A stretch of DNA of 64,000 nucleotides, from positions 3,168,001 through 3,232,000 of the forward strand of contig OZ242374.1 in assembly GCA_965209055.1 (NCBI GenBank), in the 5' to 3' direction. Position numbers and translations under genes: made by a program. Numbering within the stretch: the stretch's first letter is position 1; every line of letters starts with the position of its first letter. Below are positions 1-64,000 of this stretch, one piece after another. The stretch is from Acidobacteriota bacterium (GTDB taxonomy: Bacteria; Acidobacteriota; UBA6911; RPQK01; JAJDTT01). The notes below the pieces were generated by a model. It was not told the DNA's origin, did not search any database, and saw only the letters and a program-made list of their open reading frames with translations.

Positions 1-113
1 CCGCGACCACAGCCACGATCACGGTTAGGCATCCCGCGAGCTTGCGGGGCCGCAAGGAGAGTGCGTAACATGAACGGCGATCCCGATCTGTCCGGCAAGG
101 CGGAGAACCCACC

Positions 114-1544
114 GTGCGGAACTTGAGTCCGGCCCCTTTCGCAGGCTTCGACCGCAGACGATTCCTCCAGCTTTCCGCCGCGGCGCTAACGGCCTGGCGA
201 AGTCCGGAACCGCAGCTCTTGGCGGCGCCGTCCCCTTCCCCTCGGGCCGACTCCATGATTCTGCTCTGGATGGCCGGGGGCATGGCGCAGACCGAGACCT
301 TCGACCCGAAGCGCTACACCCCGTTCGAACCCGGTATCGAATCCAAACGGGTTCTGAGCACGTTTCCCGCCATCGACACGGTGGTGGACGGCATCCGACT
401 CTCCAGTGGCCTGGACCGCCTGGCCCGGGTGATGGACCGGGCCACCCTGATCCGGAGTCACCGCCTGGGAGACCTGGGCTTCATCCTTCACTCCCGCCAC
501 CAGTATCACTGGCACACCGGCTACGCGCCGCCCCTCTCGGTGGCGGCTCCCCACCTGGGGTCGGTGGTGGCCCGGACGCTGGGGCCCCGCCATCCGGACG
601 TGCCCGCATTCGTGGACATCGGACAGGACATGGAGATCGGCGCGGAGAGCGACTCGCTCAAGGCCTTCCATACCGCCGGGTTCCTGGGCGCCGAGTACGG
701 GCCCATGCTGATCCCGGATCCGGCGGCCGCGGCCGGAGCCATGCGGCCGCCCCAAGGGGTGGACCGGACCCGCGCCGCGCGGCGTTACCGCGCCTATCGC
801 CGGCTGGTGGCCGAGAGTCCGGTGCTTCAACAAGGGACCACCTACCAGCAGGAGTCGTTGCTCCGCTACCTGGACAAGGCCCACCGCCTGGTGGATTCTC
901 CCGCAGCCGCGGCCTTCGACCTGTCCCGGGAGCCCGAGAGTAGTCACCGAAGTTACGGCGCCGCCCGCTTCGGCCAGGGCTGCCTGCTGGCCCGGCGGCT
1001 CGTGGAAGCGGGAGTCCGGTTCGTGGAGGTCACCACCGGATACATCCCTTTTCGCTACTTCGACACGCACGAGAACGGCCACGAACGCATGGTCCACCTC
1101 AAGCGGAGCATCGACGGTCCCATCGCCCAACTGGTCCTGGACCTTGAAGAGCGCGGGCTTCTGGATCGGACGGTCGTGGTCGTGGCCAGCGAGTTCGGCC
1201 GGGACGCCCTCATCGAAGGCAAGCCGGACCTGGGGGTGAGGCAGCAGATCGAGGTCCCGGACCGGATGACCGAGCCGCGCCACTACGGCATGCACCGGCA
1301 TTTCACCGAAGCCTCCTCGGTGCTGGTTTTCGGTGGCGGATTCAAGCGGGGCTTCCTCTACGGGAGGACCGACGACGAGCGCCCCTGCCGCGTGGTGGAG
1401 AACCCGGTCTCCATCGAGGACCTGCACGCCACCCTCTATGCCGCCTTGGGCATTCCGCCGGATCAAGCCTACGTGGTGGAGAAGCGGCCCTTCTTCGTCA
1501 CCAAGGACGGCCGCGGAAAACCGGTCCAAGAGCTGTTTGCCTGA
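114..1544 (+). CDS. DUF1501 domain-containing protein
   Basis: Tat-like RRRFL leader; motifs LWMAGGMAQTETFDPK, FGQGCLLARRLVEAGVRFVEV, SEFGR typical of DUF1501. Confidence 0.9.
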   Translation: MRNLSPAPFAGFDRRRFLQLSAAALTAWRSPEPQLLAAPSPSPRADSMILLWMAGGMAQTETFDPKRYTPFEPGIESKRVLSTFPAIDTVVDGIRLSSGLDRLARVMDRATLIRSHRLGDLGFILHSRHQYHWHTGYAPPLSVAAPHLGSVVARTLGPRHPDVPAFVDIGQDMEIGAESDSLKAFHTAGFLGAEYGPMLIPDPAAAAGAMRPPQGVDRTRAARRYRAYRRLVAESPVLQQGTTYQQESLLRYLDKAHRLVDSPAAAAFDLSREPESSHRSYGAARFGQGCLLARRLVEAGVRFVEVTTGYIPFRYFDTHENGHERMVHLKRSIDGPIAQLVLDLEERGLLDRTVVVVASEFGRDALIEGKPDLGVRQQIEVPDRMTEPRHYGMHRHFTEASSVLVFGGGFKRGFLYGRTDDERPCRVVENPVSIEDLHATLYAALGIPPDQAYVVEKRPFFVTKDGRGKPVQELFA

Positions 1545-1583
1545 CCCCAGCGATTTCCAAACCACACACCGGAGTCGAGACTC

Positions 1584-2630
1584 TTGAAGCCACTATCGTC
1601 ATTTCCCCGAAGAACGTACGTTACGCAGCCGACGCCCCTGCAGCCGGCTCCCCGCCTGTCGCGATTGCTGGGCGGTCCGGAGATCTTCATCAAGCGGGAC
1701 GACCTGCTGCCGGGAGCGGGCGGCGGGAACAAGACCCGCAAGCTGGAGTTTTCCATCGGTGACGCTCTGGCCCAGGGCGCGGATACCCTCATCACCAGCG
1801 GCGCGATTCAATCCAACCACTGCCGGCTGACCCTCTCCTGGGCCCGGGTGGAAGGACTCGAGTGCCACCTGGTGCTCCAGGAACCGGCGCCCGGCGCCTT
1901 CGATCCCGAGGCCGGCGGCAACAATTTCCTCTACCAGTTGCTGGGGGCGGACAGCCTCCGGATCGTCTCCGGAAGGGAAGAGGGGCCCGTCGCCATGGAG
2001 CGGTTGGCCGGCGAGTGCCGGGAGCGGGGACGGAAGCCCTACCTGATTCCAGTCGGCGGGTCCACTCCGGTCGGCGCCACCGGTTACGCCGCCTGCGCCC
2101 TGGAGCTGATCTCCCAGTTCCGGGAGCTGGACCTGCGGGTGGACCACCTGGTGGTTCCCAGCGGAAGCGCCGGGACCCAGGCGGGCCTCCTGGCCGGATT
2201 CCACGGCGCCGATTACTCGCTCGCCGTGACCGGCGTCAACGTGAGCCGCGGCCGGGATCTGCAGGAGCCGAGCGTCTACGAGCTGGCCCTGGCGACCGCC
2301 TCCCGGCTGGGCGTCGGAGCCCCGGTCCCCAGGGAATCGGTGGACTGCAACGGCGACTACTTGGGCCCTGGATATGCCCTGCCGACGCCGGAGATGATGG
2401 AAGCGGTCGGGCTCGTGGCCCGCTCCGAGGGAATCCTCCTGGACCCGGTCTACACCGGCAAGGCCATGGCCGGGACCATCGACCTGATCCGCAAGGGGGT
2501 CTTCCGCAGGGGAGAGAGGCTGGTCTTCGTCCACACCGGGGGCTCGCCGGCTCTTTACGTCCACATGGACGCGTTTCGGAAGAGGTTCCCTCCGCCGCCG
2601 GCGACCGATTCGGCCGGCAACGAAAGGTAG
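1584..2630 (+). CDS. dcyD: D-cysteine desulfhydrase / ACC deaminase family PLP enzyme
   Basis: IKRDDL...GGNKTRKLE (PLP lysine), GAIQSNHCR, GSAGTQAG, LLDPVYTGKAM, FVHTGG. Confidence 0.85.
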   Translation: MKPLSSFPRRTYVTQPTPLQPAPRLSRLLGGPEIFIKRDDLLPGAGGGNKTRKLEFSIGDALAQGADTLITSGAIQSNHCRLTLSWARVEGLECHLVLQEPAPGAFDPEAGGNNFLYQLLGADSLRIVSGREEGPVAMERLAGECRERGRKPYLIPVGGSTPVGATGYAACALELISQFRELDLRVDHLVVPSGSAGTQAGLLAGFHGADYSLAVTGVNVSRGRDLQEPSVYELALATASRLGVGAPVPRESVDCNGDYLGPGYALPTPEMMEAVGLVARSEGILLDPVYTGKAMAGTIDLIRKGVFRRGERLVFVHTGGSPALYVHMDAFRKRFPPPPATDSAGNER

Positions 2631-2653
2631 GAACTCCCCCACCGGTCCGGACG

Positions 2654-2760
2654 GGAGCGGCGATTTCCAACCGCCGAACTGGAGCGGCGATTTCCAATCG
2701 CCGAACTCTTAACTTACGAACTTGGCGACGAAGGCTGGGCGATTGGAATTCGCCCCTCCT
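2654..2760. repeat. GGAG-tagged REP-like palindromes (two tandem 27-bp units plus inverted partner)
   Basis: ggagcggcgatttccaa(c/t)cgccgaact at 2654 and 2681; inverted gggcgattggaattcgcccctcc at 2737; between convergent genes. Confidence 0.75.
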
Positions 2761-2783
2761 CATATCTCAGGAGGCCGGGAAGG

Positions 2784-4235
2784 TCAGACCAGGATCTCCT
2801 CCACGACCCGGGCGGGAAACTGGTCGGTCAGGCGCTCGTCCAGACCGTGGCGCCGGTAGACCAGGTCCCGGTAGTTCATGCCCAACAGGTGCAGCAGGGT
2901 GGCGTGGAAGTCGTGGACGCTGACCCTCTGGTCCACGGCCTTGTGCCCGATGTCGTCGGTGCCGCCGTAGGTGAGTCCTCCCTTGACGCCGCCGCCGGCC
3001 ATCCAGATGCTGAATCCGTCGGGGCCGTGGTCCCGCCCGTCGGCGCCCCGGTCGGCGACCTGGGCCAGGGGCATTCTCCCGAACTCTCCGCCCCAGATCA
3101 CCAGGGTCTCCTCCAACAGGCCGCGGCGCTTGAGGTCCTTGACAAGGGCGGCCGCGGGACGGTCCGTCTTCCCGCAACTGTAGGTCAGCATCTTCTCCAG
3201 GTTGGTGTGGGCGTCCCAGATCTGGCCTTCGATGAAGATCTGAACGAAACGGACTCCCCGCTCCACCAGGCGCCGGGCCATGAGGCAGCGGGTTCCATAG
3301 GAACGGGTCAGCTCGTCGTTGAGGCCGTACATTTCCCGGGTGGCCTCGTCCTCCTGGGACAGGTCCAGCGCATCCGACGTGGCCAACTGCATCCGGGCGG
3401 CCAACTCGTAGCTGGCGATCCGGGCGTCGAGCTCCGGCTCCCTTGGCCGGGCGTCCCGGTGCGCCGTGTCGAGACGCCGGAGCAGGGCGCGCTCGGCTTC
3501 GATCAGGTCACTGGGCAGATTCCGCCGCGACTCCAGGTTCAGGACGGGTGGCCCCTCGGAGCGGAAGCGGGTCCCCTGGTAGACGGGAGGCAGCCAGGCC
3601 GACTGCCAGTTCTGCTCCCGGTTGATGGGCAGCCCCTTGGGGTCGTCCAGCACCACGTATCCGGGCAGGTTCCGGGTCTCGCTCCCCAGTCCGTAGACCA
3701 CCCACGAGCCCAACGAGGGCCGATTGGGCAGGGTTCGGCCCGAGTGCATGAGATAGATGGCCGGCTCGTGGTTGAAGTGCTCCCCGTACATGGAACGGAT
3801 CAGGGTGATGTCGTCCACCACCTCACCCAGATGGGGAAGCAGTTCGGAGAGCTCCATTCCGCAACGTCCGCGCCGCTTGAACTTGTAGGGGGAGGGGAAC
3901 AGCCCTCCCACCTGGTCGGCGAATTCGATCTTGTTGAGGATGTCCCTGGGGGGCGCGCTCCCCGCCAACCGGGCCAGCTCCGGCTTGGGGTCGAACAGGT
4001 CCACCTGGCTGGGTCCGCCGTTCATGAACAGGTGGATCACGGCCTTGGCCTGGGGACGGTAGTGGGGAGCCCGGGGCTTCAGGTCATGGACTCCGTTGCC
4101 GGCCAGCGCCGGATTGGAGGAGGAGTAGAGGTCCTCTCCCAAAAGGGTGGCCAGGGCCGTGCCGTAAAGGCCGTCGCTGAGCCGGGAGAAGAACTCCCGC
4201 CGGGGGATGTGGGGACTCTCGAGTCTGTTTCTCAT
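2784..4235 (-). CDS. DUF1501 domain-containing protein
   Basis: AKAVIHLFMNGGPSQVDLFDPKP, YELAARMQ, CLMARRLVERGVRFVQ, WGGEFGRMP, GRDH. Confidence 0.92.
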   Translation of the reverse strand: MRNRLESPHIPRREFFSRLSDGLYGTALATLLGEDLYSSSNPALAGNGVHDLKPRAPHYRPQAKAVIHLFMNGGPSQVDLFDPKPELARLAGSAPPRDILNKIEFADQVGGLFPSPYKFKRRGRCGMELSELLPHLGEVVDDITLIRSMYGEHFNHEPAIYLMHSGRTLPNRPSLGSWVVYGLGSETRNLPGYVVLDDPKGLPINREQNWQSAWLPPVYQGTRFRSEGPPVLNLESRRNLPSDLIEAERALLRRLDTAHRDARPREPELDARIASYELAARMQLATSDALDLSQEDEATREMYGLNDELTRSYGTRCLMARRLVERGVRFVQIFIEGQIWDAHTNLEKMLTYSCGKTDRPAAALVKDLKRRGLLEETLVIWGGEFGRMPLAQVADRGADGRDHGPDGFSIWMAGGGVKGGLTYGGTDDIGHKAVDQRVSVHDFHATLLHLLGMNYRDLVYRRHGLDERLTDQFPARVVEEILV

Positions 4236-4245
4236 GGTCGCCGGC

Positions 4246-7173
4246 CTAGTCGATGTAGGAGAACTCCGCCGAGGTGAGCAGAGCGTGGGAAACGGACGCC
4301 AGAGCCGACCAGTGGGCGGTTGTCCGGCGCGGAGCCTCGTCCTGTTCGTTCTCCAGGTGACGGGTCCACTTCTCCGCGAGGTCGGAGAGGGATTCCAGGG
4401 TCATTTGCATCTCCTCCGGAGTGGGCTTCCGGGTGAGAACCCGCAGGTAGAGCTCCCGGACCTGGTCCTCGGCCCGTCCCGGGTGCGCGTCCACCAGGCG
4501 TCCGGCCAGATGGCGCGACAGCTTCCGGGCCAGGAAGCCGTTCATCAACTGGAGGGCCTGCGGCGCAACGTTGGAGGAGATTCGCTCGGTGCAGTTGGGC
4601 GCCATCTGCGGGGCGTCGAAGAGGTCCAGGAAGGTCATTCTCAGGAGGCGCCGTTTCTGGGTGTAGATGGCCCGCCTCCAACCGTTCTTCGTTCCCTGGG
4701 CGATCACCTCCCCGTCGTCCATCCTCTCCACCGGGTCGGCCGGTCCGAAGCGGTCCGGGTCCAGCCGTCCGGTGGCCCGCAGCATGGAATCGTAGAGCAC
4801 CTCCGCCTGCATCCGCCGCAAGGACATGCGCGACCAGAGGTGGCCTTCGGGATCGGCCTCCCCCTGCAACCCCCGTCCCGAACTCTGCCGGTAGGCGGTG
4901 GAGGTCATCATGAGCCGGTGCAGCGACTTGAGGCTCCAGTCCCGGTCCACGAACCAGGTGGCCAGCCAGTCCAGCAGTTCCGGATGGGAGGGCCGGGCGC
5001 CGGTCCGGCCGAAGTCGGCCGGCGTGGAGACGATGCCACGTCCGAAATGGTGCATCCAGACCCGGTTGACCAGGACCCGCGCGGTCAGCGGATGCTCCGG
5101 ATGGGTCAGCCAGCGGGCCAGGGCCAGGCGATAGCCGGTGGTGTCGTTTCTCCCCGAAGGGATCTCCGGATCGTATTCGGGCAACCCCGCACGCAGGACG
5201 GCGGGCACTCCGGGGTAGACGCGCTCCCCGATGGTCTCGGCATTGCCGCGCCGCAGGACGTAGGTGGGAGAGCCTTCGCTCCCCATGTCGAAAAGGGCCC
5301 GCACGGCCGGTTTGGGCTTCAGTTTCTTCTTCAGCTCGCCCAGCGACTTGTTGAATTCCGCGAGCTGGGGTTTGAGCTCCTCGTTCTCACGCGCCAGCCC
5401 CTGGTCGGTGACCTTCAGCGTCTTCTGAAAACGGCGTTGCAGGTACTTCTGAACCGTGCTGCGCTGGTCCTCCGGGGTCTTCAGCAGGGCCTTGAGGTCC
5501 TGCCGCAGGGCTTCCGGCAGGGCCGCCAGCCGGGATTCCAGGACCTGGTTTCGGAGCGGCCCGGTCTTGGCCTTCCAGGCCCGTTCCAGGTCGTCGATCT
5601 GCTTTTGGATGGGAGCGTTGAAGCGCTTCGTCTCCTCGATCTCCTTCGGATCCCCCACGTCCAGGTAGCGCTGGGTCGGGTCGAGCCAGTCGTAGGGGTC
5701 GTAGGCGCTCTGAAAAACGGCGCTGAGGCGGTAGTAGTCCTTCTGGGAGATGGGGTCGTACTTGTGATCGTGGCAGCGGGCGCAACCCATGGTCAGGCCC
5801 AGGACCGAGGAGCCCAGCACCTGGATCTCGTCGTGGATCACGTCCATCTTTTCGGCCAGCGAGGCGTTGGACGGCGAATCGGTGGGATCGGAGGCGAGCC
5901 TCAGAAACCCGGTGGCCGCCAGGAACTCCAGGGCGGCGGGCGTGACCTCCTTCTTGTAGTCCGCCAACTCGTCGCCGGCCAACTGCTCCACCAGGAAGCG
6001 GTCGTAGGGCTTGTCCTGGTTCAGGGAGCGGATCACGTAGTCGCGGTAGCGCCAGGCCTGGGGGCGGAAGTGGTCGGCGTGCTTGATCCCCTCGGTGTCG
6101 GCGTAGCCGGCCACGTCCAGCCAGTGCTGAGCCCAGCGCTCCCCGTAGTGGGGTGAGTCCAGCAGCTCCTCGACCATGCGCTCGTACGCGTCCGGAGACT
6201 CGTCCGCCAGATGGGCCCGGATCTGGGACGCGGTGGGAGGCATTCCGACGAGGTCCAGGTAGGCCCGGCGCATCAGGGTGAGGCGCTCCGCTTCGGGCGA
6301 GAAGCTCAGGCCGCGGGCTTCCAGCTTTTCCAGCAGGAAGGCGTCGATGGGATTCCGGACCAGCGCGTCATGGGCGACCTTCGGAACCGGCGGACTCTTC
6401 GGACTCCGGAAGGACCAGAACCGCCGGTCCTCGCCGGTCAGGGGAAGTTCGGATTCCTGGCCCGGGTCATGCGGCGGGTCGGCATGCGCTCCGGCGGCGA
6501 TCCAGCGGCGCAGGGTCTCCACCTCCCCGGTGCTGGGAGGCCTGACGCGGTACTTGAAGAGGAGGTCGGCGGGAGGCATCTCCTCGTGCACGATGCGCTG
6601 GAAGAGAAGGCTGGCGTCGGGGTCGCCCGGCACCAGGGCCGGTCCCGACTTGCCGCCCCGGAGGCGTCCGGCCAGGGTTCTCAGGTCCAGACCCCCTTCC
6701 TGGGCCCGCTTGCCGTGGCAGACGACGCACCTCATGAGGAAGATGGGAAGCACGTCCTTCTCGCTGATGTCCGCGTGGGCCAGGGCCGCTTCCGATTGGC
6801 CCAGCCGGTCGATCCAGCCGCGGATGGCCGCAATCTCCTCCCGGCCCAGAGCCGCGTCGCCGGGTGGCATGGCTCCGGACACCACCTTGTCCAGCAGCAG
6901 ACTCCGGTCCGCCGACCCGGGGACGACGGCCGGACCCGATTTGCCTCCCTTCAGGATCGAAGCGGGGGCTCTCAGGTCCAGCTCGGCCTGGGGCGCGGAC
7001 TCGCCGTGGCAGGCCACACAGTTGTTCTCGATGATGGGCAGGATCGAGGACTCGAAGACGTCCGGCGCCGTCTCACCGGTTGCGGTAACAGGAGCGAAGA
7101 ACAGCGGAGCGAGCCAGATCATCCGGCGGCAGACTCTGAGGAATGCCAAGGTGCTCCCTGAATGAGGCATCAT
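4246..7173 (-). CDS. PSD1 (DUF1553)/DUF1549 protein with planctomycete cytochrome c domains
   Basis: CxxCH motifs CVACH, CVVCH, CARCH; [35 protein letters not shown]; coupled to DUF1501. Start uncertain: ORF is open to 7260 but that part overlaps a REP. Confidence 0.88.
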
Positions 7174-7229
7174 CGAAACGCTCCAGATTGCGGCCATGAT
7201 ACCGGAGGCGTCTGGTGAACGCGAGAATT

Positions 7230-7540
7230 GGAGGGGGAACATCCTTGTCCCCCTCTTCATCCGGCGACCCGGAATCGGCGGTCGGAAACCGCCGCATGAG
7301 GAGGGGCGATTTCCAATCGCCCGTTCTTCCGTCTCTATTTTGCTGCTCGGGAGTCCCGCGGTTAGGAAACCGCCGCGTGAGGAGGGGCGATTTCCAATCG
7401 CCCGTTCTTCTGTCTCTGTTTTGCTGCTCGGGAGTCCCGCGGTTAGGAAACCGCCGCATGAGGAGGGGCGATTTCCAATCGCCCGTTCTTCTGTCTCTGT
7501 TTTGCTGCTCGGGAGTCCCGCGGTTAGGAAACCGCCGCTC
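7230..7540. repeat. REP-like cluster with 3 x 81-bp tandem units
   Basis: Units start at 7284, 7365, 7446 (partial at 7527); each has hairpins gggcgatt-tcc-aatcgccc and gcggtt-agga-aaccgc. Confidence 0.9.
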
Positions 7541-7543
7541 CTC

Positions 7544-8515
7544 TCAGAAGATCCTCTCTTCGGCGCTGCGCGCGTGCAGGTGGTCGACGTGGTGGTGTTC
7601 GGTACAACCGTCCGCCGTGTACTCCAACTGGATGGTGATGTGTTCGATGCCGAAATCGCCGGATGCGATCTCCCGCAGCCGCCGCCGCAGAAATTCCAGG
7701 TCCTTGAACTCGGGATCGACCAGGACGTGAGCCGTCAGCACATCGTAACCGGGGACGAGGCTCCAGACGTGGATGTCGTGGATCAGACCCACGCCCTGTA
7801 CGTCTTCCATCTGGCTGCAGAGCCGATACACGTCGATGTGTTTGGGTACGCTCTCCAGCAGGACGTGCACGACCTTTCCGAGCAGGCGCCAGGTGCTGAG
7901 CAAAATAAGGATGCCGATGATCACGCTCACGGCGGTATCCGCATGGTGCCAATCAAAGGCCCAGACCAGCAGACCCGAGACGACCACGCCGACGGTCCCC
8001 ATCAGATCGACCATGACGTGCCGGAAGGCGCCTTCGACGTTGACGTCTTGCTTCGACGCGAGGTGGAGAACCCCGGCCACCGAGAGGTTGACCAGCAGGC
8101 CGGCTGCGCCGAAGGCAAGCATGATTTCCCCTTCCACGTGGTGAAGCGCATCATGGGTGCGATCGTATGCCTCCATGATCAGCCATCCGGCGACCAGCCA
8201 GAGGGAAAGGGCGTTGAGCAGGGCCGCCAGGATCTCGAGGCGGCGGAAGCCATAGGTCCGTTGGGCGGAGGCGGGCCGGGTCGAGAAGTGGAGGGCGACG
8301 AGGGCGAAACTGATGGACGCCGCGTCCGTCACCTTGTGGGCGGCCTCCGCAAGCAACGCCAGACTGCCGGAAAGAACGCTGCCGACGATCTGTATGACCA
8401 TATAGCCGACGGTCAGGAGGAGCGCGATGGTCAGGCTGTACCGGCTGGCGCCGTGGTGGTCGTGGTCATTTCCGCCCGGATCGTGTTGATGGTGATGGTC
8501 GAGTCCATCCGTCAT
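7544..8515 (-). CDS. Cation diffusion facilitator (CzcD/ZitB-like Zn/Co/Cd exporter)
   Basis: His-rich N-terminus, SGSLALLAEAAH, RTYGFRRLEILAALLN, IHDIHVWS, HITIQLE; ATG at 8515. Confidence 0.9.
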   Translation of the reverse strand: MTDGLDHHHQHDPGGNDHDHHGASRYSLTIALLLTVGYMVIQIVGSVLSGSLALLAEAAHKVTDAASISFALVALHFSTRPASAQRTYGFRRLEILAALLNALSLWLVAGWLIMEAYDRTHDALHHVEGEIMLAFGAAGLLVNLSVAGVLHLASKQDVNVEGAFRHVMVDLMGTVGVVVSGLLVWAFDWHHADTAVSVIIGILILLSTWRLLGKVVHVLLESVPKHIDVYRLCSQMEDVQGVGLIHDIHVWSLVPGYDVLTAHVLVDPEFKDLEFLRRRLREIASGDFGIEHITIQLEYTADGCTEHHHVDHLHARSAEERIF

Positions 8516-8680
8516 ACGCTTCCAGTCGACGAAGTTGCGCCGTAAATTCCGAGCGAAGCTCAATATTGTTTTGGCCATCGAAGCGATGTCAACTATCGCG
8601 CCGGCGCAGTCGCCGTTTATCGACAGGAATCGCGCGGCAGGTGAAGGGCAGCCACGTGAAGGGGAAAGTCCCGGAGGTCC

Positions 8681-8995
8681 CCGGAAAAACAGACTGTCCC
8701 CATCTCCAAGACTGTCCCCATCTCCACTCCCCATGGCGCCGGAGATCGGCCGCGGCGTGCGGCTGACCTACATCATGCGGTTCTTCTGATCCAGCCCGTC
8801 CGCGCGGGTGCTGCTGCCACGAACCGAACAACCACTCCGGAAAAACACACTCCGGAAAAACAGACTGTCCCTTTCTCCGTCCCTTTCTCCACTTTCCGAA
8901 AACTTGCCCGAATACCAGACTGTTCCCAGTTCCCCCGTCTCCGCCCGAGTACCAGACTGTCCCCATTTTCCCCCCAGTCCCCATTTTCCCCCCAC
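8681..8995. repeat. Cluster of five same-orientation junction-palindrome cores (AGACTGTYCC) with nested short duplications
   Basis: Cores at 8691, 8709, 8862, 8917, 8954; also cactccggaaaaa x2, ccctttctcc x2, tccccattttcccccc x2. Confidence 0.8.
8733..8789 (+). pseudogene. Isolated 3' end of a TonB-dependent receptor gene
   Basis: Encodes APEIGRGVRLTYIMRFF*, matching C-terminus APEIGRGVRLTYILRFF* of the gene ending at 18073. Confidence 0.85.
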
Positions 8996-9089
8996 GCATC
9001 GCAATCAGCACTTCTACCGTGTACACTGCAACAGTGTAGATCGTAGACGGAATACTTCACGAAAGAAGACTGAAAGCATGGAGGTCATC

Positions 9090-9311
9090 GTGAGAAACAT
9101 CACCCTGAGCGCTGACGAGAATATGATCGAAGCGGCTCGGCGCCGCGCGGTGGCGGAAAATACGACCTTGAACGGTCAGTTTCGGCTCTGGCTTGCCGAG
9201 TACGTTGGCGGGGAAAGGCAGGCAGCCCGGGCGATGCGTACCGTCCGTGAACTGCAAGGCAAACTGCGCGTCGGGCGCAAGTTGACGCGGGAAGAGATGA
9301 ATGAACGCTGA
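9090..9311 (+). CDS. VapB-like antitoxin
   Basis: GGAGG then GTG; NITLSADE..IEAARRRA...TTLN; ends LTREEMNER and overlaps the PIN gene. Confidence 0.75.
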   Translation: MRNITLSADENMIEAARRRAVAENTTLNGQFRLWLAEYVGGERQAARAMRTVRELQGKLRVGRKLTREEMNER

Positions 9312-9723
9312 AAGCTTCATCGATACAAATGTCTTCGTGTATCAGCTTGAGCGTCTTGATGTCCGTAAAGCCGATATTGCCGACCAACTCATCGGGCATG
9401 GAATCGAAACCCAGACGGCGTGCATCAGTTTTCAGGTGATCCAGGAGTGTCTCAACACCGCCACCCGCAAGGCTGAAGTGCCGCTGACCGAAGATGAGAT
9501 GCGCAAGTACATGATGGACGTCCTGAATCCGTTGTACAGAGTTCAACCAGATATCTGGCTCTATGGAAAATCACTGGAGATCCGATCCCGCTACGGTTTC
9601 AGCTTCTATGACTCGCTCATCGTTGCGGCCGCGATCAAGGCGGGCTGCAGAACCCTCTACAGCGAAGATCTTCAGCATGGGCAAGAGATTTCTGGCGTTG
9701 TCATCACGAACCCTTTCGGTTAG
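9301..9723 (+). CDS. PIN-domain (VapC-like) toxin
   Basis: FIDTNVFVY, SFQVIQE, SFYDSLIVAAA, LYSEDLQHG. Confidence 0.9.
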   Translation: MNAESFIDTNVFVYQLERLDVRKADIADQLIGHGIETQTACISFQVIQECLNTATRKAEVPLTEDEMRKYMMDVLNPLYRVQPDIWLYGKSLEIRSRYGFSFYDSLIVAAAIKAGCRTLYSEDLQHGQEISGVVITNPFG

Positions 9724-9747
9724 AGAACCGATCCCACGGAAAATCGC

Positions 9748-9771
9748 GGAAAATCGGACTGCCCCCTTCTT
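9748..9771. repeat. Junction palindrome copy (degenerate)
   Basis: ggaaaatcggactgcccccttctt directly after the TA pair. Confidence 0.5.
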
Positions 9772-9894
9772 GATCGGCCAAACCTCTTCCGCGTCATTGA
9801 CGATCCGGTGGACTCAGGCGATGGAAGGGTATGAATTAGGATAATTCAATATGTAACTTTGGAATATCCTGATAATTATTGTAAGCTGTCTGCG

Positions 9895-11085
9895 ATGATT
9901 GAGCGGGACCTCACGCCGGAGTTGATCAGGGCGGCTCGCCAATTCCCTTCGATCACGTTGACCGGACCACGGCAGAGCGGAAAGACGACCTTGTGCCGAG
10001 CCGTGTTTCCGGACCTTCCCTACACGACTCTGGAGGCCCCGGACATACGCGCTTTGGCGACGGAGGACCCCAGAGGTTTCCTGGCCCAGTTTCCCAACGG
10101 AGCCATCATCGACGAAGTGCAACGCGTCCCGGACCTCCTCTCGTACCTGCAGGTCATCATCGACTCCGATCCGGAGCCCGGCCGCTGGGTTCTGACTGGC
10201 TCGCAGAACCTTTCCCTGCTGGCGTCGGTCAGCCAATCGCTGGCGGGAAGGACAGCCGTGCACCACCTGCTGCCACCGAGCCGCAGTGAGATCGTGCGCT
10301 TCGACCGGCCTCCGAAAAGTCTTGAAGCGACTCTCTTCGCGGGCGCCTATCCTCGGATTTTCGATCGCGATCTGAACCCGGCGGACTGGCTCCGTTCTTA
10401 TGTCGCGACCTATATCGAACGGGACGTGCGGACCATCAGCAACGTGGGAGACCTTCCCACCTTTCAACGCTTCGTGGAATTGTGCGCTGGCCGTACGGCT
10501 CAACTGGTGAACTACTCGTCATTGGCCGACGACTGCGGCGTGTCCCAGCCAACGGCCAAGACATGGCTCGGGATTCTCGAGACCGGTTTTCTCACCTTTC
10601 GCCTGCCGGCATTTCACGCCAATCTGCGCAAGCGCCTGGTGAAGATGCCGAGGTTGTACTTCTACGACACCGGGCTGGTCTGCTGGCTGCTGGGCATTCG
10701 CAGCCCCGAGCAGCTCCGCACACATCCCTTGCGAGGACCGATCTTCGAAACCTGGGTGGTCTCGGAGATTGCAAAATACCGGACTCACCTGGGCGAATCC
10801 GGGGGTCTTTTCTTCTACCGCGACAGTAACGGGGCCGAGGTCGATCTCATCCTTGAATATCCGTTCCACATCACGCTGGTGGAAGCCAAGGCTTCCGCGA
10901 CGCCGTCCTCCGCTCTGTTTCGCGGCGCCCGGCGCGTGCGCAGACATCTTTCGCGACAGCCTCGCCCATGTTCGGTCGTCGTGGCCTACGGGGGCGAGCA
11001 ACTCCAGCGGCGCACCGAAGGGAGCCTGGTCCCCTGGAGCGAACTGCACCAAGCGGACTTTTGGGAACCGGCCGCCGTCATTTGA
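9895..11085 (+). CDS. AAA_14 ATPase with DUF4143 domain
   Basis: GPRQSGKTT, IIDEVQ, LTGSQ, KRLVKMPRLYFYDTGL, EVDL...EAK. Confidence 0.9.
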   Translation: MIERDLTPELIRAARQFPSITLTGPRQSGKTTLCRAVFPDLPYTTLEAPDIRALATEDPRGFLAQFPNGAIIDEVQRVPDLLSYLQVIIDSDPEPGRWVLTGSQNLSLLASVSQSLAGRTAVHHLLPPSRSEIVRFDRPPKSLEATLFAGAYPRIFDRDLNPADWLRSYVATYIERDVRTISNVGDLPTFQRFVELCAGRTAQLVNYSSLADDCGVSQPTAKTWLGILETGFLTFRLPAFHANLRKRLVKMPRLYFYDTGLVCWLLGIRSPEQLRTHPLRGPIFETWVVSEIAKYRTHLGESGGLFFYRDSNGAEVDLILEYPFHITLVEAKASATPSSALFRGARRVRRHLSRQPRPCSVVVAYGGEQLQRRTEGSLVPWSELHQADFWEPAAVI

Positions 11086-11272
11086 CAGAAATCCTTGCCG
11101 TGGTAGGGTTCTAGGCACCATTGCCATCTCACCGGATCTCCACCGAGCCTGTGCTCGAACCCGGGTCGAAAACCCCGGCTGCAGGCAGTCCGGTCCGCGC
11201 TGGCGCATTCTCGACAATTCCAGACGATTTGCTTGAGGACCGTAGACTGACGCGTCTTCTCCAGGGGGCCAG

Positions 11273-13297
11273 ATGACCGACCAGAACCCAACTCAGATGT
11301 CCGGCGCCGATCCCGGCTCCAACCTCCGCGTCCCGGCCGGGAAAATGGCGGCCTGGGGAGTGGACACGCTTCCCGTTCCTCCCCCGGACCGCTTCGATCT
11401 GCGCCGGTTCCTGGGGCCGGGCCTGCTCATGGTGGGACTGGCCATCGGAGGAGGGGAATGGCTGACCGGTCCCGCCCTGACGGCGCAGTACGGCGGGATA
11501 CTCATGTGGATCGCCACCATGAGCATCCTGTTCCAGTGCTGCTACAACCTGGAGGTGATGCGCTACGCCCTGTATTGCGGCGAGCCCATGTTCACCGGCT
11601 TTTTCCGGTTGGCGCCGGGCCCCCGCTTCTGGACCGGCATCTTCCTGGTGGTCGACTTCGGCGCGATCTGGCCCTACCTGTCCGCCAACGCGGCGGTACC
11701 CTTGTTGGCGGCGTTTCTGGGGCATCTCCCTGGGACCCTCCCCACGACCTACCTTTCCCAGGAAGAAATCGTGGCCGAGACGGGGCTTTCGGCCCGGCTG
11801 GTGGAGGAGATGTCGCAACACCCCGGCCGTTTCGGACGGGTCCAGGATGTCGAGCGCGAGACGGGACTGCCGGTGGAGGTGATCCGGGAGATCGCGCAGA
11901 ACCCGGAGCACTATGGCGACACCCGCCGCTGGCGGCCTCTGCCCCATCCGCTCACCGAGTGGCAGGACGGGGACTCGGTCACGGAGGTGGCCGCCAGGAC
12001 CGGGCTGGACCGCGAGGTTCTGGAGAAGGTTCAAGGGAGGCCGGAACTGTTCGCTCCCGTGGAGCAGGTCATCCGCGAAACCGGACTTCCGGCCGAGATC
12101 GTCCATGAAATGGCTCGGAACCCGACCGCCTACGGCGTCACGGACCGGTGGAAGGCCATGCCCGAACCGGTGCTGGAAAAGTGGGTCGAACCGGAAAGGA
12201 GGACGGTTGGCTACCTCGGCTACGCCATCTTCCTCTCTGCCTTCGTCCCGCTGATCTTCGGCGGCAAGGTCTACAACATGGTGGAGAAGATCATGGCCGC
12301 CAAGACGGCCCTGGTCCTGGGCTATCTCATCTTCCTGGGAGTCTTCTACGTCGAATGGCGGGTCTGGGTCGAGATCTTTTCGGGGTTCGTCAAATTCGGC
12401 GCGCTTCCCGAAGTGGCGGGGAACCCGTTGACGTGGTCGGAACTGTTCCGGGGGACCTTCGGAATCGGAGGCGCCAGGCCGGCTCTGGATGTGGGCCTGT
12501 TGGCCATTTTCGCCGCCATTGCCGGAAGCGGAGGCCTGGGCAACGCCAGTTTCGCCAACTACGTTCGGGACAAGGGCTGGGGAATGGGTGCCCGGGTGGG
12601 CGCCATCGCCAGCGCCGTGGGCGGGAAGGGCGTCAAGCTGCTCCATGAGGGCCGGGTGTTCCACGTCACGCCGGAATCGAAAAAACTGTGGACGGGATGG
12701 CGCAATGTCACGATTCGCGACCAACTGGGGATCTGGGTCGGGGGCTGTATCCTGGGCATGGGAATACCCGCCCTGCTCTCGCTCCAGTTCGCCGCCGGAC
12801 AGCAGGTCCGGGGCGATTCGCTGGCCGCCCTGACGGCTCAGGGAGTCGTGGACAAGACAGGCGAACCCATCTTCTGGTTTCTCACCCTGCTCTGCGGCTT
12901 CATGGTCCTGGGCCCGACCCAGATTGCGGCGGCGGACAGCTTCTGCCGGCGCTGGACCGACCTGATCTGGACCGCCAGCACCCGCGCCCGGGGGCTGAAG
13001 GAAGAGCAGGTCAAGTATGTCTACTACGGGCTCCTGACCGCCTACGCCCTCTGGGGAGTGATGGCGCTGACCCTGATACCCGACCGCATGCTGATCGTGA
13101 AGATTGCGGGCATCCCATTGAACTTCGGTCTGGGGTTTTCGGCGCTCTGCGTCCTGGCCGTCAACTGCAAACTGCTGCCCAGGGAATTGCAGTCTGCCTG
13201 GTACATCCGTGTCTTGATGGTGGCCTGCGCCCTGTTCTTTTTGAGCATCGCCTGTGTCTCCACGGCGGCCGTGATTCGCGACCTCCAGTTCCTGTAG
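11273..13297 (+). CDS. Nramp-like (APC superfamily) transporter with a soluble repeat insert
   Basis: GPGLLMVGLAIGGGEW, NLEVMRYALYCGE, YVRDKGWGMG; many TM segments. Confidence 0.75.
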   Translation: MTDQNPTQMSGADPGSNLRVPAGKMAAWGVDTLPVPPPDRFDLRRFLGPGLLMVGLAIGGGEWLTGPALTAQYGGILMWIATMSILFQCCYNLEVMRYALYCGEPMFTGFFRLAPGPRFWTGIFLVVDFGAIWPYLSANAAVPLLAAFLGHLPGTLPTTYLSQEEIVAETGLSARLVEEMSQHPGRFGRVQDVERETGLPVEVIREIAQNPEHYGDTRRWRPLPHPLTEWQDGDSVTEVAARTGLDREVLEKVQGRPELFAPVEQVIRETGLPAEIVHEMARNPTAYGVTDRWKAMPEPVLEKWVEPERRTVGYLGYAIFLSAFVPLIFGGKVYNMVEKIMAAKTALVLGYLIFLGVFYVEWRVWVEIFSGFVKFGALPEVAGNPLTWSELFRGTFGIGGARPALDVGLLAIFAAIAGSGGLGNASFANYVRDKGWGMGARVGAIASAVGGKGVKLLHEGRVFHVTPESKKLWTGWRNVTIRDQLGIWVGGCILGMGIPALLSLQFAAGQQVRGDSLAALTAQGVVDKTGEPIFWFLTLLCGFMVLGPTQIAAADSFCRRWTDLIWTASTRARGLKEEQVKYVYYGLLTAYALWGVMALTLIPDRMLIVKIAGIPLNFGLGFSALCVLAVNCKLLPRELQSAWYIRVLMVACALFFLSIACVSTAAVIRDLQFL

Positions 13298-13300
13298 TAG

Positions 13301-13364
13301 TAGGAGGGGGGACTACGTTAGTCCCCCCGTGCTCTTCCCAATCGGCGGCAAGAAAACCGCCGCC
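13301..13364. repeat. REP-like doublet
   Basis: taggaggggggactacgttagtcccccc followed by cggcggcaagaaaaccgccgc. Confidence 0.55.
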
Positions 13365-13389
13365 CAGATCCCTTCCTGGAGGAACCAAC

Positions 13390-14646
13390 ATGCGCACCCG
13401 CTTGATCGCAGCGATTATCTCCCTCTTCCTCCTGCCGATCCCCATCCAAGCCAGCGACAAGCAAAACGTCATGATCGTGAGCTGGGGCGACGTCATCATG
13501 TCCGGGGCCCCGGGTGCGGCGCGGCTGGACACGCCCGAAAAGGTGCGCGAGTCCGTCCGCTCCTGGAAATCCCAGGGCATCGACCAGGTCCTCTTTCGCG
13601 GCGACAACTTCCGCGTCCTCCTCTTTCACCAAACGGCACCCGCCAACGAGGAACACCGCAAAGGGCTGGCGAAGACCCGGGCGGCCTGGGAGTCGGACCT
13701 CATGGAGACTGCCGTCGACGCCATGAGGGAAGCCGGCATTCGCCCTTACGTCTGGCTCACCGTTCTGGACGAGGGATGTCCCCCCGACATCCTCTACGCC
13801 GACTCCGTGCCCTTCGCATGGCAGTCCCGCTTCACCCGCCGAAACCCGCAGTTTCTGGCCTGCGACAGGAGCCTTACCCCGAATGGCCGGAAGTACCACT
13901 GGGGCGTCATGGAGTACGCCTACCCGGAGGTCCGGCAATACATGCTCGAGGTCATCCGGGCCTTCTCCGACCGCTTCGATCTGGACGGCGTCTTCCTGAG
14001 CCTTCGCACTCATTCGCCGCCCCCCGGCCACGCCGACCAGTTCGGCTTCAACGAACCGGTGGTCCGGGAGTACAAGCGCCGCTACGGACGGGACATCCTG
14101 CGCGAGCCCTTCGACCTGGAGAAGTGGCGGAATCTGCGGGGCGAGTTCTTCACCACCTTCCTCAGGGAGGTCCGGGACCACCTCAAGAGCCGGGGGCAGA
14201 AGCTGGCGGTGGGCGTGCAACAGGGGGAGTACCTGGGTCCCCCCTTCGGCAACATGAGGATCCAGTGGCGGCGCTGGGTCGCCGACGAGATCGTCGACCA
14301 GCTCGTGGTCGGGCACATCACCGGAGCGCGGGCCCGCTACCCGCTAAGGACTCAGCGCACCATGGGCTACCTCCAGAGCCAGGAGGACAATCTGGGTCTG
14401 CCTCCCATCGAAGAGGCCCTGAGCAAGGACTACGGTCCGCTCTGCGCCCGTCACGGAGTCGACCTCCTGGTGTCCCCGAAACTCTTCTATCTGTCCTTTC
14501 TTCATCCGACCTACGGCCGGGGCCGACAGAATCCGGAGCTGCGGGCGAGACTCCTGGAAAAACTGGAAGCGATCCCCGAAGTGACGGGAATCGTCATCGG
14601 GTACGGGAGGTTTCTCCGGTCCCATGCGGCCACGTCCGCGGAATAA
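13390..14646 (+). CDS. Secreted TIM-barrel protein, glycosyl hydrolase-like family 10 (GHL10/DUF187-like)
   Basis: GGAGG RBS, signal peptide, YAYPEVRQY..., DLDGVFL, FTTFLREVR. Confidence 0.65.
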   Translation: MRTRLIAAIISLFLLPIPIQASDKQNVMIVSWGDVIMSGAPGAARLDTPEKVRESVRSWKSQGIDQVLFRGDNFRVLLFHQTAPANEEHRKGLAKTRAAWESDLMETAVDAMREAGIRPYVWLTVLDEGCPPDILYADSVPFAWQSRFTRRNPQFLACDRSLTPNGRKYHWGVMEYAYPEVRQYMLEVIRAFSDRFDLDGVFLSLRTHSPPPGHADQFGFNEPVVREYKRRYGRDILREPFDLEKWRNLRGEFFTTFLREVRDHLKSRGQKLAVGVQQGEYLGPPFGNMRIQWRRWVADEIVDQLVVGHITGARARYPLRTQRTMGYLQSQEDNLGLPPIEEALSKDYGPLCARHGVDLLVSPKLFYLSFLHPTYGRGRQNPELRARLLEKLEAIPEVTGIVIGYGRFLRSHAATSAE

Positions 14647-14812
14647 GCGACCCACTCCCCACCCGGATTTGAACCGCCTGCCCGCCCGTTCGCCGGGGTA
14701 GGGGTCCCGATTGCCGGTGAACCCGGACCGCCCACGGTTTTTTAGTGGTCCCGGGACGGATTGTGGCCGATACTGCCGCCCGGAATTGCGCGGAAATCGC
14801 AGGGAGGTTTGT

Positions 14813-17800
14813 ATGCGCATCGGTCATCGGTCTCTAACGGTCTGGCTCGGCTTGGTTCTATGGGCGTTGCAGCCGGCCTTAATCGCCCAATCAGATGGTT
14901 CACTGAGTGGAAACGTTTCGCTGAAGGACACCGGCCAGCCTCTGCACTACGCCAGCGTGTCCATCGAGGAGCTGGACCGTAGCACCGTCACCGACGACGA
15001 TGGAAACTACGAGTTCGACGGCGTTCCTCCCGGGACTTACCGCCTGATCATCCATCTGGACAGCCTGTTCACCGAAGTCACCACCATGGTGATCGTCGAG
15101 GCTGGCGAGGCGGCAAAAGCGAACATCTTCCTGGAGTTGTTGCCCAGGCGATACGAAGTCACGGTGACGGCAAGCGAGGAGCACGAGACGGTCTTCGAGG
15201 CATTCCAGAGCGTCGAGTCGTTGGGACCGTACGAGATGGCCGAGTCGGCGGATATCACCATCGGCGAGTTGTTGGACCACAGAGTGGGCAGCGGTATCGC
15301 CAAGCGCGGTTTCGGACCGGGTCCGGCCCGGCCCATCATCCGCGGTTTCGACGGCGACCGCGTCCTGATCATGGAGGACGGAATCCGGTCCGGCACCCTG
15401 TCCTCCCAGTCCGGAGACCACGGGGAATTGATCAACCCGGCGCTGATCGAGCGGCTGGAGGTCGTCAAGGGTCCGGCCACGCTGCTCTACAGTGGAAGCG
15501 CCATGGGAGGCACCGTCAACGCCATCAGCCGTCACCACCAAGTTCATCATCACCCGCACAAAGGAGTGCGCGGCTTCATCTCCGGCTCCGCGGGCACCAG
15601 CAACTCCCTGGGCGGAGTCAATGCCGGTTTCGAGATGGGCGCGGGCAACTGGCTGTTCTGGGGACAGGGCGGGGGATTGCGCACCGGTGACTACACGGCT
15701 CCCGAACAGGGCGCCATCTACAACTCCCGGTCCCGGATTGCCAATGGCGGCGGCGGCTTCGGATTCTACGGCGAGAAGATGTTCTTCAGCGTAGAGGCCA
15801 AGTACGACGAGGGCCTTTACGGCGTTCCCTTCGTCCAGGATTTCCACGGCCACCACGGGCACGGGGAAGAGGACGAGCACGACCACGACGAGGAAGAGGA
15901 CGAGCACGACCACGACCACGACGAGGAAGAGGAAGAGGGCGAGGACGACGACCACGACCACGACCACGATGAGGAAGAGGAAGAGGGCGAGGACGACGAC
16001 CACGACCACGACCACGATGAGGAAGAGGAAGAGGGCGAGGACGACGACCACGACCACGACCACGATGAGGAAGAGGAAGAGGGCGAGGACGACGACCACG
16101 ACCACGACCACGATGAGGAAGAGGAAGAGGGCGAGGACGACGACCACGACCACGACCACGACGAGGAAGAGGAAGAGGGCGAAGACGACGACCACGACCA
16201 CGACCACGATGAGGAAGAGGAAGAGGCCGACGACGACCACGACCACGACCACGATGAGGAAGGGGAAGAGGGCGAAGACGACGACCACGACCACGACCAC
16301 GATGAGGAAGAGGAAGAGGCCGACGACGACCACGACCACGACCACGATGAGGAAGGGGAAGAGGGCGAAGACGACGACCACGACCACGACCACGATGAGG
16401 AAGAGGAAGAGGCCGACGACGATCACGACCACGACCACGACAACGGCGAGGAAGAGGAAGAGGCCGACGACGATCACGACCACGACCACGATGAGGAAGG
16501 GGAAGAGGGCGAAGACGAGGATCACGACCACGACAACGGCGAGGATGAGGAAGAGGCCGACGACGACCACGACCACGACCACGACGAGGAAGAGGGCGAG
16601 GGCGAGGAGGACGAGGACCACGACCACGACGAGGAAGAGGGCGAGGGCGACGAAGACGAGGATCACGACCACGACGAGGAAGAGGGCGAGGGCGACGAAG
16701 ACGAGGATCACGACCACGACGAGGAAGAGGGCGAGGAGGACGAGGACCACGACCACGATGAGGACGAGGACCACGATGAAGAGGACGACCACGGGCACGG
16801 GGGACGTGAGATCGATCGCATCGTGATCGATGCCCATCGCCTGAGCTACCGCTTCAACTGGGGACTGAAGGATCTGGGCGGCGCCATCGACCGTTTCACT
16901 CTGAAACTGGCCTACACCGACTGGTCACACGACGAAATCGAGTACTTTACGGACGGTGACTGGGCCATCGGCACCGAGTTCGACAACACCCAGTTCACCT
17001 ACCGCGGGGTCTTCGAGCAGCAGGAGTCAGGGCCCTTGAGTGGAAGCTTCGGCTTCTGGGGTTTGAACAGAGACTATTCGGCCACGGGAGAGGAAGCGCT
17101 GTCGCCGCCGACCACCCAGAATGGTTTCGCCGTTTTCGCCCTGCAGGTCCTGGATTTTGAGAACTACAAGCTCCAGTTCGGGGGACGTGTGGAGACCCAG
17201 CGCTATAATCCGGGCTTCGCCGCACGCGGTGACGGCGGCCACGGCCACGGAGGGGACGCGCATGGCCACGGAGAGGACGACCACGAGGAAGGGCTCCCCG
17301 ATGCCGTCGAGAGGACGTTCACCGGAGCTTCCGCCTCAGTCGGCATCCACGCCGACACTTGGCGGAACGGGGCATTCGTCGCGAACTACTCTCATTTCTA
17401 CCGGGCCCCGTCTTTGGAGGAACTCTACAATTACGGGCCGCACGCCGGGAGCCTCGCGTTCGAGATCGGGGATCCCACGATGGACGCCGAGACCGGCGAC
17501 GGCATCGAGTTGTCGCTACGGCACGAGGATGACCAGGTCCACGGCGGCCTGAGCTTTTTCTACTACGGGTTCCGGAACTTCATCTTCCCCTTCGCACCCG
17601 GAGAACGGCTGGACGACCTCCAAGTCATCGAGTTCACCCAGCGTGACGCCCGGTATGCGGGAGCGGAAGCGGAATTCGGTTTTCGACTGCACAGGGCGCT
17701 CTGGCTCGATCTCGGAATGGATATGGTCGACGCCCAAGACACGAACACGGGCACTCCCTTGCCCAGAATCCCGCCTCTGCGGGGCAAGATCGGGCTGGAT

Positions 17801-18073
17801 CTCAACGTCGGGGGATGGCGAATCAATCCGGAGTTGATCGTGGCCAGCGAGCAGAACCAGACCTTCACCGACGAGACCCGGACACCCGGATACAGCGTCG
17901 TGAACTTGAAGGCGTCCTACACCGTCGCCCAGCAGCACGTGGCGCACCAGTTCGCGGTGAAGGTTTTCAACATCGGCGACCGGTTCTATCGAAACCACTC
18001 TTCCTTCATCAAGGATCTGGCCCCCGAAATCGGCCGTGGCGTAAGACTGACCTACATCCTGCGTTTCTTCTGA
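14813..18073 (+). CDS. TonB-dependent receptor (ZnuD-like metal receptor) with ~320-aa His/Asp/Glu insert
   Basis: RBS gggagg, signal peptide, N-terminal carboxypeptidase-regulatory-like domain, plug RPIIRGFDGDRV / IERLEVVKGPATLLY, C-terminal Phe. Confidence 0.92.
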   Translation: MRIGHRSLTVWLGLVLWALQPALIAQSDGSLSGNVSLKDTGQPLHYASVSIEELDRSTVTDDDGNYEFDGVPPGTYRLIIHLDSLFTEVTTMVIVEAGEAAKANIFLELLPRRYEVTVTASEEHETVFEAFQSVESLGPYEMAESADITIGELLDHRVGSGIAKRGFGPGPARPIIRGFDGDRVLIMEDGIRSGTLSSQSGDHGELINPALIERLEVVKGPATLLYSGSAMGGTVNAISRHHQVHHHPHKGVRGFISGSAGTSNSLGGVNAGFEMGAGNWLFWGQGGGLRTGDYTAPEQGAIYNSRSRIANGGGGFGFYGEKMFFSVEAKYDEGLYGVPFVQDFHGHHGHGEEDEHDHDEEEDEHDHDHDEEEEEGEDDDHDHDHDEEEEEGEDDDHDHDHDEEEEEGEDDDHDHDHDEEEEEGEDDDHDHDHDEEEEEGEDDDHDHDHDEEEEEGEDDDHDHDHDEEEEEADDDHDHDHDEEGEEGEDDDHDHDHDEEEEEADDDHDHDHDEEGEEGEDDDHDHDHDEEEEEADDDHDHDHDNGEEEEEADDDHDHDHDEEGEEGEDEDHDHDNGEDEEEADDDHDHDHDEEEGEGEEDEDHDHDEEEGEGDEDEDHDHDEEEGEGDEDEDHDHDEEEGEEDEDHDHDEDEDHDEEDDHGHGGREIDRIVIDAHRLSYRFNWGLKDLGGAIDRFTLKLAYTDWSHDEIEYFTDGDWAIGTEFDNTQFTYRGVFEQQESGPLSGSFGFWGLNRDYSATGEEALSPPTTQNGFAVFALQVLDFENYKLQFGGRVETQRYNPGFAARGDGGHGHGGDAHGHGEDDHEEGLPDAVERTFTGASASVGIHADTWRNGAFVANYSHFYRAPSLEELYNYGPHAGSLAFEIGDPTMDAETGDGIELSLRHEDDQVHGGLSFFYYGFRNFIFPFAPGERLDDLQVIEFTQRDARYAGAEAEFGFRLHRALWLDLGMDMVDAQDTNTGTPLPRIPPLRGKIGLDLNVGGWRINPELIVASEQNQTFTDETRTPGYSVVNLKASYTVAQQHVAHQFAVKVFNIGDRFYRNHSSFIKDLAPEIGRGVRLTYILRFF
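15844..16803 (+). repeat. Coding tandem repeat, 48-bp unit (EGEDDDHDHDHDEEEE) with shorter variants
   Basis: gagggcgaggacgacgaccacgaccacgaccacgatgaggaagaggaa repeated with period 48 (e.g. 15935, 15983), degenerating toward 16800. Confidence 0.95.
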
Positions 18074-18112
18074 TCCCCTTGCGGGTCAGGCGCGGCGTCT
18101 TTCGAGGCACCG

Positions 18113-18148
18113 ACTGGGACCGGCGGCTTTCCAGCCGCCGGTCCCAGT
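18113..18148. terminator. 16-bp perfect stem-loop after the TonB gene (terminator or REP-like)
   Basis: actgggaccggcggct-ttcc-agccgccggtcccagt; no U-tract. Confidence 0.55.
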
Positions 18149-18357
18149 GCAACAACCCATCCAAGGGCCAACGGACAACCTCCCCTGCATCAAAAAACAC
18201 CCAACCGATAATCGCCCCGTCCATCCCTCAGAATCGGCCCGCCCACGTGGGTCGTCTTGAACAAAGCTCGGGCGGCCTGGAAAATAGGTGAAGAGCCACA
18301 CGATCACCCGGAAGTTTCGCCAGATACTCCGGGAGGAGGCGCGCAACCGTCGAGACC

Positions 18358-18864
18358 ATGAAATATATCGAAGCCAACCTGACGGCAAACGAAACGATTC
18401 TCGCCTATGCCCGCGTGCATTGGTTCGTATACGTTTCCGGAGTCGTGACCGGTCTGGTGGGGTCGGTGTTTCTGTTTCTGACATGGGACCTCGCACGGGG
18501 CAAGCCGCCCAGCGCCGGTCCCTATCTGATTTTCGGCGTAGTCGGCTCCTGGCTCATCATCGTCGCCGTCTACAAGCTTCTCAGGGCGTGGTTACGCGTG
18601 AGGTTTACGGAGGTGGCCGTCACTTCCCAAAGGGTGGTGGCAAAGTTCGGATGGATCAGGCACCGGACGGTGGAGCTCAACCACAACATGGTGGAGAGCA
18701 TCACGGTCTACCAGGGTCTGATGGGACGCCTATTCAACTTCGGCACCCTGACCATACGCGGCACGGGCGGAGGGCAAACGCCTGTTCCCACCATCGCTCA
18801 CCCACTCGAGTTCCGGAAAGTCGTCACCGAACAGATCACAAGGGCATCCGGCGTGGAGCCGTAA
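18358..18864 (+). CDS. Bacterial PH-domain (YdbS/bPH_2-like) membrane protein
   Basis: YARVHW, two TM helices, [34 protein letters not shown]. Confidence 0.8.
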
Positions 18865-18912
18865 CTCCCCGTTGCCACCGCTCGAAACCGGTAACCGCGT
18901 GCAGGAAGGAAG

Positions 18913-18989
<77 letters not shown>

Positions 18990-19115
18990 GCCGACGGGCC
19001 GCTTGGACCCGGACGAGTAATATCCCCCATTTCTTCTGTCCCGTCTACTCCGGATTCGCCGTCCCGACCACTCGGAAAACACGGATAAGACAGTTCTTTG
19101 TGATAGTTTAGCGCC

Positions 19116-19883
19116 ATGGACGAACGAGAACGCCGCCTGGCCCTTTTCCTCGACCTGGAGAACTTGGCCCTGGGCTTCGAGAAGGGCCGAAACCGTTCCC
19201 GGTTCCGCATCGACAAGGTGCTGGAACGGTTGGTGGAAAAGGGAAAGATCCTGGTCAAGGAAGCGTACGCCGACTGGTCCCGGTTCTCCGAGTACAAGGC
19301 GGAGCTGCACGAGTCCGCCTTCGAGCTCATCGACATCCCCAAGCGGAGCCGGACGGGCAAGAACTCGGCCGACATCCGGCTCTGCGTGGACGCCATGGAC
19401 CTCTGCTTTTCCAAGGATCACATCGACACCTTCGTCATCCTCTCCGGGGACAGCGACTTCTCCCCCCTGGCTTCCAAGCTGAAGGAAAACGGCAAGTACG
19501 TCATCGGACTGGGAACCCAGGGCAGCACTTCCCAGATGCTGGTGGACAACTGCGACGAGTTCATCTTCTACGAGGAGCTGGACGAGGTCGCCACGCGGCC
19601 GCCGCGTCTGAACGCCAGGATCGCCAAGGACAAACGTCCCGCCTTCCAGCTCCTGATCGAGTCGATCCTGGCGCTGATGCGCGAGAACAAGGACGTGATC
19701 TACTCCTCCATGGTCAAGCAGACCATGAAGCGGAAACAGCCCGCCTTCAACGAATCCCGGTTCGGCTACCGGACCTTTTCGGCCCTCCTGGAAGACGCCT
19801 CCAAGTTCAACCTGGTGGTTCTGGGGGAAGACGCCCGAAGCGGCACCTACGTGGTCCGGGGATTCGGAAAAAACTCCGGCTGA
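19116..19883 (+). CDS. NYN domain protein with C-terminal OST-HTH/LOTUS
   Basis: LALFLDLEN, AYADW, GKNSADIRLCVDAMD, SGDSDF, CDEFIFY; C-terminal FNESRFGYRTFSALLE. Confidence 0.88.
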   Translation: MDERERRLALFLDLENLALGFEKGRNRSRFRIDKVLERLVEKGKILVKEAYADWSRFSEYKAELHESAFELIDIPKRSRTGKNSADIRLCVDAMDLCFSKDHIDTFVILSGDSDFSPLASKLKENGKYVIGLGTQGSTSQMLVDNCDEFIFYEELDEVATRPPRLNARIAKDKRPAFQLLIESILALMRENKDVIYSSMVKQTMKRKQPAFNESRFGYRTFSALLEDASKFNLVVLGEDARSGTYVVRGFGKNSG

Positions 19884-19943
19884 GATTTTGCCGCCCCCGA
19901 GTTGTGGGTTAGCGTTCCCGCACCTTTTCGCGAAAACCTCCGA

Positions 19944-20390
19944 ATGAGAATCGTCCAGGTCACCGCCGTCACCCCGGAGATCGTCGAGTCCATCGGCCGG
20001 CTGATCCCCCAACTTTCCACCTCGGCCCCCATTCCCACCGCCAATCAACTCGAAAACCTGGTCGCCAGCGACGCCGCCCAACTACTCATCGCACATGACC
20101 CGGACCGAGAGGACCGCATCGTCGGAACCCTGACCCTGGTCCTCTACCGCATTCCCACCGGCGTGCGAGCCTGGATCGAGGACGTGGTGGTGGACGAGCC
20201 GGCTCGACGATGCGGCGTCGGCGAACTCCTCTGCCGCGCCGCCATCGACCGGGCCCGGTCCGCCGGCGCTCGAAACGTGGACCTCACCTCCCGCTCCGAA
20301 CGCAAAGCCGCCAACCGCCTCTACCGGCGACTCGGTTTCTCGTTACGGCACACGAACCTCTACCGCTACTCGTTGGAGCAATCCGAATAG
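19944..20390 (+). CDS. GNAT family N-acetyltransferase
   Basis: IEDVVVDEPARRCGVG, ANRLYRRLGF. Confidence 0.88.
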   Translation: MRIVQVTAVTPEIVESIGRLIPQLSTSAPIPTANQLENLVASDAAQLLIAHDPDREDRIVGTLTLVLYRIPTGVRAWIEDVVVDEPARRCGVGELLCRAAIDRARSAGARNVDLTSRSERKAANRLYRRLGFSLRHTNLYRYSLEQSE

Positions 20391-20435
20391 CCGCGCCCGA
20401 AGTGAGCCCGCAGCGGCGACTTTCGTGTCGGTAAT

Positions 20436-20590
20436 TGGGAGGGCGATTTCCAATCGCCCGGTTTCCCTCGTACGCGACGTCCAAAGAATCGGCGGTTAGG
20501 AAACCGCCGTTCCTGTCCGGCGGCAAGGATGCCGCCGCTCCTCCGGCGGTTAGGAAACCGCCGCTCCGCTCCTGCTGGAGGCGGCCTCCC
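20436..20590. repeat. REP-like palindrome cluster
   Basis: gggcgatttccaatcgccc; cggcggttaggaaaccgccg x2; cggcggcaaggatgccgccgctcc; same family as 2654 and 7284. Confidence 0.8.
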
Positions 20591-20709
20591 AGCCCTCAAT
20601 CTCTCCCCTCTTTGCAGGCGACGGAGGCGCGCCAGTATAATCCCGGCGACCCTGGCTCCGGCCGGTCCGGAGCCTTTCATCCACCCATGACTCAGACAGG
20701 TGTGAACCC

Positions 20710-21795
20710 ATGACCGACACCCTCAAACTCGCAGTGATCCCCGGCGACGGAACCGGCCCCGAAGTCACCACCGAGGCCCTCAAAGTCCTGGAAGCAGTCG
20801 CCCCCCTGGAAAACGTCCGCTACGACCGGGTCGACTTCGACTACGGCGGCGACCGCTATCTCGCCACCGGCGAGATCATCACGGAAGCCCAGATCGACGA
20901 GCTGGGCCAGTTCGACGCCATCTACCTGGGCGCCATCGGACACCCGGACGTCACCCCCGGCGTGCTGGAGAAGGGGCTCCTGCTCACCGTCCGCTTCCAG
21001 CTCGACCAGTACATCAACTTCCGCCCCGTCCGCCTCTACCCCGGCGTCGACTGCCCCCTCAAGGACAAGGGACCCGAACACATCCGTTTCGACGTGGTCC
21101 GCGAAAACACCGAGGATCTCTACTGCGGCGCCGGCGGCTTCCTGCGCAAGAACACCCCCCAGGAGGTGGCCACGCAGGAGATGATCGCCACCCGGTACGG
21201 GGCCGAACGCTGCCTGCGCTGGGCCTTCAACCACTGCATCAGCCGGCAGGACCGCCTGCGCCTCACGCTGGTCCACAAGACCAACGTCCTGACCTTTGCC
21301 GCCGACCTGTGGGAACGGGCCTTCCACGAAATCGGAGAAGCTGAGTTTCCCCAGGTCAACCGCGACTACAACCACATCGACGCCGCCTGCATGTGGTTCG
21401 TCAAGAACCCCGAGTACTACGACACCATCGTGGTCCCCAACATGTTCGGGGACATCATCACCGACATTGGCGCCATGATTCAGGGAGGCCTGGGCGTGGC
21501 CGCCGGGGGCAACATCAACCCGGAGCCGGGCGGCTGCAGCATGTTCGAGTGCATGGGCGGCTCGGCGCCCAAGTACACGGGGCAGAGCGTCATCAACCCC
21601 ATCGCCGCCATCGCCGCCATGGGCATGTTGTTGAGGGTCCTGGGAGACCAGAAGGACCAGCCCAACCTGGTACGCGCCGGAAAGCGGGTGGACGCCGCCG
21701 TCGGCCGGACCACTCCCAAGATGAAGAGCATGTCCGCCGGCCGGATGGGCTACACCACCACCGAGGTCGGAGACCTGGTCGCCGAGGCCTTGTAG
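20710..21795 (+). CDS. leuB: 3-isopropylmalate dehydrogenase
   Basis: AVIPGDGTGPEV, VVRENTEDLY, HKTNV, NMFGDIITD, GGSAPK, INPIAAI. Confidence 0.88.
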   Translation: MTDTLKLAVIPGDGTGPEVTTEALKVLEAVAPLENVRYDRVDFDYGGDRYLATGEIITEAQIDELGQFDAIYLGAIGHPDVTPGVLEKGLLLTVRFQLDQYINFRPVRLYPGVDCPLKDKGPEHIRFDVVRENTEDLYCGAGGFLRKNTPQEVATQEMIATRYGAERCLRWAFNHCISRQDRLRLTLVHKTNVLTFAADLWERAFHEIGEAEFPQVNRDYNHIDAACMWFVKNPEYYDTIVVPNMFGDIITDIGAMIQGGLGVAAGGNINPEPGGCSMFECMGGSAPKYTGQSVINPIAAIAAMGMLLRVLGDQKDQPNLVRAGKRVDAAVGRTTPKMKSMSAGRMGYTTTEVGDLVAEAL

Positions 21796-21881
21796 AGAAC
21801 CGTCACCACAGGCCGATCGGGCCAAGCGGCTCGCCGCCGGCGTCCGCGGCGTCCCGAAACGCCCCCTGGAGGAACATCGTC

Positions 21882-23387
21882 ATGAGACTCAACCGTTTTC
21901 CCGCCATCCTGGGACTGGCCGCCCTCTTGTCGCTGCCCGCAGCCCTGGCCGGCGACGCCGTCGACATCGGCTCGCGCCGCGAGCTGTTCGTGGATCATCT
22001 GCTGATCGACCGGCTCGTGGGAGCGAGCCTCCGCCTGGGCACGCCGCTGCCGGGCGGGGTGGCCATCCGTTTCGACGATCCGGTGGAAGACTCCACGGCC
22101 TTCTACACCACCATCTTCAAGGACGGCGACCTCTACCGCATGTACTACCGGGGTGCGCTCTTCGAGAGGAAGACCACCTGCTACGCCGAGAGCCGCGACG
22201 GGATCCATTGGACCAAGCCCGACCTGGGACTGGTCTCCATCGACGGCTCCTCCCAAAACCACGTGATCCTGCCCGAGGCGCGCCAGTTCGTCGCCTTCCT
22301 CGACCGGCGGCCGGGCGTACCTGCCTCCGAGCGGTACAAGGGGGTCTCCCGCGGGCCCGTCAATCCCCACGCCCTGGTGGGTTTCCTCTCCGGCGACGGC
22401 ATCCGCTGGCGGAGGCTCCGGGACGAGCCCATCGTGCCCAAGGTCCTGATCAACCACTTCGACTCGCAGAACGTCGCGTTCTGGTCGGAGGCCGAAGAAC
22501 AGTACGTGGTCTACGCCCGGCACATGGAAGGAGGCCGCCGCGCCACGGCGAGGTCCACCTCCGATGACTTCATCAACTGGACTCCCCAGGTCCTCATGAC
22601 CTACGGCGACACGGGCACGACGACTCCCTCGCACCACCTCTACACGAACCAGACCCAGCCCTATTTCCGGGCGCCGCACATCTACATCTCGCTGCCGGCC
22701 CGGATCATCTTCGCCGACCCGCGGCACGTTAAGTCCGACGACGACAAGCAGTTGGCGAGCCAGCGCCAACGCATCATCTCGCCCGAGCTGCGGGACTTCG
22801 TCAAGGAGAACATGCCCCTGATGGGCACCGCGGGGACGGGGGACCACTCCGACGCCGTCCTGCTCACCACGCGGGCGGGCACCACGGTCTACGACTTCAC
22901 CTTCCGGGAGAGCTTCGTGCGGCCCGGAATCGGCGTCAACAACTGGACGACCCGGACCAACTACCCGGCCTGCGGCATCGTCCCCACCGGCGACGGCGAG
23001 ATGTCCTTCTACATGCAGCGGAACTACGGGCAGAAGGGCGCGGCGTACCTGGAACGGATGACCCTGCGCCTGGACGGCTTCGCCAGCCTGAACGCGCCGT
23101 ACGACGGGGGCGAGATGCTCACCAAGCCGTTGCGCTTCAAGGGAAGCCGGCTGGAGATCAACTACGCCACCAGCGCGGCCGGGAGCGTCCGGATCGAAAT
23201 GCAGGACCCCGAGGGCCAGCCGATTCCCGGGTTCACGCTTGAGGATTGTCCCGAGATCATCGGCGACGAGATCCACCGGATCGTCGCCTGGAAGGGAGGC
23301 TCCGACGTGAGCTCCCTCTCCGGCAAGGCGGTGCGGATGCGCGTGGTCCTGAAGGACGCCGACCTCTACTCCATCCGCTTCCACTGA
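21882..23387 (+). CDS. Secreted beta-propeller glycoside-hydrolase-like protein (gene A)
   Basis: Signal peptide; IGSRRELFVD, YAESRDGIHWTKP, FDSQN, LRLDGFAS, DADLYSIRF. Confidence 0.7.
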   Translation: MRLNRFPAILGLAALLSLPAALAGDAVDIGSRRELFVDHLLIDRLVGASLRLGTPLPGGVAIRFDDPVEDSTAFYTTIFKDGDLYRMYYRGALFERKTTCYAESRDGIHWTKPDLGLVSIDGSSQNHVILPEARQFVAFLDRRPGVPASERYKGVSRGPVNPHALVGFLSGDGIRWRRLRDEPIVPKVLINHFDSQNVAFWSEAEEQYVVYARHMEGGRRATARSTSDDFINWTPQVLMTYGDTGTTTPSHHLYTNQTQPYFRAPHIYISLPARIIFADPRHVKSDDDKQLASQRQRIISPELRDFVKENMPLMGTAGTGDHSDAVLLTTRAGTTVYDFTFRESFVRPGIGVNNWTTRTNYPACGIVPTGDGEMSFYMQRNYGQKGAAYLERMTLRLDGFASLNAPYDGGEMLTKPLRFKGSRLEINYATSAAGSVRIEMQDPEGQPIPGFTLEDCPEIIGDEIHRIVAWKGGSDVSSLSGKAVRMRVVLKDADLYSIRFH

Positions 23388-23406
23388 CGCGGTGAAGGCG
23401 CCCGAC

Positions 23407-25074
23407 ATGAAGAGACACGGTTTCCTCCTGGCGCTCCTGTTGGTTGCCGTCTCCTGCGGCAGCCCGTCCCAGACCCCGGACATCGCCTCGAAAGGCGGTC
23501 CGAAGAAGGAGCGGAGGATCCTCTACTACGACTCCGCCGCCATCCAGTCGCACAGCTACCTGGACCGGGGGAAGGTGGAGCCGTACATGAGCCTCATCTA
23601 CGACATCAAGACCCACGACGACTTCCTGGACGCCAGCGTGCGCATGGTCAAGGGAACCCAGGTGGACACCTACCTGTGGCACATCGGGAACGGGGCCGAG
23701 CCGCCGTGGAACATTCCCACGGATCTGCTCTGGGACTGTTTCGATTCCTACGAGCAGGTGAACGACATCGTGATCCGGGCCTGCCATGAACAGGGGTTGG
23801 AGGTCTGGGGGTCTCTGCGCATGAGCGATCTTCACGCGGCCTTCCGGTCCCGGACCCTGGAGGAACTGGACGACGTCTACAAGGCGCAGCACCCCGAGCT
23901 GCTGATGGCGCCGATGACGGACCGCCAGCTCCCTTCCGAGCTGACGGAGCAGCGCCTCTGGGTGTCGTTCGACTACACCCATCCGGAGGTCCGCCAGCAT
24001 CGTCTCGACTACATCGCCAGGACCGCCGCGAGACACGATTTCGACGGCTACGAGCTGGACTTCAACCGCATGGGGATCCACTTCCCCATGGGGCAGGGAC
24101 GGCAAAAGGCCCACCTGATGACCGACATGATGCGGCAGATCCGGGAGCGGCTGAACGCCATCGGAGAGGAGCGGGGTCGGCCCTACACCCTGGCGGTCCA
24201 CGTGGTGGATTCCCTGGAGACCAACCTGGAGATCGGTCTGGACGTGGGGGCCTGGGCCCGGGAGGGGCTGGTGGACGTGCTGCTGGTGGGACTTGGATAC
24301 ATGCCCGACCAGTTGGCCATCGGGCAATGGGTGCGCCTGGCCGGGGAGACGGGGGTGCAGGTCTATCCGTCCATCAATCCCAACACCATGCGGGCGGGGG
24401 CCTGGGAGACGTTGCGGGAAAAACCCTCATTCCGCCAGGGAATGCGGGCCTACGCCGACTACTACCTGGACCAGGGCGCCGACGGGATCTACCTGTTCAA
24501 CTTCAGGCACGAGCCGACTCAGCGGCTGACCATGGAGGAGTTCACTGGGGTGCTGAGCGAGTTGGGAGCGCCCGAGACCATGGCCGGCAAGGACAAGGTC
24601 TACGCCCTCAATCCGACGGCGCATAGCGGGGGGCCGTTCTATCACGGCTCGGAGCCGGCGTTGTTGCCCATCGTGCTGGACCGGGTGGAGCGGAAGCTGC
24701 GGCTCCATCTGGGGCCCGCTGTGGAAGACGAGAAGGCCAGCCTGCGGCTGAGCGTCTTCACGGCCAAGGCCGGAAAGGGGACCATTCTCTGGGCGCGTCT
24801 GAATCACACGCTGCTGCCCGAGGCCGAGAGGGAAGGGGACTGGTTCCACTTCCAGGTTCCCACGGGCGTAGCGCGTAGCGGCATGAACGAGGTGGGCCTG
24901 ATCTCGAACGTTCCCGCCGCCGGCCCGTTTGCGGGCCTGATCGGTCCGCCCAATGCTGATCCTGCCGAGTTCCTGAAGCAGGCCTTCGGCCGCGTCAAGA
25001 ACGTCATCCAACGCGAGCAGGACCCAGTCGTGGTCCACCAGATCTTTTTGGAGATCAGCTATCCTGGGAAGTAG
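23407..25074 (+). CDS. Lipoprotein, GHL10-like TIM-barrel protein (gene B)
   Basis: Lipobox VAVSC; SLRMSD, FDYTHPEVR, FDGYELDF, GADGIYLFN. Confidence 0.7.
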   Translation: MKRHGFLLALLLVAVSCGSPSQTPDIASKGGPKKERRILYYDSAAIQSHSYLDRGKVEPYMSLIYDIKTHDDFLDASVRMVKGTQVDTYLWHIGNGAEPPWNIPTDLLWDCFDSYEQVNDIVIRACHEQGLEVWGSLRMSDLHAAFRSRTLEELDDVYKAQHPELLMAPMTDRQLPSELTEQRLWVSFDYTHPEVRQHRLDYIARTAARHDFDGYELDFNRMGIHFPMGQGRQKAHLMTDMMRQIRERLNAIGEERGRPYTLAVHVVDSLETNLEIGLDVGAWAREGLVDVLLVGLGYMPDQLAIGQWVRLAGETGVQVYPSINPNTMRAGAWETLREKPSFRQGMRAYADYYLDQGADGIYLFNFRHEPTQRLTMEEFTGVLSELGAPETMAGKDKVYALNPTAHSGGPFYHGSEPALLPIVLDRVERKLRLHLGPAVEDEKASLRLSVFTAKAGKGTILWARLNHTLLPEAEREGDWFHFQVPTGVARSGMNEVGLISNVPAAGPFAGLIGPPNADPAEFLKQAFGRVKNVIQREQDPVVVHQIFLEISYPGK

Positions 25075-25239
25075 TCACTCCTCGTCAATCGGTCCTTTTT
25101 CCACGGGCTGGTAGATTGGAGGCTCCCGACCGTCCTCTCACCGAATCTCTCCGCTACCTACCAAGCCCTGATCCAAACCCTGTATTTGGGTCATCCCAAG
25201 ATGTGTTCGTACCCCACCCAAGAAAATGACCCGAAAACC

Positions 25240-25269
25240 TTGACTTGGCCCAAACGAATCTGTTCTAAT
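25240..25269 (+). promoter_or_regulatory. Putative sigma70 promoter
   Basis: TTGACT-18 bp-TCTAAT with extended -10 TG, upstream of 25441. Confidence 0.4.
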
Positions 25270-25440
25270 GTCCAATTATAGGGGGCTGGAGAGGGGTAGG
25301 ACCTCTCCAGCCTTGAGGTGTCAGGAGTAACGTCACGTTGTGGGTGGCACTCCTGCCCAAAATGGGAGCGGTCCCCATTCGTACGGGGAACCGCTCCCAG
25401 CCTACAATATTCGCTGTGCTTACTTCAACAGGGGGAATCT

Positions 25441-26088
25441 ATGTCTGGAAACGTGCTGCAACGGGCACAGGAACGAAAGTCAGAAATCGAGAAGGAACAG
25501 GTGTCCCTGAAAAACAAGATCGTTGCGCTGAATAATGAACTGGAACACCTAAACTACTTTTTCAACTCCCTTGCTCCATACGCAACCCAAGGAAACGAAC
25601 CGGCACCGAAAATAACTGTGGTGACGGGAACGGTCCAGATCCTGAAACGGGAACAAGGTTACCTCAATGCCCGTCAAGTAACGGACTTCCTGATCGAATT
25701 GGGATATGAAACCTCCGCCAAGTCTCCGATAGAAAGCATCCGAGCCATCCTTTCTGGAGAAGCTAAGAGGGAAACGAACCCAAGAATCATTCGTAAGGAT
25801 ACGTATTACGGACTTCCCGGATGGCTTGATGACCCGTCAATCAAAGTGAGACGATACTCACTTGGCAAAACGGGAATTACTGTAGACGAAGGCGCCAAGT
25901 ACCACGGTTCGATACAACGGGTGGCTGTTTCTCGGATACCCCAGGAAAAGGGGTATCTGAAACTGCGGTTCTGGTTTCACCCGCCTCTACCGTGGCCCCA
26001 CGCTGGGCCGTCTCAAGAGATTATGTTTATGATGCACGAATCTTCGGCAGGCGAATTTGTGCAGCGGCTGAAGACGGCCCTCGACTGA
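25441..26088 (+). CDS. Hypothetical protein, coiled-coil plus winged-helix-like region
   Basis: RBS ggggga, lower GC; ILKREQGYLNARQVTDFLIELGY...IRAILS...YYGLPGW resembles wHTH. Confidence 0.6.
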   Translation: MSGNVLQRAQERKSEIEKEQVSLKNKIVALNNELEHLNYFFNSLAPYATQGNEPAPKITVVTGTVQILKREQGYLNARQVTDFLIELGYETSAKSPIESIRAILSGEAKRETNPRIIRKDTYYGLPGWLDDPSIKVRRYSLGKTGITVDEGAKYHGSIQRVAVSRIPQEKGYLKLRFWFHPPLPWPHAGPSQEIMFMMHESSAGEFVQRLKTALD

Positions 26089-26186
26089 GTTAGGACATTG
26101 GAGACGGAGAATGGACTATATCAACGACTACAGTAAGGCACTTACCGTTTGACCCAACCCCAGCAAGCAGCCATGCGGAAACTCGC

Positions 26187-26213
26187 GGGAGAAGTGGACG
26201 GTCACCATCACTC
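26187..26213. repeat. Junction palindrome copy
   Basis: gggagaagtggacggtcaccatcactc abutting the higA pseudogene. Confidence 0.6.
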
Positions 26214-26480
26214 AGCAACATGTTGAGCCGCGGCTATCAGTCGGTTCCTGTGCCCAACCACCCTGCGGAAGTCGAACTCGACTTGGAATGCCATGCCAGA
26301 AATCCTCCGACTGGCCGAAGAAGGCGCCAAAACGAATCGACATGGGCGGAGTGATCGACCGCCGGCCAAGGACGATTTCGTTGATCGCCCTCGGGGAGAC
26401 ACCGATGGCACGGGCCATGGCATTCTGTCAAATCCCCATCGGCTTGAGGTCTTCCTCCGCCTATTCCACCTTGTAACCCA
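26212..26480 (-). pseudogene. higA: HigA antitoxin pseudogene (copy 1)
   Basis: Aligns to 27494-27838 but frameshifted and truncated at both ends. Confidence 0.8.
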
Positions 26481-26532
26481 ACCGGGTCCACCCATTCTCC
26501 AGTTTCGCTTACGAAATCAGTTTCAATCGGTA

Positions 26533-26662
26533 TTTCTACAAGCCGGAGCCGATGCGGTCCCTGGGAGAGATTCGGGCCGATTTTCTGGCGTTGGAGAAAG
26601 AGACAGAAGGTTGGCTGGCGCAGATGCTGGGTGCCAGCGAAATACCGGAGTCGAGATCATGA
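26533..26662 (+). pseudogene. 3' fragment of hsdM (copy of ~44770-44899)
   Basis: ttctacaagccggagccgatgcggtccctgggagagattcgggccgat is shared with ~44771. Confidence 0.85.
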
Positions 26663-26871
26663 CCGAAATCATCTTTGAAGTCACCGAGGACGAGGTGGAT
26701 GGCGGGTATTCGGCCAGCGCATTGGGCTACGGCATACACACCCAGGGCAACTCGCTCGAAGAAGTTCGCCGCAACGTCAAGGAAGCGGTGGATTGCTACT
26801 TCGACGACACCATGCCGAGACCGAAGCTGATTCGCCTTCACTTCGTGCGAGACAAGATCCTCATGGCATGA
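26659..26871 (+). CDS. HicB-like (UPF0150) antitoxin, copy of 44896-45108
   Basis: MTEIIFEVTEDEVDGGYSASALGYGIHTQG..LEEVRRNVKEAVDCYF; followed by only about 5 codons of hicA (MKLPR). Confidence 0.8.
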   Translation: MTEIIFEVTEDEVDGGYSASALGYGIHTQGNSLEEVRRNVKEAVDCYFDDTMPRPKLIRLHFVRDKILMA

Positions 26872-26894
26872 AATTGCCCCGTCGTGGAGAGGGA

Positions 26895-26923
26895 GGGAGA
26901 AGGGGACAGTCACCCTTTCTCTC
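26895..26923. repeat. Junction palindrome copy (near consensus)
   Basis: gggagaaggggacagtcaccctttctctc, right arm partly repeated immediately after. Confidence 0.8.
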
Positions 26924-26993
26924 GGTCACCTTCTCTCGCGCGGTTGCAGTTCTCATCAGTGCTGAGATGAGGACAAGGGAACTGAGTTTCGTT

Positions 26994-27263
26994 CTAGCCC
27001 CCTCGTTCCAATTCTGTCTTATCGCGATCGGTACAGGGATCTTTATTAAGCGAATGCTGTGCTTCGTTCCAGTAGATCAGGGCTGCATGAGCCTCCTTCA
27101 ACACCTTCCGGAACCATGACGTGATGATGACCAAGAGGATGAAGGCTCCAATCATGAAGACGACCTGTGCCCCCCCGATAATGACCATCATCTGATCCAT
27201 CACTTCCGACATCTCGGCCAGGGTCTTCTCATCTATTTCTACCTTGTTGGGATGGGGATGCAT
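26994..27263 (-). CDS. Small hypothetical membrane protein
   Basis: RBS gagg, one long hydrophobic segment; no recognisable family. Confidence 0.45.
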   Translation of the reverse strand: MHPHPNKVEIDEKTLAEMSEVMDQMMVIIGGAQVVFMIGAFILLVIITSWFRKVLKEAHAALIYWNEAQHSLNKDPCTDRDKTELERGG

Positions 27264-27381
27264 TGATCGTCTCCTCTCTACGGTTCGGGAGCCAGCCAGT
27301 CCAGAATGATTCCCCGCGCTGATTCCTGCTGTCGTGGGGTGTGTCCTCCGGAAATTCCTAATTCATCGCGTCTGGGAGAGT

Positions 27382-27406
27382 GAAGGGGGCAGGCACCGTC
27401 TCTCTC
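27382..27406. repeat. Junction palindrome copy
   Basis: gaagggggcaggcaccgtctctctc. Confidence 0.55.
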
Positions 27407-27493
27407 GCGACCGGCGCGCGGGATGGGCACAGATCGCAACATCAGTGAGTTGGGGGCAAGTCTTGTAGCAGCGATCCCTATGGCGGCCCTTCG

Positions 27494-27838
27494 TTACCGT
27501 TGACCAGAATTTGGCAAGGGTCGAGCGCCCTGGCGGTCCTTGTTCCGGGCTGCGACCGCCGTAGCAGGTTGAATGCCGGCAATCAGTCGGTTCCTGTCCC
27601 CCGCCAGCTTGCGGAAGTCGCACTCGACTTGGATCCCATGCCAGAATTTGTCCGACTGACCGAAGAAGGCGCCAAAACGAATCGACATGGGCGGAGTGAT
27701 CGACCGTCGACCAAGGACGATTTCATTAATCGCCCTCGGGGAGACACCAATGGCGCGGGCCATTGCATTCTGCGAAATTCCCATGGGCTTGAGGTATTCC
27801 TCAAGCAAAATCTCTCCAGGCGCGATCGGCTCTTTCAT
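27494..27838 (-). CDS. higA: HigA family antitoxin (copy 2, intact)
   Basis: [42 protein letters not shown]. Confidence 0.9.
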
Positions 27839-27844
27839 TCCTCA

Positions 27845-27866
27845 TATCCTATAACGTTATAGGATA
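27845..27866. promoter_or_regulatory. Perfect 22-bp palindrome, putative HigA operator
   Basis: TATCCTATAACGTTATAGGATA just upstream of higA; 16-bp core conserved at 34266-34281. Confidence 0.6.
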
Positions 27867-27870
27867 GTTG

Positions 27871-27937
27871 TTCAATGTGAATCTACGATAGCCTTCGATC
27901 GCCACCTGTTCTGGCCCTGCATCGGTCCACCTGAACC
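27871..27937 (-). pseudogene. higB: 3' remnant of higB toxin
   Basis: Aligns to the last ~20 codons of higB at 34289. Confidence 0.7.
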
Positions 27938-27945
27938 CGGATTAT

Positions 27946-30900
27946 TCACGATTGGGATTCACACAGCTCTTGTTCGGTCCGAACACGGGCATCGGACCGC
28001 CTCAATCCGATCCTCGTCTGAACCTGCTTCCCCTGTTCTCGTGACGCTACGAAAAGTGGGGGAAGTCCTGATCCTTCGATCACTGCTTCCTCCAGATGGC
28101 TCGTGATGAACTCCTTCATGAGACCGTCTCCCCAGCCAGCACTTCCCAGAGGCGCTTGTATCCGTCCCCTGAGAGAGCAGCGCTGTCCGGGCGGGCGTGG
28201 TGCACTGAGGTTCTTCAGGAACTCACGCGCTTGGACAACGGAGTACCGGCCATCATTCTCGCCGACTGTCTCGCGGTACAGCTTGCCAAGATTCTCTGCG
28301 ACGCTGCGAGGCGCGGCATTCATACGCATCAGAACCGCGTCTTCCGTCCGGACGCCGTGGTAGATCATTGCCGGAAGCGCATTGATCCTGTGGACCTCGG
28401 CTTCGGACAGCCTATCGAAGTCGAGATCGGAAACGTGGCTCAATGCGGCAATGCCCCAAGTTCCGCAATTGACAATAGTCCGGTAGATCGCTCGGCAGGC
28501 ATCCGTGATTGCCCGGGTTCCACCCTCGTCGTCATCTTCCCGGCTGAAATACTCCTGGGCGATGGCGTCAATTGCCTTGCCGTTTACCCAATCGCGTGTG
28601 ATTTCGGAAATGCGCATTTGGCCACGACCGTCGCCGTGAATCTCTTCGAGTTGCCGCTTCAGTTGCGGCACGTTCAACATCACTCCGTACAAGTCGGCGA
28701 TCCTGCCGCCCTCGCCGAAAAGGCTCTCCGGAGCCCAATCCGAGGGCGTGAGCCGAGTCTCGAGATTGCGCAGTTCCATCATCGCTCTTGAAACGCCTTC
28801 CGGGGAGAATCCCGTCGAGTCCGCAAGCTCGGCGACGCCGCCGGGCATGTCGGCAAGCCTGCGGGCATAGGCGCGCGTCGCGTCCAGCAACGCGTCGGCC
28901 TTATGCCGTTGCGAAGGGTCGTTTCGCAGCGACGTATACCCGAAGGTCTGCCGAAGAAGTTGTTCGGAGTCCGACAGCACGGCGTCCAAGTTCTTCTTTT
29001 CCGCCCACAGATGGGCAACATAGCAGCGGAAGTCCTCCCATTGATCCTGCCACAGCACGTCGGAGAGGCTTGCCAGTTCGCCTTGTGCGGCAAGTTCGTT
29101 CAATTGCGACACCAGACGGGAGACAAGCGCGCCCGTGCTGCGGCTCACGAACTCGACGACGGAATTCGGGTCAGAACCCTCCGCAAGGCCGATTACACCC
29201 ACGCTGTCATGGCCAATCCGGCCCGCGCGACCGGCAAGATTCCAGAATTCGCGCGGCGACATTTCCACTCCATAGGGATACTTGTGCGATTGCAGAAAAA
29301 CGGAGGCAACCGGGAAGTTGATGCCCTGCGCGATGGTGGTGGTCGCACATAGGATCCTAAGGGTTCCCGTCTCGGCGAGCCATTCCATCAGGGCCCGCGC
29401 ATCGTCGGACAAGCCGGCATGATGGACGCCCACCCCCTTCTCCAGGGTCGCGACAAGCTGGAAGGTCGAGCCGACCTCGGTGCGCAGGAAGTCCTGAACA
29501 TGCCGGATAGCCTGCGGCACCGGTTCGAGATCCGGCAGGCTTTGCGCGGCCTCTGCCGCCATTTTCCACACATTGGGAATGTTGTTTGCGACAGCGATAC
29601 TTGTGCCGCGGGCAGACATGACTGTCGCCATTGCCGCCGTCTGGAGACCCAAGCCGTTTTGTCGACCACTGGTGATGACGCGGCTTTTGGGAACGTTGAC
29701 GGGCCTCACCCCGCCAACGCGGTGAGTGCCACCAAGCGCCATGGCCTTTGGAGTCGCGGTCAAGGTCTCGAAACGGAGATGCCAGCCGGCGCGCTGGCTG
29801 TCGTCTGGAGAAGCCCCATAGAGCCCGACGATCCGTTCGTTGGGTTTCCAAGGGACGGTGCCGAGGCTGATGGACCGGCCCGCACTGACATCCTGCGCCA
29901 GCCACCGTGCAACCGATTCGGCACCCTCGACATAGGGCATGAGAAGCAGGAAGTTGGCCCGCGGACAATCCAATTTCACCGTGGCGAGCAACAGCTCGAT
30001 TCGCAGTCCCCGGTCTTTGGTTTCAAGGTTATGGGCCTCATCCATGACCACGAGGGCCAGCGGTCGCTGCTCAACCTTCTTGTTGCGGATCAGGAGGGAC
30101 AATTTCTCGGGTGTGGCCACGAGAATGTGGAAGGGCTGATGCGTTCCCGTCAGCAACTCTTCCTCGAAGGCATCCACCTCGACCGCCGCTGTTAGTTGTT
30201 CGACCCGTAGGCCAATGGGATCGAAGTCCGTTCTCAGCCCCCGGGTGATCTGTGCGCACAGGGCCCGCGTCGGCGCCACATAGGCAACCCAGCCCTTGTC
30301 AGCGTCGAACTGGTTCAGCGCCTGCAGGATGCGGAACTGCGCAAGCAGTGTTTTCCCGCCCGAGGTCGGCAAGTCGATCACGATCGCGGTCTTGGCCTGA
30401 TCGAGGAGTCCCTGTTCCAAGAGCGCCGCGCGCTGCGGCGGAAGAAGTTCGAACGTCGCCCGATGTTCGCGATGGGTGAGGGAGCGGACAAAGTGCGTCG
30501 TCCGTGAATTGACGGCGCGGGTTGCCCACCACAGGGAGTTGGTGACCATAATCCGCGCGGTTGCATGCATCCAGCGGAGGATCAATTCATGCTGCGCATC
30601 GCCTGACGCCTTCGCCGCTCGGATGGCGCCGTCATAGTGCTTGTCGAGCGAGCCAAACGGGTTGGCCGGCTGCCCTTGCAGCATGTAACTGGCCAGGATC
30701 TCCGTACCTCTTGCCCAGTGATAAAGTGCCGCGAGCCGCAGGGCGATTGCCCTGTCCTCTGCGGCCGAGCCGTTCTGGAGACGACCCTTCTCAAAGCGCT
30801 TTTGATCCTCACGCAGTCCGGCGATGATCTCCCTGATCCGGTCAAGATCGTCCCACCCGCGCTTGCGAAACAATCGGACCCAGCAGTGAAAAAGTCGATA

Positions 30901-31380
30901 TAGCAGACGGCGGTCCCACGGCGTCCCGGCGACGCTCGGAGGCTTGAGGGCCTGTTCATTCTCCTTGTACCAGCGGCGAAGGTCGGACCAGCGGTCTCCG
31001 CAATAGGCGACGGCGGAAAGCTGTAGCACAAAATACAGGCGATCGTGTCTCTCAACTGGAACCGGCAGCAAACGGCGGATGTCGAACGCACGGAAAGACG
31101 CGGCGGTCGCTTGATCGCGCAGTTCCATGTCCTCGCCGGAAGGTCGACTCAGTTCCTCCAGCCCTTCGATCGCAGCCATCTCGAACGCGAGCGCAACCCG
31201 TTCCAGCAAGGTGTCACGGTCCTCGCTCCACGAAAACGAAAAGGCGATCTGTCCGCCAACAGCCCGATGAGCGAGGCGTTCGTTCACGAGCCTTTCAGCA
31301 CGCGCCAAATCAGCTTCGCCGATTGCGTTCACTGCCCAGTGACTTCGGAGCGCGTCGAGGGCCTGTTTGGACAGACTCAT
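27946..31380 (-). CDS. Ski2-like DEAD/DEAH helicase (Hachiman HamB-like), probable frameshift near C-terminus
   Basis: LPTSGGKT, ATPEK, DEAH, GVGVHHAGL, TTTIAQGINFP, NLAGRAGR; an alternative frame near 28200 gives a plausible end GYKRLWEVLAGETVS* at 28116. Confidence 0.85.
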   Translation of the reverse strand: MSLSKQALDALRSHWAVNAIGEADLARAERLVNERLAHRAVGGQIAFSFSWSEDRDTLLERVALAFEMAAIEGLEELSRPSGEDMELRDQATAASFRAFDIRRLLPVPVERHDRLYFVLQLSAVAYCGDRWSDLRRWYKENEQALKPPSVAGTPWDRRLLYRLFHCWVRLFRKRGWDDLDRIREIIAGLREDQKRFEKGRLQNGSAAEDRAIALRLAALYHWARGTEILASYMLQGQPANPFGSLDKHYDGAIRAAKASGDAQHELILRWMHATARIMVTNSLWWATRAVNSRTTHFVRSLTHREHRATFELLPPQRAALLEQGLLDQAKTAIVIDLPTSGGKTLLAQFRILQALNQFDADKGWVAYVAPTRALCAQITRGLRTDFDPIGLRVEQLTAAVEVDAFEEELLTGTHQPFHILVATPEKLSLLIRNKKVEQRPLALVVMDEAHNLETKDRGLRIELLLATVKLDCPRANFLLLMPYVEGAESVARWLAQDVSAGRSISLGTVPWKPNERIVGLYGASPDDSQRAGWHLRFETLTATPKAMALGGTHRVGGVRPVNVPKSRVITSGRQNGLGLQTAAMATVMSARGTSIAVANNIPNVWKMAAEAAQSLPDLEPVPQAIRHVQDFLRTEVGSTFQLVATLEKGVGVHHAGLSDDARALMEWLAETGTLRILCATTTIAQGINFPVASVFLQSHKYPYGVEMSPREFWNLAGRAGRIGHDSVGVIGLAEGSDPNSVVEFVSRSTGALVSRLVSQLNELAAQGELASLSDVLWQDQWEDFRCYVAHLWAEKKNLDAVLSDSEQLLRQTFGYTSLRNDPSQRHKADALLDATRAYARRLADMPGGVAELADSTGFSPEGVSRAMMELRNLETRLTPSDWAPESLFGEGGRIADLYGVMLNVPQLKRQLEEIHGDGRGQMRISEITRDWVNGKAIDAIAQEYFSREDDDEGGTRAITDACRAIYRTIVNCGTWGIAALSHVSDLDFDRLSEAEVHRINALPAMIYHGVRTEDAVLMRMNAAPRSVAENLGKLYRETVGENDGRYSVVQAREFLKNLSAPRPPGQRCSLRGRIQAPLGSAGWGDGLMKEFITSHLEEAVIEGSGLPPLFVASREQGKQVQTRIGLRRSDARVRTEQELCESQS

Positions 31381-32174
31381 GACACCGATCCCGCCCTAGC
31401 CGCGATAGCCGCGTCGCCGATCCCTTCAAGGCGACCGGCCGGTAGGTACAAAGCAATTAGTTCGATCCTCATGCCATCGGGGCAGCCCTTGCCGAGACTT
31501 TCCACCCGCACTCTCACATCGTCCTTGTGTGGCGAGACGTCCCGGACGAGAAATCCGAACAGCCGCACGTCGGACTTGTTGACCAGATAGCGTTTTCCCG
31601 CCCGTCGGAAACTTTGCAGCCAGACGGCCCCCTTGGCGCGATAGCCGAGGTACTTGAAGAGGTCGTCCCGTATGGAGGTAATGTCGTGGAGATCTTCAAG
31701 CTGCTGTTTGAGACCCGTGCGACCATACATCGCTACCGGCGGATACCTGTCTTATGAGGATGTCTTGACTTCGCCGAAAGCCAGACAATCACCCTGGTCA
31801 TCGGCGTGCAGACCAACGAAATCAGCTCCCGGAAGGCTGGAACCGGGCTTTCGCTCGTCGCGTCCGTCGGGCCACGGGAAGCGGCAGTCACGGTGATCGG
31901 TCAACCAGGTCTCGGCGATTGCCTCTCCCACCCGCCAGTCCTCGATTCGCTCCGGTTCGGCAAGAACTCGGCGCAGGCCATCCTGCTCGAATGCGGTGTC
32001 GACAATTCCGGGAAGTATCTCTTCGATGTCGGTCCTGCCCTTGTCGTCGAACAAAACGGCGGCCACCGGGCCATTCAATGCCGCGTCGAGTTCCTCGCCG
32101 GACCACATAAGACCAAGTCCGGTGGAGGGTGGATCACCCGCGGAGTAAACGGCTTCTCCCGATGCTACTGTCAC
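31377..32174 (-). pseudogene. HamA-like PD-(D/E)XK nuclease split by an in-frame TAA
   Basis: WRVGEAIAE, PGADFVG, FGEVKTS then TAA (31752-31754); same frame continues into the 31377-31730 ORF; ATGA overlap with the helicase. Confidence 0.7.
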
Positions 32175-32262
32175 ACGATGGCCTCCACCAGTCTCTCGGA
32201 TTCACGGACGCGGATTTCGCCGGAGATGAGCTTTGGGAGAAGGGCATCGCGGAGGTTGGCGA
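32171..32262 (-). pseudogene. 3' remnant of a type I RM hsdS
   Basis: ANLRDALLPKLISGEIRV is the canonical HsdS C-terminus; its stop overlaps the next GTG. Confidence 0.75.
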
Positions 32263-32837
32263 CGCCAACGACGTCCCTCATGTTCGCGGAAAGCCCACCG
32301 TACGGCGGGCGGCCAACAGGCTCAAAGACCCGAAGAATCGCTTGCGACGACAACAGCACGGAAATCAATTGAAACGACATCTTGCTGATCTCCGGACATG
32401 TCGAGCCGTCGGCAGTGTCTCCAATGTGCCCGATGCGGTGACGACACCAGTTCAATACAAACAGGCTCTGCAAGCGCTTCTCGGTCTCATTGCCATGGAT
32501 CCTTGGTCCACGGTGGTCGGCACCTCGGTGAGCGCCAGATGTCCGGTTCTAACTAGGAAATTCGTAAGTTGCTGATAAATAAGGAGTAGGAGATATTCTC
32601 AAGCCCCGGTGTCGTCATGGTCAGTTGTTACGCAATGGGTGACAAATCAAAGAAAACCAGCGACCCACGCAGAAACGAAGGCTTGAAACATGCGCCGAAA
32701 ACAGGAAAATCAGATTCTGCTCCCGAGGTCATGGACGACAACTCCTTGATCTGGAATCCGGTTCTACACGTTCAGTGTGACACAGCCAACTTACCTCAGG
32801 GGACTACCGGTTTCTGCCGAGCAGGTCCTGCGGGTGA

Positions 32838-32862
32838 GGGAAAGAACGTGACTGTTCCCTTC
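32838..32862. repeat. Junction palindrome copy (reverse orientation)
   Basis: gggaaagaacgtgactgttcccttc runs directly into the duplicated gene A fragment. Confidence 0.75.
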
Positions 32863-33798
32863 ACGCTGGAAGATTTTCCCGAGATCTTCGGGGACGAGAT
32901 CGAGCGGACCGTCGTCTGTAAGGGCGGCTCCGATCTGAACTCGCTCTCCGGCAAGGCGGTGCGGATGCGCGTGGTGCTGAAGGACGCCGACCTCTGTTCC
33001 ATCCGGTTCCACAGACACGATGACGGTGCCCGGTATGACGAGACACGGTTTCCTCCTGTCGCTCCGGTTGGCCGCCCACTCCTGCGGCAGTCCTTCCGAG
33101 GCCCCGAACGTCGCCTCGGAAGGCGAACCGACGAAGGAGCGGCAGAGCCTCTACTACGACTTCGTCGCCATCCAGTCGCACAGCTACATGGACCAGGGCG
33201 CCAACGGCATCTACCTGTTCAACTTCCGGCACGACCCGCGTAGCGGCTGACCGAGGAGGAGTTCACCGGGGTGCTGAGCGAGTTGGGAGCGCGCGAGACC
33301 ATGGCCGGCAAGGACAGGGTCTACGCCATCAACCCCACGGCGCACAGCGGCGGGCCGTTCTATCACGGCTCCGATCCGGCTCTGCTGCCCATCGTATTGG
33401 ACCGGGTGAAGCAGAAGTTGCGGCTCCATCTGGGACCCGTAGCGGAGGACGAGAAGGCCAGCCTGCGTTTGAGCGTTTACACGGCCAAGGCGGGGAAGGG
33501 AACCATTCTCCGGGCGCGTCTCAACCACACGCTGTTGCCTGAAGTCGAACGGGAACGGGACTGGTTCCACTTTCAGGTTCCGGCGGGTGTGGCGCTCAGC
33601 GGAATGAATGAGGTGGGCCTGATCTCGAACATCCTCGCCGCCGGTCCCTTCGCGGGTCTGATCGGTCCGCCCAACGCGGATCCTGCCGAGTTCCTGAACC
33701 AGGCCTTCGGCCGCGTGAAGAACATCATCCAGCGCGACCAGGATCCGGTCGTGGTCCACCAGATCTTTCTGGAGATCAACTACGCTGACGCGTCCTGA
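32860..33798 (+). pseudogene. Degenerate duplicate of gene A 3' end plus gene B (internal 906-bp deletion)
   Basis: Aligns to 23232-23566 and 24462-~25063; C-terminal 175 aa still open (33271-33798). Confidence 0.9.
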
Positions 33799-33912
33799 CG
33801 GGCCTGGACTTCTGGCTCCGGGTCCACGACCGGCGGGCGGGAGCCGCGCAGGTCGAAACGTCAATGCGTTGGAAACAACTGTTTTGGCCGGGGCCGTTGT
33901 GGTTGCCGGTCG

Positions 33913-34257
33913 TTAACGTTCATCAGAATGAAGCATGGGGCGGGCGCCGCGGCGACCTTCGTCCCGGGTTGCGACCGCCGTAGCCGGCTGAATGCCGGCT
34001 ATCAGCCAGTTCCTGTCCCCCGCCAGCTTTCGGAATTCGCACTCGACCTGGATGCCATGCCAGAACTTGTCCGACTGACCGAAGAAAGCGCCAAAACGAA
34101 TCGACATGGGCGGAGTGATCGACCGCCGGCCGTGGACGATCTCGTTAATCGCTCTCGGAGAAACACCGATGGCGCGAGCCATGGCATTCTGTGAAATTCC
34201 CATTGGTTTGAGGCATTCCTCCAGCAAAACCTCTCCGGGAGTGATGGGCTCTTGCAT
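33913..34257 (-). CDS. higA: HigA family antitoxin (copy 3, intact)
   Basis: Same HTH signature as 27494-27838. Confidence 0.9.
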
Positions 34258-34288
34258 CCCTATATCCTATAACGTTATAGGGAGTTCT

Positions 34289-34567
34289 TCAATGGTAATC
34301 CATGATTGCCACCTGCTCTGGTCCGGCATCGGTCCACCTGAAAACAATGCGGCACCGCTTGTTTACGCGAATGGAATGAAAACCTGAAAGACGACCCTTG
34401 AGAGCTTCAAGCCGGTTGCCAGGCGGGACAGCAAGGTCCCATAGCTCTCGGGCCTGATTCATCTGGATCAGTTTTCGTAGAGCGACTCGCGAAATAGCCG
34501 CGAACCGTCGATTGGTTTCCCACTCGAAAAGCTCTTTGGTGTCCTCATCCGAGAATGATTGAATCAT
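34289..34567 (-). CDS. higB: HigB (RelE/ParE family) toxin
   Basis: MIQSFSD, DLAVPPGNRLEALKG, HSIRVN..CRIVFRW, DYH end. Confidence 0.9.
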   Translation of the reverse strand: MIQSFSDEDTKELFEWETNRRFAAISRVALRKLIQMNQARELWDLAVPPGNRLEALKGRLSGFHSIRVNKRCRIVFRWTDAGPEQVAIMDYH

Positions 34568-34648
34568 GGAATCCGTGTAGGCCACAGACATTCCTGCCTG
34601 TGCAGGTAGGCGATGACCCCCTTCCTGTCCACGGCAGGGCGCATGGCT

Positions 34649-34885
34649 TTACAACTCGGGTAGTTGCCTGGAGCCGGCTCTCCTAGCTTCGTAGATCATC
34701 AGCGTGACCTGCTCCGGGTCAGGCAATTCAACCCAACCGGTCGTTGACTCACAGAGTCCCACGACAGCGCCGTCCTGCGATACGATGTTCTCGATAACCA
34801 CGGCGACTTCCTTACCTTTTTCAACGTTGAACCTTTCCTGAGGAACGAACCCAACCTTCGTAAACATGATCCATTTGGTTCTCAT
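34649..34885 (-). pseudogene. Possible degenerate DUF104/AF2212-like antitoxin
   Basis: GFVPQERFNVEKGKEVAVVIE ... DPEQVTLMIYEARR; weak recalled similarity only. Confidence 0.35.
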
Positions 34886-34947
34886 TGCAATCAGTCCATT
34901 CTCTTGCGCCTTGCGCCTTAGCAATGTGGGGAGGCCGCGCGGAGACC

Positions 34948-34971
34948 AAGAAAGGGACAGCGTACTTCTCC
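34948..34971. repeat. Junction palindrome copy
   Basis: aagaaagggacagcgtacttctcc overlapping the start of a gene B fragment. Confidence 0.7.
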
Positions 34972-35123
34972 GCGCGTGTCAACCACACCGTCACACCCTG
35001 CTGCCCCAAGCCAATCGGCACCGGGATTGGTTCCACTTCCAGGTTCCCGTCGGTGTGGCGCACTGCGGAATGAACGACGTGGGCCTGATCTCGAATGTTC
35101 CCGCCGTCAGTCCCTTTCCGGGA
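34966..35123 (+). pseudogene. Internal fragment of gene B (third copy)
   Basis: HTLLPQANRHRDWFHFQVPVGVAHCGMNDVGLISNVPA aligns to ~24785-24935. Confidence 0.85.
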
Positions 35124-35336
35124 TGCAGTGACTGAAAATACGGTGGTCGATATCAGCTACTGTCTGGAAGAATTGACGTGTTGGTGCCAGTTGCGTATAA
35201 AATTGGATTGTCCTGGCTGACGGACATTATCAATGTGACAAATACATGCAACGTTTGCGTCCGAATCTGGTCTGGAGACCAGTGCCTGATCGGTGCACCC
35301 GGAGTGCCGTCCCCTTGAATTAGATATGGTGGAAAA

Positions 35337-37052
35337 ATGGAATACAGCCCAATTCGAGTTAGCGACATCATTCGACAGATTAACCGGGAACTCTACCTAC
35401 CAGCCATCCAGCGGGAGTTCGTATGGGACAAGAGCCGAGTCGAGCGTCTGTTCGATTCAATTATGGCCGACTTTCCCATAGGGTCATTCCTTTACTGGCG
35501 GCTTGAGCAAAAGAATAAGGACCAGTGGCCGATCTACGAATTCATTCGAGATTTTGACAAAGAGCATCCGCATAATCCAGGTGCGAACATGAATGGAATT
35601 ACGAAGGACATTACCCTCGTACTGGATGGCCAGCAGCGGATCACCTCGCTCTATATCGGACTGCGGGGCACCTACAGGTATTTCTACTATCGTTGGCGAA
35701 AGACTAAACTATACCTAAACCTGCTCAAACCGCCGGTTTCTAACGAAGAAAATCCTGAAGAGTTGATCTACGCCTTTTCTTTTCGAGAAAGCGATGAGCC
35801 AGACTCAAATACCTCACAGATCTGGTATCCGGTCGGCCGGATCTTGGACTTTGATGACGCCGAGGATGCGAAGTCGGATCCGGTCATAGAGAGGCAATTA
35901 GCCACGTTGTCAAGAGATCAACGGAAGAATGCCAACAAGATGATTGGGCGCTTACACAGTCGCATCCATACAGCGTTGGTAGGCAACTACTTCAAGGAGA
36001 GGTCTCAGAACTACGACAAGGTTTTGCAGGTGTTCGTGCGGGCAAATTCAGCTGGACAACCTCTTGCATACTCTGATCTCTTGCTTGCTACTGCTACTGC
36101 AAAGTGGGAAAGACTGGATGCGCGCAGCGAAATCCATGATTTCACTGACTCTCTAAACAGAATAGGCAACGGGTATCGTTTTGGTAAGGACTTCGTGCTG
36201 AAGGCGTGCCTTTACCTCAGTGAAGACTTACCGATCCAATACAAAGTCAAGAACTTCACAAAGAAAAACCTACGCATCATCGAAGGAAATTGGGCCCAAA
36301 TTAAGGAGTATCTTTCGGCGACCGTGCGTCTCGTATCCCGGTTCGGTTTTAGATCCCATAATATAGTGGCTCCATTGGCATTGCTTCCGATTGCCTTCTA
36401 CCTCATGAATCGTGGTAACTCATCTTTTGATACCTCCTCAAATGCTGAGGACGCGGACATCCAAATTGCCATTCGTAAGTGGTTCACGTTCTCGACCCTC
36501 AAGAACGCCTTTGGCGGCTCGTCTGACACGACATTGACAAGATTGCGGGAGGTTTTACGTATCTGCGGACGAACGAATCCATTCCCCGTAGATGAGCTGT
36601 ACAAATCACTCGGAATCCAGCCAGTTCTGAGTGATGAAGAAATTGAGCACATCCTAGGTCCCCGGTATAGATACCAAGGGCGTTATACGAATCTCGTCCT
36701 TTCTCTGCTCTACCCTGATCGAGACTGGAAGGATGCTGTTTTCCACGAGGACCATATCTTCCCTAAGTCCAAGTTTCAGGTTAGAGCATTAAAGAAGCGG
36801 AAGTACGGCGAGGCGAAGGTGCGTACGTACATGAGGAAACACAATACTCTACCTAACCTTCAATTACTCACTGATTCGGAAAACTTGGCGAAGAATGCCA
36901 CCCCCTTTGAGAAATGGATTCAGACACGAGACGTTAATTTTCGTAAACGCCACCTGATTCCCGATCTCAATGGCGTTTATTCATTCGATGCTTTCGATGA
37001 TTTTTGGAAGGCACGTGCGGCGTTGATAACGAGGGCTCTAAAGAAAATTTGA
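35337..37052 (+). CDS. GmrSD-type (DUF262 + DUF1524) modification-dependent restriction endonuclease
   Basis: LPAIQREFVW, LDGQQRITS, FVRANSAG, EDHIFP...NLQLL...N; lower GC. Confidence 0.88.
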   Translation: MEYSPIRVSDIIRQINRELYLPAIQREFVWDKSRVERLFDSIMADFPIGSFLYWRLEQKNKDQWPIYEFIRDFDKEHPHNPGANMNGITKDITLVLDGQQRITSLYIGLRGTYRYFYYRWRKTKLYLNLLKPPVSNEENPEELIYAFSFRESDEPDSNTSQIWYPVGRILDFDDAEDAKSDPVIERQLATLSRDQRKNANKMIGRLHSRIHTALVGNYFKERSQNYDKVLQVFVRANSAGQPLAYSDLLLATATAKWERLDARSEIHDFTDSLNRIGNGYRFGKDFVLKACLYLSEDLPIQYKVKNFTKKNLRIIEGNWAQIKEYLSATVRLVSRFGFRSHNIVAPLALLPIAFYLMNRGNSSFDTSSNAEDADIQIAIRKWFTFSTLKNAFGGSSDTTLTRLREVLRICGRTNPFPVDELYKSLGIQPVLSDEEIEHILGPRYRYQGRYTNLVLSLLYPDRDWKDAVFHEDHIFPKSKFQVRALKKRKYGEAKVRTYMRKHNTLPNLQLLTDSENLAKNATPFEKWIQTRDVNFRKRHLIPDLNGVYSFDAFDDFWKARAALITRALKKI

Positions 37053-37108
37053 ACACGCTGTTGCATAAAAACTCTTGCCAGGGAGTTTTCTCCTGGAGAT
37101 CTTTTCCG

Positions 37109-37134
37109 GAGGAGGCGTCAGGCACCTTCTCTCC
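37109..37134. repeat. Junction palindrome copy
   Basis: gaggaggcgtcaggcaccttctctcc running into a gene B fragment. Confidence 0.55.
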
Positions 37135-37212
37135 CCGCCATCCAGTCGCACAGCTACGTGGACCGGGGGGAAGGTGGAGTCGTACATGAGCCTCATCTAC
37201 GACATCAAGACT
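37131..37212 (+). pseudogene. 5'-proximal fragment of gene B (fourth copy), bracketed by two junction palindromes
   Basis: ccgccatccagtcgcacagctac...atgagcctcatctacgacatcaagac aligns to ~23532-23612. Confidence 0.85.
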
Positions 37213-37222
37213 GGTGGACGCA

Positions 37223-37247
37223 GGAGAGGGAACAGTAACCTTCTCTC
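37223..37247. repeat. Junction palindrome copy
   Basis: ggagagggaacagtaaccttctctc. Confidence 0.7.
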
Positions 37248-37335
37248 GCAACCAGAGGATGGGAGCCGCGCGGATCAAAGCCTCAATGAGTTGGGGACTA
37301 TTCTTGTAGCAGCGACGCTTTGTGGCTGCCCGTCG

Positions 37336-37461
37336 TTACCGTTGACCAGAATGCGTCACGGGTCGATCGCCGCGGAGGCCTTCATCCCAAGTTGCGACCG
37401 CCGTCGCCGGTTGAATGGCGCTGATCAGTCGTTTCCTGTCCCCGTTAGCTTGCGGAAGTCG
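37336..37461 (-). pseudogene. higA: 3' fragment of higA (copy 4)
   Basis: [17 protein letters not shown]...QR*; downstream flank also matches ~27440-27500. Confidence 0.8.
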
Positions 37462-37465
37462 GATT

Positions 37466-37491
37466 GGGAGAAGTGGACAGTCACTTTCTCT
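37466..37491. repeat. Junction palindrome copy
   Basis: gggagaagtggacagtcactttctct where the higA fragment stops and the DUF5131 cargo starts. Confidence 0.8.
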
Positions 37492-37545
37492 GCGATGTGT
37501 CGCCAATAGCAGGTCGCCGCTAGTTTCTAGTAGGATAGATACGAC

Positions 37546-38361
37546 ATGACTGGCAGATCGAAAATCGAATGGACTGACATGACGTGGAACCCCGTGCGGG
37601 GATGCACAAAGATAAGTCCTGGTTGTAAGCACTGTTACGCTGAGAGGTTTGCTGAACGTTTTCGCGGCGTTCTTGGTCACCCGTACGAGCAGGGCTTTGA
37701 TCTCAAGCTGATACCCGAGAAACTCCTTGAACCCCTCAAGTGGACTTCTCCGAGAACGGTATTTGTGAATTCTATGAGCGACCTCTTTCAGGATGGTGTA
37801 TCTGATGAATACATCGAATCAGTTATTAGTGTTATGAAACTGGCAAACTGGCATATCTACCAGGTTCTAACAAAGAGGTCAGTACGGATGCGTGACTTCT
37901 TAAACGGCCCGAGATTTGATCGGACGGGAGCAGATCATATCTGGTGGGGAGTCAGTGTTGAAGATCGAGAGTATGGAATGCCTCGCATTGAACATCTCCA
38001 GGCTATAGATGCCCGAATCCGGTTCCTTTCGATCGAACCGCTTCTGATGGATGTCGGACGACTGGATCTGGATGGCATAGGATGGGTCATTGTTGGAGGT
38101 GAGAGTGGTCCTGGTGCCCGCCGCATGAGCAGGAAATGGGTCGAATCAATTAGGCATCAATGTGAGGATGCTGATGTTCCCTTCTTTTTCAAGCAGTGGG
38201 GTGGATTTCAGAAGTCCAAGAAGGGACGTTACCTTAACGGCCGGACTTACGACGAACTGCCAGCTAGGATTATCTCTCCGATTCCTGACCGGGCCGAACG
38301 CGGGAGACTCCTTAAAATATGGAGTGCAAAGCTTTTCGATTGGCAGAAAGAGCCCACTTAA
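37546..38361 (+). CDS. DUF5131 (phage Gp37/Gp68) family three-Cys protein
   Basis: SKIEWTD.TWNPVRGCTKISPGCKHCYA, FVNSMSDLF, LTKR, WVIVGGESG, FFFKQWGG. Confidence 0.92.
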   Translation: MTGRSKIEWTDMTWNPVRGCTKISPGCKHCYAERFAERFRGVLGHPYEQGFDLKLIPEKLLEPLKWTSPRTVFVNSMSDLFQDGVSDEYIESVISVMKLANWHIYQVLTKRSVRMRDFLNGPRFDRTGADHIWWGVSVEDREYGMPRIEHLQAIDARIRFLSIEPLLMDVGRLDLDGIGWVIVGGESGPGARRMSRKWVESIRHQCEDADVPFFFKQWGGFQKSKKGRYLNGRTYDELPARIISPIPDRAERGRLLKIWSAKLFDWQKEPT

Positions 38362-38394
38362 CGAACCTGTGGTGGTTGGAGATAATGGAAGACT

Positions 38395-39285
38395 GTGGGA
38401 ACCGATGAAAATTATACTCGACGTCTTTTCGGCCGACCGTCCGACTGGAAGGGGGAGCAGCCTAAGGAGCGGCTTGTCCGACGTCCAAAGTATCCCCTCT
38501 GGACGGAAAGTAAGGCGAAACTGATCGAACACTATCTACATTACTTTGTTTTCATTACAAAGCACGGAACCTACATCGACGGCTTTGCTGGCCCTCAGAA
38601 GAAGGAGTCACCATCTATGTGGGCAGCAAAATGCGTGTTAGAAAGTAGGCCTCGTTGGTTGCGCCATTTTCACCTCTTCGAAATCGATCCCACCGGTTAC
38701 GAAGCCCTCCTTGATCTAAAGGACAGTCAGCCCGGAAGGGACATACTTCGACGGGAACCCAAAAGGGACGTAAGAATTTATTTGGGCGACTTCAACGACC
38801 GCATCGCCGAAATCCTTGATCCCGTCCGAATTTCTCCGAAAGAAGCGGTATTCTGTCTGTTGGATCAACGGACCTTCGAATGTCGCTGGTCGACGGTGGC
38901 GTTAATTGCAAACTACAAATCTTCCGGATACAAGATCGAACTTTTCTATTTCCTGCCCAATTCCTGGCTAAACAGAGCGATATCCAATCTAAACGAACCC
39001 GATTCGGTGTTGTTGGAATGGTGGGGGCGAAAGGATTGGAAAAAACAGATTTTGAGGAAAAAGGACCTACGCCGTTCTGAGGCGTTCGTAGATCGTTTCA
39101 AATGTGAACTCGGTTACAAATCAGCCAAGGCCTGGCCAATTTATGAACGACACGGCGAGGGCCGAGTGATGTATTACATGATTCACGCGACAGACCATCC
39201 CGAAGCTCCTAATCTTATGAGCAGGGCCTATCACAAAGCAGTGACCCCGATCAGGTCCGCTGACCAGAAACACTTGTTCCAATAA
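38395..39285 (+). CDS. Three-Cys-motif partner protein (TcmP-like, SAM-binding fold)
   Basis: W..SKAKLIEHYL, YIDGFAGP, FEID, GDFN, YYMIHAT; adjacent to DUF5131. Confidence 0.8.
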   Translation: MGTDENYTRRLFGRPSDWKGEQPKERLVRRPKYPLWTESKAKLIEHYLHYFVFITKHGTYIDGFAGPQKKESPSMWAAKCVLESRPRWLRHFHLFEIDPTGYEALLDLKDSQPGRDILRREPKRDVRIYLGDFNDRIAEILDPVRISPKEAVFCLLDQRTFECRWSTVALIANYKSSGYKIELFYFLPNSWLNRAISNLNEPDSVLLEWWGRKDWKKQILRKKDLRRSEAFVDRFKCELGYKSAKAWPIYERHGEGRVMYYMIHATDHPEAPNLMSRAYHKAVTPIRSADQKHLFQ

Positions 39286-39635
39286 TCAACGTAGTGCAAC
39301 CTTGTTGGCGGAATTACGAAAACTAGTATTGCACTCTGTCTAAATGCTCCTTGCAAGGCTCTCTCGCCTTATCTAAATTAAGCTCCCGGCAACCAACGTG
39401 AATCCGTGGAAATGTCCGAACGTGGGATAGCCCTGAGATCACTTTGACTTGGTATCGAGCCACGCGTACATTGGGGTGTGTTACGCTCCCCGGCGGCATT
39501 ACTGCCGGGCTTTATGACCCCAAGGAGTCGGAATCGGCCCCCGTTTTTTATGCAGGGGTCCGGAAACCCCTTTACCCTGCTCGACATGACGGGAACTATT
39601 GTCTAATTTATGTATGGGTGGTGAATAATCTGGGG

Positions 39636-40364
39636 TCATGGCTTTTTGAACTCGACTGATCTTTCGTGCAATAAGCGTTTATATCCGTTCAAATCTGTCT
39701 TTGCTTCACATCCAAAGCAGTAACAAGCTGCGATACTTGCCATGAGAAAGAATACAAGAACGGAAAGAATCCCAATGGATCGAAGAAGGAAACAGTGAAA
39801 GTTCAGTAGCATGAGCAATTGCACAAGAGACCAGAAACAAAAGAAAATCCATATGAAAATGGTATAGAGACTAATAATCAGATTGATCTTGGACACGGAA
39901 TAAGGTGCTGGACCAAGCCAACGTTTTTCCTCATCTAGATTCTTCCTTGTAGAGTACAAACGGTAGAATTTCTCCTTTAGACACTTCTCCAGTCTATCTA
40001 CCTGTGCTTCCCAATTCTCTTGCCAGAACTTGCTGCCCTTGTTGACAAAGTACCAACCTAGTGAAAATACGAAACCCAAGTTCGCGACAATGAAAGCCAG
40101 GGTCTGTCTACTTGGCTTATGTAAACCATTCGCCGATTGGATTGCAAAATAGGCCACAAATGCTGCTGCAATGAGTGTCCAGAAATAGGTGGTCCGCTTC
40201 CAGTAAAGCTCGATCTCGAACTTCCTGATCTCGTGGGCTCGGTCCAAAAGCTCCTTGGTTCTGAGTTGATTTGATCTAGTCTTCCTTACGAGATCACGAA
40301 TCTCACACAGCAAGGATGCAATACTTCCTAATCGCTTAGACGTTTGACGTTCCCAAGAGTTCAT
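39636..40364 (-). CDS. Membrane protein, RipA-like octameric membrane family (putative defence)
   Basis: AHEIRKFEIELYWKRTTYFW, NKGSKFWQENWE, YSVSKIN; 4 TM segments; low GC. Confidence 0.65.
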   Translation of the reverse strand: MNSWERQTSKRLGSIASLLCEIRDLVRKTRSNQLRTKELLDRAHEIRKFEIELYWKRTTYFWTLIAAAFVAYFAIQSANGLHKPSRQTLAFIVANLGFVFSLGWYFVNKGSKFWQENWEAQVDRLEKCLKEKFYRLYSTRKNLDEEKRWLGPAPYSVSKINLIISLYTIFIWIFFCFWSLVQLLMLLNFHCFLLRSIGILSVLVFFLMASIAACYCFGCEAKTDLNGYKRLLHERSVEFKKP

Positions 40365-40381
40365 TGTTTCCTCCTTACACT

Positions 40382-41332
40382 CTAGTCTGTTGGTGAAATC
40401 TGGAGCAGAGTAAGGAAGTCGTCTCCGTGATCCGCAATCACAGCGTGTGTCTTCCTTCCTCTTTGCACGACCCTGGTAGGAAGACCAAAAAGGTCCTCTT
40501 TTATTGCCTCATCAACCTTGCTTCTATCATCGATTTGGGCAGAACCTACATAACTCTTTCCAAAACTGGCAAGTTTCCAACCATACCACTTGCGAAGATG
40601 AAAACAATTACGAGCCTGAAAAATATCTGAATCACGGTAGAATGAGACATCTCCGGTTTTTGGAAGCACGACAATGACATTATTCATCTGAACGAGCCAC
40701 AACTGAGGTTGCTCAACGTGCATATAGACTCCAGACTCCAAATTCCAATTATCAGAGGGGTTGCCAATGCACTTTGTGATAATCCGCTTCGACGGGTTCA
40801 TGATCTGCCTTCTAATGATACGTCCTACCGCTCCCTCAGCATATCTGTACCCTTGTTCTCCCAGCAGTGAAAACAGACACAGGTAGGCGGACTTCAACCA
40901 ACTTACAATCGCAAAATGCTTGTTGGGAAATCTGATCGTCGCCTTAAAGTCGCTGCCTCCCAGTTCGCTCAAAAGATCTGAGGCGGTCAAAGAACCTCTC
41001 AAGGGAGGAGCGTTAATCGTGAAAGTCCCATCCGCTTCACTCTGCAGTGTTCCTGTATGTTTCCACCCTTTGATCTCTACAGTGACTGTAGGAGGTTTGC
41101 ACAGCAAACCGGCAGCCTGATCGATCCTCGCTCCGGCATCTTGGTTACAAGCCGCGCAAGTAAGGCACCTGCCTCGACTCTCAGAGCCCAAGGCCTTCGG
41201 TGGGACGTGCTCAAGAGTGACTATCTTCCCTTTCTCAACACTTTCTCTCGTAAAGTCAGAAAGGCAGATGGGGCATCTGTTGTTTCCGCGTTCAAACAGT
41301 GTTATTCGAAGTTCTCTTATCGATCCGCGCAT
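40382..41332 (-). CDS. HNH endonuclease
   Basis: CPIC...TLEHVPPKALG...CAACN. Confidence 0.75.
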   Translation of the reverse strand: MRGSIRELRITLFERGNNRCPICLSDFTRESVEKGKIVTLEHVPPKALGSESRGRCLTCAACNQDAGARIDQAAGLLCKPPTVTVEIKGWKHTGTLQSEADGTFTINAPPLRGSLTASDLLSELGGSDFKATIRFPNKHFAIVSWLKSAYLCLFSLLGEQGYRYAEGAVGRIIRRQIMNPSKRIITKCIGNPSDNWNLESGVYMHVEQPQLWLVQMNNVIVVLPKTGDVSFYRDSDIFQARNCFHLRKWYGWKLASFGKSYVGSAQIDDRSKVDEAIKEDLFGLPTRVVQRGRKTHAVIADHGDDFLTLLQISPTD

Positions 41333-41434
41333 CGTATTGATCCGTTCTGTTTTTCTGAGTACCCTATCAGGTCGTGGAAATAGTCCTGATTTCTCCGGCT
41401 ATTGTTTTTTCCGCAAGCTGACATGGAGAATGGT

Positions 41435-42070
41435 TTATTGATGGGTCCGCGAAGCCCCAAACAGCGAATCGGGCCTGATCGGCGCCCAGAAGCGCTCCCA
41501 GAGCCGATTCCAGCCGAGCCGGCGGCCCATTCTCGCCCCAGGAAGCGAAAAAAGACACGCTAGGACGCGGCCCTGTAGACTCCGGGGCGTCCCGATCCCC
41601 GTCAGACGGCGCATCAGCAGTCCCAGGTTGAAACCCCACACGTGGATCAGCAATCGCTTCCGGACATTGGCGTGGCCCCGGACGAAGATGCGGCGCAACC
41701 CGCCCGTCCTGAACTGATGCGAGAACGGCCGTTCTACCAACTCGCTCCGCCGCCGCTGCAACCGTCGTCCCCGGCGGCCTCGAATCCATCTCCGATTCGC
41801 GTACACTGGCCCGTGGTACTCCCGGTTCTTCCCCTTCCAGTTGCGCCGGTTCCGATCCGTTTCCGACAGGTACCCCCGCAATCCCAGTTCCTTCAACTCC
41901 AGCACCGTCTCGTTGCTATGGTATCCCTTGTCCGTCACCACTTCCCGGACCTGTGCTCCTGACCCGACCGCCTCCACCTTCGCTTGAGCCATCTGCAAGG
42001 TTCCGGCCATGTCTGGGGGTCCTCCAACTCGTCCGGCACCGTCACCGCCACTGCGTCTACGCTCCATACC
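41435..42070 (-). mobile_element. Truncated DDE transposase remnant (IS1182/IS5-like)
   Basis: EVVTDKGYHS, RRSELVERPFSH...GGLRRIFVRG; N-terminus degenerate or absent. Confidence 0.7.
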
Positions 42071-42362
42071 TCCAGATTCATCATCGTCCTCGTGCCTCCG
42101 CCTGTGTGAATCGTCTCTCCGTATGTGGGACAGGTCGCAGCCGCAACGATGCGTCTTCCATTCGTCGTCAATAACCTCCGACGTTTGTTGCTAGCCCTCA
42201 TGTGCTCAAGGGTCAGGTACTCTTTCCGGATTGCGATATCAAGAATGTGGGGAACAGGAGTTTCCCACCCGACACGGCGGAATCTCCGCAAGCGGTTGGA
42301 AACACTAGAGTCAGGAGATTCGATACGTGGATGCGGTCCGAATGTCCACGCCTGGGAGAAAC

Positions 42363-44005
42363 TGGAGTTGACCCGCTTTCGTGGACACATCCAAAGTAAG
42401 GAAGTGAAAGGAGGAGTCCACGATGGCAAGAAAGCAGCGGCGGTACCCGCCGGAGTTCCGCCAGGAGATCGTGGCGCTGGTGCGCTCGGGGCGATCGCCC
42501 GAGGCGCTGGCGCGGGAGTTCGAGCCCTCGGCGTCGGCGATCCGCAAGTGGGTCAAGCAGGCCGATCTGGACGAGGGGCACCGTAACGACGGGTTGACGA
42601 CGTTCGAGCGCCAGGAGTTGCGCCAGGCGCGGCGCGAGATCAAGCGGCTGCGGATGGAGCGGGACATCTTAAAAAAAGCCGCGGCTTGGTTCGCCCGGGA
42701 GAGCGACTCGATCCCCGAAAAGGATTCAAATTCGTGAAGGCGTACCGAGCCCGGTTTCCGATCCGGGTGATGTGCCGCGTTCTGGGTCTCTCCCCCAGCG
42801 GGTACTACGCTTGGCTGAAGCGGCCCCCTTCGAAGCGGGCTCGCCGGGACCAGACGCTTCGGGAAACGATCGTGTGGATCTGGAACCAGAACCGGAGAGT
42901 GTACGGTCGGCCTCGTCTGCATGCCGAGCTGAGAGCTCGAGGGGAACGGACGAGCCCGAAGCGCGTAGGTCGATTGATGAAGGAAGCCGGGATCCAGGGG
43001 GCGAGCCGGAGGCGCCGCAAGGCCGGGCTCACCCGGAGGGACCGGAAGGCGCGCCCGGCACCGGACCTGGTGAACCGGAACTTCGCGGTTGAGGGACCGG
43101 ATCAACTCTGGGTCGCGGACCTCACCTATGTCCGCACAAAGGCGGGCTGGTTGTACGTGGCCGTGGTTCTGGACGCTTGGAGCCGCCGGATCGTGGGGTG
43201 GGCAATGGCGACCCATCTGCGATCCGAACTGGTGGAGAAGGCGCTCGCCATGGCGGTGATCCAGCGCCAGCCCAAGCAGGTGATCCACCACTCGGACCAG
43301 GGAACGCAGTACACCTCGGCTGCCTTCGGCAAACGATGCCGGGAGGCGGGAGTGCGGCCGTCGATGGGCTCCGTCGGGGACGCCTACGACAACGCGATGT
43401 GCGAGAGCTTCTTCGCGACGCTGGAGTGCGAGTTGCTGGATCGTCACCGGTTCCGGAACCCGAGCGAGGCAAGGCGGGCCGTGTTCGACTTTATTGAGGG
43501 ATTCTACAACCGGCGGCGCCGGCACTCGGCGCTGGGCTACGAGTCACCGGTCCACTACGAGCAGCAGGCGGCGGCGGACCAACGCCGTCTTCGAGCTGCC
43601 TGAGAACGACGCCGGCACGGCCACCGTCGCACCCAGCGTCGCGCGCGACACGATTGAAGGGGGCAGGGGGGCGCTGCCCCCCTGAGACCCCCGGATGCAA
43701 AGAGACATAAAAAACTCTTAAATCCCTGGGAAGAGAGACCGAGGCCCCCTCGTTAAGCGGTATCCCATTGTGGAAAATCAGAGATTTCCCACAACGTGAG
43801 CCCTTTTGCTGACCCGTCCATAGGTCGCCCCTCACACGAAAGAAAGAGCGCTCTGTCCGTTGTCAATGGCCAAAACCCTGACATCCTCGATGGCCATTGA
43901 CCGTCGTCGGGGGGAAGTCTTGCTCCCCACCGACAGAAGGAGTATTAAACCTAAGGACAACGTAGACCGCACCAATAAACCGTCCACGAAAACGGGACAC
44001 CCTCA
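42363..44005 (+). mobile_element. IS3-family insertion sequence, 1643 bp
   Basis: IRL TGGAGTTGACCCGCTTTCGTGGAC / IRR (rc) TGAGGGTGTCCCGTTTTCGTGGAC; AAAC duplicated at 42359-42362 and 44006-44009. Confidence 0.92.
42423..43603 (+). CDS. IS3 transposase OrfA/OrfB with programmed -1 frameshift
   Basis: OrfA 42423-42737 (HTH, ERDILKKAAAWF); slippery AAAAAAAG at ~42671; OrfB DDE (WVADLTY, HHSDQG, DNAMCESFF). Confidence 0.92.
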
Positions 44006-44899
44006 AAACGGCACACGCGGCTCGGCAGCCGGATCGCCGAGGTCCACAACGGCAGCTCGCTCTTCACCGGAAACGCCGGCCAGGGTGAGAGCAACATCCG
44101 TCGCTGGATCATCGAGAACGACTGGTTGGAGGCGATCGTCGCCCTGCCTCTCAACATGTTCTACAACACCGGCATCGCCACCTTTGTCTGGGTGCTCACG
44201 AACCGGAAACCGGATCACCGGAAAGGCAAGGTTCAGTTGATCGACGCGACGAAGAGATACCAGCCATTGCGGAAGAATCTGGGGAAGAAGAACTGCGAGC
44301 TCGGGGAGAGGGACATTGCCTGGATCTGCGAGACGTTCCTCGAGTTCAAGGAGAACGAGCGGAGCAAAATCTTCGACAATGCCGCCTTCGGCTACTGGAA
44401 AGTGACAGTGGAAAGGCCGCTGCGAATCGAAGGTATTGACACCAACCGTTCGTACAAGGCTGCGGAGATTCGGAAACTGAAAGCAAGCGGCGATCGCAGC
44501 GAAATGGCACCGCCCGTCATCAAAAAGATCCAAAAGCGGGGCACAAAGGCCGACCCGCTACACGGTCTATTCGCTACCCCCGTCAACGGGAAATCTGCCG
44601 TAGTGGAGTACGAACCGGACACCGATCTGCGCGACGACGAGCAGATCCCGTTGCTGGAGGAGGGAGGTATTGACGGGTTTATGAGTCGTGAGGTCCTCCC
44701 GTATAACGCAGATGCGTGGTATCAGCCGAAGAAAGTGAAGATCGGCTACGAGATCAGTTTCAATCGCTACTTCTACAAGCCGGAGCCGATGCGGTCCCTG
44801 GGAGAGATTCGGGCCGATATTCTAAGGTTGGAGAAAGAGACTGAAGGATGGCTGGCGCAGATACTGGGTGCCAGCGAACAACCGGAGTCGAGATCATGA
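44006..44899 (+). pseudogene. hsdM: Type I RM methyltransferase HsdM, 5'-truncated
   Basis: GSRIAEVHNGSSLFTG..., LEAIVALPLNMFYNTGIATF, KIGYEISFNRYFY; SAM-binding and NPPY motifs absent. Confidence 0.85.
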
Positions 44900-45108
44900 C
44901 CGAGATCATCTTTGAAGTCACCGAGGACGAGGTGGATGGCGGGTATTCGGCCAGCGCATTGGGCTACGGCATACACAGCCAGGGCGACTCGCTCGAAGAA
45001 GTCCGCCGCAACGTCAAGGAATCAGTGGACTGCTACTTCGACGACACCATGCCGAGACCGAAGCTGATTCGCCTTCACTTCGTGCGAGACGAGTTCCTCG
45101 TGGCATAA
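44896..45108 (+). CDS. HicB-like (UPF0150) antitoxin
   Basis: ATGA overlap with hsdM; near-identical to 26659-26871. Confidence 0.8.
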   Translation: MTEIIFEVTEDEVDGGYSASALGYGIHSQGDSLEEVRRNVKESVDCYFDDTMPRPKLIRLHFVRDEFLVA

Positions 45109-45348
45109 AATTGCCCCGCAATGTGAGCGGAGCAAAACTCCAGGCAGCGCTTCGGCGTCTGGGATACGAAAGAGTGCGCCAGCGAGGCTCGAACTTGCGC
45201 ATAACGACGCAAGTCAACGGTGAATACCATGAAGTGATCCCCCTGCACAATCCGATCAAGGTGAGAACAATGTCGAGCATTCTAAAGAGCCATAGCCCGG
45301 CATTACGAAATGAGCGTCGAGGAGCTTTTGTATGAACTCGACTTGTGA
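45105..45348 (+). pseudogene. HicA toxin pseudogene
   Basis: KLPRNVSG..L..ALRRLGY..VRQRGS; start is ATA where the 26868 copy has ATG; apparent frameshift near 45290. Confidence 0.7.
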
Positions 45349-46789
45349 AGCCGAGACCCGATCGTCGCGCCAACTCGCGCCGTATCCGGTCTACAAGGAT
45401 TCTGGTGAGGAGTGGTTGGGAAGCGTGCCGGAGCATTGGGAGATTCTGCCCAACCGTGCGGTCTATGAAGAGGTGATAGAGCGGGATCATCCAGAGGAAA
45501 TGATGCTCTCCGTTACGATCAAGAGGGGGGTGATCCAACAACGGACTCTACTTGCAGACGGTAATAAGAAGGACAGTTCGAATCTGGACAAGTCTACCTA
45601 CAAGTTCGTCCGACCCGGTGACCTTGTGTACAACAAGATGCGAGCTTGGCAAGGCGCAATCGGGGTATCGTCTCACCAAGGCATCGTAAGTCCAGCGTAT
45701 ATAGTCGAGTGTCCACGCGATGACATTCACTCTGGATATATTCACTATTTACTCCGAACCCCTTCGTTCGCGGCAGAGGCCGAGCGGTGGTCTTATGGGA
45801 TAACTTCTGACATGTGGAGCCTGCGCCCGGAGCACTTCAAGATGATATATGGGTGCGTTCCTCCCGTAGACGAGCAAGCCGCCATCGTCCGCTTTCTCGA
45901 CCATGTCGATCGGCCCATCCGGCGCTATATCCGTGCCAAGGAGAGGCTGATCGAGCTTCTGGAGGAGCAGAAGCAGGCCATCATTCACCGGGCCGTGACG
46001 GGCCAAATCGATGTCCGAACGGGCCAGCGCTACCCAGCCTACAAGGACTCCAGCGTGGAGAGGCTGGGGAAGGTTCCAGCGCATTGGGATATACAACGGC
46101 TGTGCCAATGCGCGTCGATTGTTGGTGGAATGACGCCTAGCATGGAGAACCAAGCATACTGGAATGGTTCAATACCTTGGGTAACACCCAAGGACATGAA
46201 GCTGAATGCCGTTGGCAGTTCCGCTATCAAGGTGACGCTGGATGCTCTGAAGGAGACTTCTCTGCGTCTCATCAATACAGGGGCGGTGTTGATCGTCGTC
46301 CGGGGCATGATCTTGGCTAGGACCGTTCCCATCGCTTGGACCTCATGTCCAGTGACAGTTAATCAAGACATGAAGGCGTTGCGACCATTTTCAGGAATCA
46401 ATGCAAAATATCTGGCGCGCGCTTTGGCTTCAGCACAAGATAGTCTATTGTCTTTCGTAGATGTAGCTGGTCACGGCACTCGCCGTCTTCCCACGGACCG
46501 CTGGCGCGCGCTCCCCTTGGCCATTCCGGCGACCGATGAACAAGTGGCAATTGTGTCCTACTTGGATCGTATTGGCGCCAAGTGTGAGATTTGGAAGAAC
46601 TCAACCAAGCGCGAAATTGAACTCCTTCGCGAATACCGCATCCGCCTGATTTCCGATGTCGTCACCGGCAAGCTGGATGTGCGAGACGCGGCGGTAGCAA
46701 TGCCGGACGATTTCGGCGCGCCGACAAACCCGACGGAGGCGATAGAGATCGAAAAAGTTACTGAGAGGCGGGCGGAGATGGCTCTATGA
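45332..46789 (+). CDS. hsdS: Type I RM specificity subunit
   Basis: YKDSGEEWLGSVPEHW repeated as YKDSSVERLGKVPAHW; two TRDs; EQAAIVRFLD; LISDVVTGKLDV. Confidence 0.92.
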   Translation: MNSTCEAETRSSRQLAPYPVYKDSGEEWLGSVPEHWEILPNRAVYEEVIERDHPEEMMLSVTIKRGVIQQRTLLADGNKKDSSNLDKSTYKFVRPGDLVYNKMRAWQGAIGVSSHQGIVSPAYIVECPRDDIHSGYIHYLLRTPSFAAEAERWSYGITSDMWSLRPEHFKMIYGCVPPVDEQAAIVRFLDHVDRPIRRYIRAKERLIELLEEQKQAIIHRAVTGQIDVRTGQRYPAYKDSSVERLGKVPAHWDIQRLCQCASIVGGMTPSMENQAYWNGSIPWVTPKDMKLNAVGSSAIKVTLDALKETSLRLINTGAVLIVVRGMILARTVPIAWTSCPVTVNQDMKALRPFSGINAKYLARALASAQDSLLSFVDVAGHGTRRLPTDRWRALPLAIPATDEQVAIVSYLDRIGAKCEIWKNSTKREIELLREYRIRLISDVVTGKLDVRDAAVAMPDDFGAPTNPTEAIEIEKVTERRAEMAL

Positions 46790-47045
46790 CCCGATGGAAG
46801 ACCTGTGTTCTGCCGTCGAACGCGACCGGGAGCAGGTCAGCACTGCGTGGGTGTTTTGTGGGACTCGAGCGCCCGTTTCCGCGCTGTTCGAAATCCTCAG
46901 GGACGGCGCCACAATTGAACGGTTTCTGGAGTGGTTCCCGGGCGTTGAACGCGACCAGGATGAAAGTATTCTGGACCAAGAGAACGAGGGCTTGAAGGAC
47001 ACCGGCGACTCATTGACAAAATTCGGGCAACGCGCGGCTACTTGA
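46786..47045 (+). pseudogene. DUF433 family protein, probably frameshifted near start
   Basis: SAVERD...VSTAWVFCGTRAPVSALFE.L.DGATI..FLEWFPGV; the coupled ATG at 46786 is out of frame with the body. Confidence 0.65.
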
Positions 47046-47156
47046 TCAGATGGCACCAAGCAAGCGCTGCTCGATTCGTCAAGGTTCAATGAGACTATTA
47101 TATTCAACTAGTCGCAAAGATCCAGTTTACTTGACGGGTACTTGACAGGATGCCTG

Positions 47157-50100
47157 ATGGGGACTGATACTACCGAACGCGGCCTTGAACGCCTGATCTG
47201 TAGGGCTCTGACCGGCGATCCCTGCGACCCTCCTGCCGATTGCACGATCGGTGAACCGCCCGCCGGCTACGGTGGCGTCGGCTGGTCTTGCGGCAACCAT
47301 CGCGACTATAACCGTGAGTACTGCGTCGACTTGGTCCAACTCCGCGCCTTCCTGAACACCACCCAACCCGAAACCGCCTCGGCCCTGCGACTGACCGAAG
47401 ACGGCCCCGCACGCCGCAGGTTCCTTGCCCGGTTGCAGGGCGAGATCTCCAAACGCGGCACCATCGACGTCCTCCGAAACGGCATCCGGCACGGTCCCCA
47501 CGAACTCGACCTGTTCTACGGAACTCCCTCGCCCGAGAACGATCAGGCCAAGCAGCGCTTCCGGCAGAATCGCTTCACCGTCACCCGTCAGCTCCGCTAC
47601 AGCCGCCACGGCACCCAGCAAGCACTCGACCTCGGACTCTTCATCAACGGCCTGCCCGTCTTCACCTTCGAACTCAAGAACCGCCTCACCAAGCAGACGG
47701 TGAGCGACGCCATGGAGCAGTACCGGAAGGACCGCAACCCGCGCGAGAAGCTCTTCGAATTCGGCCGTTGCGTGGCTCATTTCGCGGTGGACGAGAACGA
47801 GGTCCATTTCTGCACCCATCTCAAGGGAAAGGCCTCCTGGTTCCTGCCCTTCAACCGGGGTTGGAACGACGGTGCGGGCAACCCGCCCAACCCCAACGGC
47901 CTGCGGTCGGACTACCTGTGGCGCCGGGTGCTGACCCGCCGGAGCCTGACCAACATCCTTGAAAACTACGCTCAGGTCGTGGAATCGAAGGACGCCAGGA
48001 CGGGGAGGAAGCGGCGGGTCCAGATCTGGCCGCGCTACCACCAGATCGACGCGGTGCGCGAGCTCCTGGCCGACGCGGGAGCCCGCGGGGCGGGGAAGCG
48101 TTACCTGGTCCAGCACTCGGCGGGCAGCGGCAAGAGCTTTTCGATCGCTTGGCTGGCCCACCAACTGATCCGGCTGGAAAAGGACGATGCTCCGGTCTTC
48201 GACTCCATCATCGTCGTCACCGACCGCCGCATCCTCGACCGGCAGATCCGGGACACGATCAGGAAATACGCCCAGGTGCGCTCGACGGTGGGGCACGCCG
48301 AGCGTTCCGGCGACCTGCGGCGGTTCATCGAGTCCGGCAAGAAGATCATCATCTCGACGATCCAGAAGTTCCCCTTCATTCTCGATGAGATCGGCAACGA
48401 ACATCGCGGGAGCCGCTTTGCCATCATCATCGACGAGGCCCACTCCAGCCAGGGCGGCCGCACCGCCGCAGCAATGACCAGGGCGCTGGGCAAGGCGGGA
48501 GAAGCCGGGGACGAGGAGACCTACGAGGATCGGATCAACCGCGAGATGGAATCGCGCAAGATCCTCCCCAACGCCAGCTACTTCGCCTTCACCGCCACGC
48601 CCAAGAACAAGACGCTGGAGATCTTCGGCGACGCGGACCCGCAGAGCGACGGTACGGTTCGGCATCACGCCTTTCACACCTACAGCATGAAGCAGGCGAT
48701 CCAGGAGGGTTTCATCCTGGACGTGCTGCGCCACTACACGCCGGTCAAGAGCTACTACAAGCTCGCCAAGACGGTGGAGGACGATCCCGAGTTCGACGTC
48801 AAGAAGGCCCGCAGGAAGCTGCGGCGCTACGTCGAGAGTCACGGCCACGCGATCCGCCTCAAGTCGGAGATCATGGTGGACCACTTCCACACCCAGGTCC
48901 TGTCCCAGGGCAAGATCGGCGGCAGAGCCCGGGCGATGGTCGTCACCAACGGGATCGAACGGGCGATCCAGTACTTCCATGCCATCCGCGACTACCTGAA
49001 GGAACGAAAGAGCCGCTACCGGGCCATCGTGGCCTTCTCGGGGGAGCATGAGTACGGCGGGGCGAAGCTGAGCGAGCCCAAGCTGAACGGCTTTCCGTCG
49101 AACAAGATTGCCGAGAGGTTCCAGGAGGACCCGTACCGCTATCTGGTCTGCGCGGACAAGTTCCAGACCGGCTACGACGAACCTCTGCTGCACACGATGT
49201 ACGTGGACAAGACGCTCTCCGGCATCAAGGCGGTCCAGACCCTCTCCCGGCTCAACCGGGCGCACCCCAAGAAGCACGATGTGTTCGTGCTGGATTTCCT
49301 GAACGAGTCGGACACCATCCGCGACGCCTTCGCCGACTACTATCGAGGGACGATCCTGTCCGAAGAAACCGATCCCAACAAGCTGCACGACCTCCAGGCC
49401 GACCTGGACGGCGCCCAGGTCTATTCATCCGAGCAGGTCAAGGACTTCGTGTCGCGCTACCTGGCCGGCGAGGACCGCGAGAAGCTCGATCCCATCCTGG
49501 AGGCTTGCGTGGAGCTGTACCTGCAGGACCTGGACGAAGACGGGCAGGTTCAGTTCAAGCGCCAGGCCAAGGGATTCCTGAGAACCTACGCCTTCCTCTC
49601 TTCGATCCTGCCGTACAACAACGCCAGGTGGGAAGATCGCTCGATCTTCCTGAACTTCCTGGTCTCGAAGTTACCGTCCCCGCGTGAGGAGGATATGTCC
49701 AAGGGCATCCTCGACGCCATCGACATGGACAGCTACCGGGTCGAGAAGAACGCGATGCAGAAGATCCTGCTGCCGGATGAGGACGCCGAGATCGGCCCCA
49801 GTTCGGACTCCGGTTTCGGCGGCCGCGCCGAGCCCGAGCTGGACCTCCTGTCCAACATCATCAAGGTTTTCAACGATCTCTTCGGCAACATTCCCTGGGA
49901 GGACGGAGACCGGGTGCTCCAACTCATCACGGAAACGATTCCGTCGCGAGTCGCGCGGGACACCGCTTTCAGAAACGCTCAGAAGAACTCGGACCGGGAG
50001 AACGCCCGTATCGAGCACGACAAGGCTCTCCAACGAGTCATGATGGCGGTGATGAAGGACGACACCCAACTGTTCGGGAAGTTCATGGACGATCCGGATT

Positions 50101-50189
50101 TCAAGCTGTGGATGAGCAATCTGTCGTTCCGGATGACGTACAAGCCGACGGGACCGCCGCAAACCCAGATTGTTCAGGGAACAAGTTGA
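47157..50189 (+). CDS. hsdR: Type I RM restriction subunit
   Basis: DLGLFINGLP..TFELK, QHSAGSGKS, IIDEAHSSQ, AFTATPK, KFQTGYDEP, QTLSRLNR. Confidence 0.95.
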   Translation: MGTDTTERGLERLICRALTGDPCDPPADCTIGEPPAGYGGVGWSCGNHRDYNREYCVDLVQLRAFLNTTQPETASALRLTEDGPARRRFLARLQGEISKRGTIDVLRNGIRHGPHELDLFYGTPSPENDQAKQRFRQNRFTVTRQLRYSRHGTQQALDLGLFINGLPVFTFELKNRLTKQTVSDAMEQYRKDRNPREKLFEFGRCVAHFAVDENEVHFCTHLKGKASWFLPFNRGWNDGAGNPPNPNGLRSDYLWRRVLTRRSLTNILENYAQVVESKDARTGRKRRVQIWPRYHQIDAVRELLADAGARGAGKRYLVQHSAGSGKSFSIAWLAHQLIRLEKDDAPVFDSIIVVTDRRILDRQIRDTIRKYAQVRSTVGHAERSGDLRRFIESGKKIIISTIQKFPFILDEIGNEHRGSRFAIIIDEAHSSQGGRTAAAMTRALGKAGEAGDEETYEDRINREMESRKILPNASYFAFTATPKNKTLEIFGDADPQSDGTVRHHAFHTYSMKQAIQEGFILDVLRHYTPVKSYYKLAKTVEDDPEFDVKKARRKLRRYVESHGHAIRLKSEIMVDHFHTQVLSQGKIGGRARAMVVTNGIERAIQYFHAIRDYLKERKSRYRAIVAFSGEHEYGGAKLSEPKLNGFPSNKIAERFQEDPYRYLVCADKFQTGYDEPLLHTMYVDKTLSGIKAVQTLSRLNRAHPKKHDVFVLDFLNESDTIRDAFADYYRGTILSEETDPNKLHDLQADLDGAQVYSSEQVKDFVSRYLAGEDREKLDPILEACVELYLQDLDEDGQVQFKRQAKGFLRTYAFLSSILPYNNARWEDRSIFLNFLVSKLPSPREEDMSKGILDAIDMDSYRVEKNAMQKILLPDEDAEIGPSSDSGFGGRAEPELDLLSNIIKVFNDLFGNIPWEDGDRVLQLITETIPSRVARDTAFRNAQKNSDRENARIEHDKALQRVMMAVMKDDTQLFGKFMDDPDFKLWMSNLSFRMTYKPTGPPQTQIVQGTS

Positions 50190-50293
50190 CAAGGGCTTCC
50201 AGCCCGGCGTTTTCGTGCCGTCGCATCCCCGTGATTTGCTCGGCTCCCTCCTGCACAACCATGGGGTGCCGCTCTGCAATTGACGCCATTCGC

Positions 50294-50539
50294 TCAGTTG
50301 GACACGCGCCGCAAGACCAGGGCGTCAACCAACTTCGCGTCGTCAGGCGCCCTTCTGATCAGGCCATCGGGGTCCCCGTGCGCTCCCTCCCAGGGATGCT
50401 TGCCGGTGTTCAGGCTTATCTTCACGACACGGAGTTGCCCCGGCGACAGGTCGTCGTAGCCTTCTTCATAGCCGTTCACGACCACGCGCAGGTCCGGCGG
50501 GTAGGTCTGCAGCAATTTCATTAGTTCCTGTGCGGTCAC
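50294..50539 (-). CDS. Small hypothetical protein
   Basis: GTG start with RBS; MTAQELMKLLQTYPPDLRVVVNGYEEGYDD. Confidence 0.55.
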   Translation of the reverse strand: MTAQELMKLLQTYPPDLRVVVNGYEEGYDDLSPGQLRVVKISLNTGKHPWEGAHGDPDGLIRRAPDDAKLVDALVLRRVSN

Positions 50540-50587
50540 GACAACTTCCCCATTTGGGATCGCTCAATCGCAGCATTCGGCGGCCCG

Positions 50588-50848
50588 TCACTGCAAGGGT
50601 TCGATCCTGCCGGGCGACTCCATGCGCTTCACTCGCCCCCACGCCTCCCGAAGTTCGTCATGATGCATCGAGGCCCATTCCATAACCAAGCGCCTGGCTC
50701 GAACGGGAAGGCTTCCGCTGACCACAGCCATACCGTCAATCGCAATTAGAGCTTCATTCTCGTTGTACTCTGCATGGAAATGCGGCGGCGCATGGTCCAT
50801 GAAGTACATGCGTATCACTATGCCGTAGAACCGGCAAATCTCAGGCAT
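50588..50848 (-). CDS. DUF4160 family protein
   Basis: MPEICRFYGIVIRMYF.DH.PPHFHAEY. Confidence 0.88.
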   Translation of the reverse strand: MPEICRFYGIVIRMYFMDHAPPHFHAEYNENEALIAIDGMAVVSGSLPVRARRLVMEWASMHHDELREAWGRVKRMESPGRIEPLQ

Positions 50849-51125
50849 CCCGTGCTGCGACCTCAACATCAAGGGGTATCTGCTCGAATGTCTTGCCGGT
50901 CAACTGCATGTAGAGCGCGTCGGGGCAGAGCTCGATGTCGGCGTCCCAGGCAATCGCTCTGTGCGGTGCAACCCGCACTCGCTGGAATCGGCCAGGCTCA
51001 TCCCACGCGGCGAAGACGCCACGTCCCGCCAGATGCGACAGATCGATTTCTCCGCATGAACCATCGGAATATCTGAGCCAAATCCGGTATCCCTCTCGGG
51101 CCTCAACTTCAATTGGTCGAATCAT
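50841..51125 (-). CDS. DUF2442 family protein
   Basis: YRIWLRYSDG..GEIDL....GRGVF, IAW...IELCPDALY. Confidence 0.85.
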   Translation of the reverse strand: MIRPIEVEAREGYRIWLRYSDGSCGEIDLSHLAGRGVFAAWDEPGRFQRVRVAPHRAIAWDADIELCPDALYMQLTGKTFEQIPLDVEVAARDA

Positions 51126-51729
51126 CGTTCTCCCTCGGATTCACTCCCGAACCCCAGCAGTGTCGGGTTCTCTTGGATGGCCACGTCAAGCCTGTGGGCC
51201 TTGGCCTGTTGCTTCCGCCATTGGTTTGTCTGCCTGTCATCCTGCTTGCTGTCTTTATTCTCCCTTCGCCCGAGACGATTTCCCCGAACCGGGCCACAGC
51301 AAAAATACGACATGCGGTGCGCCGGTGCACACCTCGTTGGGATAGGTTGCAATCTTACCGAGATTGTCGGCCCGCACTTGTCCGATTGGCGCGAGAGCCG
51401 GTAGGGGGATTCCGATTGGACAGGAAGACGTCAGGGGCGCGTTGTTGATGGTCGTTCCGACGGAGTTCCGTCACCGGCAGTTCCGACTCGGCGATGAGGC
51501 GGGGCAAGCGAGTTCGGTTCGGCAAGTCCGACCCCGCTGACACATGGAGGTGATAATCTCCCTCTCCGGAACGGTCGGGAATAGGGGAGGCAACAGGATC
51601 GGCGGGCCGTAGACGATCGAGGCTGATCCTGCTCCTGGTTTCGCCTCTCAGAGGGACGCCGGTCCTTCGTCCACTCCGGTGATTCGGTTTCCGGACAGGG
51701 CCCGCCAAGTGATTTCTTGAGATCGGACA

Positions 51730-52587
51730 GTGTCTCGCGCCGCGCAGTTCTGCATTCATGATCCCGTGAAGTTCAGATACCGGGGTGTCTGGATCAGCGG
51801 GCACATCGCCCGCAAGACTCCTCGGAGAGCCGACATCGTGGGAGCTGACGGCGGAGAGTACCGAGTGCCATGGGACCTCCTCGCTCGAAACGAAGCCCAA
51901 AGTCGAAAGCGGGTGACTCTGAGGCGAGACCAGATCAAAGCCCAATTCCGCCCGGAGGACGAGGTCTTGGTCCCGCACGGCCGGGGCAGTATCGAGGGCA
52001 CCGTTGCGCGTCTCGGGCCCAAGCGCGCCCTGGTCGCCACCGAGCACGGAAGCTACTACGTTCCGTATGACCTGCTGACTCGAGCCGGACCGAATCCCGA
52101 TCGCGGCGATGCCCGGCGATTGGCCGAAGTTGCGGCGGAGGCCGAGCGGCTGATGAGCCGGCACGGACTCACGGGATGGAGCTTTCAGTTCGATGATGCC
52201 TCCAAGCAGGCGGGAGTCTGCGTTTTCGGCCTCAAGGTCATCGGACTCTCCCGCCTCTATTGCCTTCACGCAACCGACCGGCAAGTCAGGAACACGATTC
52301 TCCACGAGATCGCTCACGCCCTGGTCGGCCCGAAGCACAATCATGATGCCGCCTGGAAGGCAATCGCGCGTTCCATCGGATGCACCGGCGACCGTTGCCA
52401 CAAAGTGGAATTTGCCCCGCCTCGCTATATCGCGCGGTGCATCACCTGCGGCTGGGCCATCAAACGAAACGTCAGGAAACGGGGAGCGATCTGCAAGGCT
52501 TGCAGGACCCCCGTGAGCTACGTCACATACACGAAGAAGCGGTGGGAACTGGCAACAAATGCTACTGACGAGCGGACGGAGGCGTGA
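51730..52587 (+). CDS. SprT-like Zn metalloprotease with tandem SH3-like N-terminal repeats and C-terminal Zn ribbon
   Basis: TILHEIAHAL...H..AW; CxxC...CxxC at the C-terminus. Confidence 0.8.
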   Translation: MSRAAQFCIHDPVKFRYRGVWISGHIARKTPRRADIVGADGGEYRVPWDLLARNEAQSRKRVTLRRDQIKAQFRPEDEVLVPHGRGSIEGTVARLGPKRALVATEHGSYYVPYDLLTRAGPNPDRGDARRLAEVAAEAERLMSRHGLTGWSFQFDDASKQAGVCVFGLKVIGLSRLYCLHATDRQVRNTILHEIAHALVGPKHNHDAAWKAIARSIGCTGDRCHKVEFAPPRYIARCITCGWAIKRNVRKRGAICKACRTPVSYVTYTKKRWELATNATDERTEA

Positions 52588-52752
52588 TTTCGGTGATCAG
52601 TTTTTTTATGAGAAGCACCAGGAATCGAAAGGTTTGTGGCACCTTCAACAGAGATATGAGAAAAGGTGCTGTCTCCGACGGGGCAAGGTTGGTAGCGCAC
52701 GCGACCTTCAGATGAACCTGGACCCGAAGTTGATATGAGGGGTATCGGTTCT

Positions 52753-53982
52753 ATGGAGCGGCGTGGTTTTCTCAAACAGTCTCTCTCAGCCGTTGCCTTG
52801 GGTGCGGCTGCCGGATGCACCCAGGGAGAACACTCAACCGGATCTACCGGACCCGCAAACCCCGCCCATCTCCACCGGGACGCTATCGTCATCGACACCT
52901 ACGGAAAGCTGTACCTGGAAGACTTCCAAAAGGGCCAGGTCGACGCCATCGTCCACGGCATCGGCGTCGAAGAAATCTTCCGGAGCGATGCCCGGGAAGG
53001 AATCATCGATCCTCCCGAGGTCGGCAAGAACATCTGCGACAACCTGTTTGGAGGACCCGAAGTGGTCAAGCGGGTCCTGCAGCGCGTCGACGAGATCCTG
53101 CAGCAGAGCGTTCGGCAGCACCCGGACGCCGTCGAGCTGGCCCTCCGTTCCTCCGACGTGAAGCGAATCGCCGGAGCCGGCAAGATCGCGGTGATCCCCA
53201 TGCTCAATGCGGGCTGGATCGACAACGATCTGGCCGTCCTGAGGATGTATCACCGCATGGGGATCCGGGTCTTCGCGCTGACCCACATCGCCGCTTTCGA
53301 CTGGGTCGACTCCAGCGGGGAACTGAACCCGAAGCCCGGGTTGAACGAATTCGGCCGGGAGGTGGTTCGCGAGTGCAACCGGATCGGGATGCTGGTGGAT
53401 GTCTCCCATGCGTCGGACCAGGCGTTCTGGGACACGGTCCACACCAGCTCCAGACCCATCATCGCCACCCATTCCGGTTGCCGGGCCCTGTGCTACGTGC
53501 AGCGCAACCTGACGGACGAGATGCTGCGGGCCCTGGCCGAGAACGGGGGTGTCGTGAGCATCTTCACCGTGCCCTCCTACCTGGACACCAAGGCCCTGAA
53601 CGACATGATGGCAAGCCGGTTCCTCCCCGACTACACGGACCGGGATCTTCGCCTCGCGCGGCAGTTCTCCGATCCCTGGGAGATTGCCGCCGCCATGAGG
53701 AACACGCTGGATTCGCATTCCTACACCGAGGAAATCGACCTGCCTCCCATCGACGTTTTCCTGGACCACATCGACCATGCCGTCCAAGTGGCCGGAATCG
53801 ACCATGTGGCGGTCTCCTCGGACAACGAGCCGGTCGAGGGCCTGGAAGACCGGTCCCAGTGGCCGAACCTGACCCGGGGTCTGGTGAAGCGGGGATACGG
53901 CGACCGGGACATCCGAAAGATCCTGGGGGAGAACTTCCTCCGGGTCTGGGACCAGGCGGCCGGGACCCCGGATGTGAGTTAG
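52753..53982 (+). CDS. Membrane dipeptidase (M19) family Tat lipoprotein
   Basis: MERRGFLK...AAAGC; GLNEFGREVVRECNRIGMLVDVSH, IATHS, QRNLTDE, KILGENFLRV. Confidence 0.88.
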   Translation: MERRGFLKQSLSAVALGAAAGCTQGEHSTGSTGPANPAHLHRDAIVIDTYGKLYLEDFQKGQVDAIVHGIGVEEIFRSDAREGIIDPPEVGKNICDNLFGGPEVVKRVLQRVDEILQQSVRQHPDAVELALRSSDVKRIAGAGKIAVIPMLNAGWIDNDLAVLRMYHRMGIRVFALTHIAAFDWVDSSGELNPKPGLNEFGREVVRECNRIGMLVDVSHASDQAFWDTVHTSSRPIIATHSGCRALCYVQRNLTDEMLRALAENGGVVSIFTVPSYLDTKALNDMMASRFLPDYTDRDLRLARQFSDPWEIAAAMRNTLDSHSYTEEIDLPPIDVFLDHIDHAVQVAGIDHVAVSSDNEPVEGLEDRSQWPNLTRGLVKRGYGDRDIRKILGENFLRVWDQAAGTPDVS

Positions 53983-54032
53983 ATCCGGCGCCGTCTCGTC
54001 ATCCATTTCAAAATCATCTACGGAGGAAACCG

Positions 54033-54626
54033 ATGGTGGAACTGAACTCGACTTGGAAGAGGAATTTCGACGTCTACGACAGGATCAGGCGGCTGGGAAT
54101 CGATCTGGGGAAGAAGGAAGACTCACTTCCGCCTCCGGGCGCGCAGAACCTAGCCCAGGCCACCTTCACCCCCTCGGGTCTGATCTTCCTTTCCGGCACC
54201 ACCGCCGGCATGGGAGCGGTCACCGACGACGATGCGGAGATCGAGAAGGGGGCTGCGGCAGCTCGCGAGGCGGGTATCGCGCACATCCGCGTTCTGCACT
54301 GGGGACTCCATCCGCTGGGGACGCTGAACGACGTCTGGTACTGCGTCAAAGGTCTCGGCATGGTCAACTCGGCCGGCGGCGGGGTCCTGACCCTCTCGCA
54401 CCTGGTCGTCAACGGTTACTCCAAAGTCTTTCATGATGTCTTCGGCGGACCGCTCTCGCAGTTTGCGGAAGACGGCAAGGATCAATCGCTTTCGGGCTGG
54501 CACGCGCGCAGTGCCGTCGGGGGTTTCGATCTGCCCGCAGGAGTCCGGGCCGAGCCCGAGATGATCGTCCAGATCGATCCCGAGCTTGCTTTGAGAATTA
54601 TCCGGGAGAAAGGCCCTCACGCGTAG
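54033..54626 (+). CDS. RidA/YjgF-family protein (copy 1)
   Basis: RBS ggagg; LIFLSG, VKGLGMVNS, VVNGYS, HARSAVG, EPEMIV. Confidence 0.8.
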   Translation: MVELNSTWKRNFDVYDRIRRLGIDLGKKEDSLPPPGAQNLAQATFTPSGLIFLSGTTAGMGAVTDDDAEIEKGAAAAREAGIAHIRVLHWGLHPLGTLNDVWYCVKGLGMVNSAGGGVLTLSHLVVNGYSKVFHDVFGGPLSQFAEDGKDQSLSGWHARSAVGGFDLPAGVRAEPEMIVQIDPELALRIIREKGPHA

Positions 54627-54630
54627 GATC

Positions 54631-54655
54631 GGGAAAGGGACAGTCTACTTCTCCC
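54631..54655. repeat. Junction palindrome copy
   Basis: gggaaagggacagtctacttctccc, 4 bp after the RidA stop. Confidence 0.8.
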
Positions 54656-54848
54656 TGAGGAGTCGTTTAACAACCTGTTGGTTTCCTCAGATCGTTCTCC
54701 AAGAGAAAGTAGGGCCGAGGAGAGAAAGTGGGGCCGAGGACAACTCACGGAAGTCCATCGTCCCTTCTTGTAGGGCTTCACCTTTGTACTACATCGATAA
54801 TTGTTCCGACTGGCGCATATCGTCTCCTACCGTAGTGTGGTCTAGCGG

Positions 54849-55270
54849 CTAACGAGATCCTTGTACCGGAGCCGCTGTCTGATGGCGCGGTAGGCGACCA
54901 GCGACATCTGAGCCAGCGTTCCGAGTTCCCGCATGTTGTGGCGTCCGGCGGACTCTCCGATTTAGCGGTGAAGATGCTGCACGGAGAGTTTGTGGAAGGT
55001 GCCCATGTGCGCCCATTCCAGTATGGACCAAAACGATTCAACGCCGTAAGTGTGCACCGAGCCCCTGACGCACTTCATGTGAGAATGCTTGACCGTCTCG
55101 TGGTTGGCCAGGGAGGCGTAGGGACTGGCGTCGTCCGTGTAAACCTGAGCGGCTGGCTCGATGCGGCCATGGACGAAACCCTGGAATGCCTTGGCCGTCG
55201 TGTTCGGCGCGACTTCGACGGAGACTCCGTTGGTCCTCCGGCCCTTCACACCGGCCACCACCGTCAAGGG
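54849..55270 (-). mobile_element. IS1595-family transposase remnant
   Basis: QVYTDD..Y, HETVKHS, VHTYGVESFWS, GTFHKLS..HL; ends RLRYKDL; fragmented. Confidence 0.8.
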
Positions 55271-55501
55271 TGATCACACCGACGCCGAACCGGCCCACCA
55301 TGTGTCGTCCGTGTAGGTCGTGAAGATTCAGCTCTATTCTGATACGCTTTCTGTTCATAAGGCCGTGCGCTTTCTGTTTTGTGAGGTGCTGATGGTACGT
55401 CCGGAAATCTAGAGTCCACGGCTTTAATAAGTGTATCTGATGAGAAGTCCGAATCAACATAGCTAGCCGGTGAACTACTTCGAGTCGGAGTGTGAGAAAT
55501 A

Positions 55502-56086
55502 ATGGGCCATTCGAACGTAAGTTGTATTGAGACAAATAAGAACTCCTCTTATTGGGCGAGGAAGCAGTTGAAACACACTGAGTTGCGGGATGCAATTCTT
55601 TCGTCCGATATTTTGCTTCTTCCGTACGAAGGATTCCGAGACTATCAAGGATTGGTTTTTCCGGTCAATACCGAAGAGCTGTTTGCTCAACTCAAGGAAA
55701 CTCTTCCTGACAATATACGAATCGATGTGGCAGTGAGCGATGATGATTATGTAGAATTGTCACTCCGTTCGGATCTTCTGCATATAGCTGATATCTTAGT
55801 GGAATACGTCTTGGCCCCGATCCTCGTAGCTTTCCTCGCAGACTACATCAAAAATCGGCTCCGTCGGCGTTATGACCAAACTAATGTAAAGACATCTTTC
55901 TTTATTGAAGACGTCGGCAAGACAACACGCAAAACCGTTCGGGTATCGTACGAAGGACCTGCAACCGAATTCGAGAAGACAATGAGAGGGTTTATTAGCG
56001 GAATGTCGTCGAAGGTTGATTTGGATACGTCCACTAACGAGGATGATGAACCAATGTCTCACAATCCTGGCAGTGAAGGGCCATGA
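55502..56086 (+). CDS. Hypothetical protein (upstream partner of the SEC-C protein)
   Basis: Low-GC 194-aa ORF; ATGA overlap with the next gene. Confidence 0.7.
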   Translation: MGHSNVSCIETNKNSSYWARKQLKHTELRDAILSSDILLLPYEGFRDYQGLVFPVNTEELFAQLKETLPDNIRIDVAVSDDDYVELSLRSDLLHIADILVEYVLAPILVAFLADYIKNRLRRRYDQTNVKTSFFIEDVGKTTRKTVRVSYEGPATEFEKTMRGFISGMSSKVDLDTSTNEDDEPMSHNPGSEGP

Positions 56087-56931
56087 GAATCGACGATGTC
56101 AGAGAGTTTTTGCAAGGCGTCGCAAATCGGACGGAAGATCCATCGTCCGATATTGCATCGATTCTAGCTCAGCACAAAAGCTCCATGGTGTCGAAAGGTG
56201 ATGACGCTGGAGCGAAGTTGATATGGCGTCTAGAGCAAGCATTGCGAGCACAGAATCTGTACATAGGCGCGTATGCTGCAATGAAAAAAAGACGCTTCTA
56301 TCGTGCGTGGTGCGAACTGGAGAAGGCGGAGATTGCAGTCGATAGTCTTGAACCTCACGAAGTAGACTATTGGAGTGACTTTAGACTTGACTTTATTCAG
56401 GAGTACATTGAGAAGTGGCAAAAACTTTTTCCATACAAGTATTTTTTTAGCCCCGAATTTTTGATGCTCGAAAAGACCTGCTCCGTTTGTCGAGCCAAAG
56501 TATCATTTAGATATCCGTGCGGACATCGGGTAGGAGAGATTTACCGAGGCGAGATGTGTTATCGAATAGTGACGGAGATAAAACCTCTTGGTGCAGCGAT
56601 TGTCAAGAATCCTGCGCAGAAATATTCTGTACTTTTCCTATCCGATACCGAATCAGGAGAAAAAAGAGATCAATACAATTACGGACTAGTCGAGTATGCG
56701 GTACGGGCAGTTCGGAAGCCCTTTGACAAATGGAACGCCACTTGGACTCAAAGGCTGCAGCCGCACGAGCGATTTCGTCACATCGGTCGCAATGATCCCT
56801 GCCCGTGCGGCTCCAACTACAAATATAAGAAGTGCTGTTTGGTGGAAAAAGGCGTGTTACGGCCACACCTACAGTTCTCATTCGAAAAGGCGCCTCCTGC
56901 TGACGTCCCTACTACGTTATACGTTCGTTGA
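56083..56931 (+). CDS. SEC-C motif protein with additional Zn-binding motif
   Basis: GRNDPCPCGSNYKYKKCC; CSVC...CGH..GEIY.GE.C. Confidence 0.8.
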   Translation: MRIDDVREFLQGVANRTEDPSSDIASILAQHKSSMVSKGDDAGAKLIWRLEQALRAQNLYIGAYAAMKKRRFYRAWCELEKAEIAVDSLEPHEVDYWSDFRLDFIQEYIEKWQKLFPYKYFFSPEFLMLEKTCSVCRAKVSFRYPCGHRVGEIYRGEMCYRIVTEIKPLGAAIVKNPAQKYSVLFLSDTESGEKRDQYNYGLVEYAVRAVRKPFDKWNATWTQRLQPHERFRHIGRNDPCPCGSNYKYKKCCLVEKGVLRPHLQFSFEKAPPADVPTTLYVR

Positions 56932-57276
56932 CCAGTAATCTCGTATTGTGTAGCGCGTGATGGGAAACGGTTGTAACCTAGCGTCTGCGAGATCCAGGCC
57001 GTAGCTGTCGCTCCAATTTGTAGCGTTCGAAGCCGTTCACGCAGGCCGAGCCGACCGAGAAATCGAGACTCTACGTCCCCTGTTTTTTCTATTGGGACCA
57101 TTTGGGTCAGTTGCAAGATACTGATGCATTCTTGATGGTCTGCTCCCAGTACGTTACGTGCTGTCGGATTCACTGGCTCGTACTTCTCAATTTCAGTGTC
57201 AGACTTGACCCGAAGGGAACAATTTGTTCGACACTGATATGGGAAGCATTTGCGCCCGGCACATCGTCACGGATGC

Positions 57277-57302
57277 GGGAGAGAAGGTGACTGTTCCCTT
57301 CT
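57277..57302. repeat. Junction palindrome copy (reverse orientation)
   Basis: gggagagaaggtgactgttcccttct. Confidence 0.8.
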
Positions 57303-57307
57303 GGGCG

Positions 57308-57745
57308 TGTTTGAAGGCCCGGACGTGGTCAGGCGGGTCCTGCAGCGCGTCGACGAGATACTCCAGCAAAGCGTGCGGCAGCTCGCGAGGCGGGTATCGC
57401 ACACATCCGCGTTCTGCACTGGGGACTCCATCCGCTGGGGACGCTGAACGACGTCTGGTACTGCGTCAAAGGTCTCGGCATGGTCAACTCGGCCGGCGGC
57501 GGGGTCCTGACCCTCTCGCACTTGGTGGTAAACCGATACTCCAAGGTCTTTCATGATGTCTTCGGCGGACCGCTCTCTCATTTTGCGGACGATGGCAGGG
57601 ATCAATCTCTTTCGGGTTGGTACGCACGCAGCTCCGTTGGGGGGGCGACCTGCCCGCGGGAGTCCGGGCCGAGCCCGAGATGATCGTCCAGATCGAACCC
57701 GAGCTTGCCGTGAGAATCATCCGGGAGAATGGCCCTCAAGCGTAG
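57308..57745 (+). pseudogene. Chimeric dipeptidase/RidA pseudogene (copy 2)
   Basis: Aligns to ~53045-53119, then jumps to 54256-54626 across shared CGGCAGC. Confidence 0.9.
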
Positions 57746-57815
57746 CGTTTGACAGAATGGTGACGGGGATGGGACTGAAAACCAGTCAACTCCCCCCATT
57801 GAGAGATACAACCGA

Positions 57816-59147
57816 ATGCATGACGAAACCCGTGACAACCAACTCATCAAGGTGGCATTGCCCGCCACAGTGCCGTCCCAATCTGCACCCTCACTCGACC
57901 TCATTACAGATGCGCTGGGGGTGCCTCGCGACATCTTAGCGAGTGACGAGGAAATCCAAGAAGCGTGGCGGGGGCTGCCCAGACGTTTAAACCAGATCCC
58001 AGCTGAACGCAGGTCGGAGTCGCTTGCTCGCATGTGTGTTGCCGTGGCCAGCGGACTCTTTGACGCTGCCATTAACTATGTGTGGAACGCTTCAATAACG
58101 GAATTGCGCAACAAGGTTCGACATTTCGGTGTTCACATTGTTCCTGAGATCACCCGCAAGCCCTTTGAGGAAAAGAACCTAGAAGATCTTAAGGATGCCG
58201 AACTCCTTAACCTTTGTTTGAGTCTGAATCTCATTACAGAAGATGGTTATTTCTTTCTTGAGCAGTGCCGGCAAGTCCGGAATAATTTCTCGACGGCTCA
58301 CCCACCGATGGGATCGTTAGACGACGCGGAGTTTCTGCGTTTCGTCAACCTGTGTGCCAAGTACGCTCTATCTTCAACTCAGAATCCTCGTGGAGTCCAC
58401 TCTCAAGAGTTCATCACCGCACTCAAGGGCCGCAAGTTTAGTATTGAGCAGCTCAACGAATGGATTTCGCGCTTAACATCCACCCATTCTGCTCAATTCC
58501 AGCTACTTATCGGAATGCTCCATGGAATGTACTGCGACCCGGCTTCTTCGGAAGAACATCGAATTAACGCTCTGAGTATCTGCCAGCACTTTGCTGAGGA
58601 GCTGACACCTGGGATCAAATCAGATCTCATTAATAGGCATTCTGAATATGTCGCCCAAGGGAAGACTAAGCGCCAAACAGCTTCCCAAGAGTTCTTTAAC
58701 AAACTGAGCCTTCTTTCCCTACTATCGGAAAACGAGCGCCACACCTTAATCTCAAACGCTTGCCGTAAACTTCGTTCCATCCACCAAGGTTGGGATAACT
58801 TTTATAACGAACCTCCATTCGCGGAGAGACTTTTGGAGCTATCCACACAAGTGATCGTTCCAGTCACTGCCCAAGAGGAGTTCATCCACGTCCTTGCCGT
58901 TTGTGGTACTGGGAATCAGTATGGCGTTTCAAATCGAGCGCTGCCTTGCTATCAAAAAATGGTCAGCGGCTTGTCTCCCTTGCAGGTGGCAATATTGCTC
59001 GAAGCTCCAGAAAGGGATCCTCTTCTCGTATTCTATCTTAAGTGGAGGCAGTGTCAGCGTCGGTTTTCCGATCTTCTAAGTCATGTTGATAGAACATCCG
59101 TTCCAGCCAAATCTAAACGGATGTACAAGAAGTGGATGAAATACTAA
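57816..59147 (+). CDS. Hypothetical protein with HEPN-like Rx4-6H motif
   Basis: Low-GC 443-aa ORF; AAINYVWN...RNNFSTAHP. Confidence 0.7.
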   Translation: MHDETRDNQLIKVALPATVPSQSAPSLDLITDALGVPRDILASDEEIQEAWRGLPRRLNQIPAERRSESLARMCVAVASGLFDAAINYVWNASITELRNKVRHFGVHIVPEITRKPFEEKNLEDLKDAELLNLCLSLNLITEDGYFFLEQCRQVRNNFSTAHPPMGSLDDAEFLRFVNLCAKYALSSTQNPRGVHSQEFITALKGRKFSIEQLNEWISRLTSTHSAQFQLLIGMLHGMYCDPASSEEHRINALSICQHFAEELTPGIKSDLINRHSEYVAQGKTKRQTASQEFFNKLSLLSLLSENERHTLISNACRKLRSIHQGWDNFYNEPPFAERLLELSTQVIVPVTAQEEFIHVLAVCGTGNQYGVSNRALPCYQKMVSGLSPLQVAILLEAPERDPLLVFYLKWRQCQRRFSDLLSHVDRTSVPAKSKRMYKKWMKY

Positions 59148-59354
59148 AATTGGATTCTTTTTTATATCGAATTAGATCGACATGGGCAGAATGGCTGTTG
59201 GACTCGAAAGGTCAGCTACGGCGAATGCAATACCAGCGACCGCAATCTCGAGTTGGCCAAGGAGACAGCATCCAAGAAATCGCAGCCGGCGAGAAAGGGA
59301 TATTTGCCGTCTCGTTCATGGCAGAGTTTCGACGGAAGAAAAAGGAGAGCCTGC

Positions 59355-59807
59355 ATGAGGCATGACGAGGCTAGGAATTACCTGGACCGGGCAACGGCTA
59401 GAGTGGAAGCCGAGGATCGGCATCTCTTGGAGGTCAACGTCAGCGAGAGGTGTATCGCGGCACGGCTCGCGATGTACCTGCGGGAGTACTTTTGGGACTT
59501 CGATGTGGATGTTGAATACAATCGGGATGCCTATACAGTGAAGCGGCTGCATGATGTGATACGCGACTGTCCTCGTAACCGCAATGGCGGCCACCCCGTT
59601 CTACCTGATGTAATCGTACATAAACGCGATTTGCGGGACTTGAATTTGCTGGTGATCGAGATGAAGAAAGACTCGGGTACAAGAGGCCTGGATTGCGACC
59701 GTCAGCGCATCAAGGCATTTCGGGAAGAGCTTGGCTATAGGTTCGGGGCCCTGGTGGTTTGCAAGACGGGTGAGGAGTACGCAATATCTGTTGAGTGGTA
59801 CGGGTGA
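59355..59807 (+). CDS. Small PD-(D/E)XK nuclease-like protein
   Basis: RBS aaggag; SERCIAARLA, VDVEYNR, PDVIVH, VIEMKK. Confidence 0.65.
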   Translation: MRHDEARNYLDRATARVEAEDRHLLEVNVSERCIAARLAMYLREYFWDFDVDVEYNRDAYTVKRLHDVIRDCPRNRNGGHPVLPDVIVHKRDLRDLNLLVIEMKKDSGTRGLDCDRQRIKAFREELGYRFGALVVCKTGEEYAISVEWYG

Positions 59808-60028
59808 AGTCCAGTGATACGGTCGATTCGCCCATCAACACTGCCGATGGCTTCGGGAATCCCCCCAACTTTAGCCAGCGGCAACTAAGTTGTCTGCGGG
59901 AATAACCGCACACGGCTCGCGCGGAGTACGTGACTTTCATCTTCTCCATTTTCGCGAGAGGCAAACGCGAAATTCATTTGGAACAGGACGGTCTCGGGGG
60001 ACTGGCAGCTTGTCACGGAAGCGGTAGC

Positions 60029-60053
60029 AGAGAAGGTGACTGTCCCCTTCTCC
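60029..60053. repeat. Junction palindrome copy (reverse orientation)
   Basis: agagaaggtgactgtccccttctcc. Confidence 0.85.
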
Positions 60054-60067
60054 GCGATCTGCCCGCG

Positions 60068-60345
60068 CGCTGGATTCGCATTCCTACACCGAGGAAATCG
60101 ACCTGCCTCCCATCGACGTTTTCCTGGACCACATCGACCATGCCGTCCAGGTGGCCGGAATCGACCACGTGGCGGTCTCCTCGGACAACGAGCCCGTCGA
60201 GGGCCTGGAAGACCGATCCCAGTGGCCGAACCTGACCCGGGGTCTGGTGAAGCGGGGATACGGCGACCGGGACATCCGAAAGATCCTGGGGGTGAACTTC
60301 CTCCGGGTCTGGGACCAGGCGGCCGGGACCCCGGATGTGAGTTAG
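60068..60345 (+). pseudogene. 3' fragment of the dipeptidase gene (copy 3)
   Basis: Near-identical to ~53705-53982. Confidence 0.92.
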
Positions 60346-61535
60346 GGAAGGTCTGATTAAGTCCTCATATGGGGCGAAACAGACCTTGTATCCCTCCCTT
60401 TTTCGGATCCAGACGCTCTAACCTGGGATTTGCAACCCTGAATTGGTCTTGACCAAGCGATTGCGAGACGGTTTCCCCAGCCTCAAACACAGCCGTGCCG
60501 CATTCCGATCAGGCGGTCACACCGGAGCGCTCGGCGATCATCAGATTGGCGAATCCCACCAGCAGATAGATCCGTTGGGTGTTTTTCGCCAGCCCGCGGT
60601 AGCGCACCTTGGCGTAGCCGAAATGCCGTTTCAGGTACCCGAACACATGTTCTGCCTTCGCCCGTACCGATGCCTTACGCCGCTCGGCCAACGCCGCCTC
60701 ACTCTCCGGCGACAGCTGCCAACGCTTCCCGGGCTTCATCATCACCTGCCAATCCACCGGCCGATCTCGATTCTCCGACCGCTTCTGCACTCCCTGGTAT
60801 CCGGAATCCCCCCAAACTTGCGACTCCGAGCCGTGCAGCAATTCGGAGGCCCGCGTCACGTCATGCTCGTTGGCCGGAGCCGTCACCACCGTGTGCGCCA
60901 CCCCCGTCTGGGCGTCCACCCCCAGGTGGGCCTTCATTCCGAAATACCACTGTTTTCCCTTTTTCGTCTGGTGCATCTCCGGATCCCGCGCCCGATCCTT
61001 GTTTTTCGTCGAGGAAGGCGCCGCCAGGATACTCGCGTCCACGATCGTCCCCCGGCTCAGCCGCAGGCCTTGACGCTGCAGGTGAGAACCGATCTCCTCG
61101 AACAGCGCCTCCCCCAGACCATGCTCCTCCAGCCGATGACGGAACTTCAGAATCGTCGTCTCGTCCGGCAGCGGCCCTGTGAGCTTCAGACCCACGAACC
61201 GCCGCACCGACTCCACCTCGTAAAGCAGATCCTCCATCCCCGGATCGCTCAGGTTGTAAAACAACTGCACGCAGTGGATCCGCAGCATCGCCGAGAGCGG
61301 GTAGGGACGCCGGCCCCGTCCCGCTTTCGGGTAAAACGGCTCAATCCGGGCTTCCAACTGCTCCCACGGAATCAACCCGTCCATGCGGACCAGAAACTTC
61401 TCCCGACGGGTCACCCGCTTCTTGGCGTCGTATTCCAGATCTGCGAACGTCCGTTGCGACATCGTCTTTCCCCCCACGCAGTGATGATGAAGGGATTATC
61501 GTGCAGAACGCTGACTCGACTTAATCAGACCTTCC
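60346..61535 (-). mobile_element. IS5-family insertion sequence, 1190 bp
   Basis: 18-bp perfect TIR GGAAGGTCTGATTAAGTC; TTAG duplicated; the empty site is visible in the paralogous copy at 53979-53982. Confidence 0.95.
60509..61462 (-). CDS. IS5 transposase
   Basis: PDETTILKFR, IVDAS, QWYFGMKAH.GVD, WGDSGYQG, RAKAEHVF, VRYRGLAKN. Confidence 0.95.
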   Translation of the reverse strand: MSQRTFADLEYDAKKRVTRREKFLVRMDGLIPWEQLEARIEPFYPKAGRGRRPYPLSAMLRIHCVQLFYNLSDPGMEDLLYEVESVRRFVGLKLTGPLPDETTILKFRHRLEEHGLGEALFEEIGSHLQRQGLRLSRGTIVDASILAAPSSTKNKDRARDPEMHQTKKGKQWYFGMKAHLGVDAQTGVAHTVVTAPANEHDVTRASELLHGSESQVWGDSGYQGVQKRSENRDRPVDWQVMMKPGKRWQLSPESEAALAERRKASVRAKAEHVFGYLKRHFGYAKVRYRGLAKNTQRIYLLVGFANLMIAERSGVTA

Positions 61536-61590
61536 TTAGATCCGGCGCCGTCTCGTCATCCATTTCAAAAATCATCTACGGAGGAAACCG

Positions 61591-62184
61591 ATGGTGGAAC
61601 TGAATTCGACTTGGAAGAGGAATTTCGACGTCTACGACAGGATCAGGCGGCTGGGAATCGATCTGGGGAAGAAGGAAGACTCACTTCCGCCTCCGGGCGC
61701 GCAGAACCTAGCCCAGGCCACCTTCACCCCCTCGGGTCTGATCTTCCTTTCCGGCACCACTGCCGGCATGGGGGCGGTCACCGACGACGATGCGGAGATC
61801 GAGAAGGGGGCCGCGGCGGCTCGCGAGGCGGGTATCGCGCACATCCGCGTTCTGCACTGGGGACTCCATCCTCAGGGGTCGCTGAACGATGTCTGGTACT
61901 GCGTCAAAGGCCTCGGCATGGTCAACTCGGCCGGCGGCGGGGTCCTGACCCTCTCGCACCTGGTCGTCAACGGATATTCGAAAGTCTTTCATGACGTCTT
62001 CGGCGGACCGCTGTCGCAGTTTGCGGAAGACGGCAAGGATCAGTCGCTTTCGGGCTGGCATGCACGCAGTGCCGTCGGTGGGTTCGATCTGCCCGCGGGA
62101 GTCCGGGCCGAACCCGAGATGATCGTCCAGATCGACCCCGAGCTTGCTTTGAGAATCATCCGGGAGAAAGGCCCTCATGCGTAG
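61591..62184 (+). CDS. RidA/YjgF-family protein (copy 3, intact)
   Basis: Two amino-acid differences from 54033-54626. Confidence 0.85.
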   Translation: MVELNSTWKRNFDVYDRIRRLGIDLGKKEDSLPPPGAQNLAQATFTPSGLIFLSGTTAGMGAVTDDDAEIEKGAAAAREAGIAHIRVLHWGLHPQGSLNDVWYCVKGLGMVNSAGGGVLTLSHLVVNGYSKVFHDVFGGPLSQFAEDGKDQSLSGWHARSAVGGFDLPAGVRAEPEMIVQIDPELALRIIREKGPHA

Positions 62185-62195
62185 GACCGGGAACG

Positions 62196-62300
62196 GTAGG
62201 AGGGGGGACATTCCTGTCCCCCTCTTCGCTTTTGCAATCACAGCGCCCAGTTGATCTGGAGGTCGGAAAAGGATCGGGATAGGGACAGTCCGCTTTTCCC
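62196..62300. repeat. REP-like hairpin followed by a junction palindrome copy
   Basis: gtaggaggggggacattcctgtccccctc (62196); gggatagggacagtccgcttttccc (62276-62300). Confidence 0.7.
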
Positions 62301-62333
62301 GAGGTTAGGCTCTCCTGACTCTCGCGGAATCCC

Positions 62334-63212
62334 TCATTCGCCTGCGACTTCGATCAGCAAGCGGCAGTGATCGCTCGCACCCCACTCTTCGACGGAGTTC
62401 ATGGCGCGAACCTTGACGCTCTTGTGGAAGCCGCGTGAGGCGAACGCATAGTCGAGCTGAAGCTGGGCAGTCTCGGGGGACCGGCGGACCGTGTGGTAGG
62501 TAGGCACGTTCCGAGTATCGGGCGGCAAGCCCGGGGGTGTGGGGTGCGCCTGCCGTCCCCCAGGATATTTGGGTCCTATGAACTCCAAACCGAGTGCGTC
62601 CATTCTGTGAAATACGCTGCCGTCGCGCGACCTAGGCGCTGACGGAACGTCGTCGGTTCCCTCGTAGACCATATTGAGGTCGCCCGCCGCCAGTATTCGA
62701 TGTGTGCTTGGATCGAAGTTGCCTATGAATGCCGAAATGTCGGAGATAATGCGGTGGGCTGAAACGTCGGCATTGCCTACCTTCCACTTACTCTTCGTAG
62801 ACGGGTGCGGCCTTATCCATCGCGCATACATGGACACGGCGATGAATGCCGGGGCATCCTTTGGGATCACCCTGGCCGCGGCAATTGTGCCGATACCGCT
62901 GACGGCGACCTCGTCCTCCTTCGTTTCGCTGATCGGGCTAACCTGCTTGAACCATTCGACTTGGACCCGGTCGGAGAGTTTCACGACCATCGGGAAGCGG
63001 TCGTATAGTTTCTTGAATCGACCCTCAAACCAACGCGAATTCCATACGTGTGGGTCCCAATGTTCCGCGCTACCGGTCTGGACCCTGTCAGCAACGCCGT
63101 TTGGTATTTTTCCGGCTTCTTGGAGTAACGCGACGTCGGCATCCATTTCCACGAGTTGATTCCATGGTTTGCGCCGCTTATTGATGTTCCAACACACTAT
63201 TTTGGTTGCCAT
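62334..63212 (-). CDS. Endonuclease/exonuclease/phosphatase (EEP) family protein
   Basis: CWNI, ADVALLQE, AAGDLN, LDY.F, SDH. Confidence 0.85.
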   Translation of the reverse strand: MATKIVCWNINKRRKPWNQLVEMDADVALLQEAGKIPNGVADRVQTGSAEHWDPHVWNSRWFEGRFKKLYDRFPMVVKLSDRVQVEWFKQVSPISETKEDEVAVSGIGTIAAARVIPKDAPAFIAVSMYARWIRPHPSTKSKWKVGNADVSAHRIISDISAFIGNFDPSTHRILAAGDLNMVYEGTDDVPSAPRSRDGSVFHRMDALGLEFIGPKYPGGRQAHPTPPGLPPDTRNVPTYHTVRRSPETAQLQLDYAFASRGFHKSVKVRAMNSVEEWGASDHCRLLIEVAGE

Positions 63213-63470
63213 TTCTACCTCTGAAGTCGTATTCGCAAGTGTTGTAGCAAGGTCATTTTGAACACTGTCTCTGACTCAGGCGCTGTTCGCTTCCCCAGCC
63301 GGAAGCCTATTTCATACTCGTCTCGTGCCCTCAGGAGTTGGCGGGATTGTGCCATTGGAAGGAGGAGGTTCTTTGGGTAAGCCCTAATTCTGAGATAAGC
63401 ATGGGAGCGGCATGGAAAGCGGGACACTCGTGTGCCCCCTCTTCATCGCCGATCCGGAATCGGGGGTTAA

Positions 63471-64000
63471 CAACCCATAAGCGCTAACTTGTTTAATGGT
63501 CCATAAAATATCTGCAGACTTGACTGAACCTTTTTCGGGGAGGTTCTGCCAAGGACGCCGAGATTTCGTGCCATTCGTCGACCATGCGGGTCAGGGAATA
63601 CGCCGGCTCAATGGCTCGCGTGACCTGGTTCAAAGCGAATTTGAACTCACGCCACGGGCTGCGAGTCCGGTCGGATCGCGACATCGTATCCCCAGGGGGA
63701 AATGGTTCGCGCATGGCGGAGCACCTTTTCGACCAGGAGCGCCACCAACAGCTTGCCGTACAACCAAGCCTGGGCACTTGCCTCATCGTGCTTCGGGAGG
63801 TGGCCGAGTTGGGCCAGGGACTTGAAGCGCTTGAAGACCAGCTCAACTTGCCAGCGCAGGCGGTACCACTCCAGCACCTCGGCGGCTGGGAACTCCTCGG
63901 CTGGGTAGGTGGTGAAAACGATGACGTAGCGCGCGAACCGCAGAGTTTCCGGCTGCACCCGTTTGCCCTTGCGCCGAGCCGTCCGGCGGATCTTTCGATG
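63471..64000 (-). mobile_element. IS4-family element, right end and C-terminal transposase (runs off the window)
   Basis: YRLRWQVELVFKRFKS (YREK-like motif); terminus approximately caacccataagcgctaact. Confidence 0.8.

Follow-up and report, generated by a model that had tools for sequence, protein, structure and literature searches.

Cargo, boxes and gene copies in the window

The window, a 64,000-nt stretch of contig OZ242374.1 from an Acidobacteriota bacterium, carries a repeated motif of about 25 bp, here called the box, which is interspersed with defence-type genes and partial copies of resident genes. The features are as follows (strand in parentheses; matrix scores refer to the position matrix described below).

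8682–8725 (−): two adjacent boxes of the upstream (LE) type, GGAGATGGGGACAGTCTGTTTTTCC then GGAGATGGGGACAGTCTTGG (matrix score 32.4 at 8682), with exact cores at 8692–8700 and 8710–8718
8734–8792 (+): 59-bp copy of the 3′ end of a TonB-dependent receptor gene (receptor by Pfam; native 18018–18076, blastn 85%), beginning 9 bp past the box
8853–8970 (−): three further boxes (8853, a degenerate one at 8917, and 8945; by matrix or core), with each arm directly duplicated at 8840–8895
9747–9772 (−): box directly past an antitoxin-like ORF and PIN pair (9057–9723; PIN by domain match), matrix score 24.1
21888–25074 (+): intact resident genes X1 (about 21888–23387) and X2 (23392–25074), the source of duplicated fragments
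26188–26213 (+): box C (matrix); an HTH antitoxin gene fragment (26231–26457) starts 17 bp past it
26510–26881 (+): copy of the 3′ end of a type I methylase gene (native 44747–45118, 94%), ending 14 bp before box D
26896–26935 (+): box D, its right arm repeated (GTCACCCTTTCTCTCG GTCACCTTCTCTC), matrix score 35.2
27379–32865: payload unit between box E (+, 27379) and box F (−, 32840)
32860–33782 (+): partial duplicate abutting box F, consisting of the X1 3′ end and X2 with an internal deletion (blastn: 32860–33198 from 23232–23570, 85%)
34947–35122 (+): X2 fragment whose start is diverged X2 coding sequence and not a box (blastn: 34966–35122 matches 33506–33656)
37108–37492 (+): degenerate box H, X2 fragment 37131–37211 (blastn: from 23532–23612, 95%), box I (37222), antitoxin-gene fragment 37242–37461 and box J (37467)
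52735–54626 (+): intact M19 dipeptidase gene and downstream 156-aa ORF region, from which the second set of duplicates derives
54630–57304: box L (+, 54630), cargo block 1 and box M (−, 57279), boxes by matrix
57308–57745 (+): partial duplicate beginning 4 bp past box M, in which 75 bp from within M19 are fused to the 156-aa ORF region (88–92%; blastn: 57308–57382 from 53045–53119, 88%)
57746–60053: cargo block 2, ending in box N (−, 60028; matrix) and including a PD-Lambda-3_A-like ORF at 59253–59807
60068–62196 (+): partial duplicate of the M19 3′ end (98%; blastn: 60068–60345 from 53705–53982) and downstream region (96%), interrupted by an IS (60342–61539)
62275–62300 (+): box O (matrix), the native box that follows the 156-aa ORF region, with an inserted GTAG-type hairpin repeat (62196–62254) between the two

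The cargo is of defence type, as the original prediction had it, and includes the HamB-like helicase system, GmrSD/HEC-05, PD-Lambda-3-like and other genes. The inverted pairs of boxes said to bracket it are borne out by the matrix, E (+) with F (−) and L (+) with M (−). The layout around these transposase-less payloads is host segment, box (+), payload, box (−) and partial copy of the host segment. The payload between E and F contains an HTH gene, a HamB-like DEAD helicase (PDC-M23B) and a split PDC-M23A, and is found with both its boxes in a congener, G005 (93.5% identity over 5481 bp). Among 15 family genomes, cargo blocks 1 and 2 were found at no second locus and in no second genome; of block 1 the other 14 yielded one 400-bp piece, itself multi-copy, and block 2 is found in no other of the 15. 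In another congener, G001, the M19 gene, the ORF region and the box are present and the cargo is absent. The resident genes X1 and X2 give no family match in Pfam or NCBIfam. Their orthologues are found in 9/9 genus genomes, often as two or three tandem copies.

About 19 copies of the motif had been counted by eye. The 27-mer written for it occurs three times in the window with up to 3 mismatches and not at all in 100 shuffles, and its core, GGGACAGTC, occurs 8 times where 0.87 are expected. A position matrix trained on genome-wide copies (threshold score of at least 14) gives 16 loci in the window (8682, 8853, 8945, 9747, 26188, 26896, 27379, 32840, 34947, 37108, 37222, 37467, 54630, 57279, 60028 and 62275), as against 21 matches in the whole reversed genome, or about 0.1 per window. 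The repeat is real, and 16 of the 19 positions are recovered. Positions 8709 and 8917 contain the core with a score under the threshold, and 52658 is unsupported. The copies at 27382 (score 14.6) and 37109 (score 15.0) are degenerate. There is no match between 9772 and 26188, in keeping with the claimed absence of the motif from the housekeeping stretch at 11–25 kb. The match at 34948 was rejected as an inserted motif; it is a diverged coding copy of the gene at 23392–25074, where the native sequence reads ...GGAAAGGGGACCATTCTCT...

The box and its Y1/HUH transposase family

The box has the consensus RRAAGGGGACAGTC followed by a variable pyrimidine-rich tail, and across the family it is an asymmetric element that shares no hairpin form. 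The description as an imperfect palindrome fits the subfamily in the window (GAGAAGG..CCTTCTC, 11-bp inverted arms about one central base) and not the 293 unique copies taken together, among which arm pairing is no better than in shuffled arms (mean paired positions 3.52 vs 3.37; 7/8 arm pairs reached by 2% of copies vs 1.6% in the null). Without covariation of the arms across the family and with a weak folding energy of box DNA (−2.8 vs −2.1 kcal/mol), a hairpin is not upheld as the recognised structure. The conserved trailer of the transposase units likewise yields no consensus structure. Since the box shows no REP-like folding, the known mode of RAYT recognition may not apply.

A RAYT-like Y1/HUH enzyme, which had been suspected to act on the motif, is encoded outside the window. 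A tblastn search of the same genome finds six Y1_Tnp paralogues of 305–328 aa; the nearest one precedes the window by 28 kb on its upstream side. Five of the six have no internal stop, and three share 97–98% protein identity. The protein matches Pfam Y1_Tnp (PF01797) at 27.9 bits, above the cut-off of 23, and NCBIfam REP_Tyr_transpos (NF047646) with an E-value = 2.5e-12 over profile positions 6–145 of 146, but at 46.9 bits the equivalog cut-off of 80 is not reached. The H-Y-H of NHYHFIV and the Y of LYVELN, which we take to be the HUH motif and the catalytic tyrosine, are invariant across 23 sequences. At its C-terminus the protein bears a conserved extension of about 130 aa. The structure model of the enzyme has a mean pLDDT of 49.7, too low to use. 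Matches are found in 29 of 41 relatives, with 3–13 in each of the 8 other genomes of this uncultured genus, and one transposase locus is common to 9/9 genus genomes.

The box core flanks the gene. In related Acidobacteriota genomes an upstream (+) box, RRAAGGGGACAGTC, is present at 53/53 transposase loci and an inverted (−) box downstream at 48/53. The orientation counts are 96 vs 6 upstream and 120 vs 12 downstream, and the consensus sequences at the loci are AAGAAGGGGACAGTCTGTTTTTCC and GGAAAGGGACAGTCTCGATTTCC. There are one to four boxes upstream of a gene, 46–300 bp from the transposase start, and usually one to five inverted boxes downstream; the loci of the window's own genome have a like arrangement. 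The GTCACCTTCTC tail that is dominant in the window is absent from all six own-genome transposase copies, and a cognate transposase copy for it is found in relatives alone (e.g. L050, L009).

The transposase units share the layout of the cargo blocks, with host DNA, box (+), payload, box (−) and a copy of the host DNA. Direct repeats of at least 80 bp lie just outside the box arrays at 16/59 transposase loci, compared with 7/200 random spans (Fisher p = 6e-7), the 59 loci falling into about 8 repeat families and so not being independent. These imperfect repeats of host DNA are 80–264 bp long (up to 1.6 kb). Host copies at orthologous loci are trimmed to different lengths, and the trimming begins at the box each time; for one such locus the first query position of the host copy is 365 in G005, 485 in G006 and 542 in G000.

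The position of boxes relative to genes also suggests another reading, that they are double-stranded binding sites (operators or nucleoid sites) of a domesticated Y1-family protein or other regulator and have no joining role. A conserved sequence box without a hairpin, the C-terminal extension of the protein, and boxes that precede the transposase at the distances given above or, at 8.7 kb, lie upstream of a cation-efflux gene in the orientation of that gene would all suit such sites. We consider this improbable. Some boxes follow genes or separate pseudogene fragments, and binding alone leaves unexplained the truncated fragments that start at boxes and the host duplications around transposase units.

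Joints between boxes and duplicated host segments

All six gene copies described as truncated (those starting at 8734, 32860, 34966, 37131, 57308 and 60068) are genuine duplicates by blastn. A duplication end is found within 20 bp at 11 of 12 island loci, where the null mean is 0.85 and none of 10,000 random placements reached the observed value; the placement was uniform, and a shared preference for intergenic DNA is still inside the comparison. Genome-wide, a local duplicate abuts 34/116 box loci and 13/116 control sites displaced from them by 0.4–1.5 kb (Fisher p = 0.0005). Four congeners show independent joints of a box to a gene fragment at the syntenic island, e.g. directly before X2 position 466 in G001, before X1 position 1429 in G002 and before antitoxin-gene position 84 in G005. 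The predicted link between motif and breakpoints is statistically real in the window and genome-wide, and it recurs in these congeners.

The joints do not have a single position. Their distance to the centre of the box ranges over 1–36 nt (15 lie 5′ of it and 9 lie 3′), and there is no one cleavage position. At most joints one partner alone carries a box, and the native copy is boxless. The native host breakpoint sites are not box-like either (mean best score −6.1 vs −7.8 in controls, p = 0.23).

Such scatter would also be expected if the boxes are passive repeats that spread with the transposase family and mark the edges of modules, the joints being made by host recombination or repair (replication slippage, microhomology-mediated joining, unequal crossing-over) in a duplication-prone locus. 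The tandem X1-X2-antitoxin copies in congeners, some with boxless joints (G005 positions 11766 and 19726), are consistent with this, as is a 7-bp microhomology (TTCACGC) at the joint of box F and X1, of which G005 retains the 7 bp without the X1 fragment. That displaced control sites abut duplicates too points the same way. We regard this reading as possible but rather unlikely. The enrichment in the island is strong, the same layout of host duplications recurs around transposase units at about 8 unrelated loci, and the trimming of host copies always starts at the box. Further, as one partner alone is boxed in most joints, homologous exchange from box to box cannot make them.

An integron-like array, or Xer/dif-like recombination by a tyrosine or serine recombinase with the palindrome as its core site, was part of the original prediction and is very improbable. 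The inverted arms of the window subfamily and the blocks that lie between sites would fit it. However, no recombinase is present among the recurrent neighbours within 6 kb of 28 box regions, and the recurring family of about 400 aa found there is enolase-like. The box is tied to the Y1 gene at every one of the 53 loci, the family-wide element is not palindromic, and the breakpoints lie outside the core with no single crossover point.

The host segments had been thought to arrive with the cargo as homology arms, which is not supported. In a tree most duplicates stand next to the copy resident in their own genome; for both G001 and G002, the second copy groups with the resident one (support 99/98 and 89/84). 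This suggests that most duplicates arose in situ. The duplicate at box F is also present in G001 with an identical joint and an identical deletion, and the two copies form a 100/100 clade. No clean pair of an empty site and a site with an inserted box was found.

The record is of MAG type with an estimated contamination of 7.4%, and the mosaic could in principle be an artefact of co-assembled metagenome strains, which is scarcely credible. Like joints, one of them identical, are found in other genus genomes. Contigs of runs X20/X22 span 54601–57431 and 57667–60097 with 0 differences to the assembly, and their depth over the joints is even (64–70 vs 57–67 in neighbouring single-copy DNA). Both runs are of a single sample, possibly the one that was assembled, so that they are not independent of the assembly's data.

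Possible mechanism and relation to known elements

The joints between defence blocks and partial host duplicates that are marked by the box are not accounted for by known transposition mechanisms. On balance we favour, with moderate confidence, the reading that the motif is the end-repeat of RAYT-like Y1/HUH units and that the transposase nicks or joins DNA at boxes in trans, thereby building the island. We infer that joining at boxes is enzyme-driven. A transposase acting in trans would bind boxes and nick or join DNA there, and payloads between inverted boxes would be inserted or rearranged beside an existing box. The reaction or its repair may duplicate a variable stretch of upstream host DNA (0.04–1.6 kb), and the duplicate would later be eroded through deletions adjacent to the box. 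Repeated rounds could pile defence blocks and gene fragments into an island. A bolder proposal is that the Y1 enzyme is the active builder of the island by an undescribed mode of transposition, with non-hairpin box arrays, defence cassettes mobilised in trans and a long one-sided host duplication that is then nibbled back from the box; this is speculative and rather doubtful.

To our knowledge RAYTs are generally viewed as single-copy, domesticated genes, and small hairpin repeats are their only known substrates. The related family described here is multi-copy, has a sequence box in place of a hairpin, and its boxes also bound multi-gene defence payloads. The island is a defence hotspot and differs from species to species within one genus. 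Should the enzyme be what makes the joints, defence islands would have a newly recognised mode of assembly and HUH enzymes a new type of reaction, a tyrosine-HUH route to island accretion distinct from integrons, integrases and the ‘peel and paste’ of IS200/IS605. If it is not responsible, the locus remains a clear example of a variable island in which nearly every rearrangement joint is marked by a short repeat.

Integrons resemble the island in having accessory (defence, toxin–antitoxin) modules in series that are parted by a recurrent short imperfect palindrome. Integron cassettes have structured sites of the attC type between them and an adjacent IntI integrase, whereas the sites here are about 25 bp with no conserved structure, no integrase was recognised beside the array, and the modules hold several genes, face either way and alternate with fragments of host genes. 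IS91/ISCR elements and Helitrons are similar in that host fragments of variable length are found at one defined element end and cargo gathers beside that end. Their enzymes are of the Y2 or Rep-helicase type, and they transfer the DNA they capture to other loci; the enzyme here is of Y1 type and the fragments are in-situ paralogues of the gene next to them. With IS200/IS605 the units share a Y1 transposase, several copies per genome and possible transposase-less derivatives mobilised in trans. IS200/IS605 ends have subterminal hairpins, no inverted repeats and no target duplication, in contrast to the inverted box arrays at both ends, the long flanking direct repeats (at 16/59 loci) and the lack of a detected hairpin here.

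The closest likeness is to REP/RAYT systems, with a Y1/HUH gene flanked on both sides by its own inverted short repeat (53/53 upstream, 48/53 downstream), a repeat with copies dispersed well away from the gene, on which the enzyme presumably acts in trans, and vertical inheritance of the gene at some loci (one locus in 9/9 genus genomes). The repeat differs in its asymmetry (a 14-nt box followed by a variable tail), in forming direct arrays of one to five without a stable hairpin, and in number and spread, with about a hundred copies clustered in islands instead of hundreds spread evenly. REP repeats are described in one account as having a conserved GTAG or CGTC tetranucleotide at one end (PMC3733652), a tag that is lacking from the consensus sequences AAGAAGGGGACAGTCTGTTTTTCC and GGAAAGGGACAGTCTCGATTTCC. 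RAYTs are stated to be typically single-copy per genome (in an account given in PMC5581495), while the gene here is present 6 times in the genome and gives 3–13 matches in each of 8 congeners. At 328 aa the protein is roughly double the NCBIfam profile in length (146 positions) and its score is under the cut-off, and the units are bracketed by long host duplications.

The genome also contains another, more canonical RAYT-like gene at positions 1142949–1143257, with a score of 78.2 bits against NF047646.

The box motif and its separation from a hairpin repeat

The window covers bases 3168001–3232000 of a genome that is a single contig of 6.08 Mb with 63% G+C. The 27-mer of the original prediction, at up to 3 mismatches, is found 3 times in the window and not at all in 100 shuffles. 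The core, GGGACAGTC, occurs 8 times in the window (0.87 expected) and 186 times genome-wide, versus about 75 expected from base composition, and a small number of 100-kb bins hold a strong concentration of the genome-wide copies.

The short sequence GGGGACA is common to two unrelated families, the ~25-bp repeat first proposed (termed the box here) and an abundant GTAG-type hairpin repeat, GTAGGAG-GGGGGACA-NNNN-TGTCCCCC, which has about 300 matrix hits genome-wide. By way of GGGGACA an iterated position matrix for the box slid into the hairpin repeat; the families were split by hand rules and the matrix rebuilt. The rebuilt matrix gives 173 genome hits at a score of 16 or more, as against 5 in the reversed genome. 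At a score of 14 or more there are 16 loci in the window and none between 9772 and 26188, in agreement with the motif-free housekeeping stretch (~11–25 kb) described earlier. Of the 19 positions read by eye, 16 are recovered. At 8709 and 8917 the core is present with no further matrix support, and 52658 is unsupported. Position 34948, also listed as a motif, is diverged coding sequence of X2, a resident gene, with no inserted box.

The box was first described as a palindrome or hairpin, and this is not upheld for the family. The conserved part is asymmetric, pairing between opposite positions of the two arms is no more frequent than when the arms are shuffled, and the DNA folding energy hardly differs from that of shuffles. 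With loop offsets of 0–4 allowed, 7 of 8 pairs form in only 2% of 293 unique box copies, which equals the null; hairpin and covariation tests are both negative. The window subfamily GAGAAGG-GGACAGTCA-CCTTCTC looks palindromic because both of its arms are of the purine-rich type.

Several other repeats were seen. At genome positions 1751886–1752500 some 20 units of 25–40 bp, each containing a box (GGAAATGGGGACAGTCCCGATCTCGT and variants), stand in tandem, 10 kb from a transposase copy at 1741336. At window positions 62196–62270 a GTAG-type hairpin copy sits within the native box 3′ of a 156-aa ORF region, with ~13 bp (GGAYCGGGAWMGG) repeated on both sides, resembling a target duplication. Other intergenic multi-copy repeats of 80–130 bp, unrelated to the box and present in dozens genome-wide, are found at window 2640–2790 and 20489–20580.

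A RAYT-like transposase family linked to the box

Clustering of the open reading frames within 6 kb of box loci yielded a protein encoded, at two loci, by a gene that overlaps arrays of boxes. A tblastn search shows that it has six paralogues in the genome (1741336, 2674704, 3139745, 3750219, 4989681 and 5164573). The copy at 3139745 precedes the window by 28 kb, and that at 5164573–5165556 is intact. Against Pfam Y1_Tnp the protein scores above the cut-off, and the NCBIfam RAYT profile is matched over nearly its full length, at less than the curated score. The structure model, from a shallow 23-row alignment, is too poor to be of use (mean pLDDT 49.7, pTM 0.42), and a sequence search of solved structures gives a chance match only (E = 0.17).

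In this genome each transposase gene is preceded by 1–4 boxes that point the same way as the gene and followed by as many as 5 that are inverted. Each of the 8 other genus genomes holds the family, with 3–13 matches, and across the 41 relatives that were searched it occurs in 29, a tally that counts one unpublished genome. In other genomes an upstream (+) box is found at 53 of 53 transposase loci and a downstream (−) box at 48 of them, with orientations of 96:6 upstream and 120:12 downstream. The consensus is AAGAAGGGGACAGTCTGTTTTTCCGG upstream and GGAAAGGGACAGTCTCGATTTCCGG downstream. Thus the box is linked to a transposase gene, and an enzyme that by its sequence is of the proposed class, RAYT-like Y1/HUH, is encoded in the genome outside the window.

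At transposase loci L046–L101, about 110 nt past the stop codon are strongly conserved and non-coding (TAGACTCGCCTGATC..GCCACCGCGGCACCGAACGACCCAGATCACGG..CCCAATAGACT), and a leader of about 45 nt is conserved as well. Rfam shows nothing of note at five transposase loci, and RNAalifold predicts 0 pairs from a poor alignment of the ~110-nt trailer.

The original prediction had also called the arrays integron-like. This is unsupported, as no recurrent recombinase was found in open reading frames within 6 kb of boxes. One candidate, a family of ~400 aa, is enolase-like by eye.

Duplicated gene segments, defence cargo and joints

A blastn comparison of the window with the genome confirms each predicted truncated gene copy as a duplicate, with identities of 76% to 98%. 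The duplicates derive from three resident segments:

X1/X2 gene pair, window 21888–25074, no known family
M19 dipeptidase gene and downstream 156-aa ORF region, window 52735–54626
TonB-dependent receptor gene, its last 59 bp (3′ end)

A duplication end lies within 20 bp of 11 of the 12 island boxes; under random placement, which is uniform and so leaves in any common tendency of the two to lie between genes, the mean is 0.85 and no trial of 10,000 comes as high. Genome-wide, a local duplicate abuts 34 of 116 box loci and 13 of 116 displaced controls (p = 0.0005); the 116 may contain a few GTAGGAG-family members, the filter having removed 0. Boxes are therefore associated with joints, as had been predicted. 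For most joints, no box stands at the matching place in the intact copy.

The cargo between the joints is of defence type, as first read:

HamB-like helicase system (PDC-M23)
GmrSD/HEC-05
radical-SAM/TcmP pair (PDC-M41-like)
PD-Lambda-3_A-like open reading frame
type I restriction genes
HigBA-like and PIN modules

Three layouts are displayed in the window. The M19/ORF region is followed by box L(+), cargo block 1 (54656–57278), box M(−) and a partial copy; cargo block 2 by box N(−), a partial copy and box O(+); and box E(+) by the helicase system, box F(−) and an X1/X2 copy. A search for cargo blocks 1 and 2 elsewhere, in 14 other genomes of the family, gave nothing useful, and neither block was found there.

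A PDC-M23A-like gene at window 31377–32174 (−) is present in two open reading frames (profile positions 1–140 and 149–257) and is probably broken. Boxes C and J, both GGGAGAAGTGGACrGTCAC (window 26187–26457 and 37242–37492), adjoin two pieces of a single antitoxin gene, which complement each other and share 44 bp (native 27577–27620); it looks as if a single insertion that had duplicated 44 bp was subsequently parted by 11 kb. An IS of 4–5 copies (window 42360–44009) lies ahead of a truncated type I methylase gene. Another, with more than 20 near-identical genome copies, breaks the M19-copy joint at 60342–61539 and has TTAG on both sides. Among small-share runs from sponge, coral-reef and marine metagenomes, X1 and X3 (runs, not the genes) contain this IS, together with an intact M19 locus from a relative.

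The X2-to-M19 island is syntenic across the genus, and X2 often has 2–3 nearby copies. Comparison of the islands of four relatives shows new independent joints: in G001 X2 position 466 comes straight after a box, in G002 X1 position 1429 follows a box after 13 bp, and in G005 antitoxin-gene position 84 follows one after 5 bp. The box F/X1 joint of the window, with its X2 deletion, is also found in G001, where M19, the ORF region and box O are present but neither cargo block is. The E-to-F helicase unit is found in G005 with both boxes and a different right neighbour.

A mosaic of this kind could be a co-assembly of strains. In two runs of a single sample, which may itself be the source of the assembly, contigs span window 54601–57431 and 57667–60097 with no differences, at a depth of 64–70, similar to neighbouring single-copy DNA. 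Together with the joints in congeners, this makes a co-assembly artefact unlikely; the observation is real.

One model would have the duplicates as imported host homology arms. In a maximum likelihood tree of the 3′ part of X2, G001 and G002 each have their second copy next to their own resident copy (99/98 and 89/84), and therefore the duplicates appear mostly to have been born in place. The deleted copies of this genome and G001 are joined (100/100) and could be inherited or transferred; three G005 copies have no resolved placement.

Host duplication at transposase units and formation of the joints

Direct imperfect host repeats (80–264 bp, 70–98% identical) are found just outside the box arrays at 16 of 59 transposase loci, about 8 repeat families since orthologous loci recur, as against 7 of 200 random spans (p = 6e-7). 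At the locus of genome 5164573, where each of the 9 genus genomes has the unit, the start of the downstream host copy immediately beside the box differs in each of three species, a nested trimming at the box. The layout, consisting of host, box(+), gene, box(−) and host copy, is the same in the window around payloads that have no transposase.

On the favoured reading the transposase would nick or join at boxes, so producing the duplications. The main rival is that boxes are passive repeats and the joints are made by host repair. The distance between joint and box centre ranges over 1–36 nt, on both sides, and native breakpoints do not resemble the box (matrix test p = 0.23). These two findings, and the absence of the window tail variant from own-genome transposase copies, disfavor a simple site-specific reaction. 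By eye, pseudo-boxes were noted at native breakpoints of X1 (CGATTCCCGGG, resembling the downstream-box tail) and M19 (ACAACCTGTTT); in the matrix test the resemblance is not significant.

We know of no Y1 element that makes long, variable target duplications; thus the reaction, if enzymatic, would be new. Earlier work has reportedly dealt with E. coli RAYT biochemistry and with REPs at duplication join-points. No paper was found by title or abstract on an HUH/Y1 transposase with defence cargo and target site duplication, or linking repetitive extragenic palindromic repeats to duplication join points; supplementary files may hold RAYT groups relevant here.

The system is best filed as a variant within the REP/RAYT kind, with an unexplained rearrangement signature; literature on that kind includes PMC5581495, PMC2817692, PMC3733652, PMC3337134 and PMC3116915. 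It differs from REPs in that the box is asymmetric and has no GTAG tag, and from REP/RAYT in that the transposase gene is multi-copy.

A seventh, more canonical RAYT-like gene is found at genome 1142949–1143257 (NF047646, 78.2 bits). It is flanked by different hairpin repeats, GGGCGATTTCCTAATCGCCC and GGCGGTT..AACCGCC, and adjoins an open reading frame that by eye looks like a tyrosine recombinase.
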